Virus record (IMG/VR): IMGVR_UViG_3300045988_126112 | Coordinates: 179,965 to 243,964 of that record | Origin: a virus | Strand: one strand, 5' to 3' | Length of the DNA stretch: 64,000 nucleotides | Shown: one piece after another, positions 1 to 64,000 of the stretch | How positions within the stretch are numbered: position 1 is the stretch's first letter | How the letters are laid out: every line of letters begins with the position of its first letter | Made by a program: the position numbers and the translations under genes | The notes under the pieces: model-generated | What the model saw: the letters and a program-made list of their open reading frames with translations, nothing else | What the model was told of the DNA's origin: nothing | Database searches by the model: none

Positions 1-669
1 TTCTATAAAGAAAACATTAGAAAAGGATACAATAAAGAATTTGACTACTATACAATGGGAGAAACAAAAGAAGAAATATTATCAGAATTAGATACAAATG
101 CTAGAGATAAAAAAGCTGCTAGAGATAATTTTAGATATACTTCAGATGAAATTGTAAACAGTAGTGCACTTCTATTTAATGAAGAATTTGTAAAAGGCAA
201 AATTAAATTAGAAGACTTAGCAGAAGTAGAAAGAAATAAAGATGGAAAGATATTACATTATAAAGTAAAACCAGAATATTGTGTATCAGAAGAAGCAGAA
301 TTTAAATATGATGAAAAAGGTAATCCAATTCATGTAAATTTTAATAATAAAGAATACGAAATACAAAAAATCTATGATACTAAAGGTAGAATAGCACAAA
401 TAGTTTATTATATAGATGGAGAATTTGTATATAAAGAATCTACTTCATATTATGAAAATTATGAAGAAACATTATGCCATACAGGTGCTTATCAAAATAT
501 TAATAGACGATATTATGATGATAAGAAAAGACCATTAGTTGAATTTATATCTGATGGTATCGAATTTAACAAAGATGATATTTCAGCTATTTCAACTTAT
601 GAATATCTTGACAATGGAGATGTAATAGAAGAAAGTCTTATTATAAGTGATGGAGTATACAATTTATAA
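1..669 (+). CDS. YD/RHS-repeat-like small protein, probably 5'-partial (paralog of 1603..2376 and 2397..3218)
   Basis: Frame is open from base 1 with no stop, and there is no RBS before the ATG at 55. Repeated Y-[DN]-x-x-G-x-[LIP] segments (FKYDEKGNPI, KIYDTKGRIA). Confidence 0.55.
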   Translation, partial: FYKENIRKGYNKEFDYYTMGETKEEILSELDTNARDKKAARDNFRYTSDEIVNSSALLFNEEFVKGKIKLEDLAEVERNKDGKILHYKVKPEYCVSEEAEFKYDEKGNPIHVNFNNKEYEIQKIYDTKGRIAQIVYYIDGEFVYKESTSYYENYEETLCHTGAYQNINRRYYDDKKRPLVEFISDGIEFNKDDISAISTYEYLDNGDVIEESLIISDGVYNL

Positions 670-707
670 AAATATAGATGTAAAAACTAAATAATAAGTA
701 AGTCTAA

Positions 708-740
708 AAGAGAGATAGTCATGACTATCTCTCTTTAAAA
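708..740 (+). terminator. intrinsic terminator
   Basis: Stem AAGAGAGATAGTC / GACTATCTCTCTT with a 2-nt loop. Confidence 0.6.
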
Positions 741-768
741 TATTATATAATTTTAGGAGGAATGTTAT

Positions 769-1359
769 ATGTTAACAAGAGAACAAGTTATAAGTAGAAG
801 AGATGTACAAGAAGCTATAAAAAGCTGTGGAAGTGTATTTAGTAAAGTTGATTTTGATGAATTAGTTTTCTCAAATCGTCATGATGGAAAAGACTATTTC
901 ATAATAGAAAACAATCTTTTTAGAGATGAAAATCAAAGATATCTATATGAATTAAGAATAGGACATGATGAAGTTTATTATGATACAGCATTAATATTAT
1001 TAGATAAAGATGCAAATATAATAGAAGGAACTGAAGCAGAACTAAATGATGTATGGTCTTGTGGAGACTGGAAAATAGTAAGAGGATGCCAATTCTGCTG
1101 TGAAACTAATGGAGTCTTATTAACTTCAATGGAAAATGGAGAAGACACAATATATTCAACTATAAGAATGGATATGGAAGCTTTACAAATAGACAATGAA
1201 TTAGCATATCAACAAAAAGATGATACAAAACATTGTTATGGTAAATGGTCAGACACAGGTATCAATATAAACTTCTGTCCAGTTTGTGGTAGAAGATTAA
1301 GAAGTAGAGATGATGAGTTAATACCTTATAAAGGAATTAACTTAGATTTAAATCATTAA
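769..1359 (+). CDS. hypothetical protein with putative C-terminal zinc ribbon
   Basis: AGGAGG 8 nt upstream of the ATG. Cys pairs CQFCC and CPVCGRRL. Follows terminator 708..740. Confidence 0.6.
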   Translation: MLTREQVISRRDVQEAIKSCGSVFSKVDFDELVFSNRHDGKDYFIIENNLFRDENQRYLYELRIGHDEVYYDTALILLDKDANIIEGTEAELNDVWSCGDWKIVRGCQFCCETNGVLLTSMENGEDTIYSTIRMDMEALQIDNELAYQQKDDTKHCYGKWSDTGININFCPVCGRRLRSRDDELIPYKGINLDLNH

Positions 1360-1369
1360 TACAACTAGT

Positions 1370-1404
1370 CAAGGGAGATTTCTATCTTCCTTGGTTATTT
1401 TTTT
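1370..1404 (+). terminator. intrinsic terminator
   Basis: CAAGGGA / TTCCTTG stem, then GTTATTTTTTT. Confidence 0.5.
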
Positions 1405-1418
1405 AAGGAGAGATTGAC

Positions 1419-1583
1419 ATGAAAAAAGAAAAAACTAATTGTTGTGATTGTAAAAATTTTGATCAAGTGAAAACTTACTTAAGTGGAAAAAATTCTTATT
1501 TCTGCAAATATAAATTTAAATGGGTAAGTTCAGTATTTAGTAAATTGAGATCAAAATACTGTAAAGGATTTAAAAGAAAATAA
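1419..1583 (+). CDS. small basic Cys-rich protein (54 aa)
   Basis: ORF below the track cutoff: MKKEKTNCCDCKNFDQ...KYCKGFKRK. AAGGAG 8 nt upstream; 5 Cys. Confidence 0.45.
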   Translation: MKKEKTNCCDCKNFDQVKTYLSGKNSYFCKYKFKWVSSVFSKLRSKYCKGFKRK

Positions 1584-1602
1584 TTATTGGAGGTAAGTTA
1601 TT

Positions 1603-2376
1603 ATGATAAAAACATTATTAAACGAAAAGGAATATGAAGAATATTTAAATTTAAGAAAAGCTGTTGATGCTTTAGTAAAGACAGTAAATAGTTATTCAGT
1701 AAGTAGACATACCAATTATTCAATGTTAACAGGTATGGGTACTAATTTTATTATAACACATCAAGAACTTAATTCAAAATTTTCAAATAAAGAAGAATCT
1801 TTAGTTGAACAACATTTTGTAAATTGTTTGAATACTAAGAATATGGAAAAATGTGATGTTTTATATAGCAATTCTATATTTAATATAAGAGTAAAAAGAA
1901 ATCATGGAAACTTAGTTAGATATAGTAAATATTTAATTAGAAGTGGAAATATAGCTAGTGACTTAAAACAGAAATTTGATGAGAATGATAGACTTATTGA
2001 ATCTATAAAACATGATTATGATAATAGTATAGATGAATTTAGTACAATAACTTGTAAATATAGTTATAATACTAAAGGAGAATTGTTTAAATATATAAAA
2101 ACAAAAACAAGAACTGAAAATGGAAAAACTGAGCATCTGTATACAGATGAAAGAGTTAGAGTATTTGAAACAATAAATGGTATAGAATTTAATAAATTTA
2201 AAAATAATATTTCAGATGAAACTATGTACACATATATATTAGATAAAGATAAACATGTGTGTTCAGAAAAACCAAATCAAATAATACTTAAATATAAGAC
2301 TGATAGAGGAATTTCAATTGATGAAAGATACAATCTTAATATAGATGTATTTAATATTTGTAATCAAAATATGTAA
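1603..2376 (+). CDS. YD/RHS-repeat-like small protein (paralog family)
   Basis: GGAGG RBS. KYSYNTKGELFKY and related repeats. Similar length and repeat style to 2397..3218. Confidence 0.6.
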   Translation: MIKTLLNEKEYEEYLNLRKAVDALVKTVNSYSVSRHTNYSMLTGMGTNFIITHQELNSKFSNKEESLVEQHFVNCLNTKNMEKCDVLYSNSIFNIRVKRNHGNLVRYSKYLIRSGNIASDLKQKFDENDRLIESIKHDYDNSIDEFSTITCKYSYNTKGELFKYIKTKTRTENGKTEHLYTDERVRVFETINGIEFNKFKNNISDETMYTYILDKDKHVCSEKPNQIILKYKTDRGISIDERYNLNIDVFNICNQNM

Positions 2377-2396
2377 ATAAAGGGAGGAATAATAAT

Positions 2397-3218
2397 ATGA
2401 AACTAGATTATATTTATAACCAATTACAAGGAAATGAAGAAATAGAAGGATATAAATCTTTATTATGTATAGTAGAAAACTTAATGGATAAAGTATTTAT
2501 TGATAAACCATATGCTAAATTTTCTCATATAAGACATATGGGTGATTATAAAATATATACTCCATTTGGAAGCATAAACAGAAGTCTTTTAAGAAGTATA
2601 ACAAATAAAGGTGAGTTTAAGGATGCATCTATAAATGATAAATACGTTAAAAATGATATTAAATTTAATAATAATCAATATAAAGATGGTACTGAAGTTA
2701 CTCAATCTGGAAATAATAGTATAACTATAAAAGATTATGAGAATTATCTTTTAGTAAGAGAAAGAAGATATTATAAAGGTGAATTATCTGTAGATAAAGC
2801 TTATAAATATAATACTAATGGAAATCTTACATTTGAAAGATATGATGATTATAATAATTTAGGAGAACTAAATTATACAAATATTACGTCTATAAGTTAT
2901 GACGATAAAAATATTTATAAAGAAATGAAAACTTCTACTATATTTGGATATCCTTATGAAAACACATTATGTGAATATATAAAAGTAGGAGATGGGTTAT
3001 TTAAGGATTTCTATGAATGTAGAAAATATTCTAAAGAAGATGGTCAATCTGAATATGTAAAAGAAAGCTACAGAAATAGATCATATTTATATTTCTTAGA
3101 TAATGATGTTAATAATTATATCGAAGTAGTGTGTTTTAGAAATAAAATAGAAGTGATTAAAATCCACTATGTTGATACTTCAATAGAAATAGATGAAGTA
3201 TTTGATATAGTAAGTTAA
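2397..3218 (+). CDS. YD/RHS-repeat-like small protein (paralog family)
   Basis: GGGAGG RBS. YKYNTNGNLTFERYDDYNNLGEL repeat segments. Confidence 0.6.
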   Translation: MKLDYIYNQLQGNEEIEGYKSLLCIVENLMDKVFIDKPYAKFSHIRHMGDYKIYTPFGSINRSLLRSITNKGEFKDASINDKYVKNDIKFNNNQYKDGTEVTQSGNNSITIKDYENYLLVRERRYYKGELSVDKAYKYNTNGNLTFERYDDYNNLGELNYTNITSISYDDKNIYKEMKTSTIFGYPYENTLCEYIKVGDGLFKDFYECRKYSKEDGQSEYVKESYRNRSYLYFLDNDVNNYIEVVCFRNKIEVIKIHYVDTSIEIDEVFDIVS

Positions 3219-3228
3219 TATCAAATAG

Positions 3229-3265
3229 CCAGCAAGGAGAAATCCTTGCTGGTTTTATTTTTTTA
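3229..3265 (+). terminator. intrinsic terminator
   Basis: CCAGCAAGGA gaaa TCCTTGCTGG, then a T-run. Confidence 0.8.
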
Positions 3266-3301
3266 AAAAATTCTTAACAATGATTAAACGCCCATATAAA
3301 C

Positions 3302-3311
3302 ATATATTATA
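3302..3311 (+). promoter_or_regulatory. ATATATTATA promoter-like box
   Basis: Exact 10-mer, 36 nt before the ATG of the beta-prime N gene and downstream of terminator 3229..3265. Confidence 0.45.
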
Positions 3312-3346
3312 TTATTGAAATAAAATAATGATTGGAGGTAGAGATA

Positions 3347-4840
3347 ATGTATCCAGATTTTAAAGATTTTGAATGCACAACTAAATTAGAGATTGTTAAC
3401 TTAGATGCATTCAGAATAGAGAGCATTAGAACAGGAAGAGGGTTTAGAGTTAAGTCGAATTACAAAAATATAAAGAAAGAGCTAAAGAATCCAGATGGAA
3501 TTTATTCAAATAAATTTGGTAGAACTTTAGCAGACGTAGATGAGTATGGTAACAGATATAAATGTGATTGTGGTAAAACAATCTCAAGAATTAATGAAGG
3601 AACCACTTGCCCATATTGTCATACTAAAGTAAAATATGTAGATGATGATTTTGGTTATAATGGTTTCTTAGTGCTTGATGATTATTATATAATTCATCCA
3701 AAGATGTTTGAAACTTTAAAGAGATTCTTTGGAGCTGAAACATTAAATAATATCATCAAATATAATGATGATAAAGATATTAATGGTTATAGTAATCTTA
3801 TCAATCCAAATAGAACTAAAGATGAACCATTCTTTGGTATAGGAATGATAGCATTTAAAGAAAGATTTATGGAGATAATTAATTATTATCGAAATAAGAA
3901 TAAAAACAAAATCAAATATTATGATGATATTATAAATAATATTGATAAAGTATTTACACAAACAATAGTAGTTTTTACTACGTTACTGAGAGCTACTAAG
4001 AATGATCCAAATATATTAAAATATGAACCATCAAATGAATTATATATGATAATGTCTAGTTTAGTATATAATATAAATCAGACTGGTTCAAAAGTGTATA
4101 AAGCAATTAAACCTAAAGCAGAATTACTTTATGATTTACAATGTAAACAAGAAGAAATGTATGATATGATTCTTGTTTTATTATCTGGTAAAAGAGGAAA
4201 ACTTAGAGGAGTATTTGGTGGTAGATATAACTTTACAGCAAGGGTAGTTATAGTACCAGAACCAAAATTAAGAGTTGACCAAGTAATAATGCCATATCAG
4301 TCAATGATTGAATTAGAAAAGCAAAGAATATTAAATGTACTTGAAAAAGTTCATGGTTCAGCTGCATTAGCAAATTCAATATATGAGGATTCTATAAGAG
4401 TTAAGAATCCTGAAATAATAGCTATAATAAGACAGTTGATAAAAGATGATTCAACAGGACAAGGGATTCCAGTATTAGTTAATAGAAACCCAACATTATC
4501 TTATGGGTCTATACAACAAATGTTTGTAGTTGATGTTTGTGAATCATATACTTTAAAAATGCCATTACAAATCTTACCATATTTCAATGCAGATTTCGAT
4601 GGTGACGTTCTTAATGTACACAGAATCCAATCTAAAGTATTCTATGAACATGCTTATCAAGTATTTAATCCTAGAAATGCAATGTATATTAATATGAATG
4701 ATGGATTAGTATCAACAAGTATATTACCATATAAAGATATTCTTATAAATTCTAATACATTATTATATGAATATAGACAAGGATATAGTGAAGAACAATT
4801 AGCTGATATAAGAAGATTTAAAGAAAGACATTCTGCTTAA
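3347..4840 (+). CDS. multisubunit RNA polymerase beta-prime, N-terminal module (stand-alone)
   Basis: Zinc ribbon YKCDCGK...CPYCH; GKRGKLRGVFGGRYNFTARVVIVPEP; NRNPTLSYGSIQ; catalytic YFNADFDGDVLNVH. Start moved to the ATG at 3347 (GGAGG 8 nt upstream) from the track TTG at 3332. Confidence 0.9.
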   Translation: MYPDFKDFECTTKLEIVNLDAFRIESIRTGRGFRVKSNYKNIKKELKNPDGIYSNKFGRTLADVDEYGNRYKCDCGKTISRINEGTTCPYCHTKVKYVDDDFGYNGFLVLDDYYIIHPKMFETLKRFFGAETLNNIIKYNDDKDINGYSNLINPNRTKDEPFFGIGMIAFKERFMEIINYYRNKNKNKIKYYDDIINNIDKVFTQTIVVFTTLLRATKNDPNILKYEPSNELYMIMSSLVYNINQTGSKVYKAIKPKAELLYDLQCKQEEMYDMILVLLSGKRGKLRGVFGGRYNFTARVVIVPEPKLRVDQVIMPYQSMIELEKQRILNVLEKVHGSAALANSIYEDSIRVKNPEIIAIIRQLIKDDSTGQGIPVLVNRNPTLSYGSIQQMFVVDVCESYTLKMPLQILPYFNADFDGDVLNVHRIQSKVFYEHAYQVFNPRNAMYINMNDGLVSTSILPYKDILINSNTLLYEYRQGYSEEQLADIRRFKERHSA

Positions 4841-4850
4841 TAAAAGAAGG

Positions 4851-4885
4851 CAAAGGACTATGTTCCTTTGTCTTTTTATTTTTTG
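4851..4885 (+). terminator. intrinsic terminator
   Basis: CAAAGGA ctatgt TCCTTTG, then TCTTTTTATTTTTT. Confidence 0.7.
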
Positions 4886-4914
4886 TAAACACTATAGAAA
4901 CGGAGGTGGTTACA

Positions 4915-6204
4915 TTGAGGAATGATGGAAATTATGATACTAGTAAACCTGATGAGTTGTATCAGACTATAACTACACCATCAGTTATCAATTCATATTC
5001 TATAGCTATGCAATATATAAAAGATTGGTTTTTTAGTAAATTTGACGAAAACTATTTTAAAGCTAAATATATTGAACAACGTCATCCATTAGATGATTTT
5101 AGGAAACTTTCTACAATAAATAAAGGATTGAAAAAATTAAAACCTTCAGTATCTATAGGATCTCAAATATCATTAGATTATACTAGAGATACAATAGATT
5201 TATATCAAGCATCACCAAATGATTTTCTTAGAAGAACTAAGTTTAATAATGCCTTCTTTATGGATAAACAAAGAAATTTAAACTTAAGTGTAATGTTTGA
5301 AGTCTTGGAAATAAATTTTAATTTTAAAATACGTGTTGGTACTAGAGCTCAACAAATAGACTTATACAAATATCTAATTATTGCATTTAGATTCGGAGCA
5401 ACACAAGGAGAAGAACTAACAATGGATTGTCATATTCCTTATCCAATTATGATACAAATAGCATCAGATGCTGGATTTGAAGTTAAAGATGACAAAGTAG
5501 TAGATATAATTGGATTTATGAGATATATGAATAAACATTCAGTAGTTCCAATATTATATAAGTATAGAACTATAAATGGTAAAGATGAATACTTTATGAG
5601 AGTAAGTAATTTATATACACATATATCTTGTTTAGATTTTCCAACAGTAGATGATGGAGAACAAAATAATCAAATATATACAAATTATATGATTGAATTT
5701 AATATCATATTAAAAATACCTTCACCACAATTTTATGCATATCATTCTAATAAAATTCATGATAAAATTGAAGGAGTTACAAAACGTATTAAAGGAGATA
5801 GTGTTGGTTTATGTAATATAAAGATTCCTACTATACCAGAAGTAGATCAACATGGATGGAATCAATATCTATTAACTGAATATTATTCTGATGAGATAGA
5901 AAAATGTATTGATATAGATATGAAAGAGCTATTTGAAAATAGTGATATATTTTCAGCTGTAAAACAAAGTAGAGATATGTATATTTCTCCAGCTGTATTT
6001 ATTAATCTTATATTCTTTAATAATGGTGATGTAGTTCCATATAAAATAGACTGGGAAACATTTAAAGTTACATTACTTGAACCAATATATGGACACGTTG
6101 TACAAATATCAATGTATGCTGATATAGATTATTTAAAGACTACAATTTATAATCAAGAAAAATTTAAAGAAAGATATTCAAAATCTATAGATGATAAAAA
6201 ATAG
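4915..6204 (+). CDS. hypothetical protein
   Basis: Long ORF with no recognised motif. The track GTG at 4906 lies inside the GGAGG, so the TTG at 4915 (8-nt spacer) is preferred. Confidence 0.6.
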   Translation: MRNDGNYDTSKPDELYQTITTPSVINSYSIAMQYIKDWFFSKFDENYFKAKYIEQRHPLDDFRKLSTINKGLKKLKPSVSIGSQISLDYTRDTIDLYQASPNDFLRRTKFNNAFFMDKQRNLNLSVMFEVLEINFNFKIRVGTRAQQIDLYKYLIIAFRFGATQGEELTMDCHIPYPIMIQIASDAGFEVKDDKVVDIIGFMRYMNKHSVVPILYKYRTINGKDEYFMRVSNLYTHISCLDFPTVDDGEQNNQIYTNYMIEFNIILKIPSPQFYAYHSNKIHDKIEGVTKRIKGDSVGLCNIKIPTIPEVDQHGWNQYLLTEYYSDEIEKCIDIDMKELFENSDIFSAVKQSRDMYISPAVFINLIFFNNGDVVPYKIDWETFKVTLLEPIYGHVVQISMYADIDYLKTTIYNQEKFKERYSKSIDDKK

Positions 6205-6228
6205 ACCATTGGTTTACCCAATGGTCTA
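6202..6228. terminator. bidirectional terminator between convergent genes
   Basis: TAGACCATTGG tttac CCAATGGTCTA. Confidence 0.7.
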
Positions 6229-6234
6229 TTATTA

Positions 6235-6693
6235 TTACTTCATGAAGTTGATTAAATCATTTGTAATGTCAGTCTTTTTTATTATATTATCAGCTACATC
6301 ATCAAATTCTTCAATGTCTATATTTGATTGACGTGATTGATTGTATTTAGTTTCTATCTGTTGATTTAGTTCTTCATCTTCATCAAATATTCTTTCAATT
6401 TCATTAAATATTAAATATTTATTATCTAGCAAATATTTAAATTCATTGTCTAATTCAATTTCTTGAATTACCTTTATATAAATCATTATTTTTATATATT
6501 CTTTATAGTCATAATAATCTGTAATGTTGCATTTTATGTCTTTGATTGAGGATAAAGTAATATAATATATAAAACCTTCCACGCCTTCATTTTCTATTTC
6601 TTCAGTATGTGGTTTAAATACACACATATATAATGAAGATATAAATAAAACACAGTTAAGAATACATATAATAAGTAATATTGTATTTTGCAT
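6235..6693 (-). CDS. membrane-anchored hypothetical protein
   Basis: N-terminal hydrophobic helix ILLIICILNCVLFISSLYMCV. The second ATG has a 9-nt spacer from AGGAG. Confidence 0.55.
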   Translation of the reverse strand: MQNTILLIICILNCVLFISSLYMCVFKPHTEEIENEGVEGFIYYITLSSIKDIKCNITDYYDYKEYIKIMIYIKVIQEIELDNEFKYLLDNKYLIFNEIERIFDEDEELNQQIETKYNQSRQSNIDIEEFDDVADNIIKKTDITNDLINFMK

Positions 6694-6714
6694 ATTTAGC
6701 ATCTCCTTTTTAAA

Positions 6715-7074
6715 TTATTGTTTTTTGTCATCATTTTTCACAAAATAATCTCTCATATAATTTAAAAACTTAACGACACCTTCAACCGAAGTTAGCTTAC
6801 CTAATATATCAAAACCAACTAAGCCAGATATAAAATAAATACTAACTAATGTTTTATTAGTTATTGCAGACATAGCTAATAAATTATCCGTCAAAGAATA
6901 CATTAATACGGATGATGTAATTGCAGATACTGTAATTCTAGTTAAATTAACGTGGTTATCTGTATCTGATAAAGTATTGAATATATCTCTTACAATTGAA
7001 CCTGTAAGAGTAAATATTACAATCATTAAAATTTGATAATGAGCAGATATAAAATACATTATATTGTTTGACAA
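6715..7074 (-). CDS. small multi-TM protein, holin-like
   Basis: 119 aa with 3-4 hydrophobic segments and a charged C-terminal tail (KNDDKKQ). TTG start; start position uncertain. Confidence 0.35.
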   Translation of the reverse strand: MSNNIMYFISAHYQILMIVIFTLTGSIVRDIFNTLSDTDNHVNLTRITVSAITSSVLMYSLTDNLLAMSAITNKTLVSIYFISGLVGFDILGKLTSVEGVVKFLNYMRDYFVKNDDKKQ

Positions 7075-7093
7075 TTTATATCACCCATTTCTT

Positions 7094-8041
7094 TTATTTG
7101 TATTTTTTATTTTGTAAATAAGCAGAACCAAATAAAACTAATGCTAAAATACATACATTCATTATCAAGCTTCTACTTTTATCTATTACATTTGCATTTG
7201 CTTTATCGTGTATTCTACCTATTGCAGCTGTGTAATAAGATAATTCGTTAGAATATTCTTTTAATAGATCATAAATATTAATTCGTTGTACTATAACCAT
7301 CTTATAATTATCTACTTTGTGACCAAGTCCATCAGTATCTTTAATACCAAAAATATCACCATCTTTAGTTATATAAACTGGAACTAGTAATTCATAATTT
7401 TTCATAGAATTTAATCCATCTTCTGAATATATATCTATAAGCTTATCAATATCCATTACTTTTAAATTTCCATTATTTTTATTTTCCCAGAATATATACT
7501 TGGTATTATCGTTTCTTAATATTGTTTCAATAGCTTCTTTATTTAGTTTACTATTTCCTTGTAATCTTAGAAGAGTTTCTATTGATAAAACTTCATCTGG
7601 AGCTTTATCATAAGAAAGTGAATTTCCCCACAATAAACATTTCATAGATAAAACTATAGGTCTATTTACTGTGGTATCTTGATTTATATAAAAATTACCT
7701 AAAGTTTCATTAAATACTCTAGTCAGTCTACTATTTGGTGTGGGGTTATCTATATCTGTATCAAGACCTTCCAAATCCTTTCCATAATATAAATTTAATT
7801 TATGTTGTATATTTTCTAGAACTAAATTTAATGACTTTTCAGTTAATTTATCTTCTTCATTCAATAGCGTTTTAATATAAACCCTTTCTTCTCTTTTTAT
7901 AAAATCGGCTATCTCATTGTAATTAGATATATTATTTCTATAATCATCAAATTGTAAATATGAAAATAGCAATACTATTATTGTTATAATCAAGCATATT
8001 ATGGAAATTTGTTTATGCTTTCCCAGCTTATGACCATTCAT
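7094..8041 (-). CDS. bitopic membrane protein (N- and C-terminal TM helices)
   Basis: AGGAGG RBS. TM segments ISIICLIITIIVLLFSYL and LIMNVCILALVLFGSAYL. Confidence 0.6.
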   Translation of the reverse strand: MNGHKLGKHKQISIICLIITIIVLLFSYLQFDDYRNNISNYNEIADFIKREERVYIKTLLNEEDKLTEKSLNLVLENIQHKLNLYYGKDLEGLDTDIDNPTPNSRLTRVFNETLGNFYINQDTTVNRPIVLSMKCLLWGNSLSYDKAPDEVLSIETLLRLQGNSKLNKEAIETILRNDNTKYIFWENKNNGNLKVMDIDKLIDIYSEDGLNSMKNYELLVPVYITKDGDIFGIKDTDGLGHKVDNYKMVIVQRINIYDLLKEYSNELSYYTAAIGRIHDKANANVIDKSRSLIMNVCILALVLFGSAYLQNKKYK

Positions 8042-8083
8042 TTTTCTTTTACCTCCTTTACTATAGATTTATTAATATGTTAA

Positions 8084-8116
8084 AAAATATAGGGATAGGA
8101 GAAACCCCCTATCCCT
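8084..8116 (-). terminator. intrinsic terminator (minus strand)
   Basis: AGGGATAGG / CCTATCCCT stem. On the minus strand it is followed by TTTTTT. Confidence 0.65.
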
Positions 8117-8123
8117 AACCCTT

Positions 8124-8696
8124 CTATACTGGAGGTCTACTAATCAATGATGGACCACAGTTTTTATATATTTTATAAGTTATATCAGATTCTGTTGTAT
8201 ATTTATCTGTATTTAAATTATAAAAACTTATTTTCATACCAATATCATCATCATAGTTAACTAAACTAAAATCAGTAAGTATTCCATTTAGAAAAATTTC
8301 TAAATAATCTAATTGTGGATCGTAATTAAGAAACTCTGTTAATACATCAGGAATATCCATTCCATAATCATTTGTTACTTTTGATAATACTATTTTATCT
8401 GTAAAAGTTCTTATAGTTGGTTTAGAAAAAGTTAACTGATTCCAATTAGTTCCATCATATCTCCATATATAATTAGTAGCTTTAACTAAATATAATTTAT
8501 TAGATAATGGTTTAGCTAAAGAAGTTCTAGCTTTATCATCATCTACTATTATTAAATCAGCTATTGATTGTCTACCATTTTTAATGGTATCAAAATATAA
8601 TTCGCCAGTATCTGAACAAGAAATCATTTGTCCAGCAGTTACTTTTATCTTCCCAATATTAGCTTTTGTAGTTTCTATTGGTTTAAATAATCCCAT
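8124..8696 (-). CDS. putative virion/baseplate-associated protein
   Basis: GGGAGG 8 nt before the ATG at 8696 (MGLFKPIE). Lies in a translationally coupled operon with 8710..12915. Confidence 0.45.
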   Translation of the reverse strand: MGLFKPIETTKANIGKIKVTAGQMISCSDTGELYFDTIKNGRQSIADLIIVDDDKARTSLAKPLSNKLYLVKATNYIWRYDGTNWNQLTFSKPTIRTFTDKIVLSKVTNDYGMDIPDVLTEFLNYDPQLDYLEIFLNGILTDFSLVNYDDDIGMKISFYNLNTDKYTTESDITYKIYKNCGPSLISRPPV

Positions 8697-8709
8697 TATA
8701 ATTTCCTCC

Positions 8710-9708
8710 CTATTGTAAATATTTGTCACCTAATGTGTTTGATACTATATTTCTATATGCTGTATTAGTTAAATCTAAATCTTTCCATTCAACACCAGCA
8801 TCAGTTTTATATAATACTTGACCTTCTTCACCATCAAATGGTATTCCTTCAGGAATTTTAACTGATTCTAACGATTGAGCACTTATTTCACATGCTTCGG
8901 CTAATGAAGTTAAACTTACTGTGTATTTTGTTCCTATAGTATTGTCAATTATATCGTCGTATTGTTCTTCAGTTATGTCAACATCAGCCCATACAATACC
9001 ATCAGCAGTTCTAACTAATGCTTGACCAGTTATACCATTTTGAGGAAAAGAACTAGGAACTCTTACAGATCTAGTTGCATGATTATTAGTACTTTCACCT
9101 ACTAAATAATCAGCACCTATAGTATTTTGAACTATACTTCTATATTGTTCATCAGTTATGTCAACATCAGCCCAAGCCATTCCACTAACAGTTTTTATTA
9201 GTATTTGACCATTTTCTCCATTTTGTGGTAGAATAACATCATCATCATCTCCAGGATCTACAGTTCCTCCACCTCCAGAAGAATCTTGTTTTTTAAATAG
9301 AGTGAATGTAAATATTATCTCTTCTAAATCGCCATTCCATACACCTTTTATTTTAACTATTTGACCATTTTCAATATTATAATTTACACCTTCATTAATA
9401 GTAATACCATTTTGTTTTACTTCTAAAGTATCACCTTTTGCTATTACTAAACCTATATTTACAGTATTAGTATTTGCAGTTATAGATTGAGTTCTTCTAA
9501 TTATTTTAACTCCATCAGCATTACCTACTATTGGTATAAGCTTATAATTATCAGTAACAGCATATAATTTAGCTTTTTTAATATCTAATACTAATTCATC
9601 TGGTACACCTTTATAAGATTGCTCATACTTTAAAGGTATCATTGGTTTTCTAGAATTGACTTTATTTACTTCACCATAATTATCTTGATATGGTTCTCTA
9701 TGCTTCAT
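8710..9708 (-). CDS. fibre-like structural protein with three internal repeats
   Basis: Gly linker SSGGGGT. Three ~55-aa repeats ending WADVDITDEQYRSIVQNTIGADY / WADVDITEEQYDDIIDNTIGTKY / WKDLDLTNTAYRNIVSNTLGDKY. Confidence 0.55.
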   Translation of the reverse strand: MKHREPYQDNYGEVNKVNSRKPMIPLKYEQSYKGVPDELVLDIKKAKLYAVTDNYKLIPIVGNADGVKIIRRTQSITANTNTVNIGLVIAKGDTLEVKQNGITINEGVNYNIENGQIVKIKGVWNGDLEEIIFTFTLFKKQDSSGGGGTVDPGDDDDVILPQNGENGQILIKTVSGMAWADVDITDEQYRSIVQNTIGADYLVGESTNNHATRSVRVPSSFPQNGITGQALVRTADGIVWADVDITEEQYDDIIDNTIGTKYTVSLTSLAEACEISAQSLESVKIPEGIPFDGEEGQVLYKTDAGVEWKDLDLTNTAYRNIVSNTLGDKYLQ

Positions 9709-11968
9709 ATTCATTATCCTCCTTTCCTAATTTGTTAGTTTTATTAGAATCATAATCTATTAATACACTTCCTGATTTATCTTTATCTTCAAATCTATCT
9801 TCAGTAGCGAATAAGAAATCTTCACCCTTATTAATGAAAGGTCTTTCATAATAATCTGAAGCAATTTTTTCTAATATATATTTCATATTAATTTCTGCTG
9901 CAGTAATATCAGTTTCTTTATTGCTAACATTAATATCTTGAATAATTTTCTTATATTCAGGTATAGTTAATTTATCAATTATTTGAGTCATTAAATCAGT
10001 AGTATTTTCAAACATTTCAGCAAGTAATTCATCTTCTTTGATGTGTTGTATAATAGAAAGATTGTAAACTGAACCTGGGTCAGTAGTTAATTTCAATCTA
10101 TTTTGATCAACATCATAAATCCAATCTCTAGGTATTTTCTTTCCGTTAACAAATATAAAGTTTAAATCTTTACTTATATTATGCTTAAATTTACTCTTGT
10201 CTACAATTATATCTCCAGTAGTATCAAGATTTGGACTGAACTCTATTTCTTTCATTTCGTCAGGCAGATAGAAAATTTCAACTATATCATTTTCTTTTAA
10301 TAGCATATTTATATATACAGAATTATCATCAAATGGAGTTGAAGGAGATGGTACAATAATTCTATAATTATTACTACCTATTCTTCTTCCATTTACACAA
10401 ATCATATATTGATCTTTATTATCACAGAATTTAAATTCTTCAGGTAATATAAAATCTACTCTATCATATTCACATTTTACATATAAATATCTGAATTGTC
10501 TTTCTGATACTAAAAATAATCTTTTATCATAATAGAAAGGATTATCAGGATAGATTGTATAAGTACCATTATCCATTCTTTCATAATTAAATCCAATTTG
10601 ATATTGTTTATCTGGTTGAATTTCTATATTATAATCTAAATGCTCTGGCTGCATTGTATACAATCTCATATAATTCATATTTATAGAATCGTCTAGATAA
10701 TATAAATCATCTAATTTAGAACCAAATTTAATTCTTATAGGTCTATTATCTACTTCTAAGAAATATAATATCTCCATAGTATCATCATTTTTAACATCTT
10801 TTAATGGAAAAGTAAAATTCTTACCATTATAAGATAATTCATGATAGTATTTATACAGTTCTCCATTATGGAAAAGTACTACATAGCTATGTATATTACC
10901 ATTTATTCTTCTAGACATAGTAACCATTCCAGATTTAGCCATTTGTTTTAATTCTAAACCAGTATATATAAAAGATTTAGTTTTATCCATCTTCTCATAA
11001 GCCCTATTCATTAGTCCTGAATTATATTCCATTACATAATTTAAAGCTCTAAGAATATTATCTCTATAAGTATCCGTAATATTAAATTCAAAATTGAATT
11101 TTTTATTGAATCTATTTAAATACCCAGGAATTCTGTTATTATTAAGAAGAACATCGTTAGATATTTTTCGTTTATCCATGAATACTTTACTATTATTACG
11201 TCTTAAATTAGCTTTACTATAGAAGAATCCTTTAGCAATATATATAGTATCAAGTTTATTACCATCTACTGAAAACATATTTAATCCATGATTAACAAAA
11301 TTTTCTTTATATAATTTATTATCTTTAAAGATAAATATATTATTATCAGCCATTTCTCTATTAGGATTCATTTCAAAATGTTGAATAGTATTAGTTTCAA
11401 GCATTTTTTCTTCATAGTAGAAATCACAACTATCATTAGTATCAATAGTTACGCATCTATCTATACCAGAATAATAATATCCATTTTTAAAACTAAATAG
11501 AGTCTTATCATTACATAAGCCTGCTTCATTATATATAACTGTTTTAGGTAGCATTATCATTGTATAATCAGCATACATTTCTGTAACACCTGGAAGTAAT
11601 ATATAAGAATATCTACAATCTTTTATTATATAAATTTCACTCCATTTAATAAATAAACCATTTACAAAGAATAGGAATGGATATACTTTATTTCCTTTTA
11701 TTAAATTGTCTAATGTATCCATATATGCAGGTTTATATTGATAAGTATTAAATGGTATACAATCAGTTAATAGTAAAGATACATCTTGTATACTAAATTT
11801 TCCATTTAATATTCTATGAGTATCTTTAAAATCTCCCTTTCTTATATATTTAAAATTAATCTTTGTTGGTACATTTACTCTTAAATTATTATCTATTAAA
11901 TTATTAGATAGAGGACGTAATTCCTCTATCGTTTCAACAATATATTTATTAATCTTAGTAGGTTCCAT
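9698..11968 (-). CDS. large structural protein (baseplate/tail candidate)
   Basis: 756-aa ORF. Its start overlaps the upstream stop as TAATG. No recognised motif. Confidence 0.45.
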   Translation of the reverse strand: MEPTKINKYIVETIEELRPLSNNLIDNNLRVNVPTKINFKYIRKGDFKDTHRILNGKFSIQDVSLLLTDCIPFNTYQYKPAYMDTLDNLIKGNKVYPFLFFVNGLFIKWSEIYIIKDCRYSYILLPGVTEMYADYTMIMLPKTVIYNEAGLCNDKTLFSFKNGYYYSGIDRCVTIDTNDSCDFYYEEKMLETNTIQHFEMNPNREMADNNIFIFKDNKLYKENFVNHGLNMFSVDGNKLDTIYIAKGFFYSKANLRRNNSKVFMDKRKISNDVLLNNNRIPGYLNRFNKKFNFEFNITDTYRDNILRALNYVMEYNSGLMNRAYEKMDKTKSFIYTGLELKQMAKSGMVTMSRRINGNIHSYVVLFHNGELYKYYHELSYNGKNFTFPLKDVKNDDTMEILYFLEVDNRPIRIKFGSKLDDLYYLDDSINMNYMRLYTMQPEHLDYNIEIQPDKQYQIGFNYERMDNGTYTIYPDNPFYYDKRLFLVSERQFRYLYVKCEYDRVDFILPEEFKFCDNKDQYMICVNGRRIGSNNYRIIVPSPSTPFDDNSVYINMLLKENDIVEIFYLPDEMKEIEFSPNLDTTGDIIVDKSKFKHNISKDLNFIFVNGKKIPRDWIYDVDQNRLKLTTDPGSVYNLSIIQHIKEDELLAEMFENTTDLMTQIIDKLTIPEYKKIIQDINVSNKETDITAAEINMKYILEKIASDYYERPFINKGEDFLFATEDRFEDKDKSGSVLIDYDSNKTNKLGKEDNEYEA

Positions 11969-12915
11969 TATACAGCTTCACTACCAATTCTTAGCATTCC
12001 TTTAGTAAAATCTACCATGTTTCTTCCTGTTATCTTTTCTATAGTTTTTTGATTATTGATATAGCATCCAACATAACAGTTTGTCATCATAGTAGCAAAT
12101 GCTGGGAATATTTCAAGAGCAAATTGAGTACCAGTACCATATAGATATACCCATTTTTCAAGTATTAATTCTAAACTTGTTTCTGGTAATTTTAATATTT
12201 TAGTCAATCCTTCTACAAAGTTTTTTATATTAATAAACATCTTTTCTTCATCTACTTGTAGATTTAATATTTCTTCTTCACGTTCAGTCATAGAAGATAC
12301 ATTTCTGCATACAGCTTTTACACTATCTGTAAAATCTTTTTGTAAGATATTTTCAATATAATATCTTGCAGATAGATATTGACATTTAGCTTTTACACTT
12401 TGAGTATTACTTACTTTATAAATATAATCTATAATATAAGTAAATAGAGCAGAGAAAGATCTAGCACCAGAATCTATAATCTCTCTTCTCATTATAATTC
12501 TTTTAGGGTCAGCATAATAAACTAAGTTATTGATAGCTGAAACTAAATAAGCTATTAATATATCCACATTATTACATCTATAAACACCATCATTATATTT
12601 GATTATTTCAGTACAGTCTATAAATACTTTAAGTTTCTTATCAGTTTTTATATCTGTAGCTGCAAATACTTTAAATGCTTTAGGTAATGGGACTGGATGA
12701 GTCATAAGTTTTATATTTCTAGACTCCAATACTTTGATTAAACTACTGTCTATTTGTCTTCTCTTTACGTCAAATTTTATATCCTTAAATGCTTCACTAT
12801 CTTTGTCTATTTCATCTGCAGTCATTATAAAATTTACTAAGTTTTTTTCATAATTACCTTTAGAGTATAAATAAGCAGATGCATATGTTTTAGCTATTAA
12901 TCCTTTATTAGCCAT
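11968..12915 (-). CDS. hypothetical protein (structural operon)
   Basis: AGGAGG RBS. First gene after the minus-strand terminator 12955..12990. Confidence 0.5.
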   Translation of the reverse strand: MANKGLIAKTYASAYLYSKGNYEKNLVNFIMTADEIDKDSEAFKDIKFDVKRRQIDSSLIKVLESRNIKLMTHPVPLPKAFKVFAATDIKTDKKLKVFIDCTEIIKYNDGVYRCNNVDILIAYLVSAINNLVYYADPKRIIMRREIIDSGARSFSALFTYIIDYIYKVSNTQSVKAKCQYLSARYYIENILQKDFTDSVKAVCRNVSSMTEREEEILNLQVDEEKMFINIKNFVEGLTKILKLPETSLELILEKWVYLYGTGTQFALEIFPAFATMMTNCYVGCYINNQKTIEKITGRNMVDFTKGMLRIGSEAV

Positions 12916-12954
12916 TTTAAAACCTCCTTTATAGTAATTTATTATATTAATGTT

Positions 12955-12990
12955 AAAAAATAAAAGCTCTGTACCTTTTCAGGTACAGAG
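12955..12990 (-). terminator. intrinsic terminator (minus strand) after the DHH operon
   Basis: GCTCTGTACC ttttca GGTACAGAGC. The minus strand continues TTTTATTTTTT. Confidence 0.8.
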
Positions 12991-13032
12991 CCAATCCTGG
13001 GAGAATATAAATATAAAAAAACTTTATATATA

Positions 13033-14163
13033 TTACTCATATTGTTTTTCATATATTTTTTTAATTTCCTTTTTCTTTTTGTTTAGAGTTAGTTTTAGTT
13101 TCATTGGTTCAGTAAATATATTATATGGTAATGTAAATCCAGCTGCACCTTTATGACCACCACCACCAAATAATTTAGCTACATCTGAGCAATCTACATA
13201 ATCTTTATTAGAGAATAATGAATAAGTCCATACAAGTTTTCCATTACGTTCTTGCATGACAAATGGGCAAACCATATCATAATCATATATTTTACTTCCA
13301 AACAATAAACTATTTGATTTCATATTGCAGCATAATATTTTATAATCAAGTAATTCAAATTCAAAACCATTAGTAGCTAGATATCTAGCATTCTTTCTTT
13401 CAGTATCTTCTACTATAGGTCTTCCTCTATTAATTACTTTATCTAAAACAACTAAATCATTACTATCTTTTTCTTTCCATAAAGACATCCATACAGAATC
13501 TGGGTCTATATTACCATCTCTATCTATAAGCTTATAATTTGGTAAACCATTCATAGCTTCATTAAAGCATATTGAATTTGGATAATCATGAGTCCAAGTA
13601 TCCCAATCAGATGTAAGTTTTACATATAATGGAGCTTTATCTGGAATAGTTTCAAATAATGTACAATAAACTAACATAGCTGCACTATATTTATTATTAG
13701 CATCTCCTAATACACATATATTAAATTTATTAGCAAGATTTTCAATACTTTCATCAGTTTTAAGCATTTTAACATTAGATGCATGATGGTCTATCCAATA
13801 TACATTTTTAGATTGACTATATAAGTATCTTAATTTATCTTCAGTCATTGATAAATCAACTAACCATATTAAATCATTTTCATATATTTCAAAGTTTTCA
13901 AAATTATCATTGTAATCAGTTGGTACAAGATTTATTGGTACATCTTTTAATTCTTGTAATGAAGATAGATATCTTTCAACTAAATGACCAGAGCAATATC
14001 CATCTAAATCTGTATGGTGAAATATCCATATAGAATTTTGTTTTATATCAAAATCTGTAGGTGCTTTTCTTATTATATTTTTGTAATTACCTGAAGTATA
14101 GTTCATAAATTCCATAAATTCCAATCCTTTTTCTTCCTTAGTTATCATAGTATTTTCTTTCAT
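13033..14163 (-). CDS. DHH/DHHA1 family phosphoesterase (NrnA/RecJ-like)
   Basis: Motifs HHTDLDGYCSG, WLVDLS, WIDHHASN (DHH) and GGGGHKGAAGF (DHHA1). The ATG at 14163 lies 1 nt after the upstream stop, with AAGGGGG upstream. Confidence 0.85.
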   Translation of the reverse strand: MKENTMITKEEKGLEFMEFMNYTSGNYKNIIRKAPTDFDIKQNSIWIFHHTDLDGYCSGHLVERYLSSLQELKDVPINLVPTDYNDNFENFEIYENDLIWLVDLSMTEDKLRYLYSQSKNVYWIDHHASNVKMLKTDESIENLANKFNICVLGDANNKYSAAMLVYCTLFETIPDKAPLYVKLTSDWDTWTHDYPNSICFNEAMNGLPNYKLIDRDGNIDPDSVWMSLWKEKDSNDLVVLDKVINRGRPIVEDTERKNARYLATNGFEFELLDYKILCCNMKSNSLLFGSKIYDYDMVCPFVMQERNGKLVWTYSLFSNKDYVDCSDVAKLFGGGGHKGAAGFTLPYNIFTEPMKLKLTLNKKKKEIKKIYEKQYE

Positions 14164-14164
14164 A

Positions 14165-14350
14165 TTAGTTATCCCCCTTAATTTCTTTTTTATAACTTGC
14201 AAATCTTTCGTCATTTTCTATCAATGCTTCCATAACCATATCTGGACTTAGATATTCATCACATAAAGTACTACATTTGTCTGTAAACTTATATGGGCAT
14301 CCAATTCCATTTTCTAATCTTAAATTTTCATCATGAATACAATCATTCAT
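14165..14350 (-). CDS. small Cys-containing acidic protein co-transcribed with the DHH phosphoesterase
   Basis: AGGAGG RBS. 61 aa with 4 Cys (C4, C18, C26, C30). Stop abuts the DHH gene start. Confidence 0.55.
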   Translation of the reverse strand: MNDCIHDENLRLENGIGCPYKFTDKCSTLCDEYLSPDMVMEALIENDERFASYKKEIKGDN

Positions 14351-14371
14351 ATATAAATACCTCCTTATTGA

Positions 14372-14385
14372 TATAATATATTATA
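14372..14385. promoter_or_regulatory. overlapping divergent ATATATTATA boxes
   Basis: Plus-strand copy at 14376..14385 and minus-strand copy at 14381..14372, in the divergent region between the DHH operon and the 14437 fibre operon. Confidence 0.45.
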
Positions 14386-14436
14386 TAATAGTAATAGCTG
14401 TGATAACTTATTATTAAATCGAAAGGAGGTATATGT

Positions 14437-15057
14437 ATGAATAATAATTTAGAAAGGCTTACAGGTTCATTGGAGACATATATTAATGAAAAAATACTTA
14501 CAAGAGCTCCGTTAGATCATGACCATTTAGGATATGTCAAAAAGACTGATTTAGCAACTGTAGCTTTTAGTGGTCGTTATAGTGATTTAATAGGATTACC
14601 ATCTTCTTCATCTAGTGATTTGAATTCATATGCTACTATAAATTATGTAAATACAGCTATAGCCGAAGCAAAATTAAATGGGTCTATTAATTTGGATGAT
14701 TATGTAAAACAAGAACAATTAGAAACATATGTACAGTCAGCTGAATTAAAAGAAGTTGCATTTAGTGGTAGTTATAATGATTTACTTCATAAACCTACTA
14801 TACCATCTATAGTTGGATTAGCATCAGAAGCATATGTAAAGAAAGCTATAGATGAAGCAAAACTTAGTGGTGCTGGTGGAAAGGTTGATTTAGATAATTA
14901 CGTTAAAAAAGTTGAATTATCTGCTGTAGCTACAAGTGGTAGCTATAATGATTTAACTGATAAACCAGCTGGATTATTAACTGAAGAAGAAATAACTACC
15001 ATTATTAATAATCAATTTGATAAATTGATACACGATGCATTTAATGCTGAATATTAA
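14437..15057 (+). CDS. tail fibre-like protein
   Basis: Three copies of the V-A-[FT]-S-G-x-Y-[SN]-D-L-x-x-[LK]-P fibre motif, plus DHDH. The N-terminus NLERLTGSLETYINEK is shared with 43267..43884. Confidence 0.65.
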   Translation: MNNNLERLTGSLETYINEKILTRAPLDHDHLGYVKKTDLATVAFSGRYSDLIGLPSSSSSDLNSYATINYVNTAIAEAKLNGSINLDDYVKQEQLETYVQSAELKEVAFSGSYNDLLHKPTIPSIVGLASEAYVKKAIDEAKLSGAGGKVDLDNYVKKVELSAVATSGSYNDLTDKPAGLLTEEEITTIINNQFDKLIHDAFNAEY

Positions 15058-15069
15058 AAGGAGGTTACA

Positions 15070-16671
15070 ATGTCAGAATTATCGAATATTTTTCAATCAA
15101 TAGCTAATGCTATAAAAGCGGTAAGCGGTAAAGATAAAAAAATTTCACCAAAGAATTTTACAGATGAAATAAGTAAGTTATCTTATATAGATGATACGGT
15201 TACTGGTAAGGTAAACATAGTACCATCAGCTAAACCAGAAATAACTATTGAAGATAATGCTATACTTGCAGTAACTACACAAGAAAATGGTTATATAAAT
15301 GATGGTGGTACAAGAAATTCTATACCAATAGAAACTAGAGCTGAAGGAACTATAGTTCCTTCAACAACTAATCAAGAATTGAATGGAGGAGTATATTTGA
15401 AAGGAAAACAAACTATTATGGGCGATGAAAATTTAGTACCAGAAAATATTCTTAGAGGAAAGAATAATAAATTAGTATCAATATTTGGTGTAAAAGGTAA
15501 AGTAGATAAAATTCATAGAATGAATGCACCAATAACTTATAGTAATCAAGATATACAAGTAGTTGATGTTGCTAAAAGTTATTATTTAGCTGCAATAAAT
15601 GAATATGCTAGTTTCCAATATAAACAATCAAAGGGAATATACTATCAATATTTAACAGATGAAAAGGGTGATTGTTGTATAGATTGTTCAACATTTGGAA
15701 ACTGTGTAACTAGAGGAATAGATTTCTTTAGTTCTCCATATAATGGAGCTACTGGAACTAAAAATCTTGTTAATGATCCAAAGAAAATAAAAACTTTATG
15801 TGAAAATTCTAAATATGAATATGCTGATGATTATTTAGATAAACAATTAGACCCAGCATTCTATGATTTAGGGTATAGTAATCAAGGTTTATATAGTATA
15901 AGAAATGCTGCACAACTAGCAGAATATTATTACTGTAAAGGATATACAGTATATGAATTTGATCAATCACCTACTGCAGTTCCTAGTGGATTAAAAGGTG
16001 GAGAATTAATATTCTGGAGTAAAGATACTGCAACTAATGGACAAAAATCTAGATTTAAAGCTATATCACATGTAGCTATAGTAGATAGAACTGGTACAGC
16101 TTATTTCCAAGTTACTGGTAGTGAAAGTAATAAAGGTCAAACTGTATTCTATAGTCAAATAAAAGATCACTTAGAATATATAAGTTTAATAGTCAAACCA
16201 AATTATGGTATAAATACTAAAGTAGGATTAGAATTATTACCTAAATGGTATTACGATAGCTGTCCATTAGCTAGTGTTAAACTTAATGGAACAACATTTA
16301 CAATTAATAAAAAAGGTGGATTTACTGTAAGTAAAACTATACCTACAGCAAGTACTACATTTTATATAATAAACAAAGATAAGTGCTTAACTTTAGACCC
16401 AGGAACATATAAACTTAGTGGAGCTGTTCCTCATGAAACTTCTACTGGTTCTACTGATGCTTCTACTAAATGGGGTATAAGTATTAAGAAAGAAGATGGT
16501 TCACCAATAACTGGAGATAAAGGAAATACTGTATGGGATAAAGGTTATGGCACAGATGAATTTACTTTAACTGAAGAAACAAAAGTATATGTATATTTTT
16601 ACATGTCTTCTAACCTAACAGCTATGAGTAAGTCTTATAGCATGACACCAAGTCTAATAAGAATAAAATAA
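15070..16671 (+). CDS. NlpC/P60-type cysteine peptidase domain protein (virion-associated cell-wall hydrolase candidate)
   Basis: Catalytic-type Cys context GDCCIDCSTFGNCV and His context AISHVAIVDRTG. Confidence 0.6.
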   Translation: MSELSNIFQSIANAIKAVSGKDKKISPKNFTDEISKLSYIDDTVTGKVNIVPSAKPEITIEDNAILAVTTQENGYINDGGTRNSIPIETRAEGTIVPSTTNQELNGGVYLKGKQTIMGDENLVPENILRGKNNKLVSIFGVKGKVDKIHRMNAPITYSNQDIQVVDVAKSYYLAAINEYASFQYKQSKGIYYQYLTDEKGDCCIDCSTFGNCVTRGIDFFSSPYNGATGTKNLVNDPKKIKTLCENSKYEYADDYLDKQLDPAFYDLGYSNQGLYSIRNAAQLAEYYYCKGYTVYEFDQSPTAVPSGLKGGELIFWSKDTATNGQKSRFKAISHVAIVDRTGTAYFQVTGSESNKGQTVFYSQIKDHLEYISLIVKPNYGINTKVGLELLPKWYYDSCPLASVKLNGTTFTINKKGGFTVSKTIPTASTTFYIINKDKCLTLDPGTYKLSGAVPHETSTGSTDASTKWGISIKKEDGSPITGDKGNTVWDKGYGTDEFTLTEETKVYVYFYMSSNLTAMSKSYSMTPSLIRIK

Positions 16672-16704
16672 TACACTTATGGTAACAAATAGATAATTGT
16701 AAAA

Positions 16705-16738
16705 GGAGAATCCTTTAACAAGGATTCTCTTATTTTAT
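16705..16738 (+). terminator. intrinsic terminator
   Basis: GGAGAATCCT ttaaca AGGATTCTCT, then TATTTT. Confidence 0.7.
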
Positions 16739-16761
16739 CACGTTTAAAATATATTTTATTC

Positions 16762-16771
16762 ATATATTATA
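16762..16771 (+). promoter_or_regulatory. ATATATTATA promoter-like box
   Basis: Exact 10-mer between terminator 16705..16738 and the gene at 16812. Confidence 0.45.
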
Positions 16772-16811
16772 AAGGTGCAATAAAATAATATTTATAAGGG
16801 GGAAAAGTTAT

Positions 16812-17999
16812 ATGAAATTCAAAGAGTACTTAGAATCAAAGGAAAACAAGAAAGGTAAAAAAGGTAGTATAAAGAAAGGGGTAGTAAAAACACCATCAAT
16901 ATTAAAAGCTTTCATAATAGGAATATTTAAAGTAATAAAAATAATATTCAGATTTATTCAATATTTAATAGACCAAGCTGCTGAAGCTTTAGCTTGTTTA
17001 TTATGTATTAAAAATGAAAAAATGAGTGTTGATAGAAAAATTAACTTTTGGAAAGCAGTTGTAAAAATATTTGCATTACTTATAATTGTAGTAATACTAT
17101 CATTTGGACACATGCATAATAAAAATAAGAAACTAGAAGAACAAGTTGCTACAATAAATGCTTCAATAGAAAGTAATAGTGAAGCACCAAAACAATCAAA
17201 AGAACAAATTGCAAAAGCTACAGAAGAAGCAAAGAAAGAAGTTGAAAAAGTTGTAGCTAAAAAATCAACAGTAACAGCACCAACAACAAATAATACAAGC
17301 ACAAATACAAATGCTAGTAATACATTAAAGGATGCTAAAAATACAGAATTCTTTGGAAGTGATTCAATCAAAGTTAAGTTAGGTAAAGTTGACCCATCTT
17401 ACTATACAAGAAAAGGATACTGTAGATATAAAGACAATAAAGGAAATGTAAAAGTTGACATAGTTTGTTTATATGGTATAGGAGAATTCTCTTCTAGTCC
17501 TAATGCAGGAACTAGATATGTTAAGAATGTAACTGACTATGTAAAATCTAGAGATGCAGAAATGTATAATAAATATTTCAAAGATGTAAATGTACCTGGA
17601 ACAACTACATTTACAACTGGATGGCAAGATGCTGCATCAGATGAAAAAGATAAATTCTTACAATATCAATTCGAATATTTATATATCAATTATGTAAATC
17701 CAACAATGGATGCATTAGTTGATAAATATGGAATAGATAAAGATAATGACGGAATAAAAGAATTTGTATTCAGTACATCTGTACAATATGGGTATAAAGG
17801 AACAATGGCTATATTCGAAAAAGCTGGTGTAAAGAAAGGTATGTCAGCAAAAGAAATAATCAAGAAAGTTCAAAATGAAAAATATAATTCTGTAGGTGTT
17901 TACACATATACAGAAGAATATAAATACGATAAATATGACAGAGAAAATATAAAAGGAGAAATAAATAAAGAAACTGAATTATTTATCGAAAAATTATAA
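16812..17999 (+). CDS. membrane-anchored protein with lysozyme/chitosanase-like C-terminal domain (paralog of the 18077 N-domain)
   Basis: Two N-terminal TM segments. C-terminal YGIGEFSS...FLQYQFEYLYINYV...FSTSVQYGYKG aligns with the N-domain of the next gene. Confidence 0.5.
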   Translation: MKFKEYLESKENKKGKKGSIKKGVVKTPSILKAFIIGIFKVIKIIFRFIQYLIDQAAEALACLLCIKNEKMSVDRKINFWKAVVKIFALLIIVVILSFGHMHNKNKKLEEQVATINASIESNSEAPKQSKEQIAKATEEAKKEVEKVVAKKSTVTAPTTNNTSTNTNASNTLKDAKNTEFFGSDSIKVKLGKVDPSYYTRKGYCRYKDNKGNVKVDIVCLYGIGEFSSSPNAGTRYVKNVTDYVKSRDAEMYNKYFKDVNVPGTTTFTTGWQDAASDEKDKFLQYQFEYLYINYVNPTMDALVDKYGIDKDNDGIKEFVFSTSVQYGYKGTMAIFEKAGVKKGMSAKEIIKKVQNEKYNSVGVYTYTEEYKYDKYDRENIKGEINKETELFIEKL

Positions 18000-18014
18000 T
18001 TAATTTAAGTCGAT

Positions 18015-18045
18015 GAGGGAGCGACTATAAATCTCCCTCTTATAA
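18015..18045 (+). terminator. possible terminator
   Basis: GAGGGAG / CTCCCTC with an 11-nt loop and a weak T-run. Confidence 0.35.
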
Positions 18046-18076
18046 AAACTATAATAATTTTTTAGGGGGTAATTTT

Positions 18077-20836
18077 ATGAAAATGGATAAAGAAGTAAGA
18101 AGAAGTTTTGAAAGAAAGAATTTAGAAAGAGCTGCTAAAAAAGCTGCAGTAGTTGGATTAACTACATTAGTATTAAGTACAAGTGGTATACAAGCAAATG
18201 CTGCATCAAGATATGACAATTCAAATTATAGAGGTATAGGTTATATATCTAAAGTTGAAGAAGTTAGTGAACTAGGTAATGGTGGATATATATCTACTGG
18301 TGCTGGTGACTACGGCGGAGTTTCATATGGTATATACCAATTCTCTACTACAACTGGTAGTGCAAGAGATTTTATAAATTGGACTAAAAAGAATGACTCA
18401 GAAGTTTATAAATATTTCAAAGCTGAAGGAAATCCAAGACCTTCAACAGCTGCATTTAATAGAGCTTGGAAAAAAGCTTATAAAGAATTAGGTACTAAGT
18501 TTGAGAAATCTCAATATGATTTCGCATCTGAATACTTAATAAAACCAGCATACAACAGAGTAAAGAAAAGATTTGGATTAGATTTGAAAAAATCTAGAGC
18601 TAGAGAAGAATACTTAATAAGTACAGCAGTACAATTTGGACCAGGAGGTATATGTAATCTATTTAAAGAAGTTGAAAATAGAGGTATCAAATTAGATGAT
18701 AATATGGACGATAGTGAATTATTATCTATAATGTGCAATCATAAACGTGATACAGTAGCTTATCATTTTAGAAGTTCTAGTTCTAAAGTTAAAGCTGCTG
18801 CTAGACAAAGATTCATAAGAGAAAAGAAAGAGTTATTAAAAATAGCTAAAGAAGAATCTGGTAAAACTTTAGATGAAGTAAAAGAAACAAGTACTAGTAC
18901 ATCTAAAGCTAGTTCTTCAAAAGAAGAAACTAATGATGTATCAACACAAGAATTTGATGACGTAATAGAAGTTAACGACAAAGATATAGAAAAAGATTAT
19001 GACAAAGTTGAAAAAGAACTTGATGAAGTAAACGATGTTATATCTGATGAAACTCAAGACAATACTGAATCTAAAGAAGAAGATAAATCAACTACAGAAG
19101 ATGAAGATACTTCTAAAGAAGAAACAACTGACGAAGAAACTTCAAAAGACGAATCAGCTAAAGAAGATAAAGCTGAAGAAAAAGATAATACAGAAAAAGA
19201 AGAAACTAAAGATGAAGATAAACAAGAATCAACTGAAAATGATTCATCTTTAGATAATACATTATTTGTTGGTGATTCTCATATGAAAGGTGCAGAATCA
19301 ACAATAAAAAATAATTATGACAATTCTCAAGTAAAAGCAACAGTAGGAGCATCTGCATATGTTTACTTACATGATACTAAATTCTTTGGAGAAAAATTAA
19401 TAAATTCTTTACCAGAAGATAGTGATGATATACATCAAGTAGTAGTATCATTAGGTGTTAATAATATAACTGGAGCTACAAATGAATCTGATGTAATAAA
19501 AGTATTAGAAAAATTACAAGCTAAATATCCAGGAAAACCAATAAGATTTATGTTAGTAAATCATGTTGGTAATAAATATACTGAAGCTAGTGTATCAAAA
19601 ACAAATAAATTAATAGACCAATTAAACAAAACTGTTTCTGATTATGCTAAAGAACATGAAAATGTATCAGTTATAGATGCTAGTGAAGGATTAGAAACTA
19701 ATGGTAAACTTACTAGTACTAATGATGGATTGCATGTAAATAATAATAAAAAACTGCTAAATAATATAGAAAAAGCTGTAGAAGAAAAACAAGATAAAAC
19801 AACTTTAGAAGAAGCACCTGACCAAGTTAAAAATAATGATGAATTCGATTCAATAGTAGACGAAGATACAACTAAAGATATAGAAGAACCAGACAAAGCT
19901 ACAGAAGAAGATAATGATAAACAAGAATCTTCTAAAGAAGATAAAGTTGAAGAAAAAGACAATGATAGTAAAGAAGAAACTTCTAAAGAAGACAAACAAG
20001 AATCAACTGAAAAAGAAACAACTGACGAAGAAACTTCAAAAGACGAATCAGCTAAAGAAGATAAAGAATCTGATACTAAAGAAGAATCTAAAGATGAAGA
20101 TAAATCAACTGAATCAGAAAAAGAATCTTCTAAAGAAGAAACAACTACAGAAGATAATACTGTAGAAGAAGACAATGATAAAGAAACTTCTAAAGATGAA
20201 TCAACTAAAGAAGATAAATCTGAAGAAAAAGACTATGATACTAAAGAAGAAACTCCAGCTAAAGAAAATACAACTGAAAAAGAATCTTCTAAAGAAGAAA
20301 CTAAAGATAATACAGTAAAAGAAGATAAAGAATCTGATACTAAAGAAGAAGCAACTGATAAAGAAACTTCTAAAGATGAATCAACTAAAGAAGATAAATC
20401 TGAAGAAAAAGCTGTAGAAGAAAAACAAGAATCTTCTAAAGAAGAAACTAAAGATAATACAGCTAAAGAAGATAAATCAACTGAATCAGAAAAAGAATCT
20501 TCAAAAGAAGAATCAACTAAAGAAGACAAAGCAGTAAAAGAAACTAAAGAAGAAACTCCAGCTAAAGAAGAAAAACAAGAATCAACTAAACAAGAATCTT
20601 CTAAAGACGAATCAGTTAAAGAAAATAAAGCTGAAGAAAAAGCTGTAGAAGAAAAACAAGAAACTTCTAAAGAAAAAGAACAACCAGTTCAAGAAGAAAA
20701 AACTACAGAAAAACAAGAAACTGCAACTGAAGATAATACTAAACAAGAAGATAATAGTAAAGAAGAATCTTCTGACACATTAAATGAATTACAATCAAGA
20801 TTATCTAATAACTTATTTGGAAAATTAATGAGTTAA
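18077..20836 (+). CDS. secreted multidomain protein: lysozyme-like domain, acidic arm, SGNH/GDSL hydrolase, acidic arm
   Basis: Signal-peptide-like N-terminus (AAVVGLTTLVLSTSGIQANA-AS). YGIYQFSTTTGSARDF...STAVQFGPGG. SGNH blocks LFVGDSHMKG, SLGVNNI, DGLHVNN. Long E/K/D/S/T low-complexity arms. Confidence 0.7.
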   Translation: MKMDKEVRRSFERKNLERAAKKAAVVGLTTLVLSTSGIQANAASRYDNSNYRGIGYISKVEEVSELGNGGYISTGAGDYGGVSYGIYQFSTTTGSARDFINWTKKNDSEVYKYFKAEGNPRPSTAAFNRAWKKAYKELGTKFEKSQYDFASEYLIKPAYNRVKKRFGLDLKKSRAREEYLISTAVQFGPGGICNLFKEVENRGIKLDDNMDDSELLSIMCNHKRDTVAYHFRSSSSKVKAAARQRFIREKKELLKIAKEESGKTLDEVKETSTSTSKASSSKEETNDVSTQEFDDVIEVNDKDIEKDYDKVEKELDEVNDVISDETQDNTESKEEDKSTTEDEDTSKEETTDEETSKDESAKEDKAEEKDNTEKEETKDEDKQESTENDSSLDNTLFVGDSHMKGAESTIKNNYDNSQVKATVGASAYVYLHDTKFFGEKLINSLPEDSDDIHQVVVSLGVNNITGATNESDVIKVLEKLQAKYPGKPIRFMLVNHVGNKYTEASVSKTNKLIDQLNKTVSDYAKEHENVSVIDASEGLETNGKLTSTNDGLHVNNNKKLLNNIEKAVEEKQDKTTLEEAPDQVKNNDEFDSIVDEDTTKDIEEPDKATEEDNDKQESSKEDKVEEKDNDSKEETSKEDKQESTEKETTDEETSKDESAKEDKESDTKEESKDEDKSTESEKESSKEETTTEDNTVEEDNDKETSKDESTKEDKSEEKDYDTKEETPAKENTTEKESSKEETKDNTVKEDKESDTKEEATDKETSKDESTKEDKSEEKAVEEKQESSKEETKDNTAKEDKSTESEKESSKEESTKEDKAVKETKEETPAKEEKQESTKQESSKDESVKENKAEEKAVEEKQETSKEKEQPVQEEKTTEKQETATEDNTKQEDNSKEESSDTLNELQSRLSNNLFGKLMS
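19121..19172 (+). repeat. 52-bp exact direct repeat, copy 1 (upstream of the SGNH domain)
   Basis: GAAACAACTGACGAAGAAACTTCAAAAGACGAATCAGCTAAAGAAGATAAAG is also found at 20015..20066. Confidence 0.85.
20015..20066 (+). repeat. 52-bp exact direct repeat, copy 2 (downstream of the SGNH domain)
   Basis: Identical to 19121..19172. Confidence 0.85.
20177..20411 (+). repeat. 180-bp-period repeat within the acidic arm
   Basis: GATAAAGAAACTTCTAAAGATGAATCAACTAAAGAAGATAAATCTGAAGAAAAAG occurs at 20177..20231 and 20357..20411. Confidence 0.85.
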
Positions 20837-20844
20837 TACACTAA

Positions 20845-20873
20845 AGACTAGGGTAATCCCTAGTCTTTTTTTT
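20845..20873 (+). terminator. intrinsic terminator
   Basis: AGACTAGGG taat CCCTAGTCT, then TTTTTTT. Confidence 0.85.
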
Positions 20874-20899
20874 ATAATAAAAATAAGGGGGTATATATT

Positions 20900-21604
20900 A
20901 TGAAATTAGGTATAAAATTAATAGGAGCAGCAGTAATAATAGGAGGTATTTCTATAGGTTCAATAGCAATATATAATAAACTTAATCCTGCAGAACCAAT
21001 GCCAGAAGTAGTAGCAGATTCAGAATATAAAGCTACTGTTAAATCCAAACAAAAATTAGATGGAATTTTAAAAAGAGAAATTTCTGGAAAGATGATAGTT
21101 ACAGAAAACTTAGTTCATGTAGTTCACAAAGTTGAATATATTGAAGAAATTCCTGTTGGAATGTATGGAGAAACTATTAAAGCAAAAGCAGAAGTAATTA
21201 AGTATGGTGAAGCTGATGTACAGTATAACTATGTGGTTGATTTAGATAAAACTGAAATAAAAGAAACTGATACTGAAGTTAATATAAAATTAGAAAAACC
21301 ATATTTAGATGAAAAGTCAGTTAAAATAAAACCAGATTCATTTAAATTAGATAAAAGCAAATCTAGTATAAATGTAGTTGGTAAAATAAAAATATCAAGT
21401 GAAATACTAACTAATAAATCTGATACGTTAGATGGTAGAGCTTCAAGAACTTTAATGAATGAAATACCTAAGAAAACTATTGAAGAATTAAAGAAAGACA
21501 AAAATTCTGGTGATAAAATCTCATTAGAAAATGCTCAATCTAAATTAAGTAAGAAATTATCTAAAATAAATACAGATAAGAAAATAAATATAAGTTATAA
21601 ATAG
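20900..21604 (+). CDS. membrane-anchored hypothetical protein
   Basis: N-terminal TM LIGAAVIIGGISIGSIAIY. AGGGGG RBS. Confidence 0.55.
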   Translation: MKLGIKLIGAAVIIGGISIGSIAIYNKLNPAEPMPEVVADSEYKATVKSKQKLDGILKREISGKMIVTENLVHVVHKVEYIEEIPVGMYGETIKAKAEVIKYGEADVQYNYVVDLDKTEIKETDTEVNIKLEKPYLDEKSVKIKPDSFKLDKSKSSINVVGKIKISSEILTNKSDTLDGRASRTLMNEIPKKTIEELKKDKNSGDKISLENAQSKLSKKLSKINTDKKINISYK

Positions 21605-21616
21605 GGGGTATGTATT

Positions 21617-21835
21617 ATGGATACTAATATTGATTATATTAGAAATACTGAAAAAAAATTAACATTATGTGTTGAAACTGAAGATCGTATTAAATATTAT
21701 AATCCAAATGAATGGGAATTAATATGCTATAGTAATATGTATATTGAAATATGTGAAAAAGCAGAAGATTCTATAATGACTGTAATTCCTAGAGAAAGAG
21801 TTAAAAAATTCTTTACATTTAAAGGAGGTATGTAA
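21617..21835 (+). CDS. hypothetical protein
   Basis: GGGGG RBS. 72 aa. Confidence 0.5.
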   Translation: MDTNIDYIRNTEKKLTLCVETEDRIKYYNPNEWELICYSNMYIEICEKAEDSIMTVIPRERVKKFFTFKGGM

Positions 21836-21836
21836 T

Positions 21837-22586
21837 ATGATAGTAGGAATAGAAGATTTAAAAGGAAAAGTTATAGGAAGTATAGTTTGTGATAAAAATG
21901 GTCAATTTGTAAAATTTATAACTGAAGACGGTTATCAATATTGCATGAAACATATACAAGATGAAGATGAAATATGGCGTATAACTGACATAGATGGTAA
22001 ACTAGAAAATTTAATATTTAAAGAAGTAATAGATTGTGAATACAGAAAAGAGAGTAATGTAAATAATACAGTATTATTTACAGATTTTAAAATAGAAGTA
22101 GATAACGCATATGTGTTAATACAATGGTATTCAAGTGGTGAAAGTTATTATAATAAAGAAATTATTATAGATAAAACTAGAAGCCCTAGAGGATATGATG
22201 AAATAAATGTATATAAAATAACACATAAGCATATAAAAAATATAGATAACTGTATGGAATATTTAGAGGAGCAAATATCTATTCTAATTGGAAAAGGAGC
22301 AGAATTGACATATTGTATAGATGATAAAGTAAATAGAATACTAATGAATAGATATAATTGCAGAAGTCAATTATTGAAAAAATACTATTATGCTTTACGT
22401 AAAATTAAAGAAGAACTAGAAGACGATTTTAGACTGATTAAAAAGCATAATGAATTTTTGACAAATGTTAATAGAGACATTACTATACTACAAGAATATG
22501 ATTTATCTGAGCGTTCAGATGTTATTAATGAAAAAATGAGTAATTTATATAATATGCTAGTTGCTCATATTAAGTATAAATTGTAA
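21837..22586 (+). CDS. hypothetical protein
   Basis: AGGAGG RBS sits inside the end of the upstream gene, so the two are tightly coupled. Confidence 0.55.
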   Translation: MIVGIEDLKGKVIGSIVCDKNGQFVKFITEDGYQYCMKHIQDEDEIWRITDIDGKLENLIFKEVIDCEYRKESNVNNTVLFTDFKIEVDNAYVLIQWYSSGESYYNKEIIIDKTRSPRGYDEINVYKITHKHIKNIDNCMEYLEEQISILIGKGAELTYCIDDKVNRILMNRYNCRSQLLKKYYYALRKIKEELEDDFRLIKKHNEFLTNVNRDITILQEYDLSERSDVINEKMSNLYNMLVAHIKYKL

Positions 22587-22601
22587 AAGTCAAATCCTTC
22601 A

Positions 22602-22621
22602 ATTATATATTATAAATATGA
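22602..22621 (+). promoter_or_regulatory. extended promoter-like box ATTATATATTATAAATATGA
   Basis: 20-mer identical to 36821..36840 and 37467..37486. Lies 33 nt before the hyperacidic peptide ORF. Confidence 0.5.
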
Positions 22622-22653
22622 ATAATAAATAATATATATTAGGAGGTAACGTT

Positions 22654-22773
22654 ATGTTAGATATAAGAATAAGCGATTTAATGGATGCAATAGGAGATGT
22701 TTATGGAGACGATATAGATATAGACTTAAGTTTAGATTTATATGATGATTTAGATGGAGGTGATGTTTTATAG
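22654..22773 (+). CDS. hyperacidic 39-aa peptide
   Basis: MLDIRISDLMDAIGDVYGDDIDIDLSLDLYDDLDGGDVL. AGGAGG 7 nt upstream, and the 20-nt promoter-like box lies 33 nt upstream. Confidence 0.45.
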   Translation: MLDIRISDLMDAIGDVYGDDIDIDLSLDLYDDLDGGDVL

Positions 22774-22849
22774 TTTTAGAAAATAGAGAAGGTGATTGAA
22801 AAATTGCTTTCTTTATTTTTTACAATAAATACAAAAGGGGGAAAATTTA

Positions 22850-23014
22850 ATGATTTATTTAGGATTGGTACTATTATTTATTTTAGAAGTAATTTCGATT
22901 AATAATATATTTGAAAAGACTTGTAGATTAGGATGGATATTTGTATCCGTTCTATTCTATATTGGTATTAGTGAGTATGTATATATAATATTATATACAA
23001 TGCCAATATTTTGA
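22850..23014 (+). CDS. 54-aa two-TM microprotein
   Basis: AAGGGGG RBS. MIYLGLVLLFILEVI...GWIFVSVLFYIGISEYVYIILY. Followed by terminator 23021..23052. Confidence 0.45.
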   Translation: MIYLGLVLLFILEVISINNIFEKTCRLGWIFVSVLFYIGISEYVYIILYTMPIF

Positions 23015-23020
23015 TAAACA

Positions 23021-23052
23021 AGAAGTAGGGAGCAATCCCTACTTCTTTTTTT
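23021..23052 (+). terminator. intrinsic terminator
   Basis: AGAAGTAGGG agcaat CCCTACTTCT, then TTTTTT. Confidence 0.85.
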
Positions 23053-23121
23053 GCCGTTTATCTACGCTATTTTTTTTCAACATATAATTAAAGATTATAT
23101 AAGAAAGAGGGGTGAAAGATT

Positions 23122-23970
23122 TTGTCATTATATGGTAACCCTGAAGGAATGGTGGGCTATAATGAATTAAGTCCTTATGTACAATCGCTCTTAAGTGGAG
23201 CAAGTATTGATGCTGGTATTTATATTGATCGTTCATATTTTATATTAACCCAATATAATGATAGAGTTACAGTTAATTTGAATACATTTAATCCAGCTAC
23301 AGATGAATTATTAGTATTTAAAAATGGATTGTTTATGACATTAGGATATGAGTATCAGTTTAATAATACTGATAAAACAATATCTCCTTTGAATGGTGAA
23401 ACATGGGATGGTTCTGAAACCAAACCAATAATCTTTGATTTCATAGGCTTGGAAAAGACTACTGGAGGTGGTGGTGACTCTGGTGGAGGATTTGATTTTG
23501 TTAAAATTAAAATTAAAGAATCAGAATGGATACAAGAAAATGATATGTATTATAAGATTGTAACTCACAATCTTGATTCAACTTCCTTAATTTTATCTGC
23601 AGTCAATTCAGATACCAAGAAATCGCTACAAGAGATATATACTATAATTGATGAAAATACATTAAAACTATATAATGATAGTAAAATAAATCTATCATTA
23701 ACAATTATAGATGTAGACTCAGTAAAACCAGGTGGTGCTTCAAGTTCAAAAACTTTAAACGTATCTAACTTTACATTTGATAATGAATTAAATATGTATA
23801 AAGCAACAGTAAATCATAATTTAGATGGAGAAGATCTATTAATAGGGGCTATTGATAGTAGTACTAAGAATTCAGTACATATTGCATATGACGTAGTGGA
23901 TTCTAATTCTATTATATTATATAATACTGATAGCATTACATTAAAATTATCAATACTTTCAATAAAGTAG
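23122..23970 (+). CDS. fibre/decoration-like protein with two copies of the ~65-aa knob module
   Basis: TTG start with AGAGGGG RBS. Gly linker TTGGGGDSGGG. Two modules (W..ENDMYYKIVTHNLDS..., ...LNMYKATVNHNLDG...). Confidence 0.55.
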   Translation: MSLYGNPEGMVGYNELSPYVQSLLSGASIDAGIYIDRSYFILTQYNDRVTVNLNTFNPATDELLVFKNGLFMTLGYEYQFNNTDKTISPLNGETWDGSETKPIIFDFIGLEKTTGGGGDSGGGFDFVKIKIKESEWIQENDMYYKIVTHNLDSTSLILSAVNSDTKKSLQEIYTIIDENTLKLYNDSKINLSLTIIDVDSVKPGGASSSKTLNVSNFTFDNELNMYKATVNHNLDGEDLLIGAIDSSTKNSVHIAYDVVDSNSIILYNTDSITLKLSILSIK

Positions 23971-23983
23971 AAGGGAGGAAATT

Positions 23984-24325
23984 ATGAGTGATATAAAAAA
24001 GAAAAAAAGAGATTTTCAACCTTTGCCAATTCAATGGCAACCTGATAAAGTTTTAGATCAACTTTTCAATGATGAAGAAGGTGGAAGTAGTGAAGCTATA
24101 GATGAATTAAAAAAATCTTTAGCTCAAGTAGCTTTTAGTGGATCATACAATGATTTAAAAGATAAACCTGTCAAACAAGATGGGACTTATGATGATACCC
24201 AAATAAAAGCAGAATTATCAACATTAAAAGAAAAAGTTGAAGCTATAAATCTTTCTGATTATATTAAAAAATCAGAAATTGAAGAAGCTACATCAGAAGA
24301 GTTATTAGCCATCTATAATGGTTAA
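23984..24325 (+). CDS. small fibre-associated protein
   Basis: VAFSGSYNDLKDKP motif. C-terminal ATSEELLAIYNG is shared with the next gene. Confidence 0.55.
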   Translation: MSDIKKKKRDFQPLPIQWQPDKVLDQLFNDEEGGSSEAIDELKKSLAQVAFSGSYNDLKDKPVKQDGTYDDTQIKAELSTLKEKVEAINLSDYIKKSEIEEATSEELLAIYNG

Positions 24326-24360
24326 TTATAAAAATTTTAATTTTTTAGGAGGTAATACAA

Positions 24361-24732
24361 ATGGCTAAATATATTACAGTCGACGCTTTAAAAGGAACTT
24401 TAGAAAAAATAAAAGCAGATATAAGTGCTATATCTACTGATGGTTATGTAACTACTGAAGCATTAACAACAGCTTTAGAAGGTTATTTAAAAGAAATACC
24501 AGCAGAATATATTACAGAAACTGAATTAAATGCAAAAGGTTTCTTAACTGCTGTTCCAGAAGAATATGTTACAGAAGATGAACTAACTGCAAAAGGATAT
24601 ATAACTGCTGTTCCAGAAGAATATGTTACAGAAGATGAACTAACTGCAAAAGGATATATAACTGCTGTACCTGAAGCTACTTCTGAAGAAGTATTAGCTA
24701 TATACAATGGAACAGCTCAAGCACAAGGATAA
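24361..24732 (+). CDS. small repeat protein (tandem 19-aa repeats)
   Basis: AVPEEYVTEDELTAKGYIT occurs twice perfectly, with a diverged copy before it. C-terminal ATSEEVLAIYNG. Confidence 0.6.
   Translation: MAKYITVDALKGTLEKIKADISAISTDGYVTTEALTTALEGYLKEIPAEYITETELNAKGFLTAVPEEYVTEDELTAKGYITAVPEEYVTEDELTAKGYITAVPEATSEEVLAIYNGTAQAQG
24550..24663 (+). repeat. perfect 57-bp tandem duplication (2 units), in frame
   Basis: Units 24550..24606 and 24607..24663 are identical. A diverged unit precedes them from about 24493. Confidence 0.9.
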
Positions 24733-24758
24733 AATTTTAATTTGAGGGGGTTTAAGAT

Positions 24759-25304
24759 ATGAGTCAAAAAACATATTTAACCCTAGATTCTATTAATGCT
24801 CTTATTACACAAATTAAAAAAGACATAGAAGCTGCTAGTGCCAATGGTGGCACTAGCGGTGCTGCTTATGATGATACATTAATAAAATCTAGATTGACTA
24901 AATTAGAAAAATATATGGATTATTTAAATCCATGGGGTGAATATGAATGGATAACTCCAGAAATAAAACAACCAGGTATAAGTTCAGAAGTAATCATAAA
25001 AGATACTAAATTCTATGAAGAATGTATGGCAAATGAAGAAAAATTCTATGACGATATGGAAGCAGATAAATTTGAACTTTATATCCTTAGACAAGTTGAT
25101 AATCCAAGAGGACTTAATAGATATGATACTATGCTTCCAAGAGAAGGATCTACAGTTCAAAAACCTGGTTCCGAATTGCATAAAGTTTGTAAATATAATG
25201 AAATTGAAGGATGGAATTGGAACTATGATAGTTCTGACAAACTAACATTATCAACTTCAGGTGATTCAGGATACACATTTGTAATGTTAAAAAGAAGAGC
25301 GTAG
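24759..25304 (+). CDS. hypothetical structural protein
   Basis: GAGGGGG RBS. N-terminal coiled segment resembling neighbouring fibre genes. Confidence 0.5.
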   Translation: MSQKTYLTLDSINALITQIKKDIEAASANGGTSGAAYDDTLIKSRLTKLEKYMDYLNPWGEYEWITPEIKQPGISSEVIIKDTKFYEECMANEEKFYDDMEADKFELYILRQVDNPRGLNRYDTMLPREGSTVQKPGSELHKVCKYNEIEGWNWNYDSSDKLTLSTSGDSGYTFVMLKRRA

Positions 25305-25319
25305 TTGGAGGTGGTATAA

Positions 25320-25790
25320 ATGGCAACAACACTAACAAGTGAAGAACTAATCCAACAAGCCAAATTACTTTCAACTAAAACAAATAATGCTACCAATCCT
25401 AATATGAAGTATAGTACTGTACCTTTAAGAAATACAGGTTTAAATCCAGATTATTTTACAGCTGTACAATCTTCTATAGTAAATGCTATGAATCTTATAT
25501 ATAAAAAGAATTCAGATGTAGATAAAAAAGTTACTACATTTGGAAATAAAATATCAGATACAATAGGTGATACTGCTACTTATGAAATAGCTGAAAAATT
25601 TGAAAATTTAAAAGCATTAATGGGTAGTAATACAATCATAGAAGGATTAGAAGACTTATATAAAAATAAACTTGTGGTTAAAGATAACTTAACTGAAACA
25701 GTTAAAACTATAGTTGGTGAACAAGCTCAATCTATAGTTGATCAAGCAGTTGATGAAAAATTATCTTGGACTGATAATGTTGAACAATAG
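25320..25790 (+). CDS. hypothetical structural protein
   Basis: GGAGG RBS. 156 aa. Confidence 0.5.
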   Translation: MATTLTSEELIQQAKLLSTKTNNATNPNMKYSTVPLRNTGLNPDYFTAVQSSIVNAMNLIYKKNSDVDKKVTTFGNKISDTIGDTATYEIAEKFENLKALMGSNTIIEGLEDLYKNKLVVKDNLTETVKTIVGEQAQSIVDQAVDEKLSWTDNVEQ

Positions 25791-25802
25791 GGAGGTGCTT
25801 TA

Positions 25803-26099
25803 ATGGGTATAGCATATGAGCAATTAAATGATTATCTTCAAAGTATTATTCCTATTAAAACTTTAACTGGAAGTATACCCGCATCTTCGTGGGTAAAAGT
25901 TGAAGATGAAAATTTATATAAATATAGTATAGATCTATCAAGTGAAAACATGACTTCCTATTCTAAAATAGATTTTGATTTGAGAATTAAATCTGATTCA
26001 CTTAATGAAATTATGTTTGATTCAGAATTAGTAAACAATTCTATAAATATCTATATAGATGAAGTTCTTGATTATGAATATACTATAAAATTGTTTTAA
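25803..26099 (+). CDS. stand-alone copy of the ~65-aa knob module
   Basis: IPASSWVKVEDENLYKYSIDLSSEN... resembles the C-terminal modules of 23122, 41262 and 42128. Confidence 0.5.
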   Translation: MGIAYEQLNDYLQSIIPIKTLTGSIPASSWVKVEDENLYKYSIDLSSENMTSYSKIDFDLRIKSDSLNEIMFDSELVNNSINIYIDEVLDYEYTIKLF

Positions 26100-26106
26100 A
26101 ACTTAA

Positions 26107-26140
26107 TAGCAGATGAGCTAAAAACTCATCTGCTATTTAT
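26107..26140 (+). terminator. intrinsic terminator
   Basis: TAGCAGATGAG ctaaaaa CTCATCTGCTA, then TTTAT. Confidence 0.7.
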
Positions 26141-26239
26141 ACGATTATATATAGAAAGGAGGAATATAAATAAATTTTATGTCCTTATAATAATGTTAAT
26201 TTATAATAGCATAACTCTTGATAAAGGAGAGTGATTTTT

Positions 26240-26959
26240 ATGGCAATACCATCTTTCTTAAAAAAAGAGGGAGACAAATTATTATTTAACGGAGAAGGGC
26301 AATTTATTTTTTATGTTCCTGAGATATATTTCAATAGATCGTATGCTGTTTCTATAGGTGATATGGTTAGTTTAATAGGAGTATTAGATTATACTATATT
26401 AGATAAGAATGGTAAAAATAATGGATTACATTTATTTAGATTCCCAGCTGTGTTTATAACTAGACCAATAGAAATGGAAAAGATTAAAGATGTAAATTTA
26501 ACTAAATACACACCAAGACAAGATTATAGATTATTGAAGTATAATAAAGGCGATGAAATAATGGTATCAACTAAAGTTCCAGAATTAGTTGATAATGCTG
26601 AATTATTCTATCAAATGTTTACATCTGGTAAGATACCTACTACAATACCATATAATAAATTACATGAATACTTCCCAGAAAATATGAAACTTGGTGGTAA
26701 AAGTTATGGTGTAAATATACAATTATTTGGAATGATAGTAAGTGAAATGTGTAGAGATCCAAAAGATTTAACTAGATTATTTAGACATACAGATATGAAA
26801 AATATGACAGCTTATCAACCAATATCAATTAAAGATGTACCTAAACAAACATCTCCATTTGCTGCAGTTACTAGTGAAAACTGGAATGAATCTATGATAA
26901 ATGCAATAATAAATAAAGATGCTGCTTATTCACCTATGGAATCATTATTCGTTGATTAG
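26240..26959 (+). CDS. tail-associated protein upstream of the sheath gene (function unknown)
   Basis: AAGGAGAG RBS 8 nt before the ATG at 26240 (the track GTG at 26231 overlaps the RBS). Called from position only. Confidence 0.4.
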   Translation: MAIPSFLKKEGDKLLFNGEGQFIFYVPEIYFNRSYAVSIGDMVSLIGVLDYTILDKNGKNNGLHLFRFPAVFITRPIEMEKIKDVNLTKYTPRQDYRLLKYNKGDEIMVSTKVPELVDNAELFYQMFTSGKIPTTIPYNKLHEYFPENMKLGGKSYGVNIQLFGMIVSEMCRDPKDLTRLFRHTDMKNMTAYQPISIKDVPKQTSPFAAVTSENWNESMINAIINKDAAYSPMESLFVD

Positions 26960-27011
26960 AAAAAATAACATAAGAATAAAATTATATTTAGATTAAAGGA
27001 GGTAATTTTCA

Positions 27012-28898
27012 ATGGCTACAAGAGCATATCCACATTCAGAGTTTATATGGCATGATCAATCACAAATTCAAGCTATAGAAGACATTAATATATCTAAACC
27101 GAATATATTATTAGCATTCGTGGGTCCTAAAGGTCCAGAAGAAATATTAAAAACAGATTATACTGACTGGCATAAATATTATGGTAATAATGTAAGTTAC
27201 CAAAAATATGGTCAACCATTATTACAAGCTGCTTCTATAGTAGATGCTGGAGGTATAGTATATAGTAAAAGAATTGTTGCAGAAGATGCAACATTAGCAA
27301 ACGTTTGTATAACTGCTACACTTACAGAAGGAGCAGAAGAACAAAAAACAAACGCTAAAGGACAATTAATGTTCAAAAATAAATCTGATGGAAATGAAGT
27401 AACTGAAGCTCAAAAAGATGCTTTAATAGCTGCTGCTGAAGCAGATGGTACAACTCCACCAGAATTTGAACCTATAAAAATTAAACCAGCTGTAATTAAA
27501 TACGAAGCTAAAAACTTTGAAAATTGTAAAACAATGAAAGAATTACAAGCTGAAGCAGATAAACTTAAAACTGAAGCTGTATTTCCATTATTTATAATAG
27601 CAGATATAGGTAGAGGTAAATCAGCTAAATCTATAACAATAGTTCCAGAATATACTAGTAGTAAAACTAGAGGGTATATGAGATATACTTTAAACACTAT
27701 AGAAAATTCTAAAGAAATAGAATCTATAAGTGTGTGTATAAATCATAATATAATAGAAAATAAAGTAAATAGATCTTTATATACAGCTTGTCAACAAGAT
27801 TCTTATAATCTTCAAGCTCAAGTATTTTATGATTACTATGATTCATTTATACAAAAATTAGCTGAAATGTCAGGTAATGATGTTAAATATTGTAATACTC
27901 ATGACTTACTATATGGTGTTACAGTAAAACAAAGTGCACTAGATAAAATAAAAGTTGATTCAGAATCAGTTAACTTTGGTTCTGTATTTGGTATAGAATT
28001 AAAAGGTGGATCTGATGGTTCATTCTCTGAAGCTCCATTTGGAACTCCAGAATGTGACGAACAATTATTGAAATTCTATTCTGGTGAAATAGATCAATCA
28101 ATATATGATTTAGATAACTTTAAATTTGACGTATTAATGGATGCAAATTATCCTCAAGACGTTAAGAGAGCAATAGAAAATCTTGCTGCATTTAGACAAG
28201 ATTGTATATTTATGGAAGATGCTGGTATAGAAGGATTAACTACTATGGAAGATGTACTTGTTAGTATGGACAATGTATTTAAATCTCCATTTGTTATGCT
28301 TTATCCAATATACTATGATGTAATAGACCCTTATAGTGGTAAACAAGTAACTGTTACTGCTACATATTCTTTAAGTAAATTATTAATACCACAATTTGCA
28401 AATAATATAAGATATAAACCAATGTGTGGTGAATTAAATGGATTTACTATAGATGAAGCTGTAGAAAATACAGAAAACTTTGTTCCTAGAATATTACCAT
28501 CTCCATATGGTAATCAAAAAGAAGAATTAGCTGAAGCAAGAATAAACCATCTAGGAAAATATGATGGTGTATTATGCTTTGAATCAGTATGGACTACTCA
28601 AGAAGAATACACTCAATTATCTTATGGTAACAACGTAATGGCTATCCAAGAAGTTGTTAAAGAAATAAGAGATTACTGTCCAGCTAATAGATTTAGTATG
28701 TTATATGGTAGCAGTTTACAAACTTATAAAGATGATGTAAATGATATATTAACTAAACACAAAAATAAATTTATATCATTATCTATGGAATATACTAATG
28801 ACCCTAATTATGAAGCAAATAAAATTTATGCTGCTAAATTACAATTCCAATGCATGAACTTTAATATTGCTGAATTATTCGATATATATGTAGTATAG
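27012..28898 (+). CDS. contractile tail sheath protein
   Basis: 628 aa. Sheath-type segment IELKGGSDGSF followed by a conserved-looking core. A tube-sized gene follows immediately. Confidence 0.65.
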   Translation: MATRAYPHSEFIWHDQSQIQAIEDINISKPNILLAFVGPKGPEEILKTDYTDWHKYYGNNVSYQKYGQPLLQAASIVDAGGIVYSKRIVAEDATLANVCITATLTEGAEEQKTNAKGQLMFKNKSDGNEVTEAQKDALIAAAEADGTTPPEFEPIKIKPAVIKYEAKNFENCKTMKELQAEADKLKTEAVFPLFIIADIGRGKSAKSITIVPEYTSSKTRGYMRYTLNTIENSKEIESISVCINHNIIENKVNRSLYTACQQDSYNLQAQVFYDYYDSFIQKLAEMSGNDVKYCNTHDLLYGVTVKQSALDKIKVDSESVNFGSVFGIELKGGSDGSFSEAPFGTPECDEQLLKFYSGEIDQSIYDLDNFKFDVLMDANYPQDVKRAIENLAAFRQDCIFMEDAGIEGLTTMEDVLVSMDNVFKSPFVMLYPIYYDVIDPYSGKQVTVTATYSLSKLLIPQFANNIRYKPMCGELNGFTIDEAVENTENFVPRILPSPYGNQKEELAEARINHLGKYDGVLCFESVWTTQEEYTQLSYGNNVMAIQEVVKEIRDYCPANRFSMLYGSSLQTYKDDVNDILTKHKNKFISLSMEYTNDPNYEANKIYAAKLQFQCMNFNIAELFDIYVV

Positions 28899-28918
28899 AA
28901 AGGAAGGAGTGAAGCAAA

Positions 28919-29839
28919 ATGGCAAAAAGTTCAAATACTAATTCAAGTAAATTAGGTTATGAAGTTGGTATGAAACAAGCTAGACAAATATCAACTATGC
29001 TTAGAGGTGTTCCTGATTTCTCTAATGCTGCTCAATTCAACCAATACGAAACTGGTTATCAATTCGTTATTGTTTGTAAAGTTCCTGTATTTATAGCAAG
29101 ATTAGCAGAAAAAGATGCTACTACATCTGATGGTACACCTGTAAAAACTTTATTAAATAACTTTGTTATTACAGTAGAACAAGAATCTAGAGGTATGTCA
29201 GGATTCGAAGATATGTCAGCAGAAACAATGGAAATAACTGATGGTATATCTACATTAAATATGATAAATAAAGTAACTCAACAATCTGCATCTACATTCA
29301 GTATGAGTTTCTTTGAAAAATCTGGTACTCCAATAATCAAATTCCTTGATTATTATCTAAGAGGATTAAAAGACCCTAGAACTCAAGCTAAAACTTATAA
29401 TGGAGCTCTAGATAAAGGATGGATATTAACTCCAGGATTTGAAAAAGAAGTATTTACTTTAATGTATATCAATACTGATAATACTATGAGAAAAATAGAA
29501 AAAGCTTACTTAATAGTAAACGGTCAACCTAATAAATCAGAAAAATCTGCATATGAAGCACAAAAAGGTGATATAGCTAACAAAGAAATAACTGTTGAAT
29601 TTAATGGATTCCCTATTGAAGGTAAACAAGTTGATAAATTAGCTATGGATATGCTTGAATACTTATACACTAGAACTGATGAACAAAAAGTATTATTACA
29701 ATCTAATGATTATGATTACTTCATGGTAAATCAAGAAACTAGAGGATTTGGTATTGAAGGTGTAAATATGCAAGCTAGCGTTCCTACAACTAATACAGAT
29801 GATTTAGGAACTACTTTATCAAATTCAACAAAAGCATAA
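28919..29839 (+). CDS. putative tail tube protein
   Basis: Lies directly after the sheath gene. N-terminal region (FNQYETGYQFVIVCKVPVF) has the style of tube proteins. Confidence 0.4.
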   Translation: MAKSSNTNSSKLGYEVGMKQARQISTMLRGVPDFSNAAQFNQYETGYQFVIVCKVPVFIARLAEKDATTSDGTPVKTLLNNFVITVEQESRGMSGFEDMSAETMEITDGISTLNMINKVTQQSASTFSMSFFEKSGTPIIKFLDYYLRGLKDPRTQAKTYNGALDKGWILTPGFEKEVFTLMYINTDNTMRKIEKAYLIVNGQPNKSEKSAYEAQKGDIANKEITVEFNGFPIEGKQVDKLAMDMLEYLYTRTDEQKVLLQSNDYDYFMVNQETRGFGIEGVNMQASVPTTNTDDLGTTLSNSTKA

Positions 29840-29848
29840 AAAAATAAG

Positions 29849-29880
29849 AAGCTATACTCTAAAAGAGTATAGCTTTTTTT
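29849..29880. terminator. bidirectional terminator between convergent genes
   Basis: AAGCTATACTCT aaa AGAGTATAGCTT, flanked by an A-run and a T-run. Confidence 0.85.
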
Positions 29881-32107
29881 ATTCTTCATTACCTTCAGAT
29901 TCTTTTTCAGCAATATATTCCATTTCTGTAGTTTTATACATATTCTTAATCATATCTATATCTACATATCCTTTCATATAATGCTCTACTAATTTCATTC
30001 TAAATCTTTGTCTTAAATCAGGGTCTGCATTTTCACTAACTTGCATACTTAATATTAATTCTACTTGTTCATTTACAGTAGAGAATAATTGGTTATTGTT
30101 AAGCATTTGTAGGAAGTTAGGTGGTGGTAACATAACATATAATTTTGTTGGAACTTGATTATCTTCATTAGTAAACTCATTATTATAAAGTATTGTAACT
30201 ATTCTTGATAGTAATCTTTGTACAATAGCCTGTCTTTTAAATGATTTTCTTAAGAATTTACTACTAGACATTGTAAGTCTGACAGCATAGTCAGTCATTT
30301 TTCTAGATTGTACATAATCATATGGAACATCTGTAGCATTTACAGCCATTTCTTGCATCATTTCCATAAGATCTGTTTTTGTTTCTATATTTTGTCCTTC
30401 CATAACTTGGAAATCTATTGGTGATTCACCACTAGGTCCAACAGGTATTATAACATCATTGAATCTACCAGTTATATTTAACATAGTTTTCATTGAAGTT
30501 AATTCTCTTGCACCCATATTACTTTTCTTTAATTGGCTTATAGTATTTAATAATACTTGAGATATATTTGTATCAACGTTATTTTTAACATTATACATTC
30601 TTTTATCTTGAGATCTAGTTAAGTTTCCTATAGTATCATTTAGATATAAGTATACCCATATTTTTGCTGGTAATAAAGCTCTGGATAAATCAGATATACC
30701 ACGAAGAGTTTTAGGATCCTTTTCAAAACAATAATGTACCATATTTTCAGGAGGTATAAATGTAACTTTTATTTTATTTATATCACTACCAGGGGCAAAC
30801 ATTTCATTATGTTTTAATATGATATATATTTCTTCCTTTAAATCTTGATGACTGTTTATAAAATTATTATCAATATACTTAGATATATTTGCAGATAATG
30901 ATTTTAAAAGTTTATTTCTTTTTTCTTCTTGTATTCTATTTTGTTCAGCTTTCATAGCTTTATTAGTACCATAAAGCATTACTTGTTCTCCTTGAAGAAA
31001 TAATTCACTTTCACATTCTATATAGTAATATCCTAATACCATTTCATCTATATGAGATATTATTATATTTTCTCTTGGAAGTTTCTTTATAATAGAACCA
31101 TTGACTTTTAAATTATTAGTTTTGTTTTGTTTTTCTTCTGTATCAATTAATCTTTCTTGTCCTAATCCTTCAAACTCTAAAGAATCAGGAACTAATTTTT
31201 TAGCCATTGTAGTTTTCTTAGTTTTAGTTTTAATTCTTTCAACGTTTTCTCTTTCCATTATTACTGACTCTATAGAACCACAAGTATTCATTTCTATGAA
31301 TAGATTAGAGTTTTCATTTATAGTATCTATTGGTTCAAGATGATTAAGCCTCATAAATTCATTTATGTTTACTGATTCGCATATGATATTTTCACTCTTA
31401 TATTCTTTAGCATATGTCTCATTAGTCATTTCAGGATTATTTAAACTAGGTTTATTTTTAATTAATTTAAATAAAGCATCCTTATATGAATCAATATAGA
31501 TAAATTGTTCACCATATTTAGATGCCATATCATAACAATATTCAGATAATTCAAGTAAATCATATCTTTCTTTCAATTGTTTTATATTCTTATTGAATGA
31601 TTCATTTACTTCAATACTATCTTGGTCAGTTACTATATTTAAATAATCTCTTGAAAAGTTATCTGCTGATAATACATTATCTTTCTTAGCATCTAATGCA
31701 TCTTCAAGCATAGGCATATACATAAGTATCTGATCTACTTCATCATCAAAGTCTTTTAATTTCTTATTCTCACTAAAGTCATTTATAATATTTTGAGTAA
31801 AAGTCTTATCTTCAAATATATCAATTAAAGAAGTTAAATTATCATCTCTTTTATCAAGAGTAGAAGTAAATAATTTTGAAAGATTACTATCACCATTATT
31901 ATCATAATTAGATGTCATCAGCCTATCAAGACTTTTATTAAAATCATCTTTAACATTGTTTAGATCCCTATTGTTCATTGGAGTAGTCATATAAGTATTC
32001 TTATATAATGTATCCATTCCATAGCCGACGTTATTTACAATATTCTGAATTATTTTACTACGTTTTTTATCACCACCACTATTAAATGGTGTTTTACTTT
32101 TAGCCAA
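29879..32107 (-). CDS. large virion protein, portal candidate
   Basis: ~742 aa with an acidic C-terminus. Start set to the TTG at 32107 (GGAGG 8 nt upstream, MAKSKTPF), because the track start at 32152 has no RBS and abuts a terminator T-run. Confidence 0.35.
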   Translation of the reverse strand: MAKSKTPFNSGGDKKRSKIIQNIVNNVGYGMDTLYKNTYMTTPMNNRDLNNVKDDFNKSLDRLMTSNYDNNGDSNLSKLFTSTLDKRDDNLTSLIDIFEDKTFTQNIINDFSENKKLKDFDDEVDQILMYMPMLEDALDAKKDNVLSADNFSRDYLNIVTDQDSIEVNESFNKNIKQLKERYDLLELSEYCYDMASKYGEQFIYIDSYKDALFKLIKNKPSLNNPEMTNETYAKEYKSENIICESVNINEFMRLNHLEPIDTINENSNLFIEMNTCGSIESVIMERENVERIKTKTKKTTMAKKLVPDSLEFEGLGQERLIDTEEKQNKTNNLKVNGSIIKKLPRENIIISHIDEMVLGYYYIECESELFLQGEQVMLYGTNKAMKAEQNRIQEEKRNKLLKSLSANISKYIDNNFINSHQDLKEEIYIILKHNEMFAPGSDINKIKVTFIPPENMVHYCFEKDPKTLRGISDLSRALLPAKIWVYLYLNDTIGNLTRSQDKRMYNVKNNVDTNISQVLLNTISQLKKSNMGARELTSMKTMLNITGRFNDVIIPVGPSGESPIDFQVMEGQNIETKTDLMEMMQEMAVNATDVPYDYVQSRKMTDYAVRLTMSSSKFLRKSFKRQAIVQRLLSRIVTILYNNEFTNEDNQVPTKLYVMLPPPNFLQMLNNNQLFSTVNEQVELILSMQVSENADPDLRQRFRMKLVEHYMKGYVDIDMIKNMYKTTEMEYIAEKESEGNEE

Positions 32108-32150
32108 ACTAACCACCTCCATATTAAATTTATTTGTATGTTGATTTGAC

Positions 32151-32186
32151 AAAAAATAAATCCCATATGGAAACCATATGGGATTT
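32151..32186 (-). terminator. intrinsic terminator (minus strand)
   Basis: AAATCCCATATGG aaa CCATATGGGATTT. The minus strand continues TTTATTTTTTG. Confidence 0.8.
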
Positions 32187-32193
32187 ACTTAAA

Positions 32194-32826
32194 CTAGATA
32201 TTTAAACAATAAGTATACACACTTATTGTTTGTTTAGGCTTCATTATATTATATATCCATATTGATACATTTTTACTCATACTATATATATTTAATCCAA
32301 CTTTATCAGATTTGTTTATTGGTAACATAGAACCATGCATTATCATCATATGATTTCTATCTATTTTAACTGTTGTTTTTTCAGCTGATTTACAAGCATC
32401 ATAAGTTGTCAAATAAGGTCTAACATCATCCAATTGTATATCTATCATACTATTAGCTATATTATTGATAAATTGATAAAATTTATTATTAAATGTATAT
32501 AGTTGGAATCCATTATTTATATCTACACATATATTCTCATAAATGATTTTATTACTATAAATATCTATATCTATCGTTGGATCATTTTCTGCTTTAATAT
32601 GTCTTATAAATAGACTCATATCTTTGTGTATAAAAGTTAATTCTCTTAATCCTAATTCATTCATACATTCTACTATTTCCATAGGATTTCTTACTTCTAA
32701 TTTTTTAAATACTGAATAGTCTTCATTTGCACCCAGTATCATAGAATTTGGTGCAATGTACACTCTACTACTTTTAAGACTCTTTACTGCTTCAAATAAA
32801 TTGATTAAAGCTGATTTTTTATTCAT
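32194..32826 (-). CDS. hypothetical protein
   Basis: AGGAGG RBS. 210 aa. A minus-strand terminator follows. Confidence 0.55.
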   Translation of the reverse strand: MNKKSALINLFEAVKSLKSSRVYIAPNSMILGANEDYSVFKKLEVRNPMEIVECMNELGLRELTFIHKDMSLFIRHIKAENDPTIDIDIYSNKIIYENICVDINNGFQLYTFNNKFYQFINNIANSMIDIQLDDVRPYLTTYDACKSAEKTTVKIDRNHMMIMHGSMLPINKSDKVGLNIYSMSKNVSIWIYNIMKPKQTISVYTYCLNI

Positions 32827-32966
32827 AATAAAATCCTCCTAAAATTATAATATTTTAATACATTGTTTGTATCAAAGTTATAATATATAATTCTATTGTG
32901 TTTTAATGAAATAACATAAAAATAAAATAAATTATATATAGAATATAATAAAAGGAGGAAACTATA

Positions 32967-33416
32967 ATGGGAATATATTCAAGTAATTTTAATGAAGGAT
33001 TTGCAGATGAATTAAATTCAACTGAAGAAGAATTAGTTGAAGCTACAGTAGCTGCTGCGTTTTATGATGATTTAAGTAAAATGACTCATGAACAAAGACA
33101 AATGTTTTTAAATTCAGAAGAGTTTAAAGCTTTAGATGAAAGTGGTTCTTTAACAAGTGCTATAGGGAAAAATACAATAGTAAAATTAAATAAGACAGAT
33201 GATATGGAAAGACGTATAGGTCAAGCTGCATTAAATATAGCTAGAGATAGAAATGATAGTTTATGGATAAGACTACAAAAGAATAGAGTACAAGAAAGAA
33301 AACTATTAAATCAAATAAATAAGAAATATGGTGCTAAAGCAGAAAGAGTCGCTAAACAAGCACAAAAACAATATATTAAAACTCACAAAATAGCTGTAGG
33401 ATTCATGAGAAAATAA
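32967..33416 (+). CDS. hypothetical helical protein
   Basis: AGGAGG RBS. Charged, helix-prone sequence. Confidence 0.55.
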   Translation: MGIYSSNFNEGFADELNSTEEELVEATVAAAFYDDLSKMTHEQRQMFLNSEEFKALDESGSLTSAIGKNTIVKLNKTDDMERRIGQAALNIARDRNDSLWIRLQKNRVQERKLLNQINKKYGAKAERVAKQAQKQYIKTHKIAVGFMRK

Positions 33417-33421
33417 TCAAT

Positions 33422-33460
33422 CACGGTAGTCTTAAGTGACTACCGTGCATTTTTATTTTT
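33422..33460 (+). terminator. intrinsic terminator
   Basis: CACGGTAGTC ttaagt GACTACCGTG, then CATTTTTATTTTT. Confidence 0.85.
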
Positions 33461-33464
33461 AATC

Positions 33465-33474
33465 ATATATTATA
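33465..33474 (+). promoter_or_regulatory. ATATATTATA promoter-like box
   Basis: Exact 10-mer between terminator 33422..33460 and the HTH / HA / beta-prime C operon. Confidence 0.45.
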
Positions 33475-33509
33475 ACTTTGTAATAAATAATATATTAGGA
33501 GGTAATGTT

Positions 33510-33833
33510 ATGAATAAAAAACATTTAGAAGTATTAAAAGAGGCAATAGAAAATACTAAGAAAGCAGGATTTGAATTTACAGGTTATTATTATGATGAGA
33601 AAAAAGAAACAGCAGTAATATATGCAGGTGATAATGATATGTCATTAAAAACTGTTATTAATTTTAATAGTAAAGTATCAAAACCATGTAAAAGAAATAG
33701 AGATGAATTATCAGCAGAAGTAATGGATCTTTTAGATAAAGGATATAAACAATGTGCAATAGCTAATGAATTGGGTATATCTCAATCTTTAGTATCTATT
33801 ATAAAAAAAGAAAATGTAAAGGAGAGTAAATAA
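33510..33833 (+). CDS. small helix-turn-helix DNA-binding protein
   Basis: C-terminal HTH-like YKQCAIANELGISQSLVSIIKKE. Confidence 0.6.
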   Translation: MNKKHLEVLKEAIENTKKAGFEFTGYYYDEKKETAVIYAGDNDMSLKTVINFNSKVSKPCKRNRDELSAEVMDLLDKGYKQCAIANELGISQSLVSIIKKENVKESK

Positions 33834-33834
33834 T

Positions 33835-34347
33835 ATGATAGTAGAAAGATTAAATAAGAGTAGATTTGATGGAAGTTTTGATTTATACTTTTATCTTCTT
33901 ACAGAGTATAAAAAGAAACATGGTAATTGTGATGTTCCACAAAATTATGAAATGCTTGGTTGCAGATTAGGAACATTTGTAAATTATCAAAGAAATGCGT
34001 ATAGAAATAGAAAGTTAAAGATAACTCAAGAAAGAGTTGATAAACTTAATTCAATCGGATTTGATTGGATAAGTAAATGTGAAATAAGAAATGAAAAAAG
34101 TGAAAAGAAATGGAGAAGTTATGTCAATTATCTTAAAAGATATAAAAAGAAATATGGAGATTTGCTTATTCCATATAATTATCAATCTGGAGGAGGATTT
34201 AAATTAGGTCAATTAGTTATGGCTTTAAGAAATTCTTATAATGGATATGGTAATTATAAATTAACAGAAGAAAGAATAAAAGAGTTAGATGAACTTGGAT
34301 TCATCTGGGATGCACAAAAATACAGAAAGGAGAACAATATTAAATAA
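33835..34347 (+). CDS. protein made of two helicase-associated (HA) domain repeats
   Basis: Two repeats of the HA pattern: KKHGNCDVPQNYEMLGCRLGTFVNYQRNAYRNRKLKITQERVDKLNSIGFDW and KKYGDLLIPYNYQSGGGFKLGQLVMALRN...LTEERIKELDELGFIWD. Confidence 0.7.
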   Translation: MIVERLNKSRFDGSFDLYFYLLTEYKKKHGNCDVPQNYEMLGCRLGTFVNYQRNAYRNRKLKITQERVDKLNSIGFDWISKCEIRNEKSEKKWRSYVNYLKRYKKKYGDLLIPYNYQSGGGFKLGQLVMALRNSYNGYGNYKLTEERIKELDELGFIWDAQKYRKENNIK

Positions 34348-34370
34348 AGATAATTGGGAGGAAATGTTAT

Positions 34371-36455
34371 ATGATATATGAAAACTATTGGATTTATAGA
34401 GAGTTAGCAGAGACAGGTAGAATGACAATTCATACTTGTGATATTAATAAAGATAATTGGGAACAGCATGAAAAAGCTGTTTTCAATATCATGCTTGATA
34501 GTATCGAGTTAGAAGAATCAAGACAAATGTTTACAAGAGTAGTATTTGATGATGGTGATTCAGTTGAATTATCATTATATGATTATTGGTTAAACTTAGT
34601 GTTCTGGTATATGCAAGTCGCAATAGACAAAAGTATTCAACCAGAACATCTATTCTTTGAAGAAACAATTACAATTAAGACATTACAGTCTTATATCAAT
34701 CAATTCTTTGTATTGGTAAATAGAAAATATATAGATATAAAATATATGAATAATGTAATTGACACATCAATGTTTAACTTTGTAAAAATAAATGCATTTG
34801 CGATGTATTTAGCTAATACAATTAACATGTCAGATTTCTTAGCACTTATGGATATCAATCAAGAAACATGGGATATAATTCATACAGATTTATCAAATGT
34901 TCCATTAGCTGATGTTAAGAAAGCTGGTATGGAAGCAATGAATAGATTAACAGAAATTATTAAAAATCATCCAGAACATTGTTTATCTAACTTCATAAAA
35001 TCTGGTGAAGGTTTAAATAAGAAACAAGCAAAAGAAGTTATGGTAAACATAGGTACAAAACCAGATGGACAAGGAGGAATATTCCCATATCAAATAAATA
35101 CAAATTATTTTATGGGTGGTGTTAAAGAACTTGTTCCATTCTTTATGGAGACATCGGTTGCCAGAATAGCTCAAATAATAATAAATAAGAATGTTGGTAA
35201 CTCAGGATATTTCTCAAGACTTATAGGATTAAATAATTTAAATTCTAAATTACACGACGATCCTAATTATGTGTGTGATACTCATCCATCAAATTTCCAA
35301 AAAATCTATATTGAAAATATTGAACTTGCTAATTCAATGGTAGGACAGTATTATAGATTCGAACCTTATGGAATGGAATATGAAATACAAAAAGATGATA
35401 AGAATCTTGTAGGTAAATATATCTATAAAAGAAGTCCAATGACTTGTGCATCAGCTGCAAGAGGTGAAGGAATTTGTTATAGATGTTATGGAGATTTAGC
35501 ATATGTTACAAAAAATATAAATATAGGAAAGATAGCTGCAGAGATTATTTCAGCTATAATTATACAACGTATGCTTTCAGCTAAGCACTTAATAGAAGCA
35601 GAAGTTATTAAGATGGAATGGCAACCAATCTTCTATGAATTATTTGAAAGTAATTATAACTTAATTGAATTAATAGACGATAAAGAACTTAGAGGATATA
35701 AGTTATCAATAAACTTAGCAAATAAATATACAGAAGATGATGATATAGATGAAGTATCAAGTGATATATTTAGTTCATCAACAATGAATGAATATATTAA
35801 TGAATTTGAAATAATCACACCAGATGGAGAAGTTCATAAAATATCAACAACAAATTATGATAATATATATTTGACTCCAGAGCTAGAAGGATTCATAGAT
35901 GAAAATAAAAAGAAAATAGTTGATGATGTATTAACTGTTCCTCTATCTAATTTACAAGGAATGTCATTATTCGCAGTAAGAATACAAAATAATGACTTAG
36001 TAAAAGCATTAGATAAAGTAACTAATATATTAGACAAAACATCTGAAATACAAAAATATGATAAGAATTCAATTCTTCAAAAGTTTTTAATGACAGTACA
36101 AGAATGTAATATCAATGTTTCATCAACACATTGTGAAGTTTTATTAATGAATCAAATAAGAAAGCAATCTGATATAAAAGAAAAACCAGACTGGACAATT
36201 GAGAATCAACAAGATTATCAGATATTAGCATTAAAGAAATCATTAGAAACTAATCCTTCTGTGACAATATCTCTTATGTTCCAAGACATAAAGAAAATGT
36301 TTACTAATCCATTAACATTTGAAAAGACAGCTCCAGGAATAACTGACTTATTCTTTATGGAACATCCACAAGAATATATGTCTGAAGAATATGTTGAGAA
36401 ACTTGAAGAAGAGCAAAATAAAGAATTGAAACAAGTTATATACTATAAATGGTAA
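34371..36455 (+). CDS. multisubunit RNA polymerase beta-prime, C-terminal module
   Basis: Bridge-helix-like FFMETSVARIAQIIINKNVGNSGYFSRLI. MTCASAARGEGICYRCYGDLAY matches the bacterial beta-prime CxxCYGxDLA region. A trigger-loop-like IGKIAAEIISAI follows. Confidence 0.85.
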   Translation: MIYENYWIYRELAETGRMTIHTCDINKDNWEQHEKAVFNIMLDSIELEESRQMFTRVVFDDGDSVELSLYDYWLNLVFWYMQVAIDKSIQPEHLFFEETITIKTLQSYINQFFVLVNRKYIDIKYMNNVIDTSMFNFVKINAFAMYLANTINMSDFLALMDINQETWDIIHTDLSNVPLADVKKAGMEAMNRLTEIIKNHPEHCLSNFIKSGEGLNKKQAKEVMVNIGTKPDGQGGIFPYQINTNYFMGGVKELVPFFMETSVARIAQIIINKNVGNSGYFSRLIGLNNLNSKLHDDPNYVCDTHPSNFQKIYIENIELANSMVGQYYRFEPYGMEYEIQKDDKNLVGKYIYKRSPMTCASAARGEGICYRCYGDLAYVTKNINIGKIAAEIISAIIIQRMLSAKHLIEAEVIKMEWQPIFYELFESNYNLIELIDDKELRGYKLSINLANKYTEDDDIDEVSSDIFSSSTMNEYINEFEIITPDGEVHKISTTNYDNIYLTPELEGFIDENKKKIVDDVLTVPLSNLQGMSLFAVRIQNNDLVKALDKVTNILDKTSEIQKYDKNSILQKFLMTVQECNINVSSTHCEVLLMNQIRKQSDIKEKPDWTIENQQDYQILALKKSLETNPSVTISLMFQDIKKMFTNPLTFEKTAPGITDLFFMEHPQEYMSEEYVEKLEEEQNKELKQVIYYKW

Positions 36456-36460
36456 TATAA

Positions 36461-36496
36461 AAGATAAGAGGTGAAATACCCTCTTATCTTTTTTTG
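36461..36496 (+). terminator. intrinsic terminator
   Basis: AAGATAAGAGG tgaaata CCTCTTATCTT, then TTTTT. Confidence 0.85.
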
Positions 36497-36517
36497 TAAA
36501 ACTCACTTATTTTGATT

Positions 36518-36527
36518 ATATATTATA
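36518..36527 (+). promoter_or_regulatory. ATATATTATA promoter-like box with the upstream GTAAAACTCA..TTTTGATT context
   Basis: Same upstream context as the boxes at 36820 and 37466. Confidence 0.5.
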
Positions 36528-36566
36528 TAAGTGTAATAAAATAATTAAATTTAGGAGGTACTTATT

Positions 36567-36752
36567 ATGAAGAAATTAACAGGTAAAAAATATATGGAAG
36601 TATATGTCACATATATAGGAAGATATGTGACAAAAATATACGCATCTGGTTTAGGAGATGTGTATCAAACAGATGGAACTGAACTAGATTTTGAAGGTAA
36701 ATTAAAATTACTTCAATTAAAATCTCAAGGTTACATACTTGATGAAGAATAA
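36567..36752 (+). CDS. hypothetical small protein
   Basis: AGGAGG RBS. Promoter-like box 36518..36527 upstream and a terminator downstream. Confidence 0.5.
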   Translation: MKKLTGKKYMEVYVTYIGRYVTKIYASGLGDVYQTDGTELDFEGKLKLLQLKSQGYILDEE

Positions 36753-36761
36753 TTAAGTAAG

Positions 36762-36790
36762 CCCAGGAGTACTCCTGGGTTTATTTTTTC
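36762..36790 (+). terminator. intrinsic terminator
   Basis: CCCAGGAG ta CTCCTGGG, then TTTATTTTTT. Confidence 0.85.
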
Positions 36791-36819
36791 TATGTTACTG
36801 TGTAAAACTTAGTATATAT

Positions 36820-36840
36820 GATTATATATTATAAATATGA
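36820..36840 (+). promoter_or_regulatory. extended promoter-like box GATTATATATTATAAATATGA (leader copy 1)
   Basis: Identical 21-mer at 37466..37486. Confidence 0.5.
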
Positions 36841-36961
36841 CATAGATATGATATACAATAAAATTAAAAAGGTAAATCATATCATAAAGATATGAAGCTG
36901 ATGTCTATGTTACTATATGAGATTTCCCATCTTATATAGTCAGCAAGAAAGAGGAATTATT
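36841..36961 (+). promoter_or_regulatory. structured 5' leader, copy 1
   Basis: GATATGAT 36845..36852, ATCATATC 36876..36883, GATATGAA 36889..36896. GCTGA/TCAGC clamp 36897..36901 and 36940..36944. 11-bp hairpin 36913..36939 with loop TTCCC. Confidence 0.55.
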
Positions 36962-37384
36962 ATGAAATCATTAATAAATAAACAATTAGAAAGTATTCTA
37001 TACAATGCAGTAAAATCTGTTAAAGAAGATTTAGAAGAAAATTTAAAACCTTCTTTAATAGGAAGAGTTATATTAGCATGCTCATTTATAGATGACCCTA
37101 TCTATGAAAGAGAAGTTGTAGATATAGGAATGTCAACTGTAGTATTTGATAATGGTGATGTTGTATCATATCATGATATAACTCATGAACCAGAATACAA
37201 TATATTACTTGGTAGCACAAGAGACATTATGGATGTATTGACATTAATCTATAGATTACCAAGATATGAAAAAGTTTTTAATGACTACAAAGCTTATTTC
37301 TCTAATAAAGAAAATAAAGATAACCAAATATATAGATTACTAAAATCCTTAGAAAAGGAAGGTGAAATAGAATTAGGATTTTAA
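36962..37384 (+). CDS. hypothetical protein (paralog of 38056..38466)
   Basis: Start set to the ATG at 36962 (GAGGA 6 nt upstream). The track extension from 36917 runs through the conserved non-coding leader, which carries a stop in the second copy. Confidence 0.6.
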   Translation: MKSLINKQLESILYNAVKSVKEDLEENLKPSLIGRVILACSFIDDPIYEREVVDIGMSTVVFDNGDVVSYHDITHEPEYNILLGSTRDIMDVLTLIYRLPRYEKVFNDYKAYFSNKENKDNQIYRLLKSLEKEGEIELGF

Positions 37385-37389
37385 TAAAA

Positions 37390-37426
37390 GAGGAGGTAGA
37401 GATTAATCTCTGCCTTCTTTATTTTT
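37390..37426 (+). terminator. intrinsic terminator
   Basis: AGGAGGTAGAGA ttaa TCTCTGCCTTCT (two G.U pairs), then TTATTTTTT. Confidence 0.75.
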
Positions 37427-37465
37427 TGTATGTTACTCTTAGTATTTGTAAAACTCAATTATTTT

Positions 37466-37486
37466 GATTATATATTATAAATATGA
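37466..37486 (+). promoter_or_regulatory. extended promoter-like box GATTATATATTATAAATATGA (leader copy 2)
   Basis: Identical 21-mer at 36820..36840. Confidence 0.5.
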
Positions 37487-37609
37487 CATAGATATGATAT
37501 ACAATAATTTTTAAAAAGGTAAATCATATCTTTATGATATGATGCTGATGTCTATGTTACTATGTAAGATTTCCCATCTTATATAGTCAGCAAGAAAGGG
37601 GAATATATT
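37487..37609 (+). promoter_or_regulatory. structured 5' leader, copy 2
   Basis: GATATGAT 37491..37498, ATCATATC 37523..37530, GATATGAT 37536..37543. Clamp 37544..37548 and 37587..37591. Hairpin 37560..37586 with loop TTCCC. SD GGGGAA 37598..37603. Confidence 0.55.
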
Positions 37610-37984
37610 ATGAGTACAACATTTAAAAGTAATGATAAAGTTATCGAAGCAGTTAAATCATTAGTTGCTAAATGCAACGCAACAGGAGATGTTTCAGTAT
37701 TACCAGAAAGATGTGACAGAGCCGACGAATTAATTGAATTAGTAAGACACGGTAATAATTTTGGGTATGACATAAGAAATTATGGATTCGAAGGAGTTGA
37801 CCTAGTACATGGAGATGGATATCTAACAGATATCATAATCCATGAAGAACTATTAGTATTAGATTACAAATTAATTAAACATCTTGAAAAGGAAATAAAT
37901 GACAGAATGGATATGCTATATAAAGTCAAAGAAGAACAAGAAGCTCAATATTGGGCTGATGTTGAAGCAGGACTTTATGATTAA
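37610..37984 (+). CDS. hypothetical acidic protein
   Basis: GGGGAA RBS. Preceded by leader copy 2. Confidence 0.6.
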   Translation: MSTTFKSNDKVIEAVKSLVAKCNATGDVSVLPERCDRADELIELVRHGNNFGYDIRNYGFEGVDLVHGDGYLTDIIIHEELLVLDYKLIKHLEKEINDRMDMLYKVKEEQEAQYWADVEAGLYD

Positions 37985-37989
37985 TAGAA

Positions 37990-38020
37990 AGGACGGAGTT
38001 TAATCTCCGTCTTTTTCTTT
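37990..38020 (+). terminator. intrinsic terminator
   Basis: AGGACGGAG tttaat CTCCGTCTT, then TTTCTTTT. Confidence 0.8.
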
Positions 38021-38055
38021 TGCAATAAAAAAATATTTTTTGGAGGTATTGTATT

Positions 38056-38466
38056 ATGATTAAAAATTTTGAAGAAGAATTATATAGAAAGGTCTTAGAA
38101 GTTAAAGACAACTTGTATTATCAAAAACCGCTTAATAATGATTTAATAACTAAAGTGGTTTTATCTGTATCTGGGGTGTACCATAAGAGAGATGGTGCTT
38201 CAGAAATTAAAGCAGTTCGATATAATTTAGATGACGATCTAGTTTTGTTTTCAGATGGATTAGAATATCCATTAAAAGACATTATAAATTTTAGAATAAC
38301 GCTACCAAAAACATGGTGGTGTATGAATATTTTGAAGATGATATATCATCTTCCAAATTCTAGTAAGATAAAGACTAAGTATAAAGATGATTTAAATGGA
38401 CCAGACAGTAGTCCTATGTGTAATTTAATCAGAGACTTAGTAGCTAGAAAAATTATACAATTTTAA
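38056..38466 (+). CDS. hypothetical protein (paralog of 36962..37384)
   Basis: Shared layout with 36962..37384: LIGRVILACS/LITKVVLSVS, DVVSYHDI/LEYPLKDI, LTLIYRLP/LKMIYHLP, and a C-terminal L..L...G.I. Confidence 0.6.
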   Translation: MIKNFEEELYRKVLEVKDNLYYQKPLNNDLITKVVLSVSGVYHKRDGASEIKAVRYNLDDDLVLFSDGLEYPLKDIINFRITLPKTWWCMNILKMIYHLPNSSKIKTKYKDDLNGPDSSPMCNLIRDLVARKIIQF

Positions 38467-38531
38467 AATAAATAAAGGCGAACCCACCACAATACTCGTC
38501 TAAATATAAGGGTGGGAAGAAAGGAGACATT

Positions 38532-38963
38532 ATGTCTAAATATGTAACTTTACATTCAACTATCACTTCTAGTTCTTTAGCTTTAGCAAAATCTGTAGCC
38601 CCTGCACCAGCAGTACCTGCACCAACAGTTTACAGTACGCCTTATACTTCTTTAAGCAAATCACCTCACATTAGCATACTTATACACACTCTCAAAAAAG
38701 GTGCTGCAGCATCTATGTTACCACATCTAGTTGGGCACGCTATAGTTCCTCGTGGCAGTTATACTGGCACATATATAGCTTCAACTGTGGTTCCAGCTGG
38801 TATGACTATCATAAGCACCACATCATCAGGTTATATAACTTATAGTTATTATGGTGCTTCAGGTGGTTACGGAACTCCAGTTAAAATCAGCGTCTGCACT
38901 TCATCAATGAAATTGACAAAATTAATTAAGATGCTGAAAAGCGGGAGTTATACAATGATGTAG
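38532..38963 (+). CDS. basic protein lacking D, E, N, Q, F and W, rich in S/T/Y/G/A/P (orphan)
   Basis: AAGGAGA RBS 6 nt upstream. 143 aa. Local GC is clearly above the flanks, but third codon positions stay mostly A/T, which supports translation. Confidence 0.5.
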   Translation: MSKYVTLHSTITSSSLALAKSVAPAPAVPAPTVYSTPYTSLSKSPHISILIHTLKKGAAASMLPHLVGHAIVPRGSYTGTYIASTVVPAGMTIISTTSSGYITYSYYGASGGYGTPVKISVCTSSMKLTKLIKMLKSGSYTMM

Positions 38964-38990
38964 GTTTCCTTCCTACTAAAAAAAGGAATT

Positions 38991-39031
38991 ATAAAGGAGG
39001 TGATATAATGAATAATACCAAACGGGGATGA
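38991..39031 (+). promoter_or_regulatory. strong SD plus 7-codon mini-ORF (MNNTKRG) ending inside a terminator stem
   Basis: AAAGGAGG at 38993..39000. ATG at 39008 and TGA at 39029..39031. Codons 5-7 cover the 5' arm of the terminator. Confidence 0.35.
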
Positions 39032-39060
39032 TTGAAAGATCGTTCCCGTTTTTATTTTTT
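39020..39060 (+). terminator. intrinsic terminator overlapped by a 7-codon mini-ORF
   Basis: AAACGGG (39020..39026) pairs with CCCGTTT (39045..39051), then TTATTTTTT. Confidence 0.65.
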
Positions 39061-39086
39061 GGTGATTTTTAATTATTTTTTTGACA

Positions 39087-39096
39087 ATATATTATA
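39087..39096 (+). promoter_or_regulatory. ATATATTATA promoter-like box
   Basis: Exact 10-mer 21 nt before the ATG of the DNA polymerase fragment, after terminator 39020..39060. Confidence 0.45.
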
Positions 39097-39117
39097 TAAA
39101 TGAAGGAGGTATAAAAT

Positions 39118-41220
39118 ATGATTAGAAAAGCTAATGAGCCAGAGCCACTTATAATTAATAAGTATAAGGAAGCTACAATTCCTTTACTTGAAAAATCATT
39201 TCCAAACCTTAATTGGATGGAATTAGAGGAAGGAGTAGATTATTCAGTAAAAAACAGATTAAAAGATTGGGATTGTGTTATAGACAATAACTATCTTATG
39301 CAACAAAAACAAATGACAGGGTTACAATTAACTGATTATATTATCAGTAGAGAACCAATTATAACAGCTTATGGAGTTATGTTTAAGAAACATGCTGAAG
39401 CAATAAATCCATTATCATTAATGATTTCAGGTTTCTTAGATGACAGGGTAAAAGAGAAAAAAGAAATGTTCAAATATCCAAAAGGTTCAGAGGATTTCGA
39501 GAAGCACAACTTAATGCAACAATTATATAAAATTGATGCTAATGGAACTTATGGAGCAATAGGACAGCATACGTGTATATTCTATAATTTATATATTTCA
39601 AGTACAGTAACTACTCAAGCCAGAAGCTTGATATCAGCTGCATCGTTACAATTTGAAATGTTCTTAAATAACAACTGTAAGTTTAATTCATTTAATGAAA
39701 TGGTGACATTTGTTGGAAATATAATGTCTGAAAAACCTAGAAGAAGATTTAAAGACTATAATATATTAGACGGAAATGTTACAAGAAAAGATTGTTTTAT
39801 TAAATTAGTAATGACTTGTGGATTTGATTATATTCCTACATATGAAGAAATGGATATACTTTGGAATATGTTAATGAATATGGATCAAGAAGATATTAAT
39901 AGAGTATATTATAAAAATAATCTTTATGAATTTATGGAAAATTCTTCAATGACAAAAGCAATAGTTACAATATTACAAGATTTAGAATTACCATTCTTAG
40001 ATCCAAATACACCACCAGATTGTATAAAACCACAATTAGAAGTATTGTGCGAATTACTAATGGAATATGTGTATTATGATCATCAAATAATAGATAGATT
40101 AGATAAATATAATCAAATGTATAGATCAGTATCAGTAATAACAGATACCGATTCATCTATTATATCTTTAGATGGATGGTATAATTATATACTTCAAAAA
40201 ATATGTGGAATAGATATGAAAATAAAACATCAAGAAGTAGATGCTATATCTTATTTAGATGTATTAGCTAATGATAAAGATACAGAAGAAATTCCATATG
40301 AAATAGTAGAAGAAGAAGAATATTCATTCTATGATGAAGATATGATTGAAACTAAAAGATGTATAGATACAAATAAAGTAATTCCTCAAGATGGATTAAG
40401 ATATTCTATAATAAATATTATGGCATATTGTTTAGATAAAGTAGCTAATGATTATATGGTAAGATATACTGAAAATTCTCATTCAGCTGCTCCAAATAGA
40501 AAATGTAAAATGATATTGAAAAATGAATTCTTATTTAGAAGAGTATTACTTACTTATAATAAAAAGAATTATGCATCTATACAAGAAATACAAGAAGGAA
40601 ATCAAATACCAGCAGAAGAAGCATTAGATGTAAAAGGACTTCCAATGAATAAATCTACATTAAATAAAGAAACTAGACGTAGATTAAAAGAAATATTATA
40701 TGAAGATATATTAAATACACCAGCTATAGATCAAATAAAAGTATTAAAATCTTTAGCTAAATTAGAAAAAGATATATATACTTCATTATCTTCAGGAAGT
40801 AAAGATTATTATATTCCTTCTAGAATAAAATCAATGTATTCATATAAAGATCCTGAAACAGTTCAAGGTATAAAAGCTGCAATGGCTTATAATGAACTTA
40901 AAGATAGTGATATGGAAGCATTAGATTTGACACAAATAAATTCTATAGATATAGTAAAAGTTTTAATAAATTCAAAGACAATAGAACCACTTAAAGAGAC
41001 TAATCCAGAATTATATGAAAAAATAAGTAATTTATTAAAATCATCAACTTTCAAAGGAGAAATAACTTCTTTAGCTATACCAATAAATGAAAAGACACCA
41101 GAATGGGTACTTGATTTTATAGATTTCAATACCATAGTTTCAAATAATATAGTATTCCCTATAGAATCATTAGGAATATATGAAGGAAAATGTAATTACA
41201 CTAATGTAATAAAATTATAA
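39118..41220 (+). CDS. family B DNA polymerase, C-terminal (fingers/palm/thumb) fragment
   Basis: Motif B LYKIDANGTYGAIG, motif C SVITDTDSSII, KKNYA (KKRY-like). No exonuclease motifs and no DxxSLYPS motif A in the 130 aa before motif B. Confidence 0.85.
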   Translation: MIRKANEPEPLIINKYKEATIPLLEKSFPNLNWMELEEGVDYSVKNRLKDWDCVIDNNYLMQQKQMTGLQLTDYIISREPIITAYGVMFKKHAEAINPLSLMISGFLDDRVKEKKEMFKYPKGSEDFEKHNLMQQLYKIDANGTYGAIGQHTCIFYNLYISSTVTTQARSLISAASLQFEMFLNNNCKFNSFNEMVTFVGNIMSEKPRRRFKDYNILDGNVTRKDCFIKLVMTCGFDYIPTYEEMDILWNMLMNMDQEDINRVYYKNNLYEFMENSSMTKAIVTILQDLELPFLDPNTPPDCIKPQLEVLCELLMEYVYYDHQIIDRLDKYNQMYRSVSVITDTDSSIISLDGWYNYILQKICGIDMKIKHQEVDAISYLDVLANDKDTEEIPYEIVEEEEYSFYDEDMIETKRCIDTNKVIPQDGLRYSIINIMAYCLDKVANDYMVRYTENSHSAAPNRKCKMILKNEFLFRRVLLTYNKKNYASIQEIQEGNQIPAEEALDVKGLPMNKSTLNKETRRRLKEILYEDILNTPAIDQIKVLKSLAKLEKDIYTSLSSGSKDYYIPSRIKSMYSYKDPETVQGIKAAMAYNELKDSDMEALDLTQINSIDIVKVLINSKTIEPLKETNPELYEKISNLLKSSTFKGEITSLAIPINEKTPEWVLDFIDFNTIVSNNIVFPIESLGIYEGKCNYTNVIKL

Positions 41221-41262
41221 AAAAATTCACCCATAGCTTTAAGCTATGGGTGTTTTATTTTT
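41221..41262. terminator. bidirectional terminator between convergent genes
   Basis: CACCCATAGC tttaa GCTATGGGTG, flanked by an A-run and a T-run. Confidence 0.85.
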
Positions 41263-42104
41263 TATATAGTTAATGCTTGGTTAGCATAAGTTATATTTAT
41301 AGTTGCTGCATATTGAGCAGATGTAGTTACAGTTACAGTATTTTCAGTTGAAGAATAATCTATAAATAATTTTTCTCCAGCTGCAGTTTTTGCAGTTACA
41401 TCTATTGCATTTTTACCTTTATTATGAGTTATTGTACAGCTATATAATCCGTCATCATCTAAAGCCCAATTAGTAGTAGCTACAGTAGTAATTAATGTAT
41501 CTACTTTAGAAGACCAGTTTTCTGCAGATATTAAATCCAATACAGCTTTATTTGCATGTGTATGTTTAGAATCTGATATACCACCACTTCCACCTAAAGC
41601 ATCATCTAATTCTGATCTAGTAACATATCCTTTATCATTGTTTAAAAGAGATATATTATTATTTTTATATATAATAGTACTAGGAACACCTTCTATAGCT
41701 CCCCATTTAACTGGTGCATCCCATTTAGTTATTTTAGCATCAGTTATTTTATTTAATGCTGCTAAATTAGTATGGTCATGTAATTCAGATTGTAATGCAT
41801 ATCCAGCATTATTTGTAAATGCTCCTAAGTCAGTAGGTTTATTTTTTAATTCATTATAATTACCTGAAGTTGCAACAGAATGTAATCCAGTTATCATTGA
41901 AGCTGGATGTGATTCAGGATGGACATAGTAGTTAGCATTAGCAGGTATACCAGCTAATTTAGTATGTTCAGCTGCGGACATTAAACCAGCAGCATCATCA
42001 GAAACTACTGTTTTTGGTGCTTTATTTTTTTCTAATCCATCTAATACTGTTTTTGTATTATCTGGTAGATTTTTTAATTTAAGTAAGACATCTCTTTGTT
42101 TCAT
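41262..42104 (-). CDS. tail fibre protein (KNLPDNTK anchor family)
   Basis: N-terminus MKQRDVLLKLKNLPDNTK. VATSGNYNELKNKP, HDH and HTH motifs. C-terminal knob module. Confidence 0.7.
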   Translation of the reverse strand: MKQRDVLLKLKNLPDNTKTVLDGLEKNKAPKTVVSDDAAGLMSAAEHTKLAGIPANANYYVHPESHPASMITGLHSVATSGNYNELKNKPTDLGAFTNNAGYALQSELHDHTNLAALNKITDAKITKWDAPVKWGAIEGVPSTIIYKNNNISLLNNDKGYVTRSELDDALGGSGGISDSKHTHANKAVLDLISAENWSSKVDTLITTVATTNWALDDDGLYSCTITHNKGKNAIDVTAKTAAGEKLFIDYSSTENTVTVTTSAQYAATINITYANQALTI

Positions 42105-42127
42105 TTATAATTCACTCCTTTATACTT

Positions 42128-42436
42128 TTAATATTTAATAATCAATTCACCAGCATATTTATCTATTGAATAAATGTATAACGAATTTTTATCCAAAACC
42201 TTATAAGATACAAATACATCTTCACCAGCTTCTGAATCGACTAATTTTAAATCAATTATATCTTCTTCAGCTAAATTTAGCTTATGAGATATGAAATAAT
42301 AATATAATCCATCTGTAGATGTAGCCCAAAAAGTTTTATCTATAGCTTCTTTATGAGTACTAATTGATGAGGATTTATTATTTATTTTTTCTACCAAAGA
42401 TTGGCTTAATTCATTTTCTGTAATTCTTCCCATCAT
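42128..42436 (-). CDS. small fibre-associated protein with knob module
   Basis: N-terminus GRITENELSQSLVEKI is shared with 42772..43164. C-terminal knob module. Confidence 0.55.
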   Translation of the reverse strand: MMGRITENELSQSLVEKINNKSSSISTHKEAIDKTFWATSTDGLYYYFISHKLNLAEEDIIDLKLVDSEAGEDVFVSYKVLDKNSLYIYSIDKYAGELIIKY

Positions 42437-42454
42437 ATCACCCCACTAATTAGA

Positions 42455-42757
42455 TTAACCTTGTGCATCTGAATTATCTGAAGTATTGAGTGATACATTT
42501 TGTACTGTTTGTTTAATTATTTGGTTAGTACCTACAGCTGTTAAACCACATAGTATACCTTGCATTACAGTACTAATATCAATTGTTTCTTTTGTAGCAT
42601 AACTCATTCCACAACATATTGCCACTCCAGATACTGATAATATTATAGGTATACACCAGTTAGGTATTTTTTTGTGTTTTTTGACACCAACACCTAAAGC
42701 ATATAGAAGAACTACTACGATATAGTAATCATTACTAATATACATAGATAGATCCAT
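42455..42757 (-). CDS. holin
   Basis: 100 aa. TM segments YYIVVVLLYALGVGV and WCIPIILSVSGVAICCGM, glycine-rich third helix GILCGLTAVGTNQIIKQ, polar tail. ATG at 42757 with GGAGG 10 nt upstream. Confidence 0.6.
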   Translation of the reverse strand: MDLSMYISNDYYIVVVLLYALGVGVKKHKKIPNWCIPIILSVSGVAICCGMSYATKETIDISTVMQGILCGLTAVGTNQIIKQTVQNVSLNTSDNSDAQG

Positions 42758-42771
42758 ATCTATCACACCTC

Positions 42772-43164
42772 CTATCCTTTAGCTACATTTTTAAATACAA
42801 TAAGGTTAAATAAACAGTCTGGTGCATCTTCAGATGCGAACCATTCATTACTAGACATCATATTTATTGTAGTACCTGAAGAATTTATAGTATAATCATA
42901 ATCTTCTTCTAAATAAGTACTATTTTTAAATACCATTAATAAATCTTTTGATGCATTAAAATTAAAACTAGTTGGTATTGTTATTGAACTAGTTCCGTAT
43001 TTTAATGATATTGAACTTTTTAGATATTTTACTGGGCTAGCAGTAACAGTACCACCACCTCCACCAGAGCCACCTCCACTAGATGCAACTTCTTCTTTGA
43101 TCAAATTTTTAAGATATTGTATTAATGAGGCACTTAATTCATTTATAGTAATTTTACCTGCCAT
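42772..43164 (-). CDS. small fibre-like protein
   Basis: MAGKITINELSASLIQYL. Gly linker SSGGGSGGGGGT. AAGGGGG RBS before the ATG at 43164. Confidence 0.55.
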   Translation of the reverse strand: MAGKITINELSASLIQYLKNLIKEEVASSGGGSGGGGGTVTASPVKYLKSSISLKYGTSSITIPTSFNFNASKDLLMVFKNSTYLEEDYDYTINSSGTTINMMSSNEWFASEDAPDCLFNLIVFKNVAKG

Positions 43165-43266
43165 TAAAAACACCCCCTTATATAGATATTAATATATTGT
43201 TTGATTAAAATATGGGCTAAATCATAACATATATATAAATTAATTTAAGAAAGGGGGTTAATTGTC

Positions 43267-43884
43267 TTGACTAGCAACTTACAGAAACTTACTAAATCTC
43301 TTCAAATTTATACTGATAATAAATCATTTAATAGTGTTATACTTTCAGTAAATACATATGAAGAATTGACAACAAATGAAACATTACAAGCTTATGTTTC
43401 TGAAGGTATTAAATGCTTTGTAAAATTTGAAAAATGCTATTATAAGTATACTAAAAATGGATGGGAAAAAGATAAACTATATGAATATTCAGATAATCCA
43501 CCAAATGATACTAATATGATATGGTATCCTAAACAACAATCTATAGTTACGACTCCAGAAGAAAAAGTAAATTTTGAAGTTTTATTACGAACAATAGAAA
43601 ATCTTGAAAGTAAAATAGATTTACTTGAAGCTAGAGTTAAATATTTAGAAGAACATGGATCTTCAGGAGGAGGAAGTAGTGGAGGAGATACTCCAAGTGA
43701 GGATATTATAAATACAGCTATAATGATAGATACAAACACTCCTTTATTAATAGATGAGAATACTATATTATTATTTAATAAAAGTAGCTCTTCTAAACCT
43801 GAAGAAAGTATTGAAAATGCTTTGATGATTGATAAAACAAATGCATTAAAAATTAATGACAATGAAATATTTTTAATTAAATAA
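43267..43884 (+). CDS. fibre-like protein
   Basis: TTG start with GGGGG RBS. N-terminus NLQKLTKSLQIYTDNK is shared with 14437. Coiled coil then the HGSSGGGSSGG linker. Confidence 0.55.
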   Translation: MTSNLQKLTKSLQIYTDNKSFNSVILSVNTYEELTTNETLQAYVSEGIKCFVKFEKCYYKYTKNGWEKDKLYEYSDNPPNDTNMIWYPKQQSIVTTPEEKVNFEVLLRTIENLESKIDLLEARVKYLEEHGSSGGGSSGGDTPSEDIINTAIMIDTNTPLLIDENTILLFNKSSSSKPEESIENALMIDKTNALKINDNEIFLIK

Positions 43885-43899
43885 GGAAGGTGAATAATA

Positions 43900-46275
43900 A
43901 TGGCAACAATAACAGGAAAAACTATTGAAGAATTAAATTCTTCAAATTTTTTAAGTTCAGTAACAGGAAATGAAATAGTACCAGTATATGTAAGAGGTAC
44001 TGGAACTACAACTTTTCAATTAAAAGCACTTAAAGATTATTTGGGAGCTAATGATGATAAAACATATATCCCAATTACAGATGATAAAGGAGTAAACTAT
44101 AGAATCTATTTAAAAAATGGAGATTTAGTAAAGATAAAAGAAGATGCGTTTACTGGACGTACCCCATCTTCTGGAGAAAATAATTTATATGATGGTTTAA
44201 TAATCAATTCTATGTATGGTGCTGGTACTGAAGCTGGTGTAATAACTCCAGTTTCTCATAGTTTTATAGAATTATATAACTTCCAAGAACAAGAAATAAA
44301 TCTTAAAGGATTATATCTTTGGTATAGAGCTAAATCAGGAAACTGGCAATCTTTAGAATTACAAGGAATAATTCCAGCAAGACATTCATTTCTTATAAGA
44401 TGTGCTCAACAAATGGATCCTTATAGTGATTCAGTAACTGTTCCAATATTAGACTATGATATGGAATGGGATATTAAATTATCTAATCAAGGATTTTCTG
44501 TTTATCTTTGTATAGGTAGTGAAACACCAGAAGATAATCCATTAAGAAAAACATTAGACTCTTTAGGTCAAGTTTCTTCAACTAATGGTAGATATATAGA
44601 TTTATTAGGTGCTGGTGGAAAGAAAGAAGAGGAAACTGTATGGGCTTATGAAACTAGATATTTACATTGTATGGATAAAAATACTGGTATTCATAGAATA
44701 GACTATGCTAATAGTGGTACTAAAAATATAGGTTCAAATGCTTTAGTTAAACAAAATAATGAAGCTGACTGCGAACCAATAGATTACACTAATTGTGATA
44801 CAACTAAATATAGACCTAGAAGTTTAAAAGATGGTAGATGGACTGAGTTCTATGATAAAGTTACTCAATCTCAAACATCACCAGCATTAATAAATATATC
44901 TTTTGGTCAAGAAGATACTAGTAGATGTTTCTGCTTTAGAACACCAGTTGCTAGAGAAGGATTTGTTTATTATAGAAAAGTAGGAGAAAATTTATGGAAT
45001 AGTGAGCTTACTAGTATGAGTATTGTAAAAGATATGGAAGGTGTAAGTACTGTTCATAAAGCAAAAATAAGTAATTTAGAAGTTGGGATATATGAATATA
45101 AAGTAGGATATGAAGGTTGCTGTTCAGATATAGCAACATTTGAAGTTAAAAATTATAATAATCAAGAGCAAACAATTAATATGCTATGGACTTCAGACCA
45201 ACAAAGCTGGACTGAAAGAGAATATGATGTATGGAAAATAGCTGCTCAACATTTAAGACAAAATAATGGTTATAAGAAATATGATTTCCATTTAAATACA
45301 GGAGATATATCTCAAAATGGTAATAGATGTTGGGAATGGAGATTATATTATAATTATTCTGGAGAATTAGTAAGAAATATTCCTCATATGATAACTGCTG
45401 GTAATAATGACTTAGTATCTAAAAAATTTAGTGATGCTTATGAGCATTATATTTATGAAGATAAAAAATTTGCTAATTCAGTATATTATTTTGATTTAGG
45501 ATTTACTCATTTTATTTGTTTAAATAGTAATACAGATTTTACTTATGTAAATGGTAAAGGTACAGAAGGTGGATATGCAAGTACTGATGCATTCCTTCAA
45601 GCACAAATGGATTGGTTTGATCAACATATGACAGAAGTTAATCAAAGAGAAACTAAGCCTAGATGGGTAATAGTTTATGCTCATTTATCTCCATTTACAG
45701 TTGGTAGAACTATAAGACTTCAAAGATGGGTAGCTCATTTTGAAAAATGGAAAATAGATTTAGTTCTATGTGGTCATAACCATGCATATTCTAGAAGTAA
45801 AGCATTAAAAACTGGATATGATTTTGATAAATCACCAGCTTATAATGATTATGTAACTAAAGTTAGTGGTAGTTCAGAATTAAAAATAGTAGATGAATTC
45901 CAAGCTGATGGTGTTACTGAAATAGATAGAAATGAACACAAAGCTGATGGTGTTGTTTATATATTAAACCATGCTTGTGGATTTAAACTTTCAGGTAAAG
46001 AAAAACCAATAACTCTACCTACATCATTACAAGGCACTAAACATGCAAATGCTGATGGAGCTCCATGGTGGATAGTTAAACAAAAATTACCAACTAATCC
46101 ATGCTATGCTACATTAAGTATAGGATATGATAAAATAGAATACAAATTCTATGAAATAACTGGTATTATAAAATATGACCAATATAAAAATACAATAGTA
46201 AGCGATGATTTATCAAAAATATCAGATAGCTTATTTGATCAACTTACTATAAATTATTCTGAAAGAAATAAATAG
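43900..46275 (+). CDS. lamin-tail-domain plus purple-acid-phosphatase-like metallophosphoesterase
   Basis: LTD signature SHSFIELYNFQEQEINLKGLYLWY. Metallophosphatase motifs GDISQNGN, GNND, VYAH, GHNHAYSR. Confidence 0.75.
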   Translation: MATITGKTIEELNSSNFLSSVTGNEIVPVYVRGTGTTTFQLKALKDYLGANDDKTYIPITDDKGVNYRIYLKNGDLVKIKEDAFTGRTPSSGENNLYDGLIINSMYGAGTEAGVITPVSHSFIELYNFQEQEINLKGLYLWYRAKSGNWQSLELQGIIPARHSFLIRCAQQMDPYSDSVTVPILDYDMEWDIKLSNQGFSVYLCIGSETPEDNPLRKTLDSLGQVSSTNGRYIDLLGAGGKKEEETVWAYETRYLHCMDKNTGIHRIDYANSGTKNIGSNALVKQNNEADCEPIDYTNCDTTKYRPRSLKDGRWTEFYDKVTQSQTSPALINISFGQEDTSRCFCFRTPVAREGFVYYRKVGENLWNSELTSMSIVKDMEGVSTVHKAKISNLEVGIYEYKVGYEGCCSDIATFEVKNYNNQEQTINMLWTSDQQSWTEREYDVWKIAAQHLRQNNGYKKYDFHLNTGDISQNGNRCWEWRLYYNYSGELVRNIPHMITAGNNDLVSKKFSDAYEHYIYEDKKFANSVYYFDLGFTHFICLNSNTDFTYVNGKGTEGGYASTDAFLQAQMDWFDQHMTEVNQRETKPRWVIVYAHLSPFTVGRTIRLQRWVAHFEKWKIDLVLCGHNHAYSRSKALKTGYDFDKSPAYNDYVTKVSGSSELKIVDEFQADGVTEIDRNEHKADGVVYILNHACGFKLSGKEKPITLPTSLQGTKHANADGAPWWIVKQKLPTNPCYATLSIGYDKIEYKFYEITGIIKYDQYKNTIVSDDLSKISDSLFDQLTINYSERNK

Positions 46276-46287
46276 GTGGTGATATAA

Positions 46288-49200
46288 ATGCCAAGATTAT
46301 ATATTGATGGAGAATGGAGAGAAGTTGTTAACTCCTCTAATTTTCCAATAATAAATCTTAGTAAATCATATAAGAGTCAATATCTTGAAGGTGCATTAGA
46401 AGAAATAGCTACTTGGAATAATAAAAGTTTAGAAAAGATAGCAACTATAAATACTACTTTAACTAAACACAAAAGTGATATTGATTATCTTAAAGAACAT
46501 GGTGGTGGAGGTTCAGGAGGTGGTGGAGGTGGAACAACACTTCCAACTATAACAACTACAACTGAATCTCCAATAGTTATAGATCCAGATGCCAATTTAG
46601 AAGTTTCAGTATTCTTTTCTTCTCCTAATTTAGGAGAAGGATTGGCATATATTTTATTTGACGATGCTGAAGTAGATACAATTAAAATAAAACAAGGTAA
46701 TAATGTTTTAAATTTAGGTAAGATGACTAATTTACAAACTAAAGTATCTGTATATGTAAGAGATAGAAGTCAATTAATGTCTAATATGATTTCTTGGACT
46801 GTAATAAGTGGTGGTATAGATTTAACATTAAATTTTGATTATGAAGCTGATTACATGATTGGTGATGAAATATTTATGGATTATGAAATATCTTCAGCTA
46901 CATCTAATCCAGTTAAATTAAAAATAAATATAGATGGAGATAATTATGAACAAGAATGTCAACAAGGATTCAACAGTTATGATTTATCTGAATTATCTGT
47001 TGGTGTCCATGTCATTAAGATATTTGCAACAGACGGAACATACACTTCTAAAACATATGAATTCAATGTTGTTGTAATTAACTCTGATTCATTATATTTA
47101 TCTACTACTTTTAAAGGTGGAAAATTTGATTATGGTGTACCAATAATGGTAAACTATCGTATATCTGATGGTAGTTTAAGAAAATTTGAAGTTAAATTAT
47201 ATTTAGATAATAAGATATATAAAACATTATCATCTTCAAGAGGTTCTTATTATTGGACTATAACAGATATGAATATTGGAAATCACACATTCAAAATAGA
47301 AGTAAATGCTGATGATGATCATAAAGTTGTAGAAGGTTCTTTTACTGTAGTAGAAGGAGATTATACTCCATTAAGTATAAATAAACAAGGATTGGTATTT
47401 AGATTAGACCCAACAACTAAAACTAATCAAGATGAAGATAGAGCTAATCCTACATTTAATGGTGTTGGATTGGAATTACATGGATTCAACTTCTCATCTA
47501 ATGGATGGGTTGATGGAGAGTTAGTATGTGATGGTGGTGCTTACGGTATAATTGATTATAGCCCATGGGCTGATAATGCTACTAGAGGTTCAACAATAGA
47601 AGTTTATTATAAATGCACAGACATAGGAATGGATCAAGCTAAAGTATTAGACTATTCTGATACTAAGAGTCAAAAAGGATTTAGTGTAGGATTAGACCAA
47701 TGTTCAATGCGTTCTATAGCTAATACTGGTATAGGATTTGTTAATCCAGATAAGTATATAAAAGTATCATTTGTTATAGATAGAAATAATAAATTTGCTC
47801 ATGTATATATAAATGGTGTTTGCTCAAGAAGTTTTCAATTAAATGATTCAGGTTCTGGTGTTGGAGCTATATATGAAGACTTTTCACATGATGGAAAAAT
47901 TTATATAAACTGTGATAGTTTAATGGCAAATATAGGTAGTTGTAGAATAAAGGATATATTAGTATATAGACGTGCTTTAAGTAAAGATGAAATATTAAAG
48001 AATACTTTAGCTTATGAACTTGATATGTCTGTACAAAAAATAAATTATAATTTTGAATTTAATAATAGTACATTATCAAAGATGAAAATGTATGGTAGTA
48101 CAGAAGGTATGAGTTTATATCAAGCTAATACAATGAGATTAAAATATGAATCAGCTAATACAGAAAAATATGGTCAGTCATTTGATTTACCTTATTGTCT
48201 AGTACAATGGCAAGGTACTTCATCAATAGCTTATTCTATAAAGAATTATCAAGCTACATTACGTGATACTGATATGAAAGAATATTTATATACTCCATAT
48301 CCAAATGGAATACCTGAAAGTATATTCTGTTTTAAAGCAGACTATATGGAAAGTTCACATGGTAGAAATAGTGGTATAGCTAAATTCTTAAATGATTGTG
48401 TATTTACAATTAAGAATCCAGCTCAATTAAAAGATGGTAGAGTTAGAAATGCTATAAATGGATTCCCAATGTTAATGTATATTAATGATGAATTAATTGG
48501 TATTTATAACTTTAATACAGATAGATATTCAGCTAAGACATATGGATATACTGATGAAGAAAAAACTTTAGTATATGAAATAGCTGCAAACTCTGACAGT
48601 ACTGCTGGTGCTTTCTTTAAATATACTGGTACTGGTGACCCAACTGCATATTATAAAGCTGACTTTATGTGCTTATATCCACCAACAAGAGCTGCAGGTA
48701 ATGATAACTTTACTGAGATAAAAAGCTTAGTTGAATGGGTTCATGATGCAAGTGATGAAGAATTTAAAGAAAACTTTGAAAAGCATTTTAATAAGAAATA
48801 TGTACTAAGATATTTAATATATGTAAATCTTATGGGTGCTGTCGATTCACTAGGTAAGAATATGAAATTAGCTTCTTGGGATGGAGGAAATATCTGGTAT
48901 ATTCAACCTTATGACTGTGATACAACTATTGGATTAGATAATAGTGGTGACTTAAGATTTAGTTCAGATATAGAAATAGGTGAAGCTGATACATTCAATA
49001 CTACAGCATCTAAACTATGGGAAAAAGTTATGAGAGTATTTGAAGAAGATATTAAAGCTGAATATGCTGAATTAAGAAGAACTACTTTAACTCTAGAAAA
49101 TATGTATAAATACATATTAGATGAGCAAATAAATAAAATTCCTAAATATTATTATAATAGAGATATGGAAAATAAATATCTTAAATATCCTACATGGATA

Positions 49201-52200
49201 TATGCTTTACATGGTGATGCAGGTTCTTTCATAGAACAATGGCTAAAAGATAGATTATTATACGTTGATACAATGTATGATTATAATGCTAGTACAGCTG
49301 ACTTTGTAACTCTTAGAGCTAGTAAATTTGGTAATGTATATGTAGATATACAAACATTTTGTTCAATGTATTTTACAATTAAATGGACAAATAAAGCTGG
49401 AGATACTCAAAAATTAAGAGTTAAAAAAGGTGAAACTGTAAGATTTAAAGCATATATGTCTACAGCAACTGACCAAGAAGTAATAGTTTATGGTGGTAAA
49501 TATATTAAATCTTTAGGAGATTTAAGTAATATGCAACCAGCAACATTATCTTTAGGTAATGCAACAAGGCTAACTAAATTAGTTTGTCATTCAGAAAAAT
49601 TATATAATACAGATATATCTAAATGTAGTAATTTAACTGAATTAGACTTATCAGATTGTACTCAATTAGGTAGTGGAGCATCAGCTCAACCTATATTAAA
49701 TGTAAGTAATTGTGCAAATATACAATCAGTAAATTGTAAGAATACACAAATAACTGAAGTACAATTAAATCCTAAAGGAAGTAATATAAAAGAATTAATA
49801 TTATCTAAAACTATTCAAACTATAACTTTAAACAACTGTCCAAATTTAAATGTTGTTGAATTAGAAGATGGTCATAATGTTAAAAATGTAGAAATTACTG
49901 ATTGTCCTGAATTAAAATTTGGAAATACTACTTCTGCTAATTTATCTGGAATTGTTAAATTAAGTTTAAATAATTCTTGTAATAATTTAAGAGAAATAGT
50001 AGTACAAGATACTTCAAATTTAAGTGAAATGAATATCTACAATAATGATTCAATAGAAAAAATTAGATTGGGTGTACAAGTATTTGATGATAATGTACCT
50101 TATACTCATGATAAAGCTCAAAGTGGAGAGAATATAACTATTAAAACTATAAGAGCAACAGCTTTAAAAGAATTAATAATTACTGGATATGGTAGACAAT
50201 CTAGTAGTGATTTTGAATTACCTACAAGACCTGCAAATAGTCCTGTAAATAGAAATAAGTATGATACATTTATATGTAACAATTTAGATTTATCTCAATC
50301 TACAATAGAATCTGTAAGTTTCTTAGCAGCATCATTAATTTATAATTTAAAAGCACCTATTACTTTGAAAAATCTTAGATGCAATAGTTATTATGATAAC
50401 GAAAGAACTGCATGGAATGGACTTGAAGGAACTAATCCTACATGTATATTTAACTTATATAATCCTGATAGTATTACTGTAGATTCTGAACAAAATATTT
50501 GGGATTTAACTGCATTAAATATAAATGATTTTGATATATATAATATTTGTACTGAAGATAATTGTTTAATTACAATGAAAAATATAAGTGCTAAATGTGT
50601 TAATTATCCTTTATCATTTAATTGTCATACAACAACAGTTTCTCCACAAGGAGTAGTTGATTATAGTGAATATAAAGGAACTACTTTAGAATATGCATTT
50701 TCAAATAGTAGTAGCGATAGTTTACAAATTATATTACCAGAATCATTTGAAACTGTAGAAAACTTTACAAAAGCATTCTATAATTGTAGACAAAATTGGA
50801 GTTGGAATAATGTAGCTACTATAATAAGTAATGCTCCAAAGATAAAAAAAATAGGAGACTTTACTTTTGCAAAAGCTAATTTAACTAATTCAGAAACTGT
50901 ATCATTTAAATCAACTAATAGAATTAATATTGGACAAAATTTATTTGAAGAAAGTAATTTAAATAATATTACAGAATTTAATTTCCCTAATGGGATACAA
51001 GTATATGATGATGCTTATGACTATGGAATATTTAATAGAAGTAATCTTGTTACTATTGGAGATATAACTTTAAATACTGGTAGATTAAAATATTTATTTA
51101 TGAGATCTCAAAATTTATTCTCAATAGGAAATATTAATATAGCTAATAATCCAGATACTTCAGCAGAATTAATGTGTGGATATTGCTCTAAATTACAAAA
51201 GATTGGAACAGTAAGAACTTCTAATATTGAAGTATTTAATAATGCTTTTAGGGAATGTACACAATTACAAAAATTAGAATTGGATGTTAGTAAAGCTGTA
51301 ACTATGGATTACATGTGTTATGGTGATTCAGCATTATCTACTATAATATTAAATAATCTAGATAAAAATACTACATTATCTACAATGAATTATAGTTTCT
51401 TTAGATGTGTAGCAGTTCAAGCTATAACAGGTGGAGATTTACTTCCTTCTAGTATAACTAGTACAAGATCTGCATACATGAACTGTAATTCATTGAAAAA
51501 AGCACCAATGCTTCCAGCAACATTAACTGGATATTTAGTATCAAACTATATGTGTTATAGTACAGCAATAAGTAGAGCTGGTAATCTTCCAGAAAGATTA
51601 ACTTCAGGCTCTTATATGTTTAGAAACACAGCTATTGAAGATGAAACAATAGTTTTACCATCAACAATAACTTCTGCATCATATATGTTTAGTAGTGCTG
51701 CAGCTAAGACATTAAATATAAATATACCAGCTGGTTGTAATGATATACAGGGAATATTAGACTCAGCAACTTGTGAAATTATTAATTTAAATATGGAAGA
51801 TCCATCTAATGTAAGATCTATAGTACAATTCATTGGTTCTAATAACCCTAATTTAATTGAATTAAACAATTTAAATCTATATAATTCTAAAGGATTAGAT
51901 TACATTTATTGTCCAAATTTGAACGTTATAACATTTACTAATAATAGTGAAATTATAGATTCATTAAATGTGGCAAATACTAAATTAAACTTAACAACTA
52001 TAGAAAAAATAATTAATATCTTATGGGATGCAACTGGATGGGAAGAATACGAAGATGTAACTCAAGAAGATGGAACAGTTATAAAAGTTAAGAAAGTAAA
52101 AACACTATTATTAGGCTCTGCTAATATGAACACCTTAAAGAATTCTCCAAGAGGAAGTGAAATCTTAGCAATAGGAGTTAATAAAAATTGGACTATATCA

Positions 52201-52206
52201 GCATAA
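46288..52206 (+). CDS. giant host-interaction protein: Gly linker, Ig-like repeats, LamG-like, CotH-like, LRR and BspA-type LRR regions
   Basis: DYLKEHGGGGSGGGGGG. LamG-type ending ILVYRRALSKDEI. CotH-type YLIYVNLMGAVDSLGKNMKLASWDGGNIWYIQPYDCDTTIG. LRR runs (CSNLTELDLSDCTQL, NCPNLNVVELE). Confidence 0.7.
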   Translation: MPRLYIDGEWREVVNSSNFPIINLSKSYKSQYLEGALEEIATWNNKSLEKIATINTTLTKHKSDIDYLKEHGGGGSGGGGGGTTLPTITTTTESPIVIDPDANLEVSVFFSSPNLGEGLAYILFDDAEVDTIKIKQGNNVLNLGKMTNLQTKVSVYVRDRSQLMSNMISWTVISGGIDLTLNFDYEADYMIGDEIFMDYEISSATSNPVKLKINIDGDNYEQECQQGFNSYDLSELSVGVHVIKIFATDGTYTSKTYEFNVVVINSDSLYLSTTFKGGKFDYGVPIMVNYRISDGSLRKFEVKLYLDNKIYKTLSSSRGSYYWTITDMNIGNHTFKIEVNADDDHKVVEGSFTVVEGDYTPLSINKQGLVFRLDPTTKTNQDEDRANPTFNGVGLELHGFNFSSNGWVDGELVCDGGAYGIIDYSPWADNATRGSTIEVYYKCTDIGMDQAKVLDYSDTKSQKGFSVGLDQCSMRSIANTGIGFVNPDKYIKVSFVIDRNNKFAHVYINGVCSRSFQLNDSGSGVGAIYEDFSHDGKIYINCDSLMANIGSCRIKDILVYRRALSKDEILKNTLAYELDMSVQKINYNFEFNNSTLSKMKMYGSTEGMSLYQANTMRLKYESANTEKYGQSFDLPYCLVQWQGTSSIAYSIKNYQATLRDTDMKEYLYTPYPNGIPESIFCFKADYMESSHGRNSGIAKFLNDCVFTIKNPAQLKDGRVRNAINGFPMLMYINDELIGIYNFNTDRYSAKTYGYTDEEKTLVYEIAANSDSTAGAFFKYTGTGDPTAYYKADFMCLYPPTRAAGNDNFTEIKSLVEWVHDASDEEFKENFEKHFNKKYVLRYLIYVNLMGAVDSLGKNMKLASWDGGNIWYIQPYDCDTTIGLDNSGDLRFSSDIEIGEADTFNTTASKLWEKVMRVFEEDIKAEYAELRRTTLTLENMYKYILDEQINKIPKYYYNRDMENKYLKYPTWIYALHGDAGSFIEQWLKDRLLYVDTMYDYNASTADFVTLRASKFGNVYVDIQTFCSMYFTIKWTNKAGDTQKLRVKKGETVRFKAYMSTATDQEVIVYGGKYIKSLGDLSNMQPATLSLGNATRLTKLVCHSEKLYNTDISKCSNLTELDLSDCTQLGSGASAQPILNVSNCANIQSVNCKNTQITEVQLNPKGSNIKELILSKTIQTITLNNCPNLNVVELEDGHNVKNVEITDCPELKFGNTTSANLSGIVKLSLNNSCNNLREIVVQDTSNLSEMNIYNNDSIEKIRLGVQVFDDNVPYTHDKAQSGENITIKTIRATALKELIITGYGRQSSSDFELPTRPANSPVNRNKYDTFICNNLDLSQSTIESVSFLAASLIYNLKAPITLKNLRCNSYYDNERTAWNGLEGTNPTCIFNLYNPDSITVDSEQNIWDLTALNINDFDIYNICTEDNCLITMKNISAKCVNYPLSFNCHTTTVSPQGVVDYSEYKGTTLEYAFSNSSSDSLQIILPESFETVENFTKAFYNCRQNWSWNNVATIISNAPKIKKIGDFTFAKANLTNSETVSFKSTNRINIGQNLFEESNLNNITEFNFPNGIQVYDDAYDYGIFNRSNLVTIGDITLNTGRLKYLFMRSQNLFSIGNINIANNPDTSAELMCGYCSKLQKIGTVRTSNIEVFNNAFRECTQLQKLELDVSKAVTMDYMCYGDSALSTIILNNLDKNTTLSTMNYSFFRCVAVQAITGGDLLPSSITSTRSAYMNCNSLKKAPMLPATLTGYLVSNYMCYSTAISRAGNLPERLTSGSYMFRNTAIEDETIVLPSTITSASYMFSSAAAKTLNINIPAGCNDIQGILDSATCEIINLNMEDPSNVRSIVQFIGSNNPNLIELNNLNLYNSKGLDYIYCPNLNVITFTNNSEIIDSLNVANTKLNLTTIEKIINILWDATGWEEYEDVTQEDGTVIKVKKVKTLLLGSANMNTLKNSPRGSEILAIGVNKNWTISA

Positions 52207-52223
52207 GAAAGGAGGAAACATTA

Positions 52224-52523
52224 ATGTATATTAAAATGGAAAATGGATTAAGAGTTTTATATCCAGACAATGAAAAAAATGTATTAAGATCTAGACTTAC
52301 TAATGATAAATTTCATTACGTGTTTCTTTCTAGGGATGATTCTGAGGAGAATTATACAGAAGAAACTTTAGAATGTGATACAGGAATGGAAAGTGTATTA
52401 GTAATAGTAGAAAATGCTAGAAATAAAAAATTAAATGATTTAAATGCAAGATATGAATTGTTAAAAACTAAAATAAAAAATGCTAAAACTACAGAAGAAA
52501 TAACTTCAATAAATATATTTTAA
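52224..52523 (+). CDS. hypothetical small protein
   Basis: AAGGAGG 9 nt before the ATG at 52224. The track start at 52188 overlaps the previous gene. Confidence 0.5.
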   Translation: MYIKMENGLRVLYPDNEKNVLRSRLTNDKFHYVFLSRDDSEENYTEETLECDTGMESVLVIVENARNKKLNDLNARYELLKTKIKNAKTTEEITSINIF

Positions 52524-52680
52524 TAAAGAGACCACTATGGATAACATAGTGGTCTATCTTTTTATTTTTAACTATAAATTAATAAATTTGAAAGGAGGTA
52601 ATAGGTAATGCATAAAAAAGATGTATTAAAGATATTAAAAAATCTTCCAGACAATACTAAAGAATATATTGATAATTTAA
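52524..52680 (+). repeat. junction cassette A1 (terminator, spacer, RBS, anchor-peptide codons)
   Basis: Aligns over about 160 bp with 57617..57775, with scattered substitutions. Confidence 0.8.
52529..52570 (+). terminator. intrinsic terminator (part of junction cassette A1)
   Basis: AGACCACTATG gataa CATAGTGGTCT, then ATCTTTTTATTTTT. Confidence 0.85.
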
Positions 52681-52988
52681 TTAAAGTTGTTAGTAATAAA
52701 CTCGATAATACAGATTTATATTTTGATGAAGAAAATAATAAAGCATACATCAAAAAAAGTGACGGAACTTTGCAAGGAACTGGTATGACGCTTCCGACAG
52801 GTGGTGGAAATATATCAGATGATATAATATCAGAAAAAACAACTTGGAGTTCTTCAAAAGTAAAACAAGAACTAAATAATATGAGCAATTCTATTGATGT
52901 AACTTATGATGAAACAAATAAAGAAATAATAGTTACATCTAATAGAGTTTCTTATGATGAAGCTAATAAACAAATAATATTAAGTTAG
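52608..52988 (+). CDS. short fibre protein (KNLPDNTK anchor family)
   Basis: MHKKDVLKILKNLPDNTKEYIDNL. TWSSSKV motif. Confidence 0.6.
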   Translation: MHKKDVLKILKNLPDNTKEYIDNLIKVVSNKLDNTDLYFDEENNKAYIKKSDGTLQGTGMTLPTGGGNISDDIISEKTTWSSSKVKQELNNMSNSIDVTYDETNKEIIVTSNRVSYDEANKQIILS

Positions 52989-52999
52989 GGGTGATAATT

Positions 53000-55789
53000 A
53001 TGGCTAATAAAAAATTTAATTCTATTAGAGTAAATGATGAAACTATTGATGTACAAGATGCTAATGCAACAACAGAAATAGATAGTTTAAAAGAAAAAAA
53101 CACGACAATTAATAGTCAACTAAACACTATTGAGAACGAACTTGGTAGGAATGAAGATGGCTCAAAAATAACATTACAAACTACTGCACAAAATATAAGA
53201 GGAGCTATAAATGAAGTTAATACACAATTTAAAGATATTGCAGACTTATTTACTACTGAACAAACTGAAACTCTCTTTAAGATAAAGTGTAATGGAAAAG
53301 TTATTGCGAATATTCCAATAAGTGGTGGTAATACTCAAGTTACATCTTATACAATAACAAATACTCTTACTAATTGTAGTAGTAATAATAGAGCAACATC
53401 AATAACTGAAAATAGTTCTTATAATGCTACTATAACTGCAAGAGGAGGATATGTACTAAGTACAGCGACTATAACAATGGGTGGTATTGATATAACTTCT
53501 AGTGCTTACAATAATGGAGTAATTAATATTAGACAAGTTACTGGTAATGTTGTTATAACTGTTAATGCTATAGAAAGTCTAGATACTTATACAATAACAA
53601 ATAATCTTACTAATTGCAGTACTAATAATACAACAACAGCAATAACTGAAAATAGTTCTTATAATGCTACTATAACTGCAAATAATAGATATACATTAAG
53701 TACAGCGACTATAACAATGGGTGGTGTTGATATAACTTCTAGTGCTTATAATAATGGATTAATTAATATTAGACAAGTTACTGGTAATGTTGTTATAACT
53801 GTTAATGCTATAGAAACAACTACTCCAGTTGAACCTCCAGTTGATCCAGATTTAGATGGTTTATTGAAAAATAGACTTTTAGTTTGGCATGATGAATTTG
53901 AAGGTGATAGTTTAGACTTAACTAAATGGAGATATGCAACACATAATAGTGGTGGTTCTGAACAACAAGCATATACAGTCGGAAGAAGCGAAAATGTGAG
54001 ATTAGAAAATGGAAAATTAATATTAGAGGCACATAAAGATGGCTACAAAGGATGGACTTGGAGTAGTGGTAGAATAGATACTTGTCAATTAGCTGGATTT
54101 AAATATGGTAGATTAGAAGCAAAATTAAGATATGATGTTGTATCTGGAGCTTTCCCTGCATTCTGGACAATAGGAACTTGTGCTTATTATCCAACTGGTG
54201 AAGATGTAGTAGGTGTTAAAAAGAGCTTAGGAACTCAATGGGCTCAAAATGGTGAATTAGATATGTTCGAAGGAAGAGGAACTAATAAAACTATAGCCCA
54301 AGGTGGTTGGTATAACCAAGATGATGGTAAAGGAAATCAACAGTTGATATTTGGAGAGGGTAAAAATATAGATGCAAGTGAATATCATGTATATGCCTTT
54401 GAATGGACTCCAACATCTATAACATCTTATATAGATGGTGTGGCAACTGGTACAAAAGATATAACTAATATAAAATCATGGCAAAGACCTATGTATTTAA
54501 TACTTAATATGGCTGTTGGTTCAGTTGGTGGTACTCCTGCTGCAGATTGTACATCTATGAAAATGGAAGTTGATTGGGTAAGAGTATATGCTCCTGTTAA
54601 TGTTACAGAAAAAGTAAATGTAAGTTCTATTACATTAACACAAAATAATGTGACATTAAATGTAGGTGATGAACCTATTGATGTATACTATACAGTTAAT
54701 CCTTCTACAGCATGGGATAATAATGTAGTTATGAGTTCAAATAATACAGATGTAGCAACTGTATATGGTTCAAGAATAACTCCAGTCGGAGTAGGTAATT
54801 GTATAGTAACAGCAAGAGCAACAAATGGAGTTACTGCATCAATAAATGTAACAGTAGCAACAAATGCAAGTATAAATTCTACAAGTATTACATTAGATAA
54901 AAATACATTAGAAATATATAAAGGTACAAGTAATACACTTATTGCTACAGCTTTACCTCCTAATCATACAGATTCAATTTTATGGAAAACATCTGCTCCA
55001 TCTGTAGCAACTGTAGACAACGGAGTTGTTAAAGGTATAAATACTGGTAATTGTACAATAACTGCATATTCAAGTGCAAATGGATCAGTAAAAGCTGAAT
55101 GTGCAATAACTATAAAAGAAGTTAAACAGTTATCAGGACATCCAACAAATGGATTAACATTACAACTAGATAGAAATGGAATGAGTTCTACAGCATGGAA
55201 AAATAAGATAGATGGCATATCTTTACCATGGAAAATAGCACATAATGGAAAAACTGATATATCTGCATATATGGTATATGATGGTGAAAGTTATTATTGG
55301 AATGGAGCTAATTATTTAGATCATTTAACTCTTACTGATTTTGATAAATACTATAATTTTGGAGAAAGCCAAACAATTATATTAGCAGGAGATTTTACAA
55401 ATGCGACAAATACAATATTATCTAATAAAAACTCTTTAAGCCAAAAATCAAATTTAGTTACTATTAATCGTTCAAATCTATCATATGCAGGTTCTAATGA
55501 AGCAAAATTAGGTTCAATAAGTACACCATTTAATATAGATGGTTGTATAGCATTGAGATATGATAAAACAACTCATAGAGTTGATGTAGATACAATGGCA
55601 TTTAGTGCAGATAAAATAACAAATAATAATATGGTATTAGCAAGTGCATTCTCTCAAGATACTAACCCTGCTTTATTAGGTGATAGAACTACATGTAAAG
55701 TATATTATAAATTAGTATTAGTTTATAATAGAGTATTAACAAATGAAGAAATACAAACTGCTATGACAGCAATAAAATCATTTTTTTAA
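53000..55789 (+). CDS. tail fibre with GH16 glycoside hydrolase, Big_2-like Ig domains and C-terminal LamG-like domain
   Basis: LVWHDEFEGDSLDLTKWRY and the catalytic NGELDMFE (ExDxxE). Big_2-like VATVDNGVVKGINTGNCTITA. C-terminal VYNRVLTNEEI. ATG at 53000 after AGGGGTG. Confidence 0.85.
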   Translation: MANKKFNSIRVNDETIDVQDANATTEIDSLKEKNTTINSQLNTIENELGRNEDGSKITLQTTAQNIRGAINEVNTQFKDIADLFTTEQTETLFKIKCNGKVIANIPISGGNTQVTSYTITNTLTNCSSNNRATSITENSSYNATITARGGYVLSTATITMGGIDITSSAYNNGVINIRQVTGNVVITVNAIESLDTYTITNNLTNCSTNNTTTAITENSSYNATITANNRYTLSTATITMGGVDITSSAYNNGLINIRQVTGNVVITVNAIETTTPVEPPVDPDLDGLLKNRLLVWHDEFEGDSLDLTKWRYATHNSGGSEQQAYTVGRSENVRLENGKLILEAHKDGYKGWTWSSGRIDTCQLAGFKYGRLEAKLRYDVVSGAFPAFWTIGTCAYYPTGEDVVGVKKSLGTQWAQNGELDMFEGRGTNKTIAQGGWYNQDDGKGNQQLIFGEGKNIDASEYHVYAFEWTPTSITSYIDGVATGTKDITNIKSWQRPMYLILNMAVGSVGGTPAADCTSMKMEVDWVRVYAPVNVTEKVNVSSITLTQNNVTLNVGDEPIDVYYTVNPSTAWDNNVVMSSNNTDVATVYGSRITPVGVGNCIVTARATNGVTASINVTVATNASINSTSITLDKNTLEIYKGTSNTLIATALPPNHTDSILWKTSAPSVATVDNGVVKGINTGNCTITAYSSANGSVKAECAITIKEVKQLSGHPTNGLTLQLDRNGMSSTAWKNKIDGISLPWKIAHNGKTDISAYMVYDGESYYWNGANYLDHLTLTDFDKYYNFGESQTIILAGDFTNATNTILSNKNSLSQKSNLVTINRSNLSYAGSNEAKLGSISTPFNIDGCIALRYDKTTHRVDVDTMAFSADKITNNNMVLASAFSQDTNPALLGDRTTCKVYYKLVLVYNRVLTNEEIQTAMTAIKSFF
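53345..53816 (+). repeat. 240-bp tandem duplication (2 units) encoding an 80-aa domain
   Basis: YTITNTLTNCSSNN...VITVNAIE versus YTITNNLTNCSTNN...VITVNAIE, with long identical DNA stretches. Confidence 0.9.
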
Positions 55790-55936
55790 GCACCACATCC
55801 ATATATCAAAGTGATGGCACAGTTGGGTGTGGAAGTATTATTGCCATACAAGACGACGGAACCTTAATATGTATCGGCGATGGAGAAAATTCGTTAGAAG
55901 GAGTAATACTAGCATCTTTATCGGAGGTGAATTATA

Positions 55937-57568
55937 ATGAGTAATATAGGCTGTAAAATCTGCTGTTCTGATGAAATGATTGTTGGTAGATGGTATAAAA
56001 TAATAACTTATCCGATAGGATTTAATCAAAATAAAGATGGTACACTTATTGATAATGATTTTCCATATAAATATACAGTAAATTATACATGTAATAGTAA
56101 TTTAGTAACATTATTACATGATTCTATTTATATAAAAAGTATGGGGCAATTTTCAATTCAATGTGTAGATATGTATGGAAATAAAGATTCAAAAATGATT
56201 AATGCTATTAAAGCTCCTACAATTGTACGAACAGATATTGAAATGAATCCTTCTTCATGGAGTGATTTAAAGAACAATATATCTGAAAATCAATATATTT
56301 CTATTCCTAAAGGTAAATATAATTTTACTTTTGATAGTGAGGAGTTAAAAATTCCAAAAGGTACAATTATTGATTTTAATAACTCTATTGTAAATATTTC
56401 AATTACTGACGCTAACTGGAAGGGTTTTAAACTACTAAATGATTTTAGTGGTCTTATTAATGCTCATTTTGTTGGTGTAAATATGAAAGAAGTGACTAAT
56501 AATTCTGCAAGCACTCCTATTATTAATATTACAAATGGATATATGCAAGAATTAAGACATATAGAATTTAAAAATACAAGTGGTTATAATATTTGTATCG
56601 GAGACTGGGCTTTTAGAGGAACAGATTATCAAACTAGACATTATGGAAAATGGACTTCATCATCTGCTAGTGGTATTACACCAACAGATTGTATTAATGG
56701 TTATATAAATGATAATGGTACAGTTGATACTAATACTGTTGAGTATTGGACTTCTAGTAATACATTTCCATTGTCTACACAAGATACTAATTATGATTGT
56801 TCTTACGCTGTAGGTAAACCTAATATGTATATTCCTACGACTGCTAGATTATATGATATAGCTTTTTATGATGAAAATAATAATTTTATACAATTAAAAA
56901 GAAATCAACAATTTTTTAAAAAATATTATTATTCATCTAATTCTAAATATTGTAGATTATCAGTTAGACAAATTAATAAACCAACTGAATCATCTCCTAG
57001 AGATGATACTTGTTATATGAGATTATTAACTAGAAGTAATTCTGATATAAATACTTGTGATTGTGTTAGAGAATTATATTGTGATGATATATATTCTAAT
57101 GATACTGAATCAGGTATTATGTCAATAGTCGGTATGTGCCAAGATATACATCTAAATCGAATCAAATGTATTGAAAACGGATGGAGAAATCATTGGAGTT
57201 TTGATATTGAGGACTGTTGGAATAGTGCATTAGGAATTGTTATTACTCATTCATATTTTGGTGGTACTGTGTGTTTACATGGAGTCCAAGGTTTGTCTAT
57301 TATTAGTTCAATTCTTTGGAGAACACAAGAAACCAATACTAATCATTTTACTACATTTATTAATTGTTTAATACAACGAATTTGGATGAGTGGAATTAGA
57401 TGCAATTTAACAGCCATAAATAGTTATTTTGATAAATTCCAAGTATATAATGATAAAGAGCGTGGTAATTATTTTTCTTTTGGTAAATTAGAAACATCAA
57501 AAGATAAAGAAATAAGAGATAAAATTTCTTCATATATTGTTAAAGGATTTTATAATATTGGTTCGTAA
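55937..57568 (+). CDS. putative beta-helix tail spike/depolymerase-like protein
   Basis: GGAGG RBS. Repetitive N/I/G-rich strand-like segments. No catalytic motif recognised. Confidence 0.3.
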   Translation: MSNIGCKICCSDEMIVGRWYKIITYPIGFNQNKDGTLIDNDFPYKYTVNYTCNSNLVTLLHDSIYIKSMGQFSIQCVDMYGNKDSKMINAIKAPTIVRTDIEMNPSSWSDLKNNISENQYISIPKGKYNFTFDSEELKIPKGTIIDFNNSIVNISITDANWKGFKLLNDFSGLINAHFVGVNMKEVTNNSASTPIINITNGYMQELRHIEFKNTSGYNICIGDWAFRGTDYQTRHYGKWTSSSASGITPTDCINGYINDNGTVDTNTVEYWTSSNTFPLSTQDTNYDCSYAVGKPNMYIPTTARLYDIAFYDENNNFIQLKRNQQFFKKYYYSSNSKYCRLSVRQINKPTESSPRDDTCYMRLLTRSNSDINTCDCVRELYCDDIYSNDTESGIMSIVGMCQDIHLNRIKCIENGWRNHWSFDIEDCWNSALGIVITHSYFGGTVCLHGVQGLSIISSILWRTQETNTNHFTTFINCLIQRIWMSGIRCNLTAINSYFDKFQVYNDKERGNYFSFGKLETSKDKEIRDKISSYIVKGFYNIGS

Positions 57569-57616
57569 TAAAATTATGAACTAGTTTTTTGTAGAATATA
57601 AAATATTTATTTTATT

Positions 57617-57775
57617 AAAGAGACCACTATGGGTAACATAGTGGTCTTTGTTTTTTATTTTGAACTATAGATTAATGAATTTGAAAAGGAGGTAAGGTAA
57701 AATGCGTAATAAAGACGTATTAAGAAAATTAAAGAATCTTCCAGATAATACTAAGGAATATATTGATAATAATGA
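57617..57775 (+). repeat. junction cassette A2
   Basis: See 52524..52680. Confidence 0.8.
57621..57660 (+). terminator. intrinsic terminator (part of junction cassette A2)
   Basis: AGACCACTATG ggtaa CATAGTGGTCT, then TTGTTTTTTATTTT. Confidence 0.85.
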
Positions 57776-60700
57776 ATTAGTTAAAGTTATTACAGATTTT
57801 GAAATAATTAGTACTGGAAAAGTTGCTAAGGTTTATACAGATAGTTTAACAGCTGGTAGAAGATATAGATTCCCATTTGAATCATATCCTAATGTCTCAT
57901 CTGCTGCAATAATTAAGAAATATGATGATGGTACTACTAAAACTATAACAACAATGACAAAAAATACAGATTATATATATGTATCAGCAATGTATAAAGC
58001 ATTTGATATATACCATAGAAGTGCATTTGGTGGTATGGGTAGAATAAATGGTTCATTTGGAACAACATCTAGTGAATATACTTCCACATTTACAAAAGTT
58101 GTATTAGATACTTTATCAGATAGACTTTTTGAACCAACAAAAGATTATCATCCAGCAACTAAAAAATATGTAGATGATAATAAAGTAATCGTTCCTACAA
58201 ATATAAGTGTATTTACTAATGATTCAAAATATATTAATCAAATTAAAGTTTTACCTGTTGAATATGATAATGATAAAATGGTGAATGTGCAAAATTTGGA
58301 TCCACATAGTATATATGTTGTACCAAGTGATATAGATTATTTGGATTTAGGATGTATGGGAGAGTCAAATAGATTAGTAACTGTACTTGCTACACCAAAT
58401 ACAGAAGAATTTATCTATACTGGAAATAAGACAGATAAATATATATCTTTTAGATTTGGAGCAAGAACTCATACTATTTATTTTAAAACTGACACAGAAT
58501 CAAGTCGTATAGAAAGATATCCATATTATTTAACTCCAAGTAATAATGAAGCATATATACCTAAAAATGATTATAATCCAACTACAAAGAAATATGTAGA
58601 TGATAAAGTAGCTGGAATAGTTAATTCAGCACCAGAAACTTTAGATACATTACAAGAATTAGCTAAAGCTTTAGGAAATGATGCTAACTTTGCAACTACT
58701 GTATCTACTCAAATAGGTAAAAAAGTTGATAAAGTTGATGGTATGAGCTTAACTCATAATGATTTAACAAAAGAACTAAAAGCTAATTATGACGCTGCTT
58801 ATGCTCATAGCCAAGCTAAGCATAGCTATAATGATTTAACTGATAAACCAGTTATACCTAGTATAGCTGGATTAGCTACTACAGAATATGTAGATAGTAA
58901 ATCATTACCTATATTATTCTTAGATGATAGTAATAGAACTGGTGATAAATTATTCCCATTATTACCAGAGCATAATTTAGTATTTTTAGCTGGTGATGCT
59001 CAATTTACTGATGAAAATGGAAATATAAATATAATATATGGTCTTTGTTATTCAGATTTACAATCTGATGGAAGTAAATTACTTACTGAATATAGAACTA
59101 GTAAATCAGCATCAATATCTGCTAATGGTACATTAAAATCATTTGATTATATAGATGAATATACAAAAACTATACTAACATTGTTTAAAAATGCTCCATC
59201 TGGGAAAGTATTAGTTAAAAACCAAAATAATACATTTGAATGGGTTGAACTACCAACTAGCCCAGATTTAAGTTCTTATGCACCTATTACTAGTCCAGTA
59301 TTTAAAAAGTCTATAACTGTTGGTAATGCGGCTCCAGATAAAACTCTAGGAGAAAATTCTATAATAGTAAGTTCTTATGGAGAAGCATCAGGAATTTATA
59401 CATTATCAAATGGTAAATCAGCAATTGCTAGAGCTGATTATTCTCATGCAGAAGGATATGCTTCTATGTCAAAAGGTCTATATTCTCATGCAGAAGGTGA
59501 ACAAACTGGTGCAATAGGTCAATCATCACATTCAGAAGGACATGGTGGAGATGCTAATGGAGTAGCTTCTCATGCAGAAGGCTATTATACTACTAGTAAT
59601 GGAAAATATTCTCATGCAGAAGGATATCGTACTATTGCAACTGGAGATAATCAACATGTACAAGGGAAATATAATATAGAAGATAAAGCTAACAAATATG
59701 CTCATATTGTTGGTAATGGATATCGTGATGAACTTAATTATAAAGATTATCGTTCAAATGGATATACATTAGACTGGTCTGGTAATGGTTGGTTTGCTGG
59801 TAAAGTTACTCAAGAAGGAACTCCAACAGATGATAAAGACCTTACTAATAAAAAATATGTTGATGATACTGTAGTATTTAAGAAATTATCTTCTATAGTA
59901 GAATTAAATAGTGATAAAAAAATAATTAATGTTGAAAAATTTGAAGATAATAAAGTTTATTATTTTATAAATGATATTAATGAAGGGACTACAACAATTA
60001 TTCCTATACTTTTATATAAAGGTGGAGAAAAAAATAATATAATAATGATATATCCTAATGATAGATTTATAACTATGAGTTATAATGTATCAGCAAATGA
60101 ATTTTTTAGTTTTAGTGATATGCAAAGTGTTAAATTTAATTTAGTTGATAAAACACGTGAATACAATACTAGCAGAAGTGTAACTAAAAAAGTTAGTGCA
60201 GAACAAGTTTTAACTAAAACTAATACAACTGCATTTACACCAACTGCTGATTATCATCCAACAACTAAAAAATATGTAGATGATAAAGTAGTTGGATTAG
60301 CTACAGAAAGTTATGTAGATAGCAAAACTTCAATGGAAAATGTTATATATGAAGGTAATGGTACTGGTCCTGATGTAATTTCAGATTATTGGACTGGATG
60401 CCCAGTTGTTAGTGGAAATGGATGCTGGGTAATAAATAAACAAATAGAATTTGATTCATCTAAACCTAATCCATATTATTTACTATGCGATACTACTTTA
60501 TATTCTCCAGAAAATTCAACATTTGATAAAACAAATAGTGCATGGATATATCCTAAAGTTCCTAATAGAGGTACTATATTCATATGTAATAAATATAATA
60601 ATGAAAATAAATTAGTATTACCATGGGATGATGTATCTAATCCACAAAAAATAAAATTATATACTAAAACAGAATTAGCTGCTGCAATATCTAATGGTGA

Positions 60701-60779
60701 TTTAGAAGCAACATCAGATGAAGTTAAAGTTATGCTTGCAAATGTTTTAGGAGGTGATTATAGTGCCAAAAAAAATTAA
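57702..60779 (+). CDS. long tail fibre protein (KNLPDNTK anchor family)
   Basis: MRNKDVLRKLKNLPDNTKEYIDNN. Four P-x-x-DYxP-x-TKKYVDD motifs. APETLDTLQELAKALGNDANFATT. YNDLTDKPVIPS. A run of YSHAEG repeats. Confidence 0.8.
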   Translation: MRNKDVLRKLKNLPDNTKEYIDNNELVKVITDFEIISTGKVAKVYTDSLTAGRRYRFPFESYPNVSSAAIIKKYDDGTTKTITTMTKNTDYIYVSAMYKAFDIYHRSAFGGMGRINGSFGTTSSEYTSTFTKVVLDTLSDRLFEPTKDYHPATKKYVDDNKVIVPTNISVFTNDSKYINQIKVLPVEYDNDKMVNVQNLDPHSIYVVPSDIDYLDLGCMGESNRLVTVLATPNTEEFIYTGNKTDKYISFRFGARTHTIYFKTDTESSRIERYPYYLTPSNNEAYIPKNDYNPTTKKYVDDKVAGIVNSAPETLDTLQELAKALGNDANFATTVSTQIGKKVDKVDGMSLTHNDLTKELKANYDAAYAHSQAKHSYNDLTDKPVIPSIAGLATTEYVDSKSLPILFLDDSNRTGDKLFPLLPEHNLVFLAGDAQFTDENGNINIIYGLCYSDLQSDGSKLLTEYRTSKSASISANGTLKSFDYIDEYTKTILTLFKNAPSGKVLVKNQNNTFEWVELPTSPDLSSYAPITSPVFKKSITVGNAAPDKTLGENSIIVSSYGEASGIYTLSNGKSAIARADYSHAEGYASMSKGLYSHAEGEQTGAIGQSSHSEGHGGDANGVASHAEGYYTTSNGKYSHAEGYRTIATGDNQHVQGKYNIEDKANKYAHIVGNGYRDELNYKDYRSNGYTLDWSGNGWFAGKVTQEGTPTDDKDLTNKKYVDDTVVFKKLSSIVELNSDKKIINVEKFEDNKVYYFINDINEGTTTIIPILLYKGGEKNNIIMIYPNDRFITMSYNVSANEFFSFSDMQSVKFNLVDKTREYNTSRSVTKKVSAEQVLTKTNTTAFTPTADYHPTTKKYVDDKVVGLATESYVDSKTSMENVIYEGNGTGPDVISDYWTGCPVVSGNGCWVINKQIEFDSSKPNPYYLLCDTTLYSPENSTFDKTNSAWIYPKVPNRGTIFICNKYNNENKLVLPWDDVSNPQKIKLYTKTELAAAISNGDLEATSDEVKVMLANVLGGDYSAKKN

Positions 60780-61248
60780 TTTAGATGAACTACAACAAAC
60801 TGCAGTAACATTAAAAAATTATATAGATGATAAAACTAAAGATATTGCCAATTACGAATTAGCCGTAAATGATGGAGAATTATACTTAAAAAAGGATAAA
60901 GTAGGTAATGGAGCAACAGATCCTGTATATGGTGATAGTTTAACTTCACTAACTGGTGATCCTGATATTTACTTAACAAAAGATAAATATCAATATGTTA
61001 CTGGTGTAAATACTGTAGATAATTTAATATGGCTACCTTCTACTGATATGCCTACATTCCTTAAAATACGCTTATATGCTATAAATTGTAAAATGAAATC
61101 TACTTTTGACAATGCTGTAAAATGGAAAAATGGACAAAATCCTGCTTCAGGTAAATTTGAGATGACAGCTAATAATATATATGAGTTTGTATTAACTTAT
61201 ATAAATGGAAGTTGGATAGGAGAATTTATAACTTATGATAATGCATAG
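60763..61248 (+). CDS. fibre-associated protein (INLxELQQTA family)
   Basis: GTG at 60763 with GGAGG 9 nt upstream gives MPKKINLDELQQTAVTLKNYIDD, parallel to 61355. Confidence 0.55.
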   Translation: MPKKINLDELQQTAVTLKNYIDDKTKDIANYELAVNDGELYLKKDKVGNGATDPVYGDSLTSLTGDPDIYLTKDKYQYVTGVNTVDNLIWLPSTDMPTFLKIRLYAINCKMKSTFDNAVKWKNGQNPASGKFEMTANNIYEFVLTYINGSWIGEFITYDNA

Positions 61249-61277
61249 TATATTTCTTCAAAATATAATAATATAAA

Positions 61278-61354
61278 TACTAAAGCCATTACGATTAATT
61301 TCGTAATGGCTTTTTATTTTAACACTATTAGTAAAATGAAAGGAGGTAATTATA
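61278..61354 (+). repeat. junction cassette B1 (terminator, AACACTATTA.TAAAATGAAAGGAGGTAATTA)
   Basis: Near-identical to 63197..63276. Confidence 0.8.
61282..61320 (+). terminator. intrinsic terminator (junction cassette B1)
   Basis: AAAGCCATTACGA ttaat TCGTAATGGCTTT, then TTATTTT. Confidence 0.85.
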
Positions 61355-61531
61355 ATGGCGAAAAAAATTAATTTAGAAGAATTACAACAAACTGCACAAA
61401 CATTAAAAAATTATATTGATGCAACAATTGATGATAGGATGAATAAGTTAAATATAAAAACTATAAGCCAATCAGAATATGATTCTTTAGATAGTAAAGA
61501 ACCTAACACATTATATCTAATTACCGATTAA
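61355..61531 (+). CDS. 58-aa fibre-associated protein (INLxELQQTA family, short form)
   Basis: ORF below the track cutoff: MAKKINLEELQQTAQTLKNYIDATIDD...SQSEYDSLDSKEPNTLYLITD. AGGAGG RBS. Confidence 0.5.
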   Translation: MAKKINLEELQQTAQTLKNYIDATIDDRMNKLNIKTISQSEYDSLDSKEPNTLYLITD

Positions 61532-61558
61532 AATATTATAAGAAGGGAGAACTTTTTT

Positions 61559-63190
61559 ATGACTATAATGAAAATTAAACCTTCTGGATATGATGCTGGT
61601 GCATGGGATAGTAAAACTTATCCAATGGAAAATGCTTATGATGATGATTTGACAACTGTTGCAAGATGCACTTTAAGAAGAATTAGTGGTGAAAAAAAAT
61701 GTAAATATAATTTTTCTTTACCAGAACTTCCAGAAGGATCAATTATCAATAAAGTGAACTTACGTTTACTTTTAAAATGTGCAAATAGTAATTCAACAGG
61801 AGCTTGCTTTTTATCTATAAGATTAAACGATACTAATTTAACATTAAAAAAAATACATTTAGAATTTGTAAATGATGGTATTAATTATAGTATACCTCTT
61901 ACTGAAGAGCAATATAAAAGTTTAAATAGTTTAAGTTTTGTTGGTAAATATGATACAATAACGTTTACTTGTTATGCTTATATATTTGATATGTATATTG
62001 AATTAGATTATACAGATTTGAATGAAACTATGCTATCTGATGATAGTGAAATTTGGATAGCTAAAGGAGAAAATCATGTTATTAATGTAAATGCATATCC
62101 AAAGACAACTATAAATTGGACTTCAGATAAATCTGATATAGTTAAATTAGTACCAGCTGATAATGGATTTTCATGTAATGTTATTGGTAAGAAAATTGGA
62201 AGTTGTAATATTACTGCAACACACAGTAATAATCCAAATTGTACAAAAACTTTTTCTGTTAATGTTAATGAAATAATAGAAGATATTTCTTATAGTTTCA
62301 ATAGTGGTATTAATAATATAAAAGGATTAGCAATAGGAGAAAATAAAATAAAGAAAATATATTTAGGAGATAAAAAATTATTTACGACAAGTAATCCACG
62401 TATACCTCATACTAATTTTAATTTCAGAAATATTACACAAGATTTGACTATGAATTTATATACAAGATTAATACCAGAAAAATATATTAATGGTATATTA
62501 TGCCGTGTTAAAACTTATATAGATACAGCAGGACATTTAGCTGGTGCACTTAGAACAACTAATGATTCTAGTGGTATTACTGGTGGTGATAGTTCGGCAA
62601 CTTATGATTTTATTCCAGTATTTCCTGGAGAAGATATAATAATAGATATACCAACTACACAATATGGAATAGGATTGGTTGGATATGGTGAAACTAAAGA
62701 ATATTATCAAACTTGGTTCGGACCAGATTATGGATGGGCATATTATAATAAATATACAGATGCTGATATTGAGAAATATAATAATATGACTTGTACTATA
62801 CCAGCAGAAGGAGTTAATTATATTAGATGGTGTATGGATTCTTTCGATACTGATAAATATTATTTTAGAAGATATAGTGTTCAAATTATTGATGCTATTG
62901 CTTATCCATTAAATAGTACAGAGGGTAATGAAATAATCTATAAGTCTTTAGATGAAAGTGTAGCAGTAATTGAAAATAATAATATGATTAGAGCAAAATC
63001 TGCTGGTTCATGTATTATACAAGTTACATGTGGAACAATAACTACAAATATAAATTTAACAATAAATGATAATAGTAGTGATTTTGTAGATTATACAAAA
63101 CAAGCAACCGAACAAGAACCTGATAAAGAACCTGAACAAACACCTGATAATAATGATAACAATACAGAAAATAATACAGAAGAAGAATAA
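61559..63190 (+). CDS. tail protein with two Big_2-like Ig domains and an acidic tail
   Basis: SDKSDIVKLVPADNGFSCNVIGKKIGSCNITA and LDESVAVIENNNMIRAKSAGSCIIQV. C-terminus EQEPDKEPEQTPDNNDNN. Confidence 0.6.
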   Translation: MTIMKIKPSGYDAGAWDSKTYPMENAYDDDLTTVARCTLRRISGEKKCKYNFSLPELPEGSIINKVNLRLLLKCANSNSTGACFLSIRLNDTNLTLKKIHLEFVNDGINYSIPLTEEQYKSLNSLSFVGKYDTITFTCYAYIFDMYIELDYTDLNETMLSDDSEIWIAKGENHVINVNAYPKTTINWTSDKSDIVKLVPADNGFSCNVIGKKIGSCNITATHSNNPNCTKTFSVNVNEIIEDISYSFNSGINNIKGLAIGENKIKKIYLGDKKLFTTSNPRIPHTNFNFRNITQDLTMNLYTRLIPEKYINGILCRVKTYIDTAGHLAGALRTTNDSSGITGGDSSATYDFIPVFPGEDIIIDIPTTQYGIGLVGYGETKEYYQTWFGPDYGWAYYNKYTDADIEKYNNMTCTIPAEGVNYIRWCMDSFDTDKYYFRRYSVQIIDAIAYPLNSTEGNEIIYKSLDESVAVIENNNMIRAKSAGSCIIQVTCGTITTNINLTINDNSSDFVDYTKQATEQEPDKEPEQTPDNNDNNTENNTEEE

Positions 63191-63196
63191 ATAAAT

Positions 63197-63276
63197 ACTA
63201 AAGTCATTACGATTGATTTCGTAATGGCTTTTTATTTTTTAACACTATTAATAAAATGAAAGGAGGTAATTATATA
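63197..63276 (+). repeat. junction cassette B2
   Basis: See 61278..61354. Confidence 0.8.
63201..63240 (+). terminator. intrinsic terminator (junction cassette B2)
   Basis: AAAGTCATTACGA ttgat TCGTAATGGCTTT, then TTATTTTTT. Confidence 0.85.
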
Positions 63277-64000
63277 ATGAAGAATAGACAAGTATTAAAA
63301 TTATTGCAAAATTTACCAGAAAATACAAAGAGCTATATAGATAATAAGGTGCCAAAAACATATGCTGGATCAGATACAGCAGGTGGTGTAGCAACTGAAG
63401 CTGCAAAATTAAGTAATAGTTTACTTATTGTGTGTGGTGCAATGCAGGGTGGTAAAAAAACACAATTTAATGGTTCATCTGCACAATCAATAATAATTAA
63501 TCCAGCATCAATAGGTGCTGCTTATTCAGATCATGACCATAATTATGCAGGTTCTTCAACTGCAGGAGGTACTGCTACAGAGGCTGCTAAAACTACTGGT
63601 ACTTTAACATTACAAACTAATGGTACAAATGCAATTACTTTTAATGGTAGTGCTAGTAAATCTTTAAACATAACTCCAGAATCTATAGGAGCTGCAGCTA
63701 GTACGCATACTCATAGTAATTATGCATTAACTTCACATACTCATTTATATGCTGCTTCAAAAACTGCAGGAGGTGTAGCAACTGAAGCTGCAAAAACTAG
63801 TGGTACTTTGACATTACAAACTAATGGTGTTTCAGCAATTACTTTTAACGGTAGTGCTAGTAAATCTTTAGATATAACACCAGATGTTATAGGAGCTGCT
63901 ACTAGTGACCATACTCATAGTAATTATGCATTAGTTTCACATACACATAATTATGCAGGTTCTTCAACTGCAGGAGGTACTGCTACAGAGGCTGCTAAAA
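63277..64000 (+). CDS. tail fibre protein with HxH-box tandem repeats (KNLPDNTK anchor family), 3'-partial
   Basis: MKNRQVLKLLQNLPENTKSYIDNK. 68-aa repeats carrying TAGGxATEAAK and S-[TD]-H-[TD]-H-[SN]-N-Y. Frame open to the window end; not in the ORF track. Confidence 0.75.
   Translation, partial: MKNRQVLKLLQNLPENTKSYIDNKVPKTYAGSDTAGGVATEAAKLSNSLLIVCGAMQGGKKTQFNGSSAQSIIINPASIGAAYSDHDHNYAGSSTAGGTATEAAKTTGTLTLQTNGTNAITFNGSASKSLNITPESIGAAASTHTHSNYALTSHTHLYAASKTAGGVATEAAKTSGTLTLQTNGVSAITFNGSASKSLDITPDVIGAATSDHTHSNYALVSHTHNYAGSSTAGGTATEAAK
63361..64000 (+). repeat. in-frame tandem repeats, 204-bp period
   Basis: Units start at 63361 (183 bp), 63544, 63748 and 63952. A 50-nt stretch at 63541.. 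recurs exactly at 63949... Confidence 0.85.

What the first reader, a model, noticed from the sequence alone, without database searches (positions are those of the whole stretch)
36785..37612. Duplicated structured 5' leader with mutually exclusive helices and an SD-complementary loop
Two intergenic regions (36785..36961 and 37428..37609) are near-identical over about 170 nt, yet the genes they precede (36962..37384 and 37610..37984) are unrelated. Each copy starts with the identical 21-mer GATTATATATTATAAATATGA. A leader of about 120 nt follows, against 18-51 nt at the other copies of this box. In the leader, the central segment AUCAUAUC can pair with an upstream GAUAUGAU across a 23-nt A-rich loop. 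It can instead pair with a downstream GAUAUGA(A/U) across a 5-nt loop. That 5-nt loop differs between copies (AUAAA versus UUUAU) while all three arms are conserved. Next, a GCUGA...UCAGC clamp encloses an 11-bp hairpin. The only two differences between copies in this stem are A/G transitions opposite U, so A-U becomes G.U and pairing is kept. The hairpin loop UUCCC is complementary to the purine tract of the Shine-Dalgarno just downstream (GGGAA at 37599..37603, AGGAA at 36952..36956). The ATG-led frame that runs through copy 1 is broken by ATG TAA in copy 2, so the conservation is not protein-coding. This layout resembles a riboswitch or attenuator-type translational switch, and I cannot match it to a known class.
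Basis: seen in the sequence. Interest (0 to 1): 0.8.

Follow-up and report, generated by a model that had tools for sequence, protein, structure and literature searches.

The report
Structured leader on jumbo-phage early genes
Two neighbouring early genes of an uncultured human-gut jumbo phage carry the same folded RNA leader of about 125 nt. Related phages place this leader in front of unrelated genes, and its first bases can pair with a conserved loop, which fits protecting or timing the message better than a riboswitch.

Summary
Two leaders, 36839-36964 and 37485-37612, are about 92% identical and precede non-homologous genes. The window is a 244-kb human-gut jumbo phage distantly related to Bacillus phage AR9.

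The shared 21-mer fits the AR9 virion-RNA-polymerase early promoter, AAATATATATTAT-(6N)-G(+1). That predicts RNAs starting 5'-GACAUAGA at G36839 and G37485.

I found 11 more copies (13 in all, 7 sequence types, about 6-7 phage populations), upstream of at least 7 unrelated small ORFs. No Rfam family matches.

- Three helices (H1, the GCUGA/UCAGC clamp, hairpin H2) keep pairing through many compensatory changes.
- The invariant bulge or loop UCUAUGUUA is complementary to the predicted 5' end. In a distant relative the same pair forms a plain 5'-terminal hairpin.
- 5'-terminal helices are enriched among early leaders of this phage group generally.
H2 and its UUCCC loop are missing in three lineages, and the upstream alternative arm in three others. 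The leader has no terminator, and the conserved fold leaves the SD free.
- Other strains carry a short leader on the same gene, so the leader is exchanged as a cassette.

Best reading: a new, portable cis-acting leader that sequesters the mRNA 5' end. Its function (stability or timing) is inferred, not shown.

The parts
36755..36786 (+). Intrinsic terminator of the upstream 61-aa gene. It closes the preceding transcription unit.
   Evidence: Terminator scan. Sequence.
36789..36809 (+). Terminator-proximal element TCTATGTTACTG followed by TGTAAAACT, an upstream promoter-module element. The first part repeats the leader's bulge motif. In other strains it also precedes short-leader promoters.
   Evidence: It occurs at short-leader promoters in L112 and L111.
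36821..36839 (+). Copy 1 early promoter, ATTATATATTAT-(AAATAT)-G. The predicted transcription start is G36839.
   Evidence: Fits the AR9 virion-RNAP early consensus AAATATATATTAT-(6N)-G+1 (PMC5312081). The same box sits at other window genes. The start site is inferred, not mapped.
36839..36849 (+). Copy 1 5'-terminal segment GACAUAGAUAU. It is complementary to the bulge AUGUCUAUGUU (helix P0).
   Evidence: (duplex -11.1 kcal/mol; it is the best partner anywhere in the leader).
36866..36875 (+). Copy 1 linker motif AAAAAGGUAA, a weak SD-like tract. It aligns with the SD and spacer of the short leader used by other strains.
   Evidence: Alignment A8. Conserved as (A/U)(A/U)GGU(A/G) across lineages.
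36876..36896 (+). Copy 1 hairpin H1 (AUCAUAUC-AUAAA-GAUAUGAA).
   Evidence: Seven of 8 pairs show compensatory changes across 12 family members. RNAalifold recovers it.
36897..36944 (+). Copy 1 3' domain. Clamp GCUGA (36897-36901) pairs with UCAGC (36940-36944). It encloses the invariant bulge UG-UCUAUGUUA (36902-36912) and hairpin H2 (36913-36939, loop UUCCC 36924-36928).
   Evidence: Clamp: 5 of 5 core pairs compensatory, 100% paired. H2: 3 of 11 pairs compensatory, 100% paired. The bulge motif is invariant in all 13 copies.
36949..36964 (+). Copy 1 Shine-Dalgarno AAGAGGAA and the start codon ATG 36962-36964. This stretch is unpaired in the conserved fold.
36962..37384 (+). 140-aa early ORF of unknown function. 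It is a paralog of the 136-aa ORF at 38056-38466.
   Evidence: no Pfam match; 31% identity, E 2e-7.
37389..37420 (+). Intrinsic terminator of the 140-aa gene.
37428..37455 (+). Terminator-proximal GTATGTTACTC, an 8-nt insert, then TGTAAAACT.
37467..37485 (+). Copy 2 early promoter. The predicted transcription start is G37485.
   Evidence: As for copy 1.
37485..37495 (+). Copy 2 5'-terminal segment GACAUAGAUAU (5' strand of P0).
37523..37543 (+). Copy 2 hairpin H1 (AUCAUAUC-UUUAU-GAUAUGAU).
37544..37591 (+). Copy 2 clamp (37544-37548 with 37587-37591), bulge motif (37549-37559) and H2 (37560-37586, loop UUCCC 37571-37575).
37598..37612 (+). Copy 2 SD GGGGAA and the start codon ATG 37610-37612.
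37610..37984 (+). 124-aa early ORF of unknown function. In strains L111, L112, L113 and L116 its 77-78% identical homolog has the short leader instead.

Best explanation
**What it is.** Each copy is the promoter plus 5' untranslated leader of an independent early transcription unit of an AR9-like jumbo phage. The promoter fits the virion-RNA-polymerase type. The RNA is predicted to start at G36839 and G37485.

**Structure.** The leader is a conserved, portable, cis-acting structured RNA. It has these parts in order:
- a 5'-terminal segment GACAUAGA(U/A)AU;
- an A/U-rich linker with a weak SD-like GGU tract;
- hairpin H1;
- a second stem (the 'clamp') that displays the invariant UCUAUGUUA, either as its loop or as a bulge with an optional extra hairpin H2;
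- an unpaired SD.

The invariant motif pairs with the very 5' end of the transcript (helix P0). Together with the clamp this gives a pseudoknot or an alternative fold.

**Most likely function (inferred).** The leader buries the 5' terminus. That would protect the mRNA from 5'-end-dependent decay (pyrophosphohydrolase, RNase J or RNase E type) and prolong or time expression of selected early genes. In the window lineage, extra complementarities may add conformational tuning: the 5' segment with the H1 5' arm, and the H2 loop with the SD.

**Why the two copies are near-identical.** Leader cassettes are exchanged by recombination between terminator-promoter modules.

**Status of each step**
- Shown: the repeat; the fit of the promoter to the consensus; family membership of 13 copies; conservation and covariation of the helices; 5' end/motif complementarity; cassette swapping between strains.
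- Inferred: the transcription start, formation of P0 in vivo, and the stabilising function.

**Confidence.** About 0.8 that this is a genuine conserved structured cis-acting leader family. About 0.35 that 5'-end protection is its main function. The single figure of 0.5 covers the whole statement.
For: 1. **Phage and promoter type.** RNAP beta' at 34371-36455 is 28-30% identical to AR9, PBS1 and BpSp. The box fits the AR9 early consensus with G at +1 (PMC5312081). AR9-type late motifs AACA(N6)TA sit upstream of other genes, some just after a T-run.

2. **Independent units.** Intrinsic terminators lie immediately upstream of both copies and none lies inside the leader.

3. **Family.** Covariance model R1 finds 13 copies with E from 2e-29 to 0.05 and nothing else convincing in the close relatives (next best E about 0.09-0.2). 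It finds nothing at E<=1 in 1.4 Mb of distant relatives. The copies precede at least 7 unrelated ORFs.

4. **Covariation, model-fitted alignment A6.** 95.7% of cells are paired against 75% in shuffles. Fifteen pairs carry double changes. H1 has 7 of 8, the clamp 5 of 5, H2 3 of 11. Slid registers give 24-43% paired.

5. **Covariation, manual alignment A7.** Clamp and H2 are 100% paired. The covariation score is 0.171 against 0.081, with 0 of 500 shuffles reaching it. RNAalifold recovers the same three helices.

6. **P0.** The first 8-11 nt pair with the motif at -7 to -11 kcal/mol, and the motif is the best partner of the 5' 12-mer in every lineage. The two substitutions seen both keep pairing as G.U: L007 A to G, and L305 C to U. 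In the distant relative L305 (RNAP 37% identity) the same two sequences form a simple 9-bp 5'-terminal hairpin. In L038 and L011A, P0 is in the minimum-free-energy fold.

7. **Generality.** Among 69 unique predicted early leaders of 40-130 nt, nt 1-8 have pairing probability 0.56 against 0.38 for shuffled controls, and 42% reach p<=0.05. With this family excluded, 52% of 60 have their first paired base at nt 1-2, against 25% in shifted registers.

8. **Precedent.** 5'-terminal base pairing and SD-like elements are established mRNA stabilisers (reference list of PMC3997798). In AR9, most early 5' ends were not enriched by TEX treatment at 20 min, which the authors suggest may reflect dephosphorylation of primary transcripts.

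9. **Cassette exchange.** The homologous 124-aa gene has the short leader behind the same promoter module in L111, L112, L113 and L116. The 142-aa homolog in L111 has the long leader. L002 and L003 carry mosaic leaders.
Against: - No transcription start, RNA structure or half-life has been measured. The start site rests on analogy with AR9.
- P0 shows no true compensatory change. Both strands are almost invariant, so it is supported only by complementarity, two wobble-preserving changes and the L305 hairpin. Such invariance also suggests a sequence-specific reader (a protein) rather than pairing alone.
- In the lineages without H2, the motif fills a 12-nt loop closed by a 10-bp stem with no nucleotide before the 3' strand. 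A full 8-9 bp P0 and the full stem probably cannot coexist.
- The motif (C/G)TATGTTACT also occurs on DNA just after terminators, upstream of promoters with short leaders. The RNA model does not explain this.
- The pair counts come from alignments fitted to the structure, and the 13 copies represent only about 7 independent lineages.
A real conformational switch there cannot be excluded.
Confidence: 0.5

Rival explanations
1. One reading: a translational riboswitch- or attenuator-like switch. The central AUCAUAUC toggles between an upstream and a downstream GAUAUGA partner, and the UUCCC loop of the long hairpin masks the Shine-Dalgarno.
For: - In window-type copies the upstream arm pairs at -7.8 kcal/mol (p 0.00 against shuffles) and is chosen in the minimum-free-energy fold.
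- In L038 the central A to G change keeps both alternatives: G.U with the upstream arm, G-C with the changed downstream arm.
- L087, L089 and L007 also show 5'-segment/H1-arm complementarity with different H1 sequences (p 0.01, 0.04, 0.07).
- The UUCCC loop complements the SD in copy 2 (-7.8, p 0.08) and in L098 (-8.8, p 0.007).
Against: - H2 and its loop are absent in L087, L089 and L007. The loop is AAAU or UAAAUCCU in L011 A and B. Copy 1 loop-SD complementarity is at chance (p 0.69).
- The alternative arm is absent in L098, L011A and L011B.
- A 5-nt loop cannot pair all five bases with an external strand.
- The downstream genes have no common function, and the same gene works with a short leader in other strains.
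- No Rfam aptamer matches.
Confidence: 0.15
2. The invariant motif is an operator for a trans-acting phage or host protein or RNA. The leader is a protein-responsive regulatory RNA, and the same factor also reads the terminator-proximal copies.
For: - UCUAUGUUA(C) is sequence-invariant and displayed in a loop or bulge, while all the surrounding helices drift.
- The same 9-10-mer recurs next to terminators at unrelated promoters and in the distant relative L305.
- TATGTTAC is over-represented in the window: 13 matches against 4.7 expected.
Against: - No candidate binding protein has been identified.
- Most of the 13 TATGTTAC matches lie outside the locus studied here and were not examined.
- Complementarity to the 5' end already gives an RNA-only reason for the motif.
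Confidence: 0.12
3. It works at the DNA level. GT(A/G)ACATAGA sites upstream of the promoter, at +1 and at about +65 are operators for a DNA-binding regulator (looping), or they are antisense late promoters, since the reverse complement contains AACA.
For: - Up to three copies of the 10-mer flank the promoter in inverted orientation.
- The reverse complement AGTAACATAGA contains the AR9 late-promoter core AACA, and AACATAGAAATA is the apparent late promoter of the 740-aa gene in L005, L008 and L011.
- AR9 has antisense late promoters.
Against: - The two leader sites differ consistently at one position in the way expected for an RNA G.U pair, not a DNA repeat.
- Site spacing varies from about 57 to 69 bp with no helical phasing.
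- The -1/+1 dinucleotide that a late promoter needs (TA or TG) reads TC, TT, AC or CC.
- The upstream copy is absent in half of the leaders and present at short-leader promoters.
- A DNA model does not explain the covarying RNA helices.
Confidence: 0.08
4. It is an evolutionary relic or recombination scar with no function of its own: the remains of a deleted early gene (promoter, decayed SD, hairpins), kept alike by gene conversion between PeSL-like terminator-promoter cassettes.
For: - The 5' half aligns with a short leader including its SD and start region: AAGGAGGUAAAUAUUAUG against AAAAAGGUAAAUCAUAUC.
- Leaders are mosaic between strains.
- Long and short leaders are interchangeable on the same gene.
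Against: - Helices keep pairing through many double substitutions across phages whose RNAP is only 56-61% identical.
- The motif and the 5' segment stay invariant while the linker and loops drift.
- A minimal version persists in a relative with 37% RNAP identity.
Confidence: 0.08
5. The leader encodes a small leader peptide, for example from the AUG inside the motif (MLL...).
For: The invariant motif contains AUG. In L007 and L011A this AUG is in frame with the downstream gene.
Against: - No SD precedes it.
- Peptide length, frame and stop differ in every lineage: MLLYEISHLI*, MLL*, MLLDIIL*, out of frame in L011B.
- The other small ORFs are broken between copy 1 and copy 2.
Confidence: 0.02

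Closest known systems
[quoted passage not shown]
   Same: The extreme 5' end of the predicted transcript is base-paired. A weak SD-like tract lies in the leader. It acts in cis, is independent of the downstream gene and is portable. These precedents are in the reference list of PMC3997798.
   Different: Here the 5' end pairs with a distal loop or bulge 56-61 nt away. The result is a pseudoknot-like fold with two covarying hairpins in between, not a simple terminal hairpin (except in L305). No stabilising effect has been measured.
AR9 early (virion-RNAP) promoters and their 5' UTR motifs (Lavysh et al. 2017, PMC5312081)
   Same: Same promoter consensus with G at +1. AR9 also has long 5' UTRs (26-491 nt) and an uncharacterised motif in early 5' UTRs.
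   Different: The leader sequence has no match in AR9, PBS1 or any cultured phage. Only the promoter part matches Staphylococcus jumbo phages. I could not see the AR9 motif (Fig. S3 of that paper) to compare it.
PeSL composite terminator/early-promoter cassettes of T4-type phages (PMC2839356, PMC4122927)
   Same: Repeated terminator-plus-early-promoter modules flank small variable ORFs in a plastic region between core genes (RNAP and DNA polymerase). Strains differ by swaps and indels bounded by the modules.
   Different: The promoter type differs (AR9 virion RNAP, not sigma-70). The element of interest is the transcribed structured leader downstream of the promoter, which PeSLs lack.
Phage antitermination RNAs present in two copies behind two promoters (lambda nutL/nutR; HK022 putL/putR)
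   Same: Two near-identical structured RNA elements lie just downstream of two promoters in one phage, and each unit ends at a strong terminator. This comparison is from my own knowledge.
   Different: No sequence or structural similarity. No Rfam hit. The elements sit directly before an SD and gene. No read-through evidence. Not tested.
Pseudoknot riboswitches and other cis-regulatory leaders in Rfam
   Same: Covarying helices around invariant unpaired nucleotides, and a possible pseudoknot.
   Different: No Rfam model matches, even at E<=10. No coherent gene association. The SD is not sequestered in the conserved fold. An optional domain (H2) comes and goes.

Membership tests
Any Rfam 15 family (riboswitches, leaders, ribozymes, sRNAs) | Score at or above the family's gathering threshold | tested here: not met
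   Zero hits in the window and in 6 related loci. At E<=10 over 36400-38100 no hit falls inside either leader.
AR9-type virion-RNAP early promoter | Consensus AAATATATATTAT-(6N)-G(+1) | tested here: met
   ATTATATATTAT-AAATAT-G at 36821-36839 and 37467-37485. The same pattern sits at 3302, 16762, 22605, 33465, 36518 and 39087.
AR9-type virion-RNAP early promoter | Transcription starts at the G, early in infection, and is independent of protein synthesis | not testable with these tools
   No transcript data. Indirect support: predicted RNA helices start at nt 1-2 of the predicted transcript in 52% of 60 other leaders, against 25% in shifted registers.
Riboswitch | Conserved aptamer with covarying helices and invariant junction or loop nucleotides | tested here: inconclusive
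   Helices covary and a 9-nt motif is invariant. However, the H2 domain is optional, and a distant version is a bare hairpin.
Riboswitch | Association with genes of a coherent pathway related to a ligand | tested here: not met
   At least 7 unrelated small ORFs with no Pfam domain. The same gene has a short leader in other strains.
Riboswitch / transcription attenuator | Expression platform: an intrinsic terminator or an SD-sequestering helix alternative to the aptamer | tested here: not met
   No terminator in the leader. The SD lies outside all conserved helices. Loop-SD pairing is lineage-specific and at chance in copy 1.
5'-terminal-helix mRNA stabiliser | Base pairing that includes or lies within a few nt of the 5' terminus | tested here: met
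   Nt 1-8(11) are complementary to the motif in all copies. The pairing probability of nt 1-8 is 0.76-0.97 for the two window copies in their list. L305 has a 9-bp hairpin from nt 2. All this is conditional on the predicted start site.
5'-terminal-helix mRNA stabiliser | Lengthens mRNA half-life or blocks 5'-dependent RNases | not testable with these tools
   Needs experiments.
PeSL-like mobile regulatory cassette | Composite terminator stem-loop plus early promoter, repeated between small variable ORFs | tested here: met
   A terminator followed by the promoter module occurs at 36451-36533, 36755-36839 and 37389-37485.
PeSL-like mobile regulatory cassette | Close relatives differ by indels or swaps bounded by the cassettes | tested here: met
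   Between RNAP and DNA polymerase, the window, L111 and L112 carry different ORF sets and different leaders on the homologous 124-aa gene. Leaders are mosaic.
PeSL-like mobile regulatory cassette | T4-type sigma-70 early promoter | tested here: not met
   The promoter is of the AR9 virion-RNAP type. The analogy is functional, not membership.

The most novel reading that the evidence does not exclude
The leader is a true RNA switch specific to virion-RNA-polymerase transcripts. The extreme 5' end toggles between the invariant UCUAUGUUAC loop (5' end buried) and the 5' arm of H1. A so far unknown phage or host factor recognises the invariant motif and sets the balance, and it also reads the terminator-proximal copies. 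That would define a post-transcriptional regulon controlling the lifetime or translation of a subset of jumbo-phage early mRNAs.
Probability: 0.15. Interest if true: 0.8.

Novelty: new variant of a known kind. Interest (0 to 1): 0.5.

Why it matters
Little is known about how jumbo phages with their own virion-packaged RNA polymerase control early messages after transcription. This work gives three things:
- a covariation-supported RNA family with no Rfam match, tied to AR9-type early promoters in common human-gut jumbo phages;
- a simple, testable rule that early transcripts of this phage group tend to begin with a helix at +1, consistent with protection of the 5' end;
- a natural experiment, because the same gene carries the long or the short leader in different strains.

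If the stabiliser reading holds, the module would be a compact, portable 5' UTR part for expression in low-GC hosts. It would also be a marker for early genes in metagenomic jumbo-phage contigs. If a trans-acting factor reads the invariant motif, the leader would mark a new phage regulon.

Tried and rejected
- **Known RNA families.** Rfam at gathering and permissive thresholds gave nothing. There are no tRNAs in the window.
- **Cultured phages.** Megablast of the locus gave no match. Distant blastn of the leader matched only the promoter part, in Staphylococcus jumbo phages.
- **IMG/VR pattern scans.** Three scans found no family member. The two hits are coding-sequence chance matches.
- **IMG/VR protein search.** A single-protein locus search found nothing.
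- **Metagenome scan.** It returned 97 loci, of which only 5 are real (L038, L087, L089, L094, L098). The rest are unrelated coding or repeat sequences.
- **GTDB genome scan.** A promoter-plus-linker pattern gave only chance hits among the 120 rows returned.
- **Distant relatives.** R1 found no full-length member in 80 IMG/VR loci of distant relatives.
- **Alignment.** MAFFT alone misaligns the divergent copies (A3). I used a model-based alignment (A6) and a manual alignment passed to the aligner with N padding (A7). A7 is in register only for the 5' segment and from the clamp onward, so H1 was counted on A6.
- **Hypotheses considered and dropped.**
  - Hammerhead-like CUGAUG in the clamp: not conserved in L011 and no Rfam hit.
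  - RNase III site: H2 is absent in 3 lineages.
  - Antisense AR9-type late promoter in the motif: the -1/+1 bases do not fit.
  - Leader peptide: frames and stops are not conserved.
- **Downstream proteins.** Pfam gave no domains.
Full report
**1. What the window is**

The window comes from a 244-kb contig of a human-gut metagenome (ENA ERZ918339 k127_120508), with about 27% G+C. The 694-aa ORF just upstream of the finding (34371-36455) is a split RNA-polymerase beta' subunit. It is 28-30% identical to those of Bacillus jumbo phages BpSp, PBS1 and AR9. A family-B DNA polymerase follows at 39118. The finding lies in the stretch of small ORFs between these two core genes.

**2.

- The two intergenic regions align at 89% overall. 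They are near-identical from the shared 21-mer to the start codons (blastn 91.5% over 130 nt, E 5e-47).
- The 21-mer is exact at 36820 and 37466.
- The two downstream proteins are not homologous. The 140-aa protein is instead a paralog of the 136-aa ORF at 38056.
- The + strand folds better than shuffles (z -2.7 and -3.6). The - strand does so less.

**3. The box is an AR9-type early promoter, which fixes the likely 5' end**

In AR9, early promoters used by the virion RNA polymerase read AAATATATATTAT-(6N)-G(+1). Late promoters read AACA-(6N)-TA/G (PMC5312081).

- The window box reads ATTATATATTAT-AAATAT-G. At least eight other copies of the core ATATATTAT(A) sit before genes, each with G at the predicted +1.
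- AACA(N6)TA motifs sit upstream of other genes, some just after a T-run, for example at 8066-8081(-), 12934-12954(-), 23079-23093(+), 26967-26983(+) and 32120-32142(-).
- The two leaders are therefore predicted to start at G36839 and G37485, as 5'-GACAUAGAUAUGAU. This is an inference by analogy.
- The other early leaders are 16-47 nt and begin G(U/A)AAUAAAAUAAU. Only these two run to 123 and 125 nt.
- Strong intrinsic terminators lie just upstream of each copy and none lies inside. Each copy heads its own transcription unit, and the leader is not a terminator-type attenuator.

**4. Relatives**

The element is absent from cultured-phage records. Three IMG/VR pattern scans found no family member.

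I reached relatives in two ways. One was through homologs of the RNAP subunit and of the 124-aa protein, fetching their contigs. The other was one metagenome pattern scan (filtered).

A covariance model built from the six close copies (R1) recovers 13 copies with E from 2e-29 to 0.05. It finds nothing else convincing in the close relatives, where the next best hits are at E about 0.09-0.2. The copies are:
- window copy 1 and copy 2;
- L002, L003, L038, L094 and L111, which are strain variants;
- L098;
- L011 A and B, two copies in one phage with RNAP 56% identical;
- L087 and L089, from the same sample and coverage as L094, so probably the same phage;
- L007, with RNAP 61% identical.

They precede at least seven unrelated small ORFs without Pfam domains. 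The leader is thus a module independent of the gene it serves.

**5. Conserved architecture**

After the promoter come these parts:
- the 5' segment GACAUAGA(U/A)AU (UACAUGGAUAU in L007);
- an A/U-rich linker ending in a GGU tract, usually AAAAGGUAAA;
- hairpin H1, whose sequence differs completely between lineages: AUCAUAUC/GAUAUGAU, AUCAUGUC/GACAUGAU, ACUCU/AGAGU, CUCUAUAU/AUAUAGAG, GUGCUAU/AUAGCAC, GUAUGUC/GACAUAC, GUAUCU/AGAUAC, AUAUC/GAUAU;
- a second stem, the clamp: GCUGA/UCAGC, GCUGG/CCAGC, GUAGG/CCUAC, UUAUGUCAAG/CUUGAUAUAA;
- the invariant UCUAUGUUA enclosed by the clamp;
- an unpaired purine-rich tail with the SD.

In the window type, L098 and L011, a further hairpin H2 is inserted 3' of the motif, so the motif becomes a bulge. 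In L087, L089 and L007 there is no H2, and the motif is simply the loop.

Pair counts:
- On the model-fitted alignment A6, 95.7% of cells are paired against 75% in shuffles, and 15 pairs carry double changes. H1 has 7 of 8, the clamp 5 of 5 and H2 3 of 11. Slid registers fall to 24-43% paired.
- On my manual alignment A7, the clamp and H2 are 100% paired. The covariation score is 0.171 against 0.081, with 0 of 500 shuffles reaching it.
- RNAalifold predicts the same three helices on its own.

Both alignments are fitted to the structure, and the copies represent about seven lineages. The numbers are therefore supportive rather than formal proof. The complete turnover of H1 and clamp sequence with pairing retained is hard to explain otherwise.

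**6.

- 5'-GACAUAGA-3' from the predicted +1 is complementary to 5'-UCUAUGUU-3'. That gives 8 bp, extended to 10-11 bp in the window type.
- The duplex energy is -7 to -11 kcal/mol. The motif is the best partner of the 5' 12-mer anywhere in the leader in every lineage.
- In L038 and L011A this helix (P0) appears in the minimum-free-energy fold.
- Both strands are nearly invariant, so there is no compensatory evidence. The two substitutions seen both keep pairing as G.U: A to G in L007, and C to U in L305.
- Independent support comes from 80 IMG/VR loci of more distant relatives (RNAP 36-47% identical). R1 finds no full-length member there. Yet L305:2459-2519 has, right after an early promoter, G-AAUAUAGAU-[11 nt]-GUCUAUGUU-ACU. 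This is the same two sequences forming a plain 9-bp 5'-terminal hairpin.

The long leader therefore looks like this hairpin with the linker, H1 and the 5' strand of the clamp inserted into its loop.

With the clamp formed as well, P0 makes a pseudoknot. Where H2 is absent, no nucleotide separates the motif from the 3' strand of the stem. Full P0 and the full stem probably cannot coexist there and may alternate.

**7. A general rule in this phage group**

I took 69 unique predicted early leaders of 40-130 nt from the window and all related loci.
- Nt 1-8 have a mean pairing probability of 0.56, against 0.38 when the rest of the leader is shuffled. 42% reach p<=0.05, against the 5% expected.
- With the present family excluded, the first paired base of the minimum-free-energy fold is nt 1 or 2 in 52% of 60 leaders. 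In registers shifted by 6 or 9 nt it is 25%.
- Many are simple hairpins starting exactly at the predicted G, for example GAAUCAAACAUAUUUGAUUC and GAUGAGUUAUUAUACUUAUC.

This supports the predicted start sites. It also suggests that burying the 5' end is under selection in early transcripts.

5'-terminal base pairing and SD-like tracts are established mRNA stabilisers in E. coli and B. subtilis (references listed in PMC3997798). In AR9, most early 5' ends were not enriched by TEX treatment at 20 min, which the authors suggest may reflect dephosphorylation of primary transcripts. I therefore take protection of the 5' end as the most likely function. This last step is inference.

**8.

- The upstream arm GAUAUGAU is real and strong in the window type, and it is chosen in the minimum-free-energy fold. 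It overlaps the 5' strand of P0, so three pairings compete there: 5' segment with motif, 5' segment with the H1 5' arm, and H1 itself.
- L087, L089 and L007 also have 5'-segment/H1-arm complementarity with different H1 sequences (p 0.01-0.07). L098, L011A and L011B do not.
- The UUCCC loop complements the SD only in copy-2-like leaders and in L098, which share their SD region by descent. It is at chance for copy 1, and H2 is missing in three lineages.

A lineage-specific conformational refinement is possible, but the family-wide element is not an SD-masking switch. Nothing points to a ligand.

**9. Why two near-identical copies: cassette exchange**

- In strains L112, L113 and L116 the homologous 124-aa gene (78% identity) sits behind the same terminator and promoter module. 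There it has the short leader GUAAUAAAAUAAAUUAUAUUAAAGGAGG.
- In L111 the 124-aa gene (77% identity) also has a short leader, while the 142-aa homolog of the copy-1 gene has the long one.
- L002 and L003 carry mosaic copy-1/copy-2 leaders, and their contigs start right at the repeat.
- The ORF sets between RNAP and DNA polymerase differ between strains.

This is the behaviour described for PeSL terminator/early-promoter cassettes in T4-type phages (PMC2839356, PMC4122927), here with a different promoter type.

Alignment A8 also shows that the 5' half of the long leader aligns with a short leader, including its SD and start region. The conserved AAAAGGUAAA is therefore a weakened SD. It may be a relic or a STAB-SD-like ribosome-binding tract.

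**10. Unexplained**

The DNA motif (C/G)TATGTTACT(G) also lies directly after terminator T-runs and upstream of TGTAAAACT. It is there at both window copies and at L011 B, L038 and L094. It also occurs at short-leader promoters in L111 and L112, and once between a terminator and an SD with no promoter (L111:2960). It is thus not specific to the long leader.

I tested the antisense late-promoter idea, since the reverse complement is AGTAACATAGA. The -1/+1 bases do not fit. It may be part of the recombining module, or a site for a factor that also reads the leader loop.

**11. Verdict**

This is a genuine, previously undescribed structured leader family carried on early promoters of human-gut AR9-like jumbo phages. 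Its helices are well supported. The 5'-end/loop pairing is plausible, and the function is inferred. It is a new variant of a known kind (5' UTR cis elements that bury the mRNA 5' end), not a riboswitch on present evidence.

Noticed in passing
window 36789-36800 and 37428-37438; L112:2994-3005 and 3914-3925; L111:2964-2973 and 3911-3922: The element (C/G)TATGTTACT(G) sits directly after intrinsic-terminator T-runs, usually just before TGTAAAACT and an early promoter. It occurs at both long- and short-leader promoters. In L111 it sits once between a terminator and an SD with no promoter. It repeats the leader's invariant loop motif, and its role is unknown.
   Followed up: partly
window 8066-8081(-), 12934-12954(-), 23079-23093(+), 26967-26983(+), 32120-32142(-): AR9-type late-promoter motifs AACA(N6)TA lie upstream of genes, some just after a T-run. 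The phage therefore appears to use the AR9 two-polymerase early/late scheme.
   Followed up: partly
window 3317, 16777, 22620, 33480, 36533 (predicted +1 positions) and many related loci: Short early leaders share a conserved start, G(U/A)AAUAA(A)AUAAU, before the SD. This may correspond to the uncharacterised early 5' UTR motif mentioned for AR9.
   Followed up: no
L238-L317 and window (predicted early leaders of 40-130 nt): Predicted early transcripts of this phage group often begin with a hairpin that starts exactly at the predicted +1 G. The first paired base is nt 1-2 in 52% of leaders, against 25% in shifted registers.
   Followed up: yes
window 36962-37384 and 38056-38466: The 140-aa and 136-aa ORFs are paralogs (31% identity, E 2e-7). 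The second has no early promoter or long leader of its own.
   Followed up: partly
L002:1, L003:1, L114:1, L115:1, L117:1: Several short-read contigs from other samples begin inside the repeated promoter/leader module just upstream of the 124-aa gene. These repeats probably break assemblies of this phage.
   Followed up: no
L007:7553-7872 and L010:13467-13842: A non-coding stretch of 320-375 nt lies downstream of a 73-76-aa gene and ends in a G+C-rich terminator (GAGGGGG...CCCCC). By eye it looks alike in the two related phages; no alignment was made. It could be a non-coding RNA. No Rfam match.
   Followed up: partly
L008:16576-18350 (-): A relative with 58% identical RNAP encodes two adjacent sigma-70-like proteins (Pfam Sigma70_r2) near a second RNAP subunit gene.
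   Followed up: no
window 38532-38963: A 143-aa ORF rich in Ser, Thr, Ala and Pro, conserved in length in related strains. Its codon composition is unusual for this A+T-rich genome.
   Followed up: no

What the first reader, a model, noticed from the sequence alone, without database searches (positions are those of the whole stretch)
41262..64000. Multi-fibre locus: four receptor-binding-type proteins share one N-terminal anchor peptide
Four genes begin with the same ~24-residue peptide. They are MKQRDVLLKLKNLPDNTKTVLDGL (42104, minus strand), MHKKDVLKILKNLPDNTKEYIDNL (52608), MRNKDVLRKLKNLPDNTKEYIDNN (57702) and MKNRQVLKLLQNLPENTKSYIDNK (63277). After the peptide they diverge completely: a knob-module fibre, a 126-aa stub, a 1025-aa fibre with YSHAEG repeats, and an HxH-repeat fibre. 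The DNA encoding the peptide differs by many synonymous changes, so the peptide is under selection rather than recently copied. Between these genes lie enzymatic or adhesive proteins (GH16, LTD-phosphatase, CotH/LRR giant, Big_2 proteins). This suggests one docking site on the virion that accepts several alternative or simultaneous fibres, a branched multivalent adsorption apparatus. Its anchor motif matches nothing I recognise.
Basis: partly seen in the sequence, partly recalled or inferred. Interest (0 to 1): 0.7.

Follow-up and report, generated by a model that had tools for sequence, protein, structure and literature searches.

The report
Shared N-terminal plug on phage fibres
Four otherwise unrelated fibre genes of a roughly 244-kb uncultivated human-gut jumbo phage start with the same 24-residue peptide, which is most likely the constant attachment end of swappable host-recognition fibres; that principle is already known from other phages, but this peptide family is new and undescribed.

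Summary
Exactly four ORFs in the window (42104-, 52608+, 57702+, 63277+) start with M-x-x-[KR]-[DQ]-V-L-x-x-L-[KQ]-N-L-P-[DE]-N-T-K. Each follows a GGAGG ribosome-binding site, and the four share nothing significant after residue 24. The window is 100% identical to a 243,974-bp human-gut scaffold. The phage is a low-GC jumbo myophage, distantly related to PBS1/AR9/S6/phiR1-37.

The peptide is older than the four copies. Related phage lineages (CotH protein 56-66% identical) each carry it on two genes, the orthologues of A and D. B and C head extra cassettes that occur only in this lineage, and strains lacking the B cassette exist. An exhaustive profile search of 1.84 billion representatives finds 26 hits. 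Of these, 21-23 start at residue 1 with the peptide, fused to many different fibre bodies.

Homology between strains breaks exactly at the end of the peptide, at a TKxY[IV]D junction motif that also recurs inside the fibres.

Best reading: this is a constant N-terminal attachment module of modular fibres, analogous to the "conserved peptide" of Klebsiella phage secondary receptor-binding proteins (RBPs). No docking partner was found, and "one site, four fibres" remains untested. I rate it a new variant of a known kind, of moderate interest.

The parts
41262..42104 (-). Gene A, 280 aa. Class I peptide, then a shaft with GLMSxxxxKLxGIPANANYY and HPxSHPASMITGLxxVATSGxY repeats, then a C-terminal beta-sandwich.
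   Evidence: Orthologues P0004-P0008 (89-43% identical) keep the peptide.
42033..42104 (-). Class I peptide of A: MKQRDVLLKLKNLPDNTKTVLDGL.
   Evidence: 50-51 bits.
52608..52988 (+). Gene B, a 126-aa 'stub'. Class I peptide (52608-52679), a predicted helix, then three Y[FD]DExNK beta repeats. The GH16 gene follows almost immediately.
   Evidence: It is present or absent as a unit with the GH16 and 543-aa genes.
57702..60779 (+). Gene C, 1025 aa. Class I peptide (57702-57773), TKKYVDD junction motifs, an APETLDTLQELAKALGND fibre motif, YSHAEG repeats, a distal globular domain and a C-terminal connector helix.
   Evidence: Its body is hypervariable between strains.
63277..64000 (+). Gene D, 5' part only; 503 aa in the identical scaffold L027. 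Class I peptide (63277-63348), then ~50-aa repeats with HxH motifs.
   Evidence: Orthologues lie right after the ~99-aa gene in L021, L024 and L025.
52529..52555 (+). Terminator-like hairpin at the head of the B cassette. The same hairpin is at 57619-57649, ahead of C.
   Evidence: The crossover that removed the B cassette in L014 maps here.
57619..57649 (+). Terminator-like hairpin at the head of the C cassette, followed by AACTATAGATTAAT and GGAGG.
63200..63231 (+). Terminator-like hairpin ahead of D. A near-identical hairpin is at 61282-61313, ahead of the 58-aa ORF.
60705..60776 (+). C-terminal connector motif of C: EATSDEVKVMLANVLGGDYSAKKN. Its LGGDYS codons contain the GGAGGTGA Shine-Dalgarno sequence of the next ORF.
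   Evidence: The same motif ends 10 of the anchored proteins found elsewhere.
60763..61248 (+). 161-aa protein (GTG start) carrying the second shared N-terminal peptide, class II: (M)PKKINLDELQQTAVTLKNYIDDK. It overlaps the end of C.
61355..61531 (+). 58-aa protein: class II peptide plus PF24243 'Phage tail tip domain'.
43267..43884 (+). 205-aa protein with a class II-like N-terminus (TSNLQKLTKSLQIYTDNKS) and a Gly-rich linker.
42128..43173 (-). Minus-strand operon upstream of A. It holds a 133-aa and a 102-aa protein that share a third N-terminal motif (G[KR]ITxNELSxSL), with a holin (PF16079) between them.
   Evidence: Conserved in all relatives.
43900..52523 (+). Conserved core of the locus: phosphoesterase (Metallophos, Pur_ac_phosph_N, weak LTD), the 1972-aa CotH protein, and a ~99-aa protein (52224-52523).
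   Evidence: Syntenic in L021, L023, L024, L025 and L030.
52991..57568 (+). Remainder of the B cassette: a GH16 plus Big_2 protein (932 aa) and a 543-aa protein with no family hit.
   Evidence: Deleted together with B in L014 and L030.
61559..63190 (+). 543-aa protein with a weak Big_2 hit, between the 58-aa ORF and D.

Best explanation
The four genes lead four fibre cassettes in the adsorption-apparatus locus of a roughly 244-kb gut jumbo myophage. The shared 24-residue peptide is a constant N-terminal module. It consists of a short amphipathic segment (DVLxKLKNL), an invariant Pro, then NTK-x-Y-I-D.

I infer that it is the end by which these presumably trimeric fibres are mounted on the virion. 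Any body fused behind it could then be installed on the same kind of socket. This is what the 29-aa 'conserved peptide' of Klebsiella phage KP32 RBP2 has been shown to do.

Its last residues coincide with a junction motif, TKxY[IV]D, that recurs inside the fibres. Recombination at these junctions, and at the repeated terminator-promoter-RBS-peptide cassette heads, swaps, deletes and adds fibre modules between strains.

Shown here: the peptide's conservation, N-terminal position and modularity, the recombination breakpoints, and cassette presence/absence.

Inferred: virion attachment, the shared socket, trimer formation, and whether the four fibres are mounted together or compete.
For: 1. Four clean members in the window and nothing else.

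2. The fibre nature of the carriers:
- C hits about ten PHROG tail-fibre families and the PDB chains 'Tail collar fibers gp4' and 'Fiber Upper gp68'.
- D has HxH repeats. A D-type relative (P0242) ends in an SDRRLKSDI stretch that I recognise, from memory, as resembling the S74-type intramolecular chaperone end of fibres and tailspikes.
- A has fibre repeats and a beta-sandwich tip, with weak BFVD matches, mostly to tail-fibre proteins.

3. Conservation beyond the body:
- A orthologues at 44% overall identity keep 11-12 of the first 17 residues.
- The L024 A orthologue (37% overall, with a different shaft module) keeps 13 of 17.
- In 16 anchors from at least four lineages, M1 and P14 are invariant and L7, N12 and T17 are present in 15.

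4. Each related lineage (L021, L024, L025) has exactly two carriers, the A and D orthologues.

5. The exhaustive profile search gives 26 hits with E<=1e-3 among 1.84 billion representatives. Of these, 21-23 begin at residue 1 with the peptide, on bodies of 71-607 aa that belong to different 50%-identity clusters.

6. Breakpoints:
- Homology between L015 and the window's C stops at window 57777, that is at codon 25-26.
- L011 joins the peptide's TKEYID to the internal TTEYVDSK.
- P0237 joins NTKKYIDD directly to a module that follows an internal ATKKYVDD in P0228.

7. The B cassette is lost by crossover in the repeated cassette head. B-less strains exist as a complete 239,055-bp scaffold.

8. 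Synonymous sites are close to saturation and dN/dS is below 1.

9. Precedent: deleting the first 29 aa of KP32 RBP2 abolishes its incorporation, and that peptide mounts a foreign enzyme domain (PMC13352976). Conserved N-terminal peptides as short as 7 aa are described for multi-RBP phages (PMC6872550).
Against: - No partner protein or socket was identified. No T4gp10-like or other known branching domain appears in any protein scanned in the window.
- AlphaFold gives low confidence for the peptide: pLDDT 30-50 in both A and B.
- An anchor-like motif occurs two or three times in tandem inside P0234 and P0241. The peptide also weakly resembles the widespread fibre repeat KLxGIPANANYY (hhalign probability only 4.8%). 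It could therefore be a structural unit rather than a plug.
- The peptide is only moderately conserved between A-type and D-type copies (13 of 24).
- There are no expression or virion data.
Confidence: 0.6

Rival explanations
1. The peptide is a self-contained structural element, for example an N-terminal cap or trimerisation nucleus of a coiled-coil or beta-fibre. It is conserved because it starts folding of the trimer. Attachment to the virion would then use another part of each protein or a separate adaptor.
For: - The same kind of motif, (E/D)DLIKLKNLPxN...NLIxKT, recurs internally two or three times in P0234 and P0241.
- In B, AlphaFold places helices at 4-11 and 15-31 that run straight into the shaft (low confidence).
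- The peptide aligns, weakly, with the common fibre repeat KLxGIPANANYY found a few residues further on in A itself.
- Its end is the generic TKxY[IV]D module junction.
Against: - 21-23 of the 26 database hits have it at residue 1 and only there.
- Very different shaft types (coiled coil, HxH repeats, YadA-like repeats, collagen-free beta repeats) follow it, so it is not tied to one fold.
- Phage fibres generally attach by their N-terminus (established knowledge).
- The hhalign probability is 4.8%, which is not significant.
Confidence: 0.2
2. The conservation is mainly at DNA level. A portable cassette head (terminator, late promoter, RBS and the first codons) is duplicated and homogenised by recombination, and the peptide is a passenger of expression and recombination signals.
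For: - B and C share 85% of the 110 nt upstream and 83% of the peptide DNA, including the same terminator hairpin.
- The crossover that deleted the B cassette lies in this repeat.
- D and the 58-aa ORF share another hairpin.
Against: - A and D share no upstream similarity above background with B/C or with each other (64-73%, the AT-rich baseline), yet they keep the peptide.
- pS is 0.42-0.74 with dN/dS below 1.
- The peptide is kept in orthologues of lineages whose proteins are only 37-66% identical.
- The peptide is conserved as amino acids rather than as nucleotides.
Confidence: 0.08
3. The carriers are not baseplate fibres. They are neck, collar or head fibres or other virion decorations, and the peptide docks them on the capsid or neck.
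For: - The best solved-structure hit of C is a 'tail collar fiber' (9d93).
- Proteins that share A's repeats carry the phi29 head-fibre domain PF11133.
- The locus is not next to recognisable baseplate genes in the window. It lies between the DNA polymerase gene and a protein I read as a terminase large subunit, from a PRQHGKT Walker-A-like motif only.
Against: - PF11133 in those proteins maps to a region that A does not share.
- PHROG hits for C are overwhelmingly 'tail fiber'.
- The HxH repeats of D and the S74-like end I recognise in P0242 are typical of tail fibres (plus established knowledge).
- This rival changes the location, not the mechanism.
Confidence: 0.2
4. The peptide is a recognition tag for an assembly chaperone, or a propeptide removed on maturation, like the capsid-targeting sequence shared by the T4 internal proteins.
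For: Only the formal analogy: several unrelated proteins share a short N-terminal tag (established knowledge of the T4 IPI-III capsid-targeting sequence).
Against: - No conserved protease-type cleavage motif follows the peptide in all four.
- The carriers are fibre-like, not internal proteins.
- No chaperone gene is associated with all four.
Confidence: 0.04

Closest known systems
Klebsiella phage dual/multi-RBP systems: anchor domain, T4gp10-like branching domain and N-terminal 'conserved peptide' of secondary RBPs (KP32, K11, KP34, Menlow, PhiK64-1/RaK2; PMC6872550, PMC13352976)
   Same: A short N-terminal peptide (7 to about 30 aa) precedes unrelated receptor-binding or enzymatic bodies. 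The peptide is the constant part and the body is swapped. Truncated 'stub' RBPs that carry only the peptide occur, as with B. Several RBPs are present per virion in jumbo phages.
   Different: - In those phages each secondary RBP has its own peptide, conserved between phages. Here one peptide family sits on two to four paralogues within one genome.
- I compared no sequences with those peptides.
- No T4gp10-like branching domain was found here.
- The host is probably a Gram-positive gut anaerobe.
- Function is demonstrated there and only inferred here.
SP6 / K1-5 / K1E tailspikes with 7- or 11-residue N-terminal peptides that bind an adaptor protein (as summarised in PMC6872550)
   Same: Very short N-terminal peptides are enough to mount alternative tailspikes on one adaptor.
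   Different: Podoviruses with two spikes. The adaptor is known there and none was identified here.
Ackermannviridae (CBA120-type) TSP1-4 branched complex and PhiKp24 hyperbranched fibres (PMC11414711, PMC9700779)
   Same: Many RBP genes in one locus, with N-terminal structural parts used for attachment.
   Different: The attachment modules there are folded domains of 50-400 aa that differ between the RBPs, not one shared 24-aa peptide.
Adenovirus fibre tail motif (FNPVYPY) shared by the two fibre genes of Ad40/41 (established knowledge, not tested here)
   Same: One conserved N-terminal peptide lets different fibre proteins occupy the same socket (the penton base).
   Different: A eukaryotic virus, with no sequence relationship.
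Recombination at conserved motifs in T-even distal tail-fibre genes ('His boxes', Tetart et al. 1998) and the segmented T4 long tail fibre gp34-37 (established knowledge)
   Same: Short conserved motifs (TKxY[IV]D here) act as module boundaries where strains differ. In some strains fibre C is split into two or three successive ORFs that could join end to end.
   Different: The motifs are different. End-to-end joining through the VLGGDYS connector and the class II peptide is my inference, not a demonstrated fact.

Membership tests
Branched RBP system of the Klebsiella-phage type (Latka et al. 2019) | Short conserved N-terminal peptide on RBPs that lack a full anchor domain | tested here: met
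   Four carriers in the window. The peptide is conserved in orthologues and sits on about 20 different bodies. This is analogy only; no sequence comparison with the Klebsiella peptides was made.
Branched RBP system of the Klebsiella-phage type (Latka et al. 2019) | A primary RBP with a T4gp10-like branching domain that offers the docking site | tested here: inconclusive
   No such Pfam or PHROG hit in any protein scanned in the window. Only about 71 kb of a roughly 244-kb genome was seen, and no HHpred-level search was run.
Branched RBP system of the Klebsiella-phage type (Latka et al. 2019) | The peptide is required and sufficient for incorporation of the RBP into the virion | not testable with these tools
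   Needs genetics or biochemistry, as was done for KP32 in PMC13352976.
Any described protein family that covers the peptide itself (Pfam-A, PHROGs v4) | A significant profile match over residues 1-24 | tested here: not met
   No Pfam family covers it. The phrog_18608 match to A nominally starts at residue 9, but its profile positions correspond to the generic fibre motif. There are no relatives in INPHARED, IMG/VR or the GTDB representatives.
Phage tail fibre proteins (generic) | Sequence or fold similarity to known fibre proteins | tested here: met
   - C: PHROG tail-fibre families with E down to 1e-24, and PDB 9d93 and 6v8i fibre chains.
- A: weak BFVD fibre matches, E 3.5e-5 and low TM-score.
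- D: HxH repeats, but no family hit.
- B: no hit.
PBS1/AR9-like jumbo phages with multisubunit RNA polymerases | Split RNAP beta-like subunit genes, divergent family-B DNA polymerase and a related tail sheath | tested here: met
   phrog_2987 and phrog_3015 (E about 1e-57), PF20286 (E 7e-36), and tail sheath 24-29% identical to phiR1-37, Staphylococcus S6-like phages and PBS1. The relationship is distant. Uracil-containing DNA cannot be tested.
Segmented end-to-end fibre (T4 gp34-37 type) | Successive gene products join head to tail | not testable with these tools
   The only evidence is the recurrent pairing of a C-terminal ...MLxxVLGGDYS motif with an overlapping downstream ORF that starts with the class II peptide, together with split and fused versions of fibre C in different strains.

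The most novel reading that the evidence does not exclude
The locus encodes a two-level construction kit for fibres.
- A class I plug mounts alternative first segments on the virion.
- A second pair of elements chains further segments end to end: a C-terminal ...EATxxEVxxMLxxVLGGDYS helix and the class II N-terminal peptide (KKINLxELQQTxxTLKNYxD) of the next, translationally coupled ORF.
- TKxY[IV]D junctions let strains recombine modules.

The result would be strain-specific, multi-segment, possibly branched fibres on a jumbo phage of gut Firmicutes. Plugs of 20-25 residues could then be used to graft new receptor-binding modules.
Probability: 0.3. Interest if true: 0.65.

Novelty: new variant of a known kind. 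Interest (0 to 1): 0.42.

Why it matters
If the peptide is the mounting plug, it is a 24-residue tag that marks receptor-binding proteins in an abundant, uncultivated family of human-gut jumbo phages. About 245-kb genomes of this phage recur in many samples.

- It would give a simple way to find these phages' host-range determinants in metagenomes.
- It would give a handle for engineering them, as is now done with the Klebsiella 'conserved peptide'.
- The strain-level data show where the arms race with the host acts. At least a dozen different bodies sit behind one C-type plug, and whole cassettes are gained and lost.

It does not open a new principle. Modular RBPs with constant N-terminal attachment elements are well established.

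Tried and rejected
1. **Exact DNA-pattern scan for KNLPDNTK in IMG/VR.** It gave 10 hits. All were internal and unrelated, so they are chance matches.

2. **Word-indexed profile search of 5.8 billion proteins.** It found only two fragments from the same species, because the word filter limits a 24-aa query. The exhaustive search was needed.

3. **Stop-codon recoding.** The in-frame stop in fibre C of L011-L013 is a CAA-to-TAA point mutation. It is not TAG/TGA recoding, and there are no tRNAs in the window.

4. **Invertible-segment idea.** A is on the opposite strand, like the phage Mu G segment. The 'inverted repeat' is only 61-69% identical, A has its own conserved operon in all relatives, and no invertase was seen. 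I dropped the idea.

5. **Programmed frameshift fusing C to the next ORF.** An A8 run (60768-60775) lies in the overlap. The other junctions of the same type have no slippery run, and a GGAGG-N8-GTG/ATG start is conserved. Translational coupling of separate proteins is therefore more likely.

6. **Socket-count lead.** The 1099-aa fibre downstream of D has three SPxFTG units in the window strain, against one unit in L021 and L024. That matched three versus one plus-strand anchored genes. But strain L030 has only two anchored genes there and still has three units, so no simple rule holds.

7. **Head-fibre idea for A.** PF11133 in related proteins maps to a region that A lacks.

8. **Structure search for A.** No PDB match at E<1e-3. 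The AlphaFold models of B and of the N-termini have too low a confidence to use.

9. **Common origin of the peptide with the KLxGIPANANYY fibre repeat.** hhalign probability is 4.8%, so this is not supported.

10. **Bacterial-looking genes at the end of L014 as a host clue.** That stretch has 35-40% GC against 27% for the phage, so it is probably an assembly chimera.

11. **Shared promoter motif.** AACTATADATTAAT is not enriched in the window: 22 matches against 28.5 expected.

Full report
**1. The observation**

A six-frame motif scan finds the peptide exactly four times, each at an ATG that follows a GGAGG/GGAG Shine-Dalgarno sequence:
- A: 42104, minus strand
- B: 52608
- C: 57702
- D: 63277

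Twelve of 24 positions are invariant. A profile built from the four scores them at 51-57 bits in the six-frame translation of the window, and the next best stretch scores below 3 bits. This is not chance.

With the peptide removed, the four proteins show no significant similarity. The DNA of the peptide is 61-83% identical between copies. Proportional synonymous differences are 0.42-0.74, and dN/dS is 0.07-0.6.

- GH16 plus Big_2, Metallophos plus Pur_ac_phosph_N, and CotH are confirmed.
- LTD is only a sub-threshold hit.
- No LRR hit falls on the window protein itself.

**2. What genome this is**

GC content is 24-31% throughout. The window encodes split RNA-polymerase beta-like subunits, a divergent family-B DNA polymerase, a tail sheath and a tail tube protein.

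The sheath is only 24-29% identical to those of Yersinia phage phiR1-37, Staphylococcus S6-like jumbo phages and Bacillus PBS1. There is no megablast match in 50,697 phage records.

Window bases 51559-64000 are 100% identical to a 243,974-bp scaffold from a human-gut metagenome. The same proteins occur on contigs of 239-248.5 kb in many samples.

One copy of protein A is deposited in a MAG labelled Romboutsia timonensis. From memory, that organism's GC content is similar. This is a hint about the host, not evidence.

**3. Organisation of the locus**

Terminator-like hairpins at 52529, 57619, 61282 and 63200 divide the plus-strand part into transcription units:
- 205-aa protein, phosphoesterase, CotH, ~99-aa protein
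- B, GH16, 543-aa protein
- C, 161-aa protein
- 58-aa protein, Big_2 protein
- D and onward

B, C and D are each the first gene after a terminator. Downstream of the window, the identical scaffold continues with the rest of D (503 aa), a 375-aa protein, a 1099-aa fibre and a 717-aa protein that I read as a terminase large subunit from a PRQHGKT Walker-A-like motif only. A lies on the other strand, at the end of a small operon that also holds a holin.

**4. Comparative evidence**

*(a) Strains of the same species (93-98% nt identity)*

Strains differ mainly right behind the peptide.
- In L015, homology to C stops at window 57777 and a different body follows.
- In L011-L013, the peptide's TKEYID is joined to the internal TTEYVDSK, which deletes 368 codons.
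- In L014, and in the complete 239,055-bp scaffold L030, the whole B-GH16-543 cassette is absent.
- In L014 the crossover maps to the terminator and promoter repeat shared by the B and C cassette heads.

*(b) More distant lineages*

The CotH proteins of these lineages are 56-66% identical, and A is 37-45% identical. Synteny is kept. Each lineage has exactly two carriers: the A orthologue, and a D orthologue placed directly after the ~99-aa gene. B and C are therefore additions specific to this lineage.

A more distant relative (CotH 43% identical, contig of 239.6 kb) has no carrier in the 26.7 kb I could see around its CotH gene.

*(c) The peptide is better conserved than the bodies*

- 11-12 of the first 17 residues are kept where A is 44% identical overall.
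- 13 of 17 are kept in L024, whose shaft is a different module.
- The core is R-D-V-L-x-x-L-x-N-L-P-x-N-T, with M1 and P14 invariant in 16 of 16 anchors.

*(d) Exhaustive profile search*

A search of 1.84 billion 50%-identity representatives returned 26 hits at E<=1e-3. Of these, 21-23 begin at residue 1 with the peptide, on bodies of 71-607 aa.

At least twelve are C-type: the same MRNKDVLKKLKNLPDNTKEYID followed by different bodies. Ten end in the connector motif described in section 5.

One hit is a CEACAM-like animal protein, so E-values around 1e-4 in that search are not trustworthy.

**5. Further shared peptides**

The locus holds a second N-terminal family, class II: KKINL[DE]ELQQTxxTLKNY[IV]D. 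It occurs on the 161-aa and 58-aa proteins, and in a diverged form on the 205-aa protein.

In other strains fibre C is split into two or three ORFs. Each upstream ORF ends in ...EATxxEVxxMLxxVLGGDYSxxx. Each downstream ORF starts with a class II peptide and overlaps the upstream stop codon. The GGAGGTGA ribosome-binding site lies inside the LGGDYS codons.

In L030 a crossover between two class II-coding stretches removed the body of the 161-aa gene.

A third motif, G[KR]ITxNELSxSL, heads the 102-aa and 133-aa proteins next to A. A looser version is seen at 23122.

Short N-terminal motifs are thus a general design feature of this locus.

**6. Mechanism**

*Shown:* a constant N-terminal module under purifying selection. 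It sits on many different fibre bodies, and recombination junctions lie at its 3' end and in the cassette head in front of it.

*Inferred:* it mounts the fibres on the virion. The inference rests on three things:
- the general rule that phage fibres attach by their N-terminus;
- the fibre nature of the carriers;
- the direct precedent of Klebsiella phage KP32. There, deleting the 29-aa conserved peptide of RBP2 prevents incorporation, and the peptide can mount a foreign endosialidase domain (PMC13352976). Peptides as short as 7 aa are described in PMC6872550.

I could not identify the socket. No T4gp10-like domain appears in the proteins scanned. A tempting count correlation with SPxFTG units in the 1099-aa fibre failed in strain L030.

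Whether A-D are mounted together, compete for one site, or sit on the baseplate rather than the neck cannot be decided from sequence.

The main rival is a purely structural cap or repeat. It is kept alive by two proteins with internal tandem copies of a similar motif and by a weak, non-significant resemblance to a common fibre repeat.

A purely DNA-level explanation fits B and C, which share 85% identity upstream. It does not fit A, D or the orthologues.

**7. Comparison with what is known, and novelty**

In function this looks like the anchor and conserved-peptide logic of multi-RBP phages: Klebsiella KP32, KP34, Menlow and PhiK64-1; SP6 and K1-5; and the Ackermannviridae. The two adenovirus fibres that share one tail motif are a further analogue.

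It differs in four ways:
- One peptide family sits on two to four paralogues within a genome.
- No branching domain is detectable.
- The phage is a distant PBS1/AR9-like gut jumbo phage.
- The plug ends in the same junction motif that delimits internal modules.

The peptide has no relatives in the annotated phage records I searched, in IMG/VR or in the GTDB species representatives, and no convincing match in Pfam or PHROGs.

I rate it a new variant of a known kind, with interest about 0.4. It is a well-supported and useful annotation with a plausible mechanism, not a new principle.

Noticed in passing
window 60705-61531, and L014, L015, L030: There is a second shared N-terminal peptide, class II: KKINL[DE]ELQQTxxTLKNY[IV]D. 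It sits on small ORFs that overlap the stop codon of upstream fibre segments ending in ...MLxxVLGGDYS. Fibre C is one ORF in the window and two or three ORFs in other strains. This may be an end-to-end chaining system.
   Followed up: partly
window 42128-42436(-), 42772-43173(-), 23122-23970(+): A third N-terminal motif, G[KR]ITxNELSxSL or GYNELSPYVQSLL, heads several small proteins with Gly-rich linkers. One of them lies far from the locus, at 23122, and has PHROG tail-fibre hits.
   Followed up: partly
window, 32 long ORFs: No TGA stop codon is used (TAA 24, TAG 8), and there are no tRNA genes in 64 kb. This may just reflect the 27% GC content. I did not test for TGA reassignment.
   Followed up: no
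window 60768-60775: A run of eight A lies in the overlap between fibre C and the 161-aa ORF, which is in the +1 frame. Slippage could fuse the two. The run is absent at the other junctions of this type.
   Followed up: partly
L027 14390-17689 (about 7 kb beyond the window end): A 1099-aa fibre has three tandem ~50-aa units that contain SPxFTGVP. Orthologues in L021 and L024 have one unit. The count does not track the number of anchored genes in strain L030.
   Followed up: yes
L021 5559-9474 and L023 6028-9981: In relatives, the phosphoesterase gene (one 791-aa ORF in the window, 43900-46275) is split into an N-terminal and a Metallophos part. Extra ORFs lie between or after the parts, with CapR/DUF723-like faint hits. 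This looks like an inserted mobile element or intron.
   Followed up: no
window 53337-53816: The GH16 protein contains a tandem duplication of about 240 nt at 92% identity, encoding a repeated ~80-aa domain. Strains L011 and L032 have one copy (848-849 aa against 929-932 aa).
   Followed up: partly
window 16812-17999 and 18077-20836: Two adjacent proteins carry a VgrG3-like C-terminal domain (PF21277). The larger also has a GDSL esterase domain. They are probably virion-associated cell-wall hydrolases.
   Followed up: no
L011-L013, locus position 10232 (corresponds to window C codon 445, around 59032-59037): Three samples from one study carry a CAA-to-TAA nonsense mutation in fibre C, after a 77-aa product that still bears the peptide.
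   Followed up: yes
L014 15200-15859: The end of contig OGPA01001353.1 has 35-40% GC and encodes YlbF/YlbG-like bacterial proteins. It is probably an assembly chimera and should not be used to infer a host.
   Followed up: partly
P0234 and P0241: Two proteins from unknown contigs carry the anchor-like motif (E/D)DLIKLKNLPxN at the N-terminus and again one or two times internally, about 50 residues apart.
   Followed up: no
L011 15322-15576 and L030 21353-21607: Some strains have an extra 84-aa gene (PF13876, Phage_gp49_66) inserted just upstream of D. It is absent from the window.
   Followed up: no

What the first reader, a model, noticed from the sequence alone, without database searches (positions are those of the whole stretch)
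46288..52206. 1972-aa virion-type protein combining LamG, CotH-like and two kinds of leucine-rich repeats
The protein starts with a coiled N-terminus and the Gly linker (HGGGGSGGGGGG) that it shares with neighbouring fibre proteins. Three Ig-like repeats follow. Next is a LamG-type jelly roll ending in the characteristic LVYRRALSKDEI (about 47400..48000). A region follows that matches the CotH family signature: FKADYMESSHGRN and YLIYVNLMGAVDSLGKNMKLASWDG..WYIQPYDCDTTIG (about 48090..49170). The protein ends with cysteine-containing LRRs (about 49500..50050) and BspA-type LRRs (about 50700..51700). CotH domains are atypical protein kinases or adhesins of spore coats and secreted proteins. I am not aware of one being characterised as part of a phage tail fibre. 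It could be a receptor-binding scaffold, or an enzyme that modifies the host surface or virion proteins.
Basis: partly seen in the sequence, partly recalled or inferred. Interest (0 to 1): 0.7.

Follow-up and report, generated by a model that had tools for sequence, protein, structure and literature searches.

The report
Giant phage fibre protein with CotH kinase
A 1972-residue tail-fibre-type protein of an uncultured jumbo phage carries a genuine CotH-type kinase domain whose catalytic residues are intact, and it is always paired with a phosphoesterase gene; this protein class has been noticed in phages before but never tested.

Summary
ORF 46288..52206 (+) encodes 1972 aa. Pfam CotH scores 73.7 bits (cut-off 23.8). 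An AlphaFold model (pLDDT 91.9) matches B. cereus CotH kinase 5JDA/5JD9 (E 6e-17). The catalytic-loop Asp/Asn (D853, N858) and the metal-binding Asp (D876) align with B. subtilis D228 and D251. They are invariant in about 230 diverse relatives. The C-terminus is an LRR solenoid. LamG is supported through an orthologue.

Context supports a virion fibre. The gene lies in a ~20-kb fibre and enzyme gene cluster. Relatives keep aa 1-1200 and swap the C-terminal LRR part. In a Zongyangia prophage, the homologue follows TMP-Dit-Tal and precedes the endolysin.

New here: an LTD/purple-acid-phosphatase-type metallophosphoesterase gene sits immediately upstream in this phage, in 28 of 80 related viral contigs, and in cultured Bacillus phage G (gp352-gp353).

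It is not a new kind. PHROGs, BFVD, GenBank annotations and the DGR literature (Roux 2020; Benler 2021; Macadangdang 2024) already record giant phage CotH proteins. None has been characterised. I found no DGR here. Kinase activity, substrate and virion presence remain untested.

The parts
46288..46500 (+). N-terminal region (aa 1-71), helical, ending in the ...DIDYLKEH motif. Presumed virion-attachment part.
   Evidence: Conserved in all close relatives and in phage G gp353. The helical or coiled-coil character is read from the sequence and was not computed.
46501..46533 (+). Gly/Ser linker GGGGSGGGGGG (aa 72-82).
   Evidence: A similar YLEEHG-SSGGGSSGG motif occurs in ORF 43267..43884. Phage G gp353 has a Gly-rich linker, GTIGGGGNGG, at the same place.
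46540..46815 (+). Beta-rich segment R1 (aa 85-176).
   Evidence: Only weak profile similarity to R2 and R3 (E 0.0035-0.01). Fold not modelled.
46816..47358 (+). Two homologous ~90-aa repeats, R2 (aa 177-264) and R3 (aa 265-357). Presumed Ig-like beta-sandwiches.
   Evidence: hhalign probability 96.9%, E 1.4e-10.
47470..48057 (+). LamG / ConA-like jelly-roll domain (about aa 395-590), ending in LVYRRALSKDEI.
   Evidence: Laminin_G_3 E 0.051 in the query. It scores above the Pfam cut-off in orthologue P0067 at the equivalent residues.
48076..49302 (+). CotH-family atypical kinase domain (aa 597-1005).
   Evidence: Pfam 73.7 bits. AF2 pLDDT 91.9. Foldseek 5JDA/5JD9 at E 6e-17. hhalign to the 5JD9 sequence at E 2e-4 to 4e-4.
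48844..48861 (+). Catalytic loop D853-S-L-G-K857-N858. D853 corresponds to B. subtilis CotH D228.
   Evidence: Aligned to the B. cereus FDGFVHN motif. D853 is present in 231/231, K857 in 230/230 and N858 in 227/230 family members.
48913..48921 (+). Metal-binding motif D876-C-D878 (DFG-like). D876 corresponds to B. subtilis CotH D251.
   Evidence: Aligned to the B. cereus WDYD motif. The 23-residue spacing from the catalytic Asp is the same as D228 to D251. Each is present in 232/232 members.
49303..49491 (+). Small beta-sandwich after the kinase (aa 1006-1068), possibly CBM-like.
   Evidence: Six strands in the AF2 model, residues 417-479. Only weak local Foldseek hits to CBM4 and other sugar-binding domains, E about 0.1.
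49492..50187 (+). First LRR block (aa about 1069-1300), ~22-aa repeats of the L..L.L..C..L type.
   Evidence: Regular short strands in the AF2 model. Motif listing. Foldseek returns LRR hits only. The start of this block is still conserved in phage G gp353.
50785..51987 (+). Second LRR block (aa about 1500-1900), BspA / DUF285-like repeats (YMF..C..L).
   Evidence: pLDDT above 90 in this stretch. Foldseek 4H09, 4FS7 and 4GT6. This part varies between relatives, which carry DUF285 and LRR_5 here.
51988..52206 (+). C-terminal alpha/beta cap ending in ...KNWTISA, plus the stop codon.
   Evidence: Helices at model residues 863-926. A KGWTI-type C-terminal end is conserved in the family consensus.
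43900..46275 (+). Partner gene: a 791-aa metallophosphoesterase (weak lamin-tail domain, purple-acid-phosphatase N domain, calcineurin-like phosphoesterase). It ends 12 nt before the CotH gene.
   Evidence: Pfam. Orthologous to phage G gp352, 34% identity over 742 aa. Directly upstream on the same strand in 28 of 80 related viral contigs.
43267..43884 (+). 205-aa ORF with a coiled-coil end and Gly/Ser linker motif, upstream of the pair.
   Evidence: Homologues lie upstream of the phosphoesterase in L001, L029, L031, L032, L034 and L081.

Best explanation
The gene encodes a virion tail-fibre / host-recognition protein of a jumbo myovirus.

Its conserved N-terminal two-thirds (anchor, beta-sandwich repeats, LamG, CotH kinase domain, small beta-sandwich) is a constant module. 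The C-terminal LRR solenoid is the exchangeable host-binding tip.

The CotH domain is not a relic. It keeps the catalytic-loop Asp/Asn and the metal-binding Asp of the Bacillus spore-coat kinase. I therefore take it to be a working nucleotide-dependent phosphotransferase.

It works as a cassette with the phosphoesterase encoded immediately upstream.

My committed mechanism: the LRR tip and the lectin-like modules hold the fibre on the cell envelope, and the kinase and phosphoesterase then change the phosphorylation state of a surface-exposed substrate during adsorption.

Shown: the architecture, the fold, active-site conservation, the conserved gene pair, and the fibre-type genomic position.

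Inferred: virion presence, catalytic activity, substrate, and where the reaction takes place.
For: Fold and family.

Active site: hhalign to the deposited 5JD9 sequence aligns D853/N858 with the B. cereus catalytic loop and D876/D878 with WDYD. B. subtilis D228Q and D251A are the published inactive mutants (PMC7821199). These residues are invariant in about 230 representatives, down to about 24% identity.

Fibre role:
- The gene sits in a cluster with a GH16/Big_2/LamG protein, tail-fibre PHROG hits and other fibre-like genes.
- Relatives share aa 1-1200 but differ in the C-terminal LRR modules.
- On the 239.6-kb contig L001, the cassette lies 2 kb from the tail sheath and tube genes.
- In the Zongyangia hominis prophage, the 1734-aa homologue follows TMP, Dit and a Tal-like protein and precedes the endolysin.

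Cassette: the phosphoesterase is directly upstream on the same strand in the window, in 28 of 80 IMG/VR loci (including phage G) and in one genome-collection locus (L083). Phage G gp352/gp353 are full-length orthologues.

Surface-acting context: LamG, a possibly CBM-like beta-sandwich, and LRRs of the BspA surface-protein type.
Against: - No proteomic evidence was accessible that this protein or gp353 is in virions.
- A kinase on the outside of a virion has no obvious ATP supply.
- The hhalign probability for the residue mapping is only 36-47%, because the template is a single sequence. The mapping therefore rests on motif identity, spacing and the Foldseek match rather than on a superposition.
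- The N-lobe alignment (G643, K652) is low-confidence.
- The roughly 25%-identity relatives in small phages lack the phosphoesterase, so the pair is not obligatory.
- The phosphoesterase has GNND instead of the canonical GNH[DE] motif.
Confidence: 0.6

Rival explanations
1. Same protein, different place of action. The CotH domain works inside the infected cell, where ATP is available. It phosphorylates virion or fibre proteins during assembly, as Bacillus CotH patterns the spore coat by polyphosphorylating CotB and CotG. The phosphoesterase trims or reverses these marks.
For: The only characterised CotH enzymes act on structural proteins of a self-assembling shell (PMC7821199). ATP is available in the cell. 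The window encodes Ser/Thr-rich linkers and a 919-aa K/E/D/S/T-rich repeat protein at 18077..20836 that could be a substrate.
Against: There is no direct evidence. The flanking lectin-like and LRR modules, and the RBP slot in siphoprophages, point outward to the host surface. No candidate substrate was tested.
Confidence: 0.25
2. The CotH domain is a binding or scaffold module only, with no catalysis. The precedent is the Mucorales CotH invasins that bind host GRP78. On this reading the protein is simply a large adhesin fibre.
For: Mucoralean CotH proteins act as ligands of host receptors (PMC9973265). The protein is surrounded by adhesion-type modules. There is no obvious extracellular ATP source.
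Against: D853, K857, D876 and D878 are conserved in every aligned member, and N858 in 227 of 230, across about 230 representatives that otherwise diverge to about 24% identity. That is hard to explain without catalysis. The conserved adjacent phosphoesterase also suggests phosphate chemistry.
Confidence: 0.12
3. It is not a virion protein. It is a host-takeover or secreted effector kinase made during infection, comparable to the T7 or 933W protein kinases.
For: Phage-encoded kinases with intracellular targets are known (PMC8008677). Jumbo phage genomes are mosaics in which structural and non-structural genes are interleaved.
Against: The protein is 1972 aa, and its layout (conserved N-terminus, variable C-terminus) is the one typical of receptor-binding proteins. 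Its neighbours are fibre genes. The homologue occupies the TMP-Dit-Tal-X-lysin slot in a prophage.
Confidence: 0.05

Closest known systems
Bacillus spore-coat kinase CotH (B. subtilis CotH; B. cereus CotH, PDB 5JD9/5JDA; Pfam PF08757)
   Same: Same atypical kinase fold (Foldseek E 6e-17, target-normalised TM 0.76). It shares the catalytic-loop D....N and the D.D metal-binding motif with identical 23-residue spacing. Both are embedded in, or act on, a proteinaceous shell.
   Different: Only about 15-16% identity. The Bacillus proteins are ~360-aa stand-alone enzymes of the mother cell. Here the domain is the centre of a 1972-aa multidomain phage protein with LamG and LRR modules. The catalytic loop reads GKN instead of VHN. 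No activity has been shown.
Bacillus phage G gp353 with gp352 (cultured megaphage; annotated 'gp353' and 'metallophosphoesterase')
   Same: Full-length orthologues of both genes, in the same order and orientation. gp353 is 28% identical over 1388 aa, including the N-terminus, Gly linker, LamG, CotH and the start of the LRRs. gp352 is 34% identical over 742 aa. It is the best BFVD structural hit (E 3e-42).
   Different: The LRR C-terminus differs. The host is a Bacillus/Lysinibacillus, whereas this window's relatives come from gut metagenomes. Neither phage G protein is discussed in the phage G literature I could read.
Giant CotH-containing DGR variable proteins of gut phages and prophages (Roux et al. 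PC_00012; Macadangdang et al. 'domain group 3'; Hankyphage-type Bacteroides phages)
   Same: These are phage or prophage proteins of more than 2000 aa with a central CotH kinase-like domain. [quoted passage not shown]
   Different: Those proteins end in a C-type-lectin variable region diversified by a retroelement. I found no template/variable repeat pair for this gene and saw no reverse transcriptase among the ORFs scanned. Here, tip variation comes from module swapping between relatives.
Enzyme-armed phage tail fibres and tailspikes (depolymerase RBPs)
   Same: Conserved N-terminal anchor, a central enzymatic domain and host-binding modules, located in the tail-fibre gene cluster. The neighbours carry GH16 and phosphoesterase domains.
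   Different: Known fibre enzymes are hydrolases, lyases or esterases that need no cofactor supply. A kinase-fold domain has not been shown to work in this setting.

Membership tests
CotH kinase family (Pfam PF08757) | Match to the family HMM above the curated gathering score | tested here: met
   73.7 bits against a cut-off of 23.8, E 2.5e-20, aa 641-971 covering profile positions 3-300 of 322.
CotH kinase family (Pfam PF08757) | Atypical protein-kinase-like fold, as in 5JD9/5JDA | tested here: met
   AF2 model with pLDDT 91.9. Foldseek top hits are 5JDA and 5JD9 at E 6e-17 and target-normalised TM 0.76. The next hits are other atypical kinases, at E > 3e-3.
CotH kinase family (Pfam PF08757) | Catalytic Asp (B. 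subtilis D228) and metal-binding Asp (D251) present | tested here: met
   hhalign to the 5JD9 sequence gives D853 = D of FDGFVHN and D876 = first D of WDYD, with identical spacing of 23. Both are invariant in the family. The B. subtilis numbering was inferred through a recalled sequence that is offset by about one residue.
CotH kinase family (Pfam PF08757) | ATP-dependent Ser/Thr phosphorylation of a protein substrate | not testable with these tools
   Needs a biochemical assay.
Phage tail fibre / receptor-binding protein | Encoded in the tail or fibre module | tested here: met
   Window: the flanking genes have tail-fibre PHROG hits and Big_2, GH16 and LamG domains. L001: next to the sheath and tube genes. 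L100 prophage: TMP-Dit-Tal-CotH-lysin.
Phage tail fibre / receptor-binding protein | Conserved N-terminal attachment part with an exchangeable C-terminal binding part | tested here: met
   101 relatives align over aa 1 to about 1200 at 35-66% identity. Their C-termini differ in length and Pfam content.
Phage tail fibre / receptor-binding protein | Physical presence in the virion | not testable with these tools
   The phage G proteomics tables are not held. gp353 is not mentioned in the readable text.
Leucine-rich repeat proteins (BspA / LRR_5, DUF285 type) | Match to LRR family HMMs | tested here: not met
   No LRR family hits the query at E <= 1. Relatives do match DUF285 (up to 434 bits) and LRR_5.
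Leucine-rich repeat proteins (BspA / LRR_5, DUF285 type) | Solenoid of short beta-strand repeats resembling solved LRR proteins | tested here: met
   AF2 model with pLDDT 87.6. All significant Foldseek hits are LRR proteins, including the BspA-type 4H09, 4FS7 and 4GT6. Global TM scores are low because the curvature differs.
LamG / Laminin_G_3 (ConA-like lectin) | Match to the family HMM above the gathering score | tested here: inconclusive
   Query: 14.2 bits against 27.6. Orthologue P0067: 30.4 bits at the equivalent residues. P0025 and P0032 score 24-25 bits. No structure was modelled.
DGR variable protein (CotH + C-type lectin target) | Template/variable repeat pair at the 3' end and a nearby reverse transcriptase | tested here: not met
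   No repeat family touches the gene. A relaxed blastn of 50000-52300 against the window gives only short AT-rich chance matches. No reverse transcriptase appeared among the ORFs scanned; not every ORF was scanned.

The most novel reading that the evidence does not exclude
Jumbo phages, including cultivable phage G, carry on their fibres a kinase and phosphoesterase pair that enzymatically rewrites the phosphorylation state of host envelope proteins or wall polymers at the moment of adsorption. This would be a new class of receptor-modifying virion enzymes. It would also be the first role for a protein-kinase fold on the outside of a virus particle.
Probability: 0.2. Interest if true: 0.85.

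Novelty: new member of a known kind. Interest (0 to 1): 0.55.

Why it matters
CotH-type kinase domains sit in thousands of giant phage proteins. The exhaustive search found 2982 clusters at 50% identity, and the IMG/VR scan found at least 532 contigs. Many come from gut phages of Clostridia and Bacteroides. Not one has a known function.

This analysis adds three points that make the question testable:
1. The catalytic residues are under strict conservation, so the domain is probably an enzyme and not just a scaffold.
2. The protein occupies the receptor-binding-protein slot.
3. In jumbo phages it forms a fixed cassette with a phosphoesterase, and the same cassette exists in cultivable Bacillus phage G (gp352/gp353).

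If the pair acts on the host surface or on virion proteins, that would be a new type of phage adsorption or maturation chemistry.

Tried and rejected
- Megablast of the gene against GenBank phages found no match.
- phmmer of the whole protein and of the CotH region against PDB sequences gave only spurious hits, a Gly-linker match to an engineered fibre and CdiA-CT.
- An hmmsearch with the family profile A2 against PDB found nothing at E <= 1. I recovered the deposited 5JD9 sequence by using a recalled B. subtilis CotH sequence as bait, then aligned it with hhalign.
- Self-BLAST of the protein found no internal repeats. Profile comparison was needed to show that R2 and R3 are homologous.
- The NCBIfam 'flagellin' hit (18.5 bits against a cut-off of 210) and the Pfam 'Enhancer of rudimentary' hit were rejected as noise.
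- The DGR hypothesis was rejected.
- Nguyen et al. 2016 (PMC4922149), Gonzalez et al. 2020 (PMC7316594) and the supplement of PMC12484599 are not held. I therefore could not check the published active-site description or the phage G virion protein list.
- Literature searches for gp353 and for crAss 'spore coat protein' returned nothing.
- Homology of the N-terminus to the neighbouring ORFs is not significant beyond a short motif.
Full report
**1. The observation**

The window has about 27% G+C. It carries a tail sheath, a tube-like virion protein, split RNA-polymerase beta-type genes and a divergent family-B DNA polymerase. The sheath is 24-29% identical to those of phiR1-37, PBS1 and the Staphylococcus S6 group. 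The window is therefore part of an uncultured jumbo myovirus. A relative with a 43%-identical copy of the gene lies on a 239.6-kb contig.

**2. The CotH domain is real**

- Pfam PF08757 matches aa 641-971 with 73.7 bits against a gathering score of 23.8.
- An AlphaFold2 model of aa 590-1075, built on 44 family members, has mean pLDDT 91.9 and pTM 0.91.
- Foldseek against the PDB puts B. cereus CotH kinase (5JDA, 5JD9) first, at E 6e-17 and target-normalised TM 0.76. A gap of 14 orders of magnitude separates it from the next hits, which are other atypical kinases: PI3K, HipA and CtkA.

Plain sequence searches against the PDB do not see this relationship. Identity to 5JD9 is only about 15%.

**3. 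The catalytic residues**

I recovered the deposited 5JD9 sequence and aligned it to a 13-sequence family profile with hhalign (E 2e-4 to 4e-4).

- The phage motif V-D853-S-L-G-K857-N858 aligns with the B. cereus motif F-D-G-F-V-H-N.
- Y-D876-C-D878-T-T aligns with W-D-Y-D-A-T.

B. subtilis D228 and D251 are the residues whose mutation inactivates CotH (PMC7821199). They correspond to the first Asp of each motif. The 23-residue spacing is identical. My B. subtilis numbering comes from a recalled sequence that is offset by about one residue, so this step is an inference.

Conservation at the key positions:

| Residue | Conserved in |
|---|---|
| D853 | 231/231 |
| K857 | 230/230 |
| N858 | 227/230 |
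| D876 | 232/232 |
| D878 | 232/232 |
| K683 | 221/221 |
| Q642, G643 | 218/218 each |

These proteins diverge to about 24% identity elsewhere. That pattern is what selection on catalysis would produce. It argues against a purely structural relic.

**4. The rest of the architecture**

- aa 1-71 is a helical region ending in YLKEH. An 11-residue Gly/Ser linker follows.
- aa 177-264 and 265-357 are homologous ~90-aa repeats (hhalign 97%, E 1e-10). aa 85-176 is only weakly similar.
- LamG is below threshold in the query but above it in orthologue P0067 at the same position.
- After the kinase comes a six-stranded beta-sandwich with weak CBM-like matches.
- The C-terminal 930 aa model well (pLDDT 87.6) as a solenoid. 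Every significant PDB match is an LRR protein, including the BspA-type surface proteins of gut bacteria 4H09, 4FS7 and 4GT6.
- Two repeat flavours are visible in the sequence: L..L.L..C..L near aa 1069-1300, and YMF..C..L near aa 1500-1900.
- No Pfam LRR model reaches E <= 1 on the query itself. Relatives score up to 434 bits for DUF285.

The 'N-terminus shared with neighbouring fibre proteins' is only a short motif. It is shared with a 205-aa ORF at 43267..43884 (E 0.04). The big fibre genes downstream (52608, 57702, 63278) share a different N-terminus.

**5. What kind of protein it is**

The word-indexed search returned 101 relatives of 1440-3218 aa, all from metagenomes and none with an informative name. 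They align over aa 1 to about 1200 and then diverge in length and domain content. A constant N-terminal module with an exchangeable C-terminal tip is the hallmark of phage receptor-binding proteins.

The exhaustive search with the CotH region finds 2982 clusters at E <= 1e-3. Most of the best 150 are giant proteins (about 1100-3100 aa; the rest look like fragments), with the domain typically 600-1300 residues from the N-terminus. Scans with the family profile gave:
- at least 532 IMG/VR contigs;
- 99 loci in genome assemblies, mostly gut Clostridia such as Oscillospiraceae, Lachnospiraceae and Acutalibacteraceae, including isolate genomes.

In the Zongyangia hominis NSJ-54 prophage, the order is major tail protein, tape measure, Dit, Tal-like protein, the 1734-aa CotH protein, a small ORF, endolysin, integrases. 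That is the classical receptor-binding-protein slot of Gram-positive siphophages.

In the window, the gene lies in a ~20-kb run of fibre-like genes with GH16, Big_2, LamG and tail-fibre PHROG signatures. On contig L001, it is 2 kb from the sheath and tube genes.

I conclude that it is a tail-fibre-type virion protein.

**6. A conserved partner**

Immediately upstream, with a 12-nt gap, is a 791-aa protein with a weak lamin-tail domain, a purple-acid-phosphatase N domain and a calcineurin-like phosphoesterase domain.

A tblastn of this protein against all 162 fetched loci finds a homologue directly upstream and on the same strand in 28 of the 80 viral contigs. It also finds one in L001 and one in L083. 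These loci all belong to the closer, jumbo-type relatives.

The pair also exists in cultured Bacillus phage G:
- gp352 ('metallophosphoesterase') is 34% identical over 742 aa.
- gp353 is 28% identical over 1388 aa, from the N-terminus through the Gly linker, LamG, CotH and the first LRRs.

The more distant relatives in 30-55-kb phages and prophages lack the phosphoesterase. The phosphoesterase keeps the D, GD and GH.H motifs but reads GNND where the family normally has GNH[DE]. Phage G gp352 has the same substitution.

**7. Mechanism**

Shown: the fold, the intact active-site motifs, the fibre-type position, the variable LRR tip, and the cassette with a phosphoesterase.

Inferred: the domain is an active nucleotide-dependent transferase.

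I commit to this reading. The LRR tip and the lectin-like modules dock the fibre on the envelope, and the kinase and phosphoesterase alter a surface substrate. The main weakness is the ATP supply outside the cell.

The strongest rival keeps everything else but places the reaction inside the infected cell, on virion proteins. That would mirror CotH's role in patterning the spore coat (PMC7821199).

A binding-only role, as in the Mucorales CotH invasins (PMC9973265), is disfavoured by the active-site invariance. A non-structural effector kinase is disfavoured by size, architecture and synteny.

**8. Comparison with what is known, and novelty**

The protein passes every membership feature of the CotH family that can be tested in silico. 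It is a member by sequence and fold.

The class 'giant phage protein with a CotH kinase domain' is not new.
- Three PHROG families cover this protein.
- BFVD and GenBank hold phage entries named 'CotH kinase protein', 'Spore coat protein H kinase fold', 'Spore coat protein-like protein' and 'Internalin-like protein'.
- Benler et al. state that CotH kinase domains occur in phages and 'are currently unstudied' (PMC8008677).
- Roux et al. modelled a 2284-aa viral CotH DGR target.
- Macadangdang et al. describe proteins of more than 2000 aa that combine CotH, carbohydrate-binding motifs and LRRs.

Unlike those DGR targets, this gene has no template/variable repeat.

I did not find three things in the literature I could search: the phosphoesterase-CotH cassette, its presence in phage G, and a quantified account of active-site invariance.

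Verdict: a real and well-described feature. It is a new member of a known but functionally unexplored kind. Interest is moderate, because it turns an open question into experiments that can be done in a cultivable phage.

Noticed in passing
window 43900-46275 (and L002 4562-7162; 28 IMG/VR loci): An LTD / purple-acid-phosphatase-type metallophosphoesterase gene always sits directly upstream of the giant CotH gene in jumbo-type relatives and in Bacillus phage G (gp352-gp353). Its GNH[DE] motif reads GNND in both phages.
   Followed up: yes
L100 132-15037 (Zongyangia hominis NSJ-54, NZ_JACRTC010000002.1): A siphovirus-type prophage with the order major tail, TMP, Dit, Tal-like protein, 1734-aa CotH protein, endolysin, two serine integrases. 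The CotH giant occupies the receptor-binding-protein slot.
   Followed up: yes
window 14351-14396, 22580-22651, 36493-36538, 36799-36870, 37445-37516: A repeated AT-rich element (TGTAAAACT...ATTATATATTATAAATATGACATA) lies upstream of genes. It may be a phage-specific promoter for the phage's own multisubunit RNA polymerase.
   Followed up: no
window 52584-52676, 57678-57770, 63253-63345: Three genes share the ribosome-binding site and N-terminus M..KDVLK.LKNLPDNTKEYIDN. One is a 126-aa ORF, one the 1025-aa fibre protein, and one a gene running off the end of the window. This looks like a common attachment module for several fibres.
   Followed up: partly
window 18077-20836: A 919-aa protein whose C-terminal two-thirds is a K/E/D/S/T-rich low-complexity repeat with many S/T-K-E motifs. 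Its function is unknown (phrog_34863 and phrog_26249). It is a conceivable kinase substrate, but that is pure speculation.
   Followed up: no
window 52991-55789: A 932-aa fibre-like protein with a coiled N-terminus, a 240-nt tandem duplication (53346-53816, 92% identity), GH16 and Big_2 domains, and a C-terminal LamG-like end (LVLVYNRVLTNEEI). It is probably a glycanase-armed fibre.
   Followed up: partly
window 59441-59682: Five 42-nt (14-aa) SHAEG-type repeats lie in the 1025-aa tail-fibre gene 57702-60779, which hits many tail-fibre PHROGs.
   Followed up: no
window 36864-36957 and 37511-37604: A 94-nt segment is duplicated at 93% identity 647 nt apart, in front of small paralogous genes (36917-37384, 37610-37984, 38056-38466).
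   Followed up: no
window 3332-4840, 34371-36455, 39118-41220, 13033-14214(-): Split RNA-polymerase beta-type subunits, a divergent family-B DNA polymerase and a DHH phosphoesterase are interleaved with structural genes. This gene content resembles the PBS1 / AR9 / phiR1-37 group of jumbo phages.
   Followed up: partly
window 63544-63951: A 204-nt tandem repeat (81% identity) lies in the last, truncated fibre-like gene at the window end.
   Followed up: no
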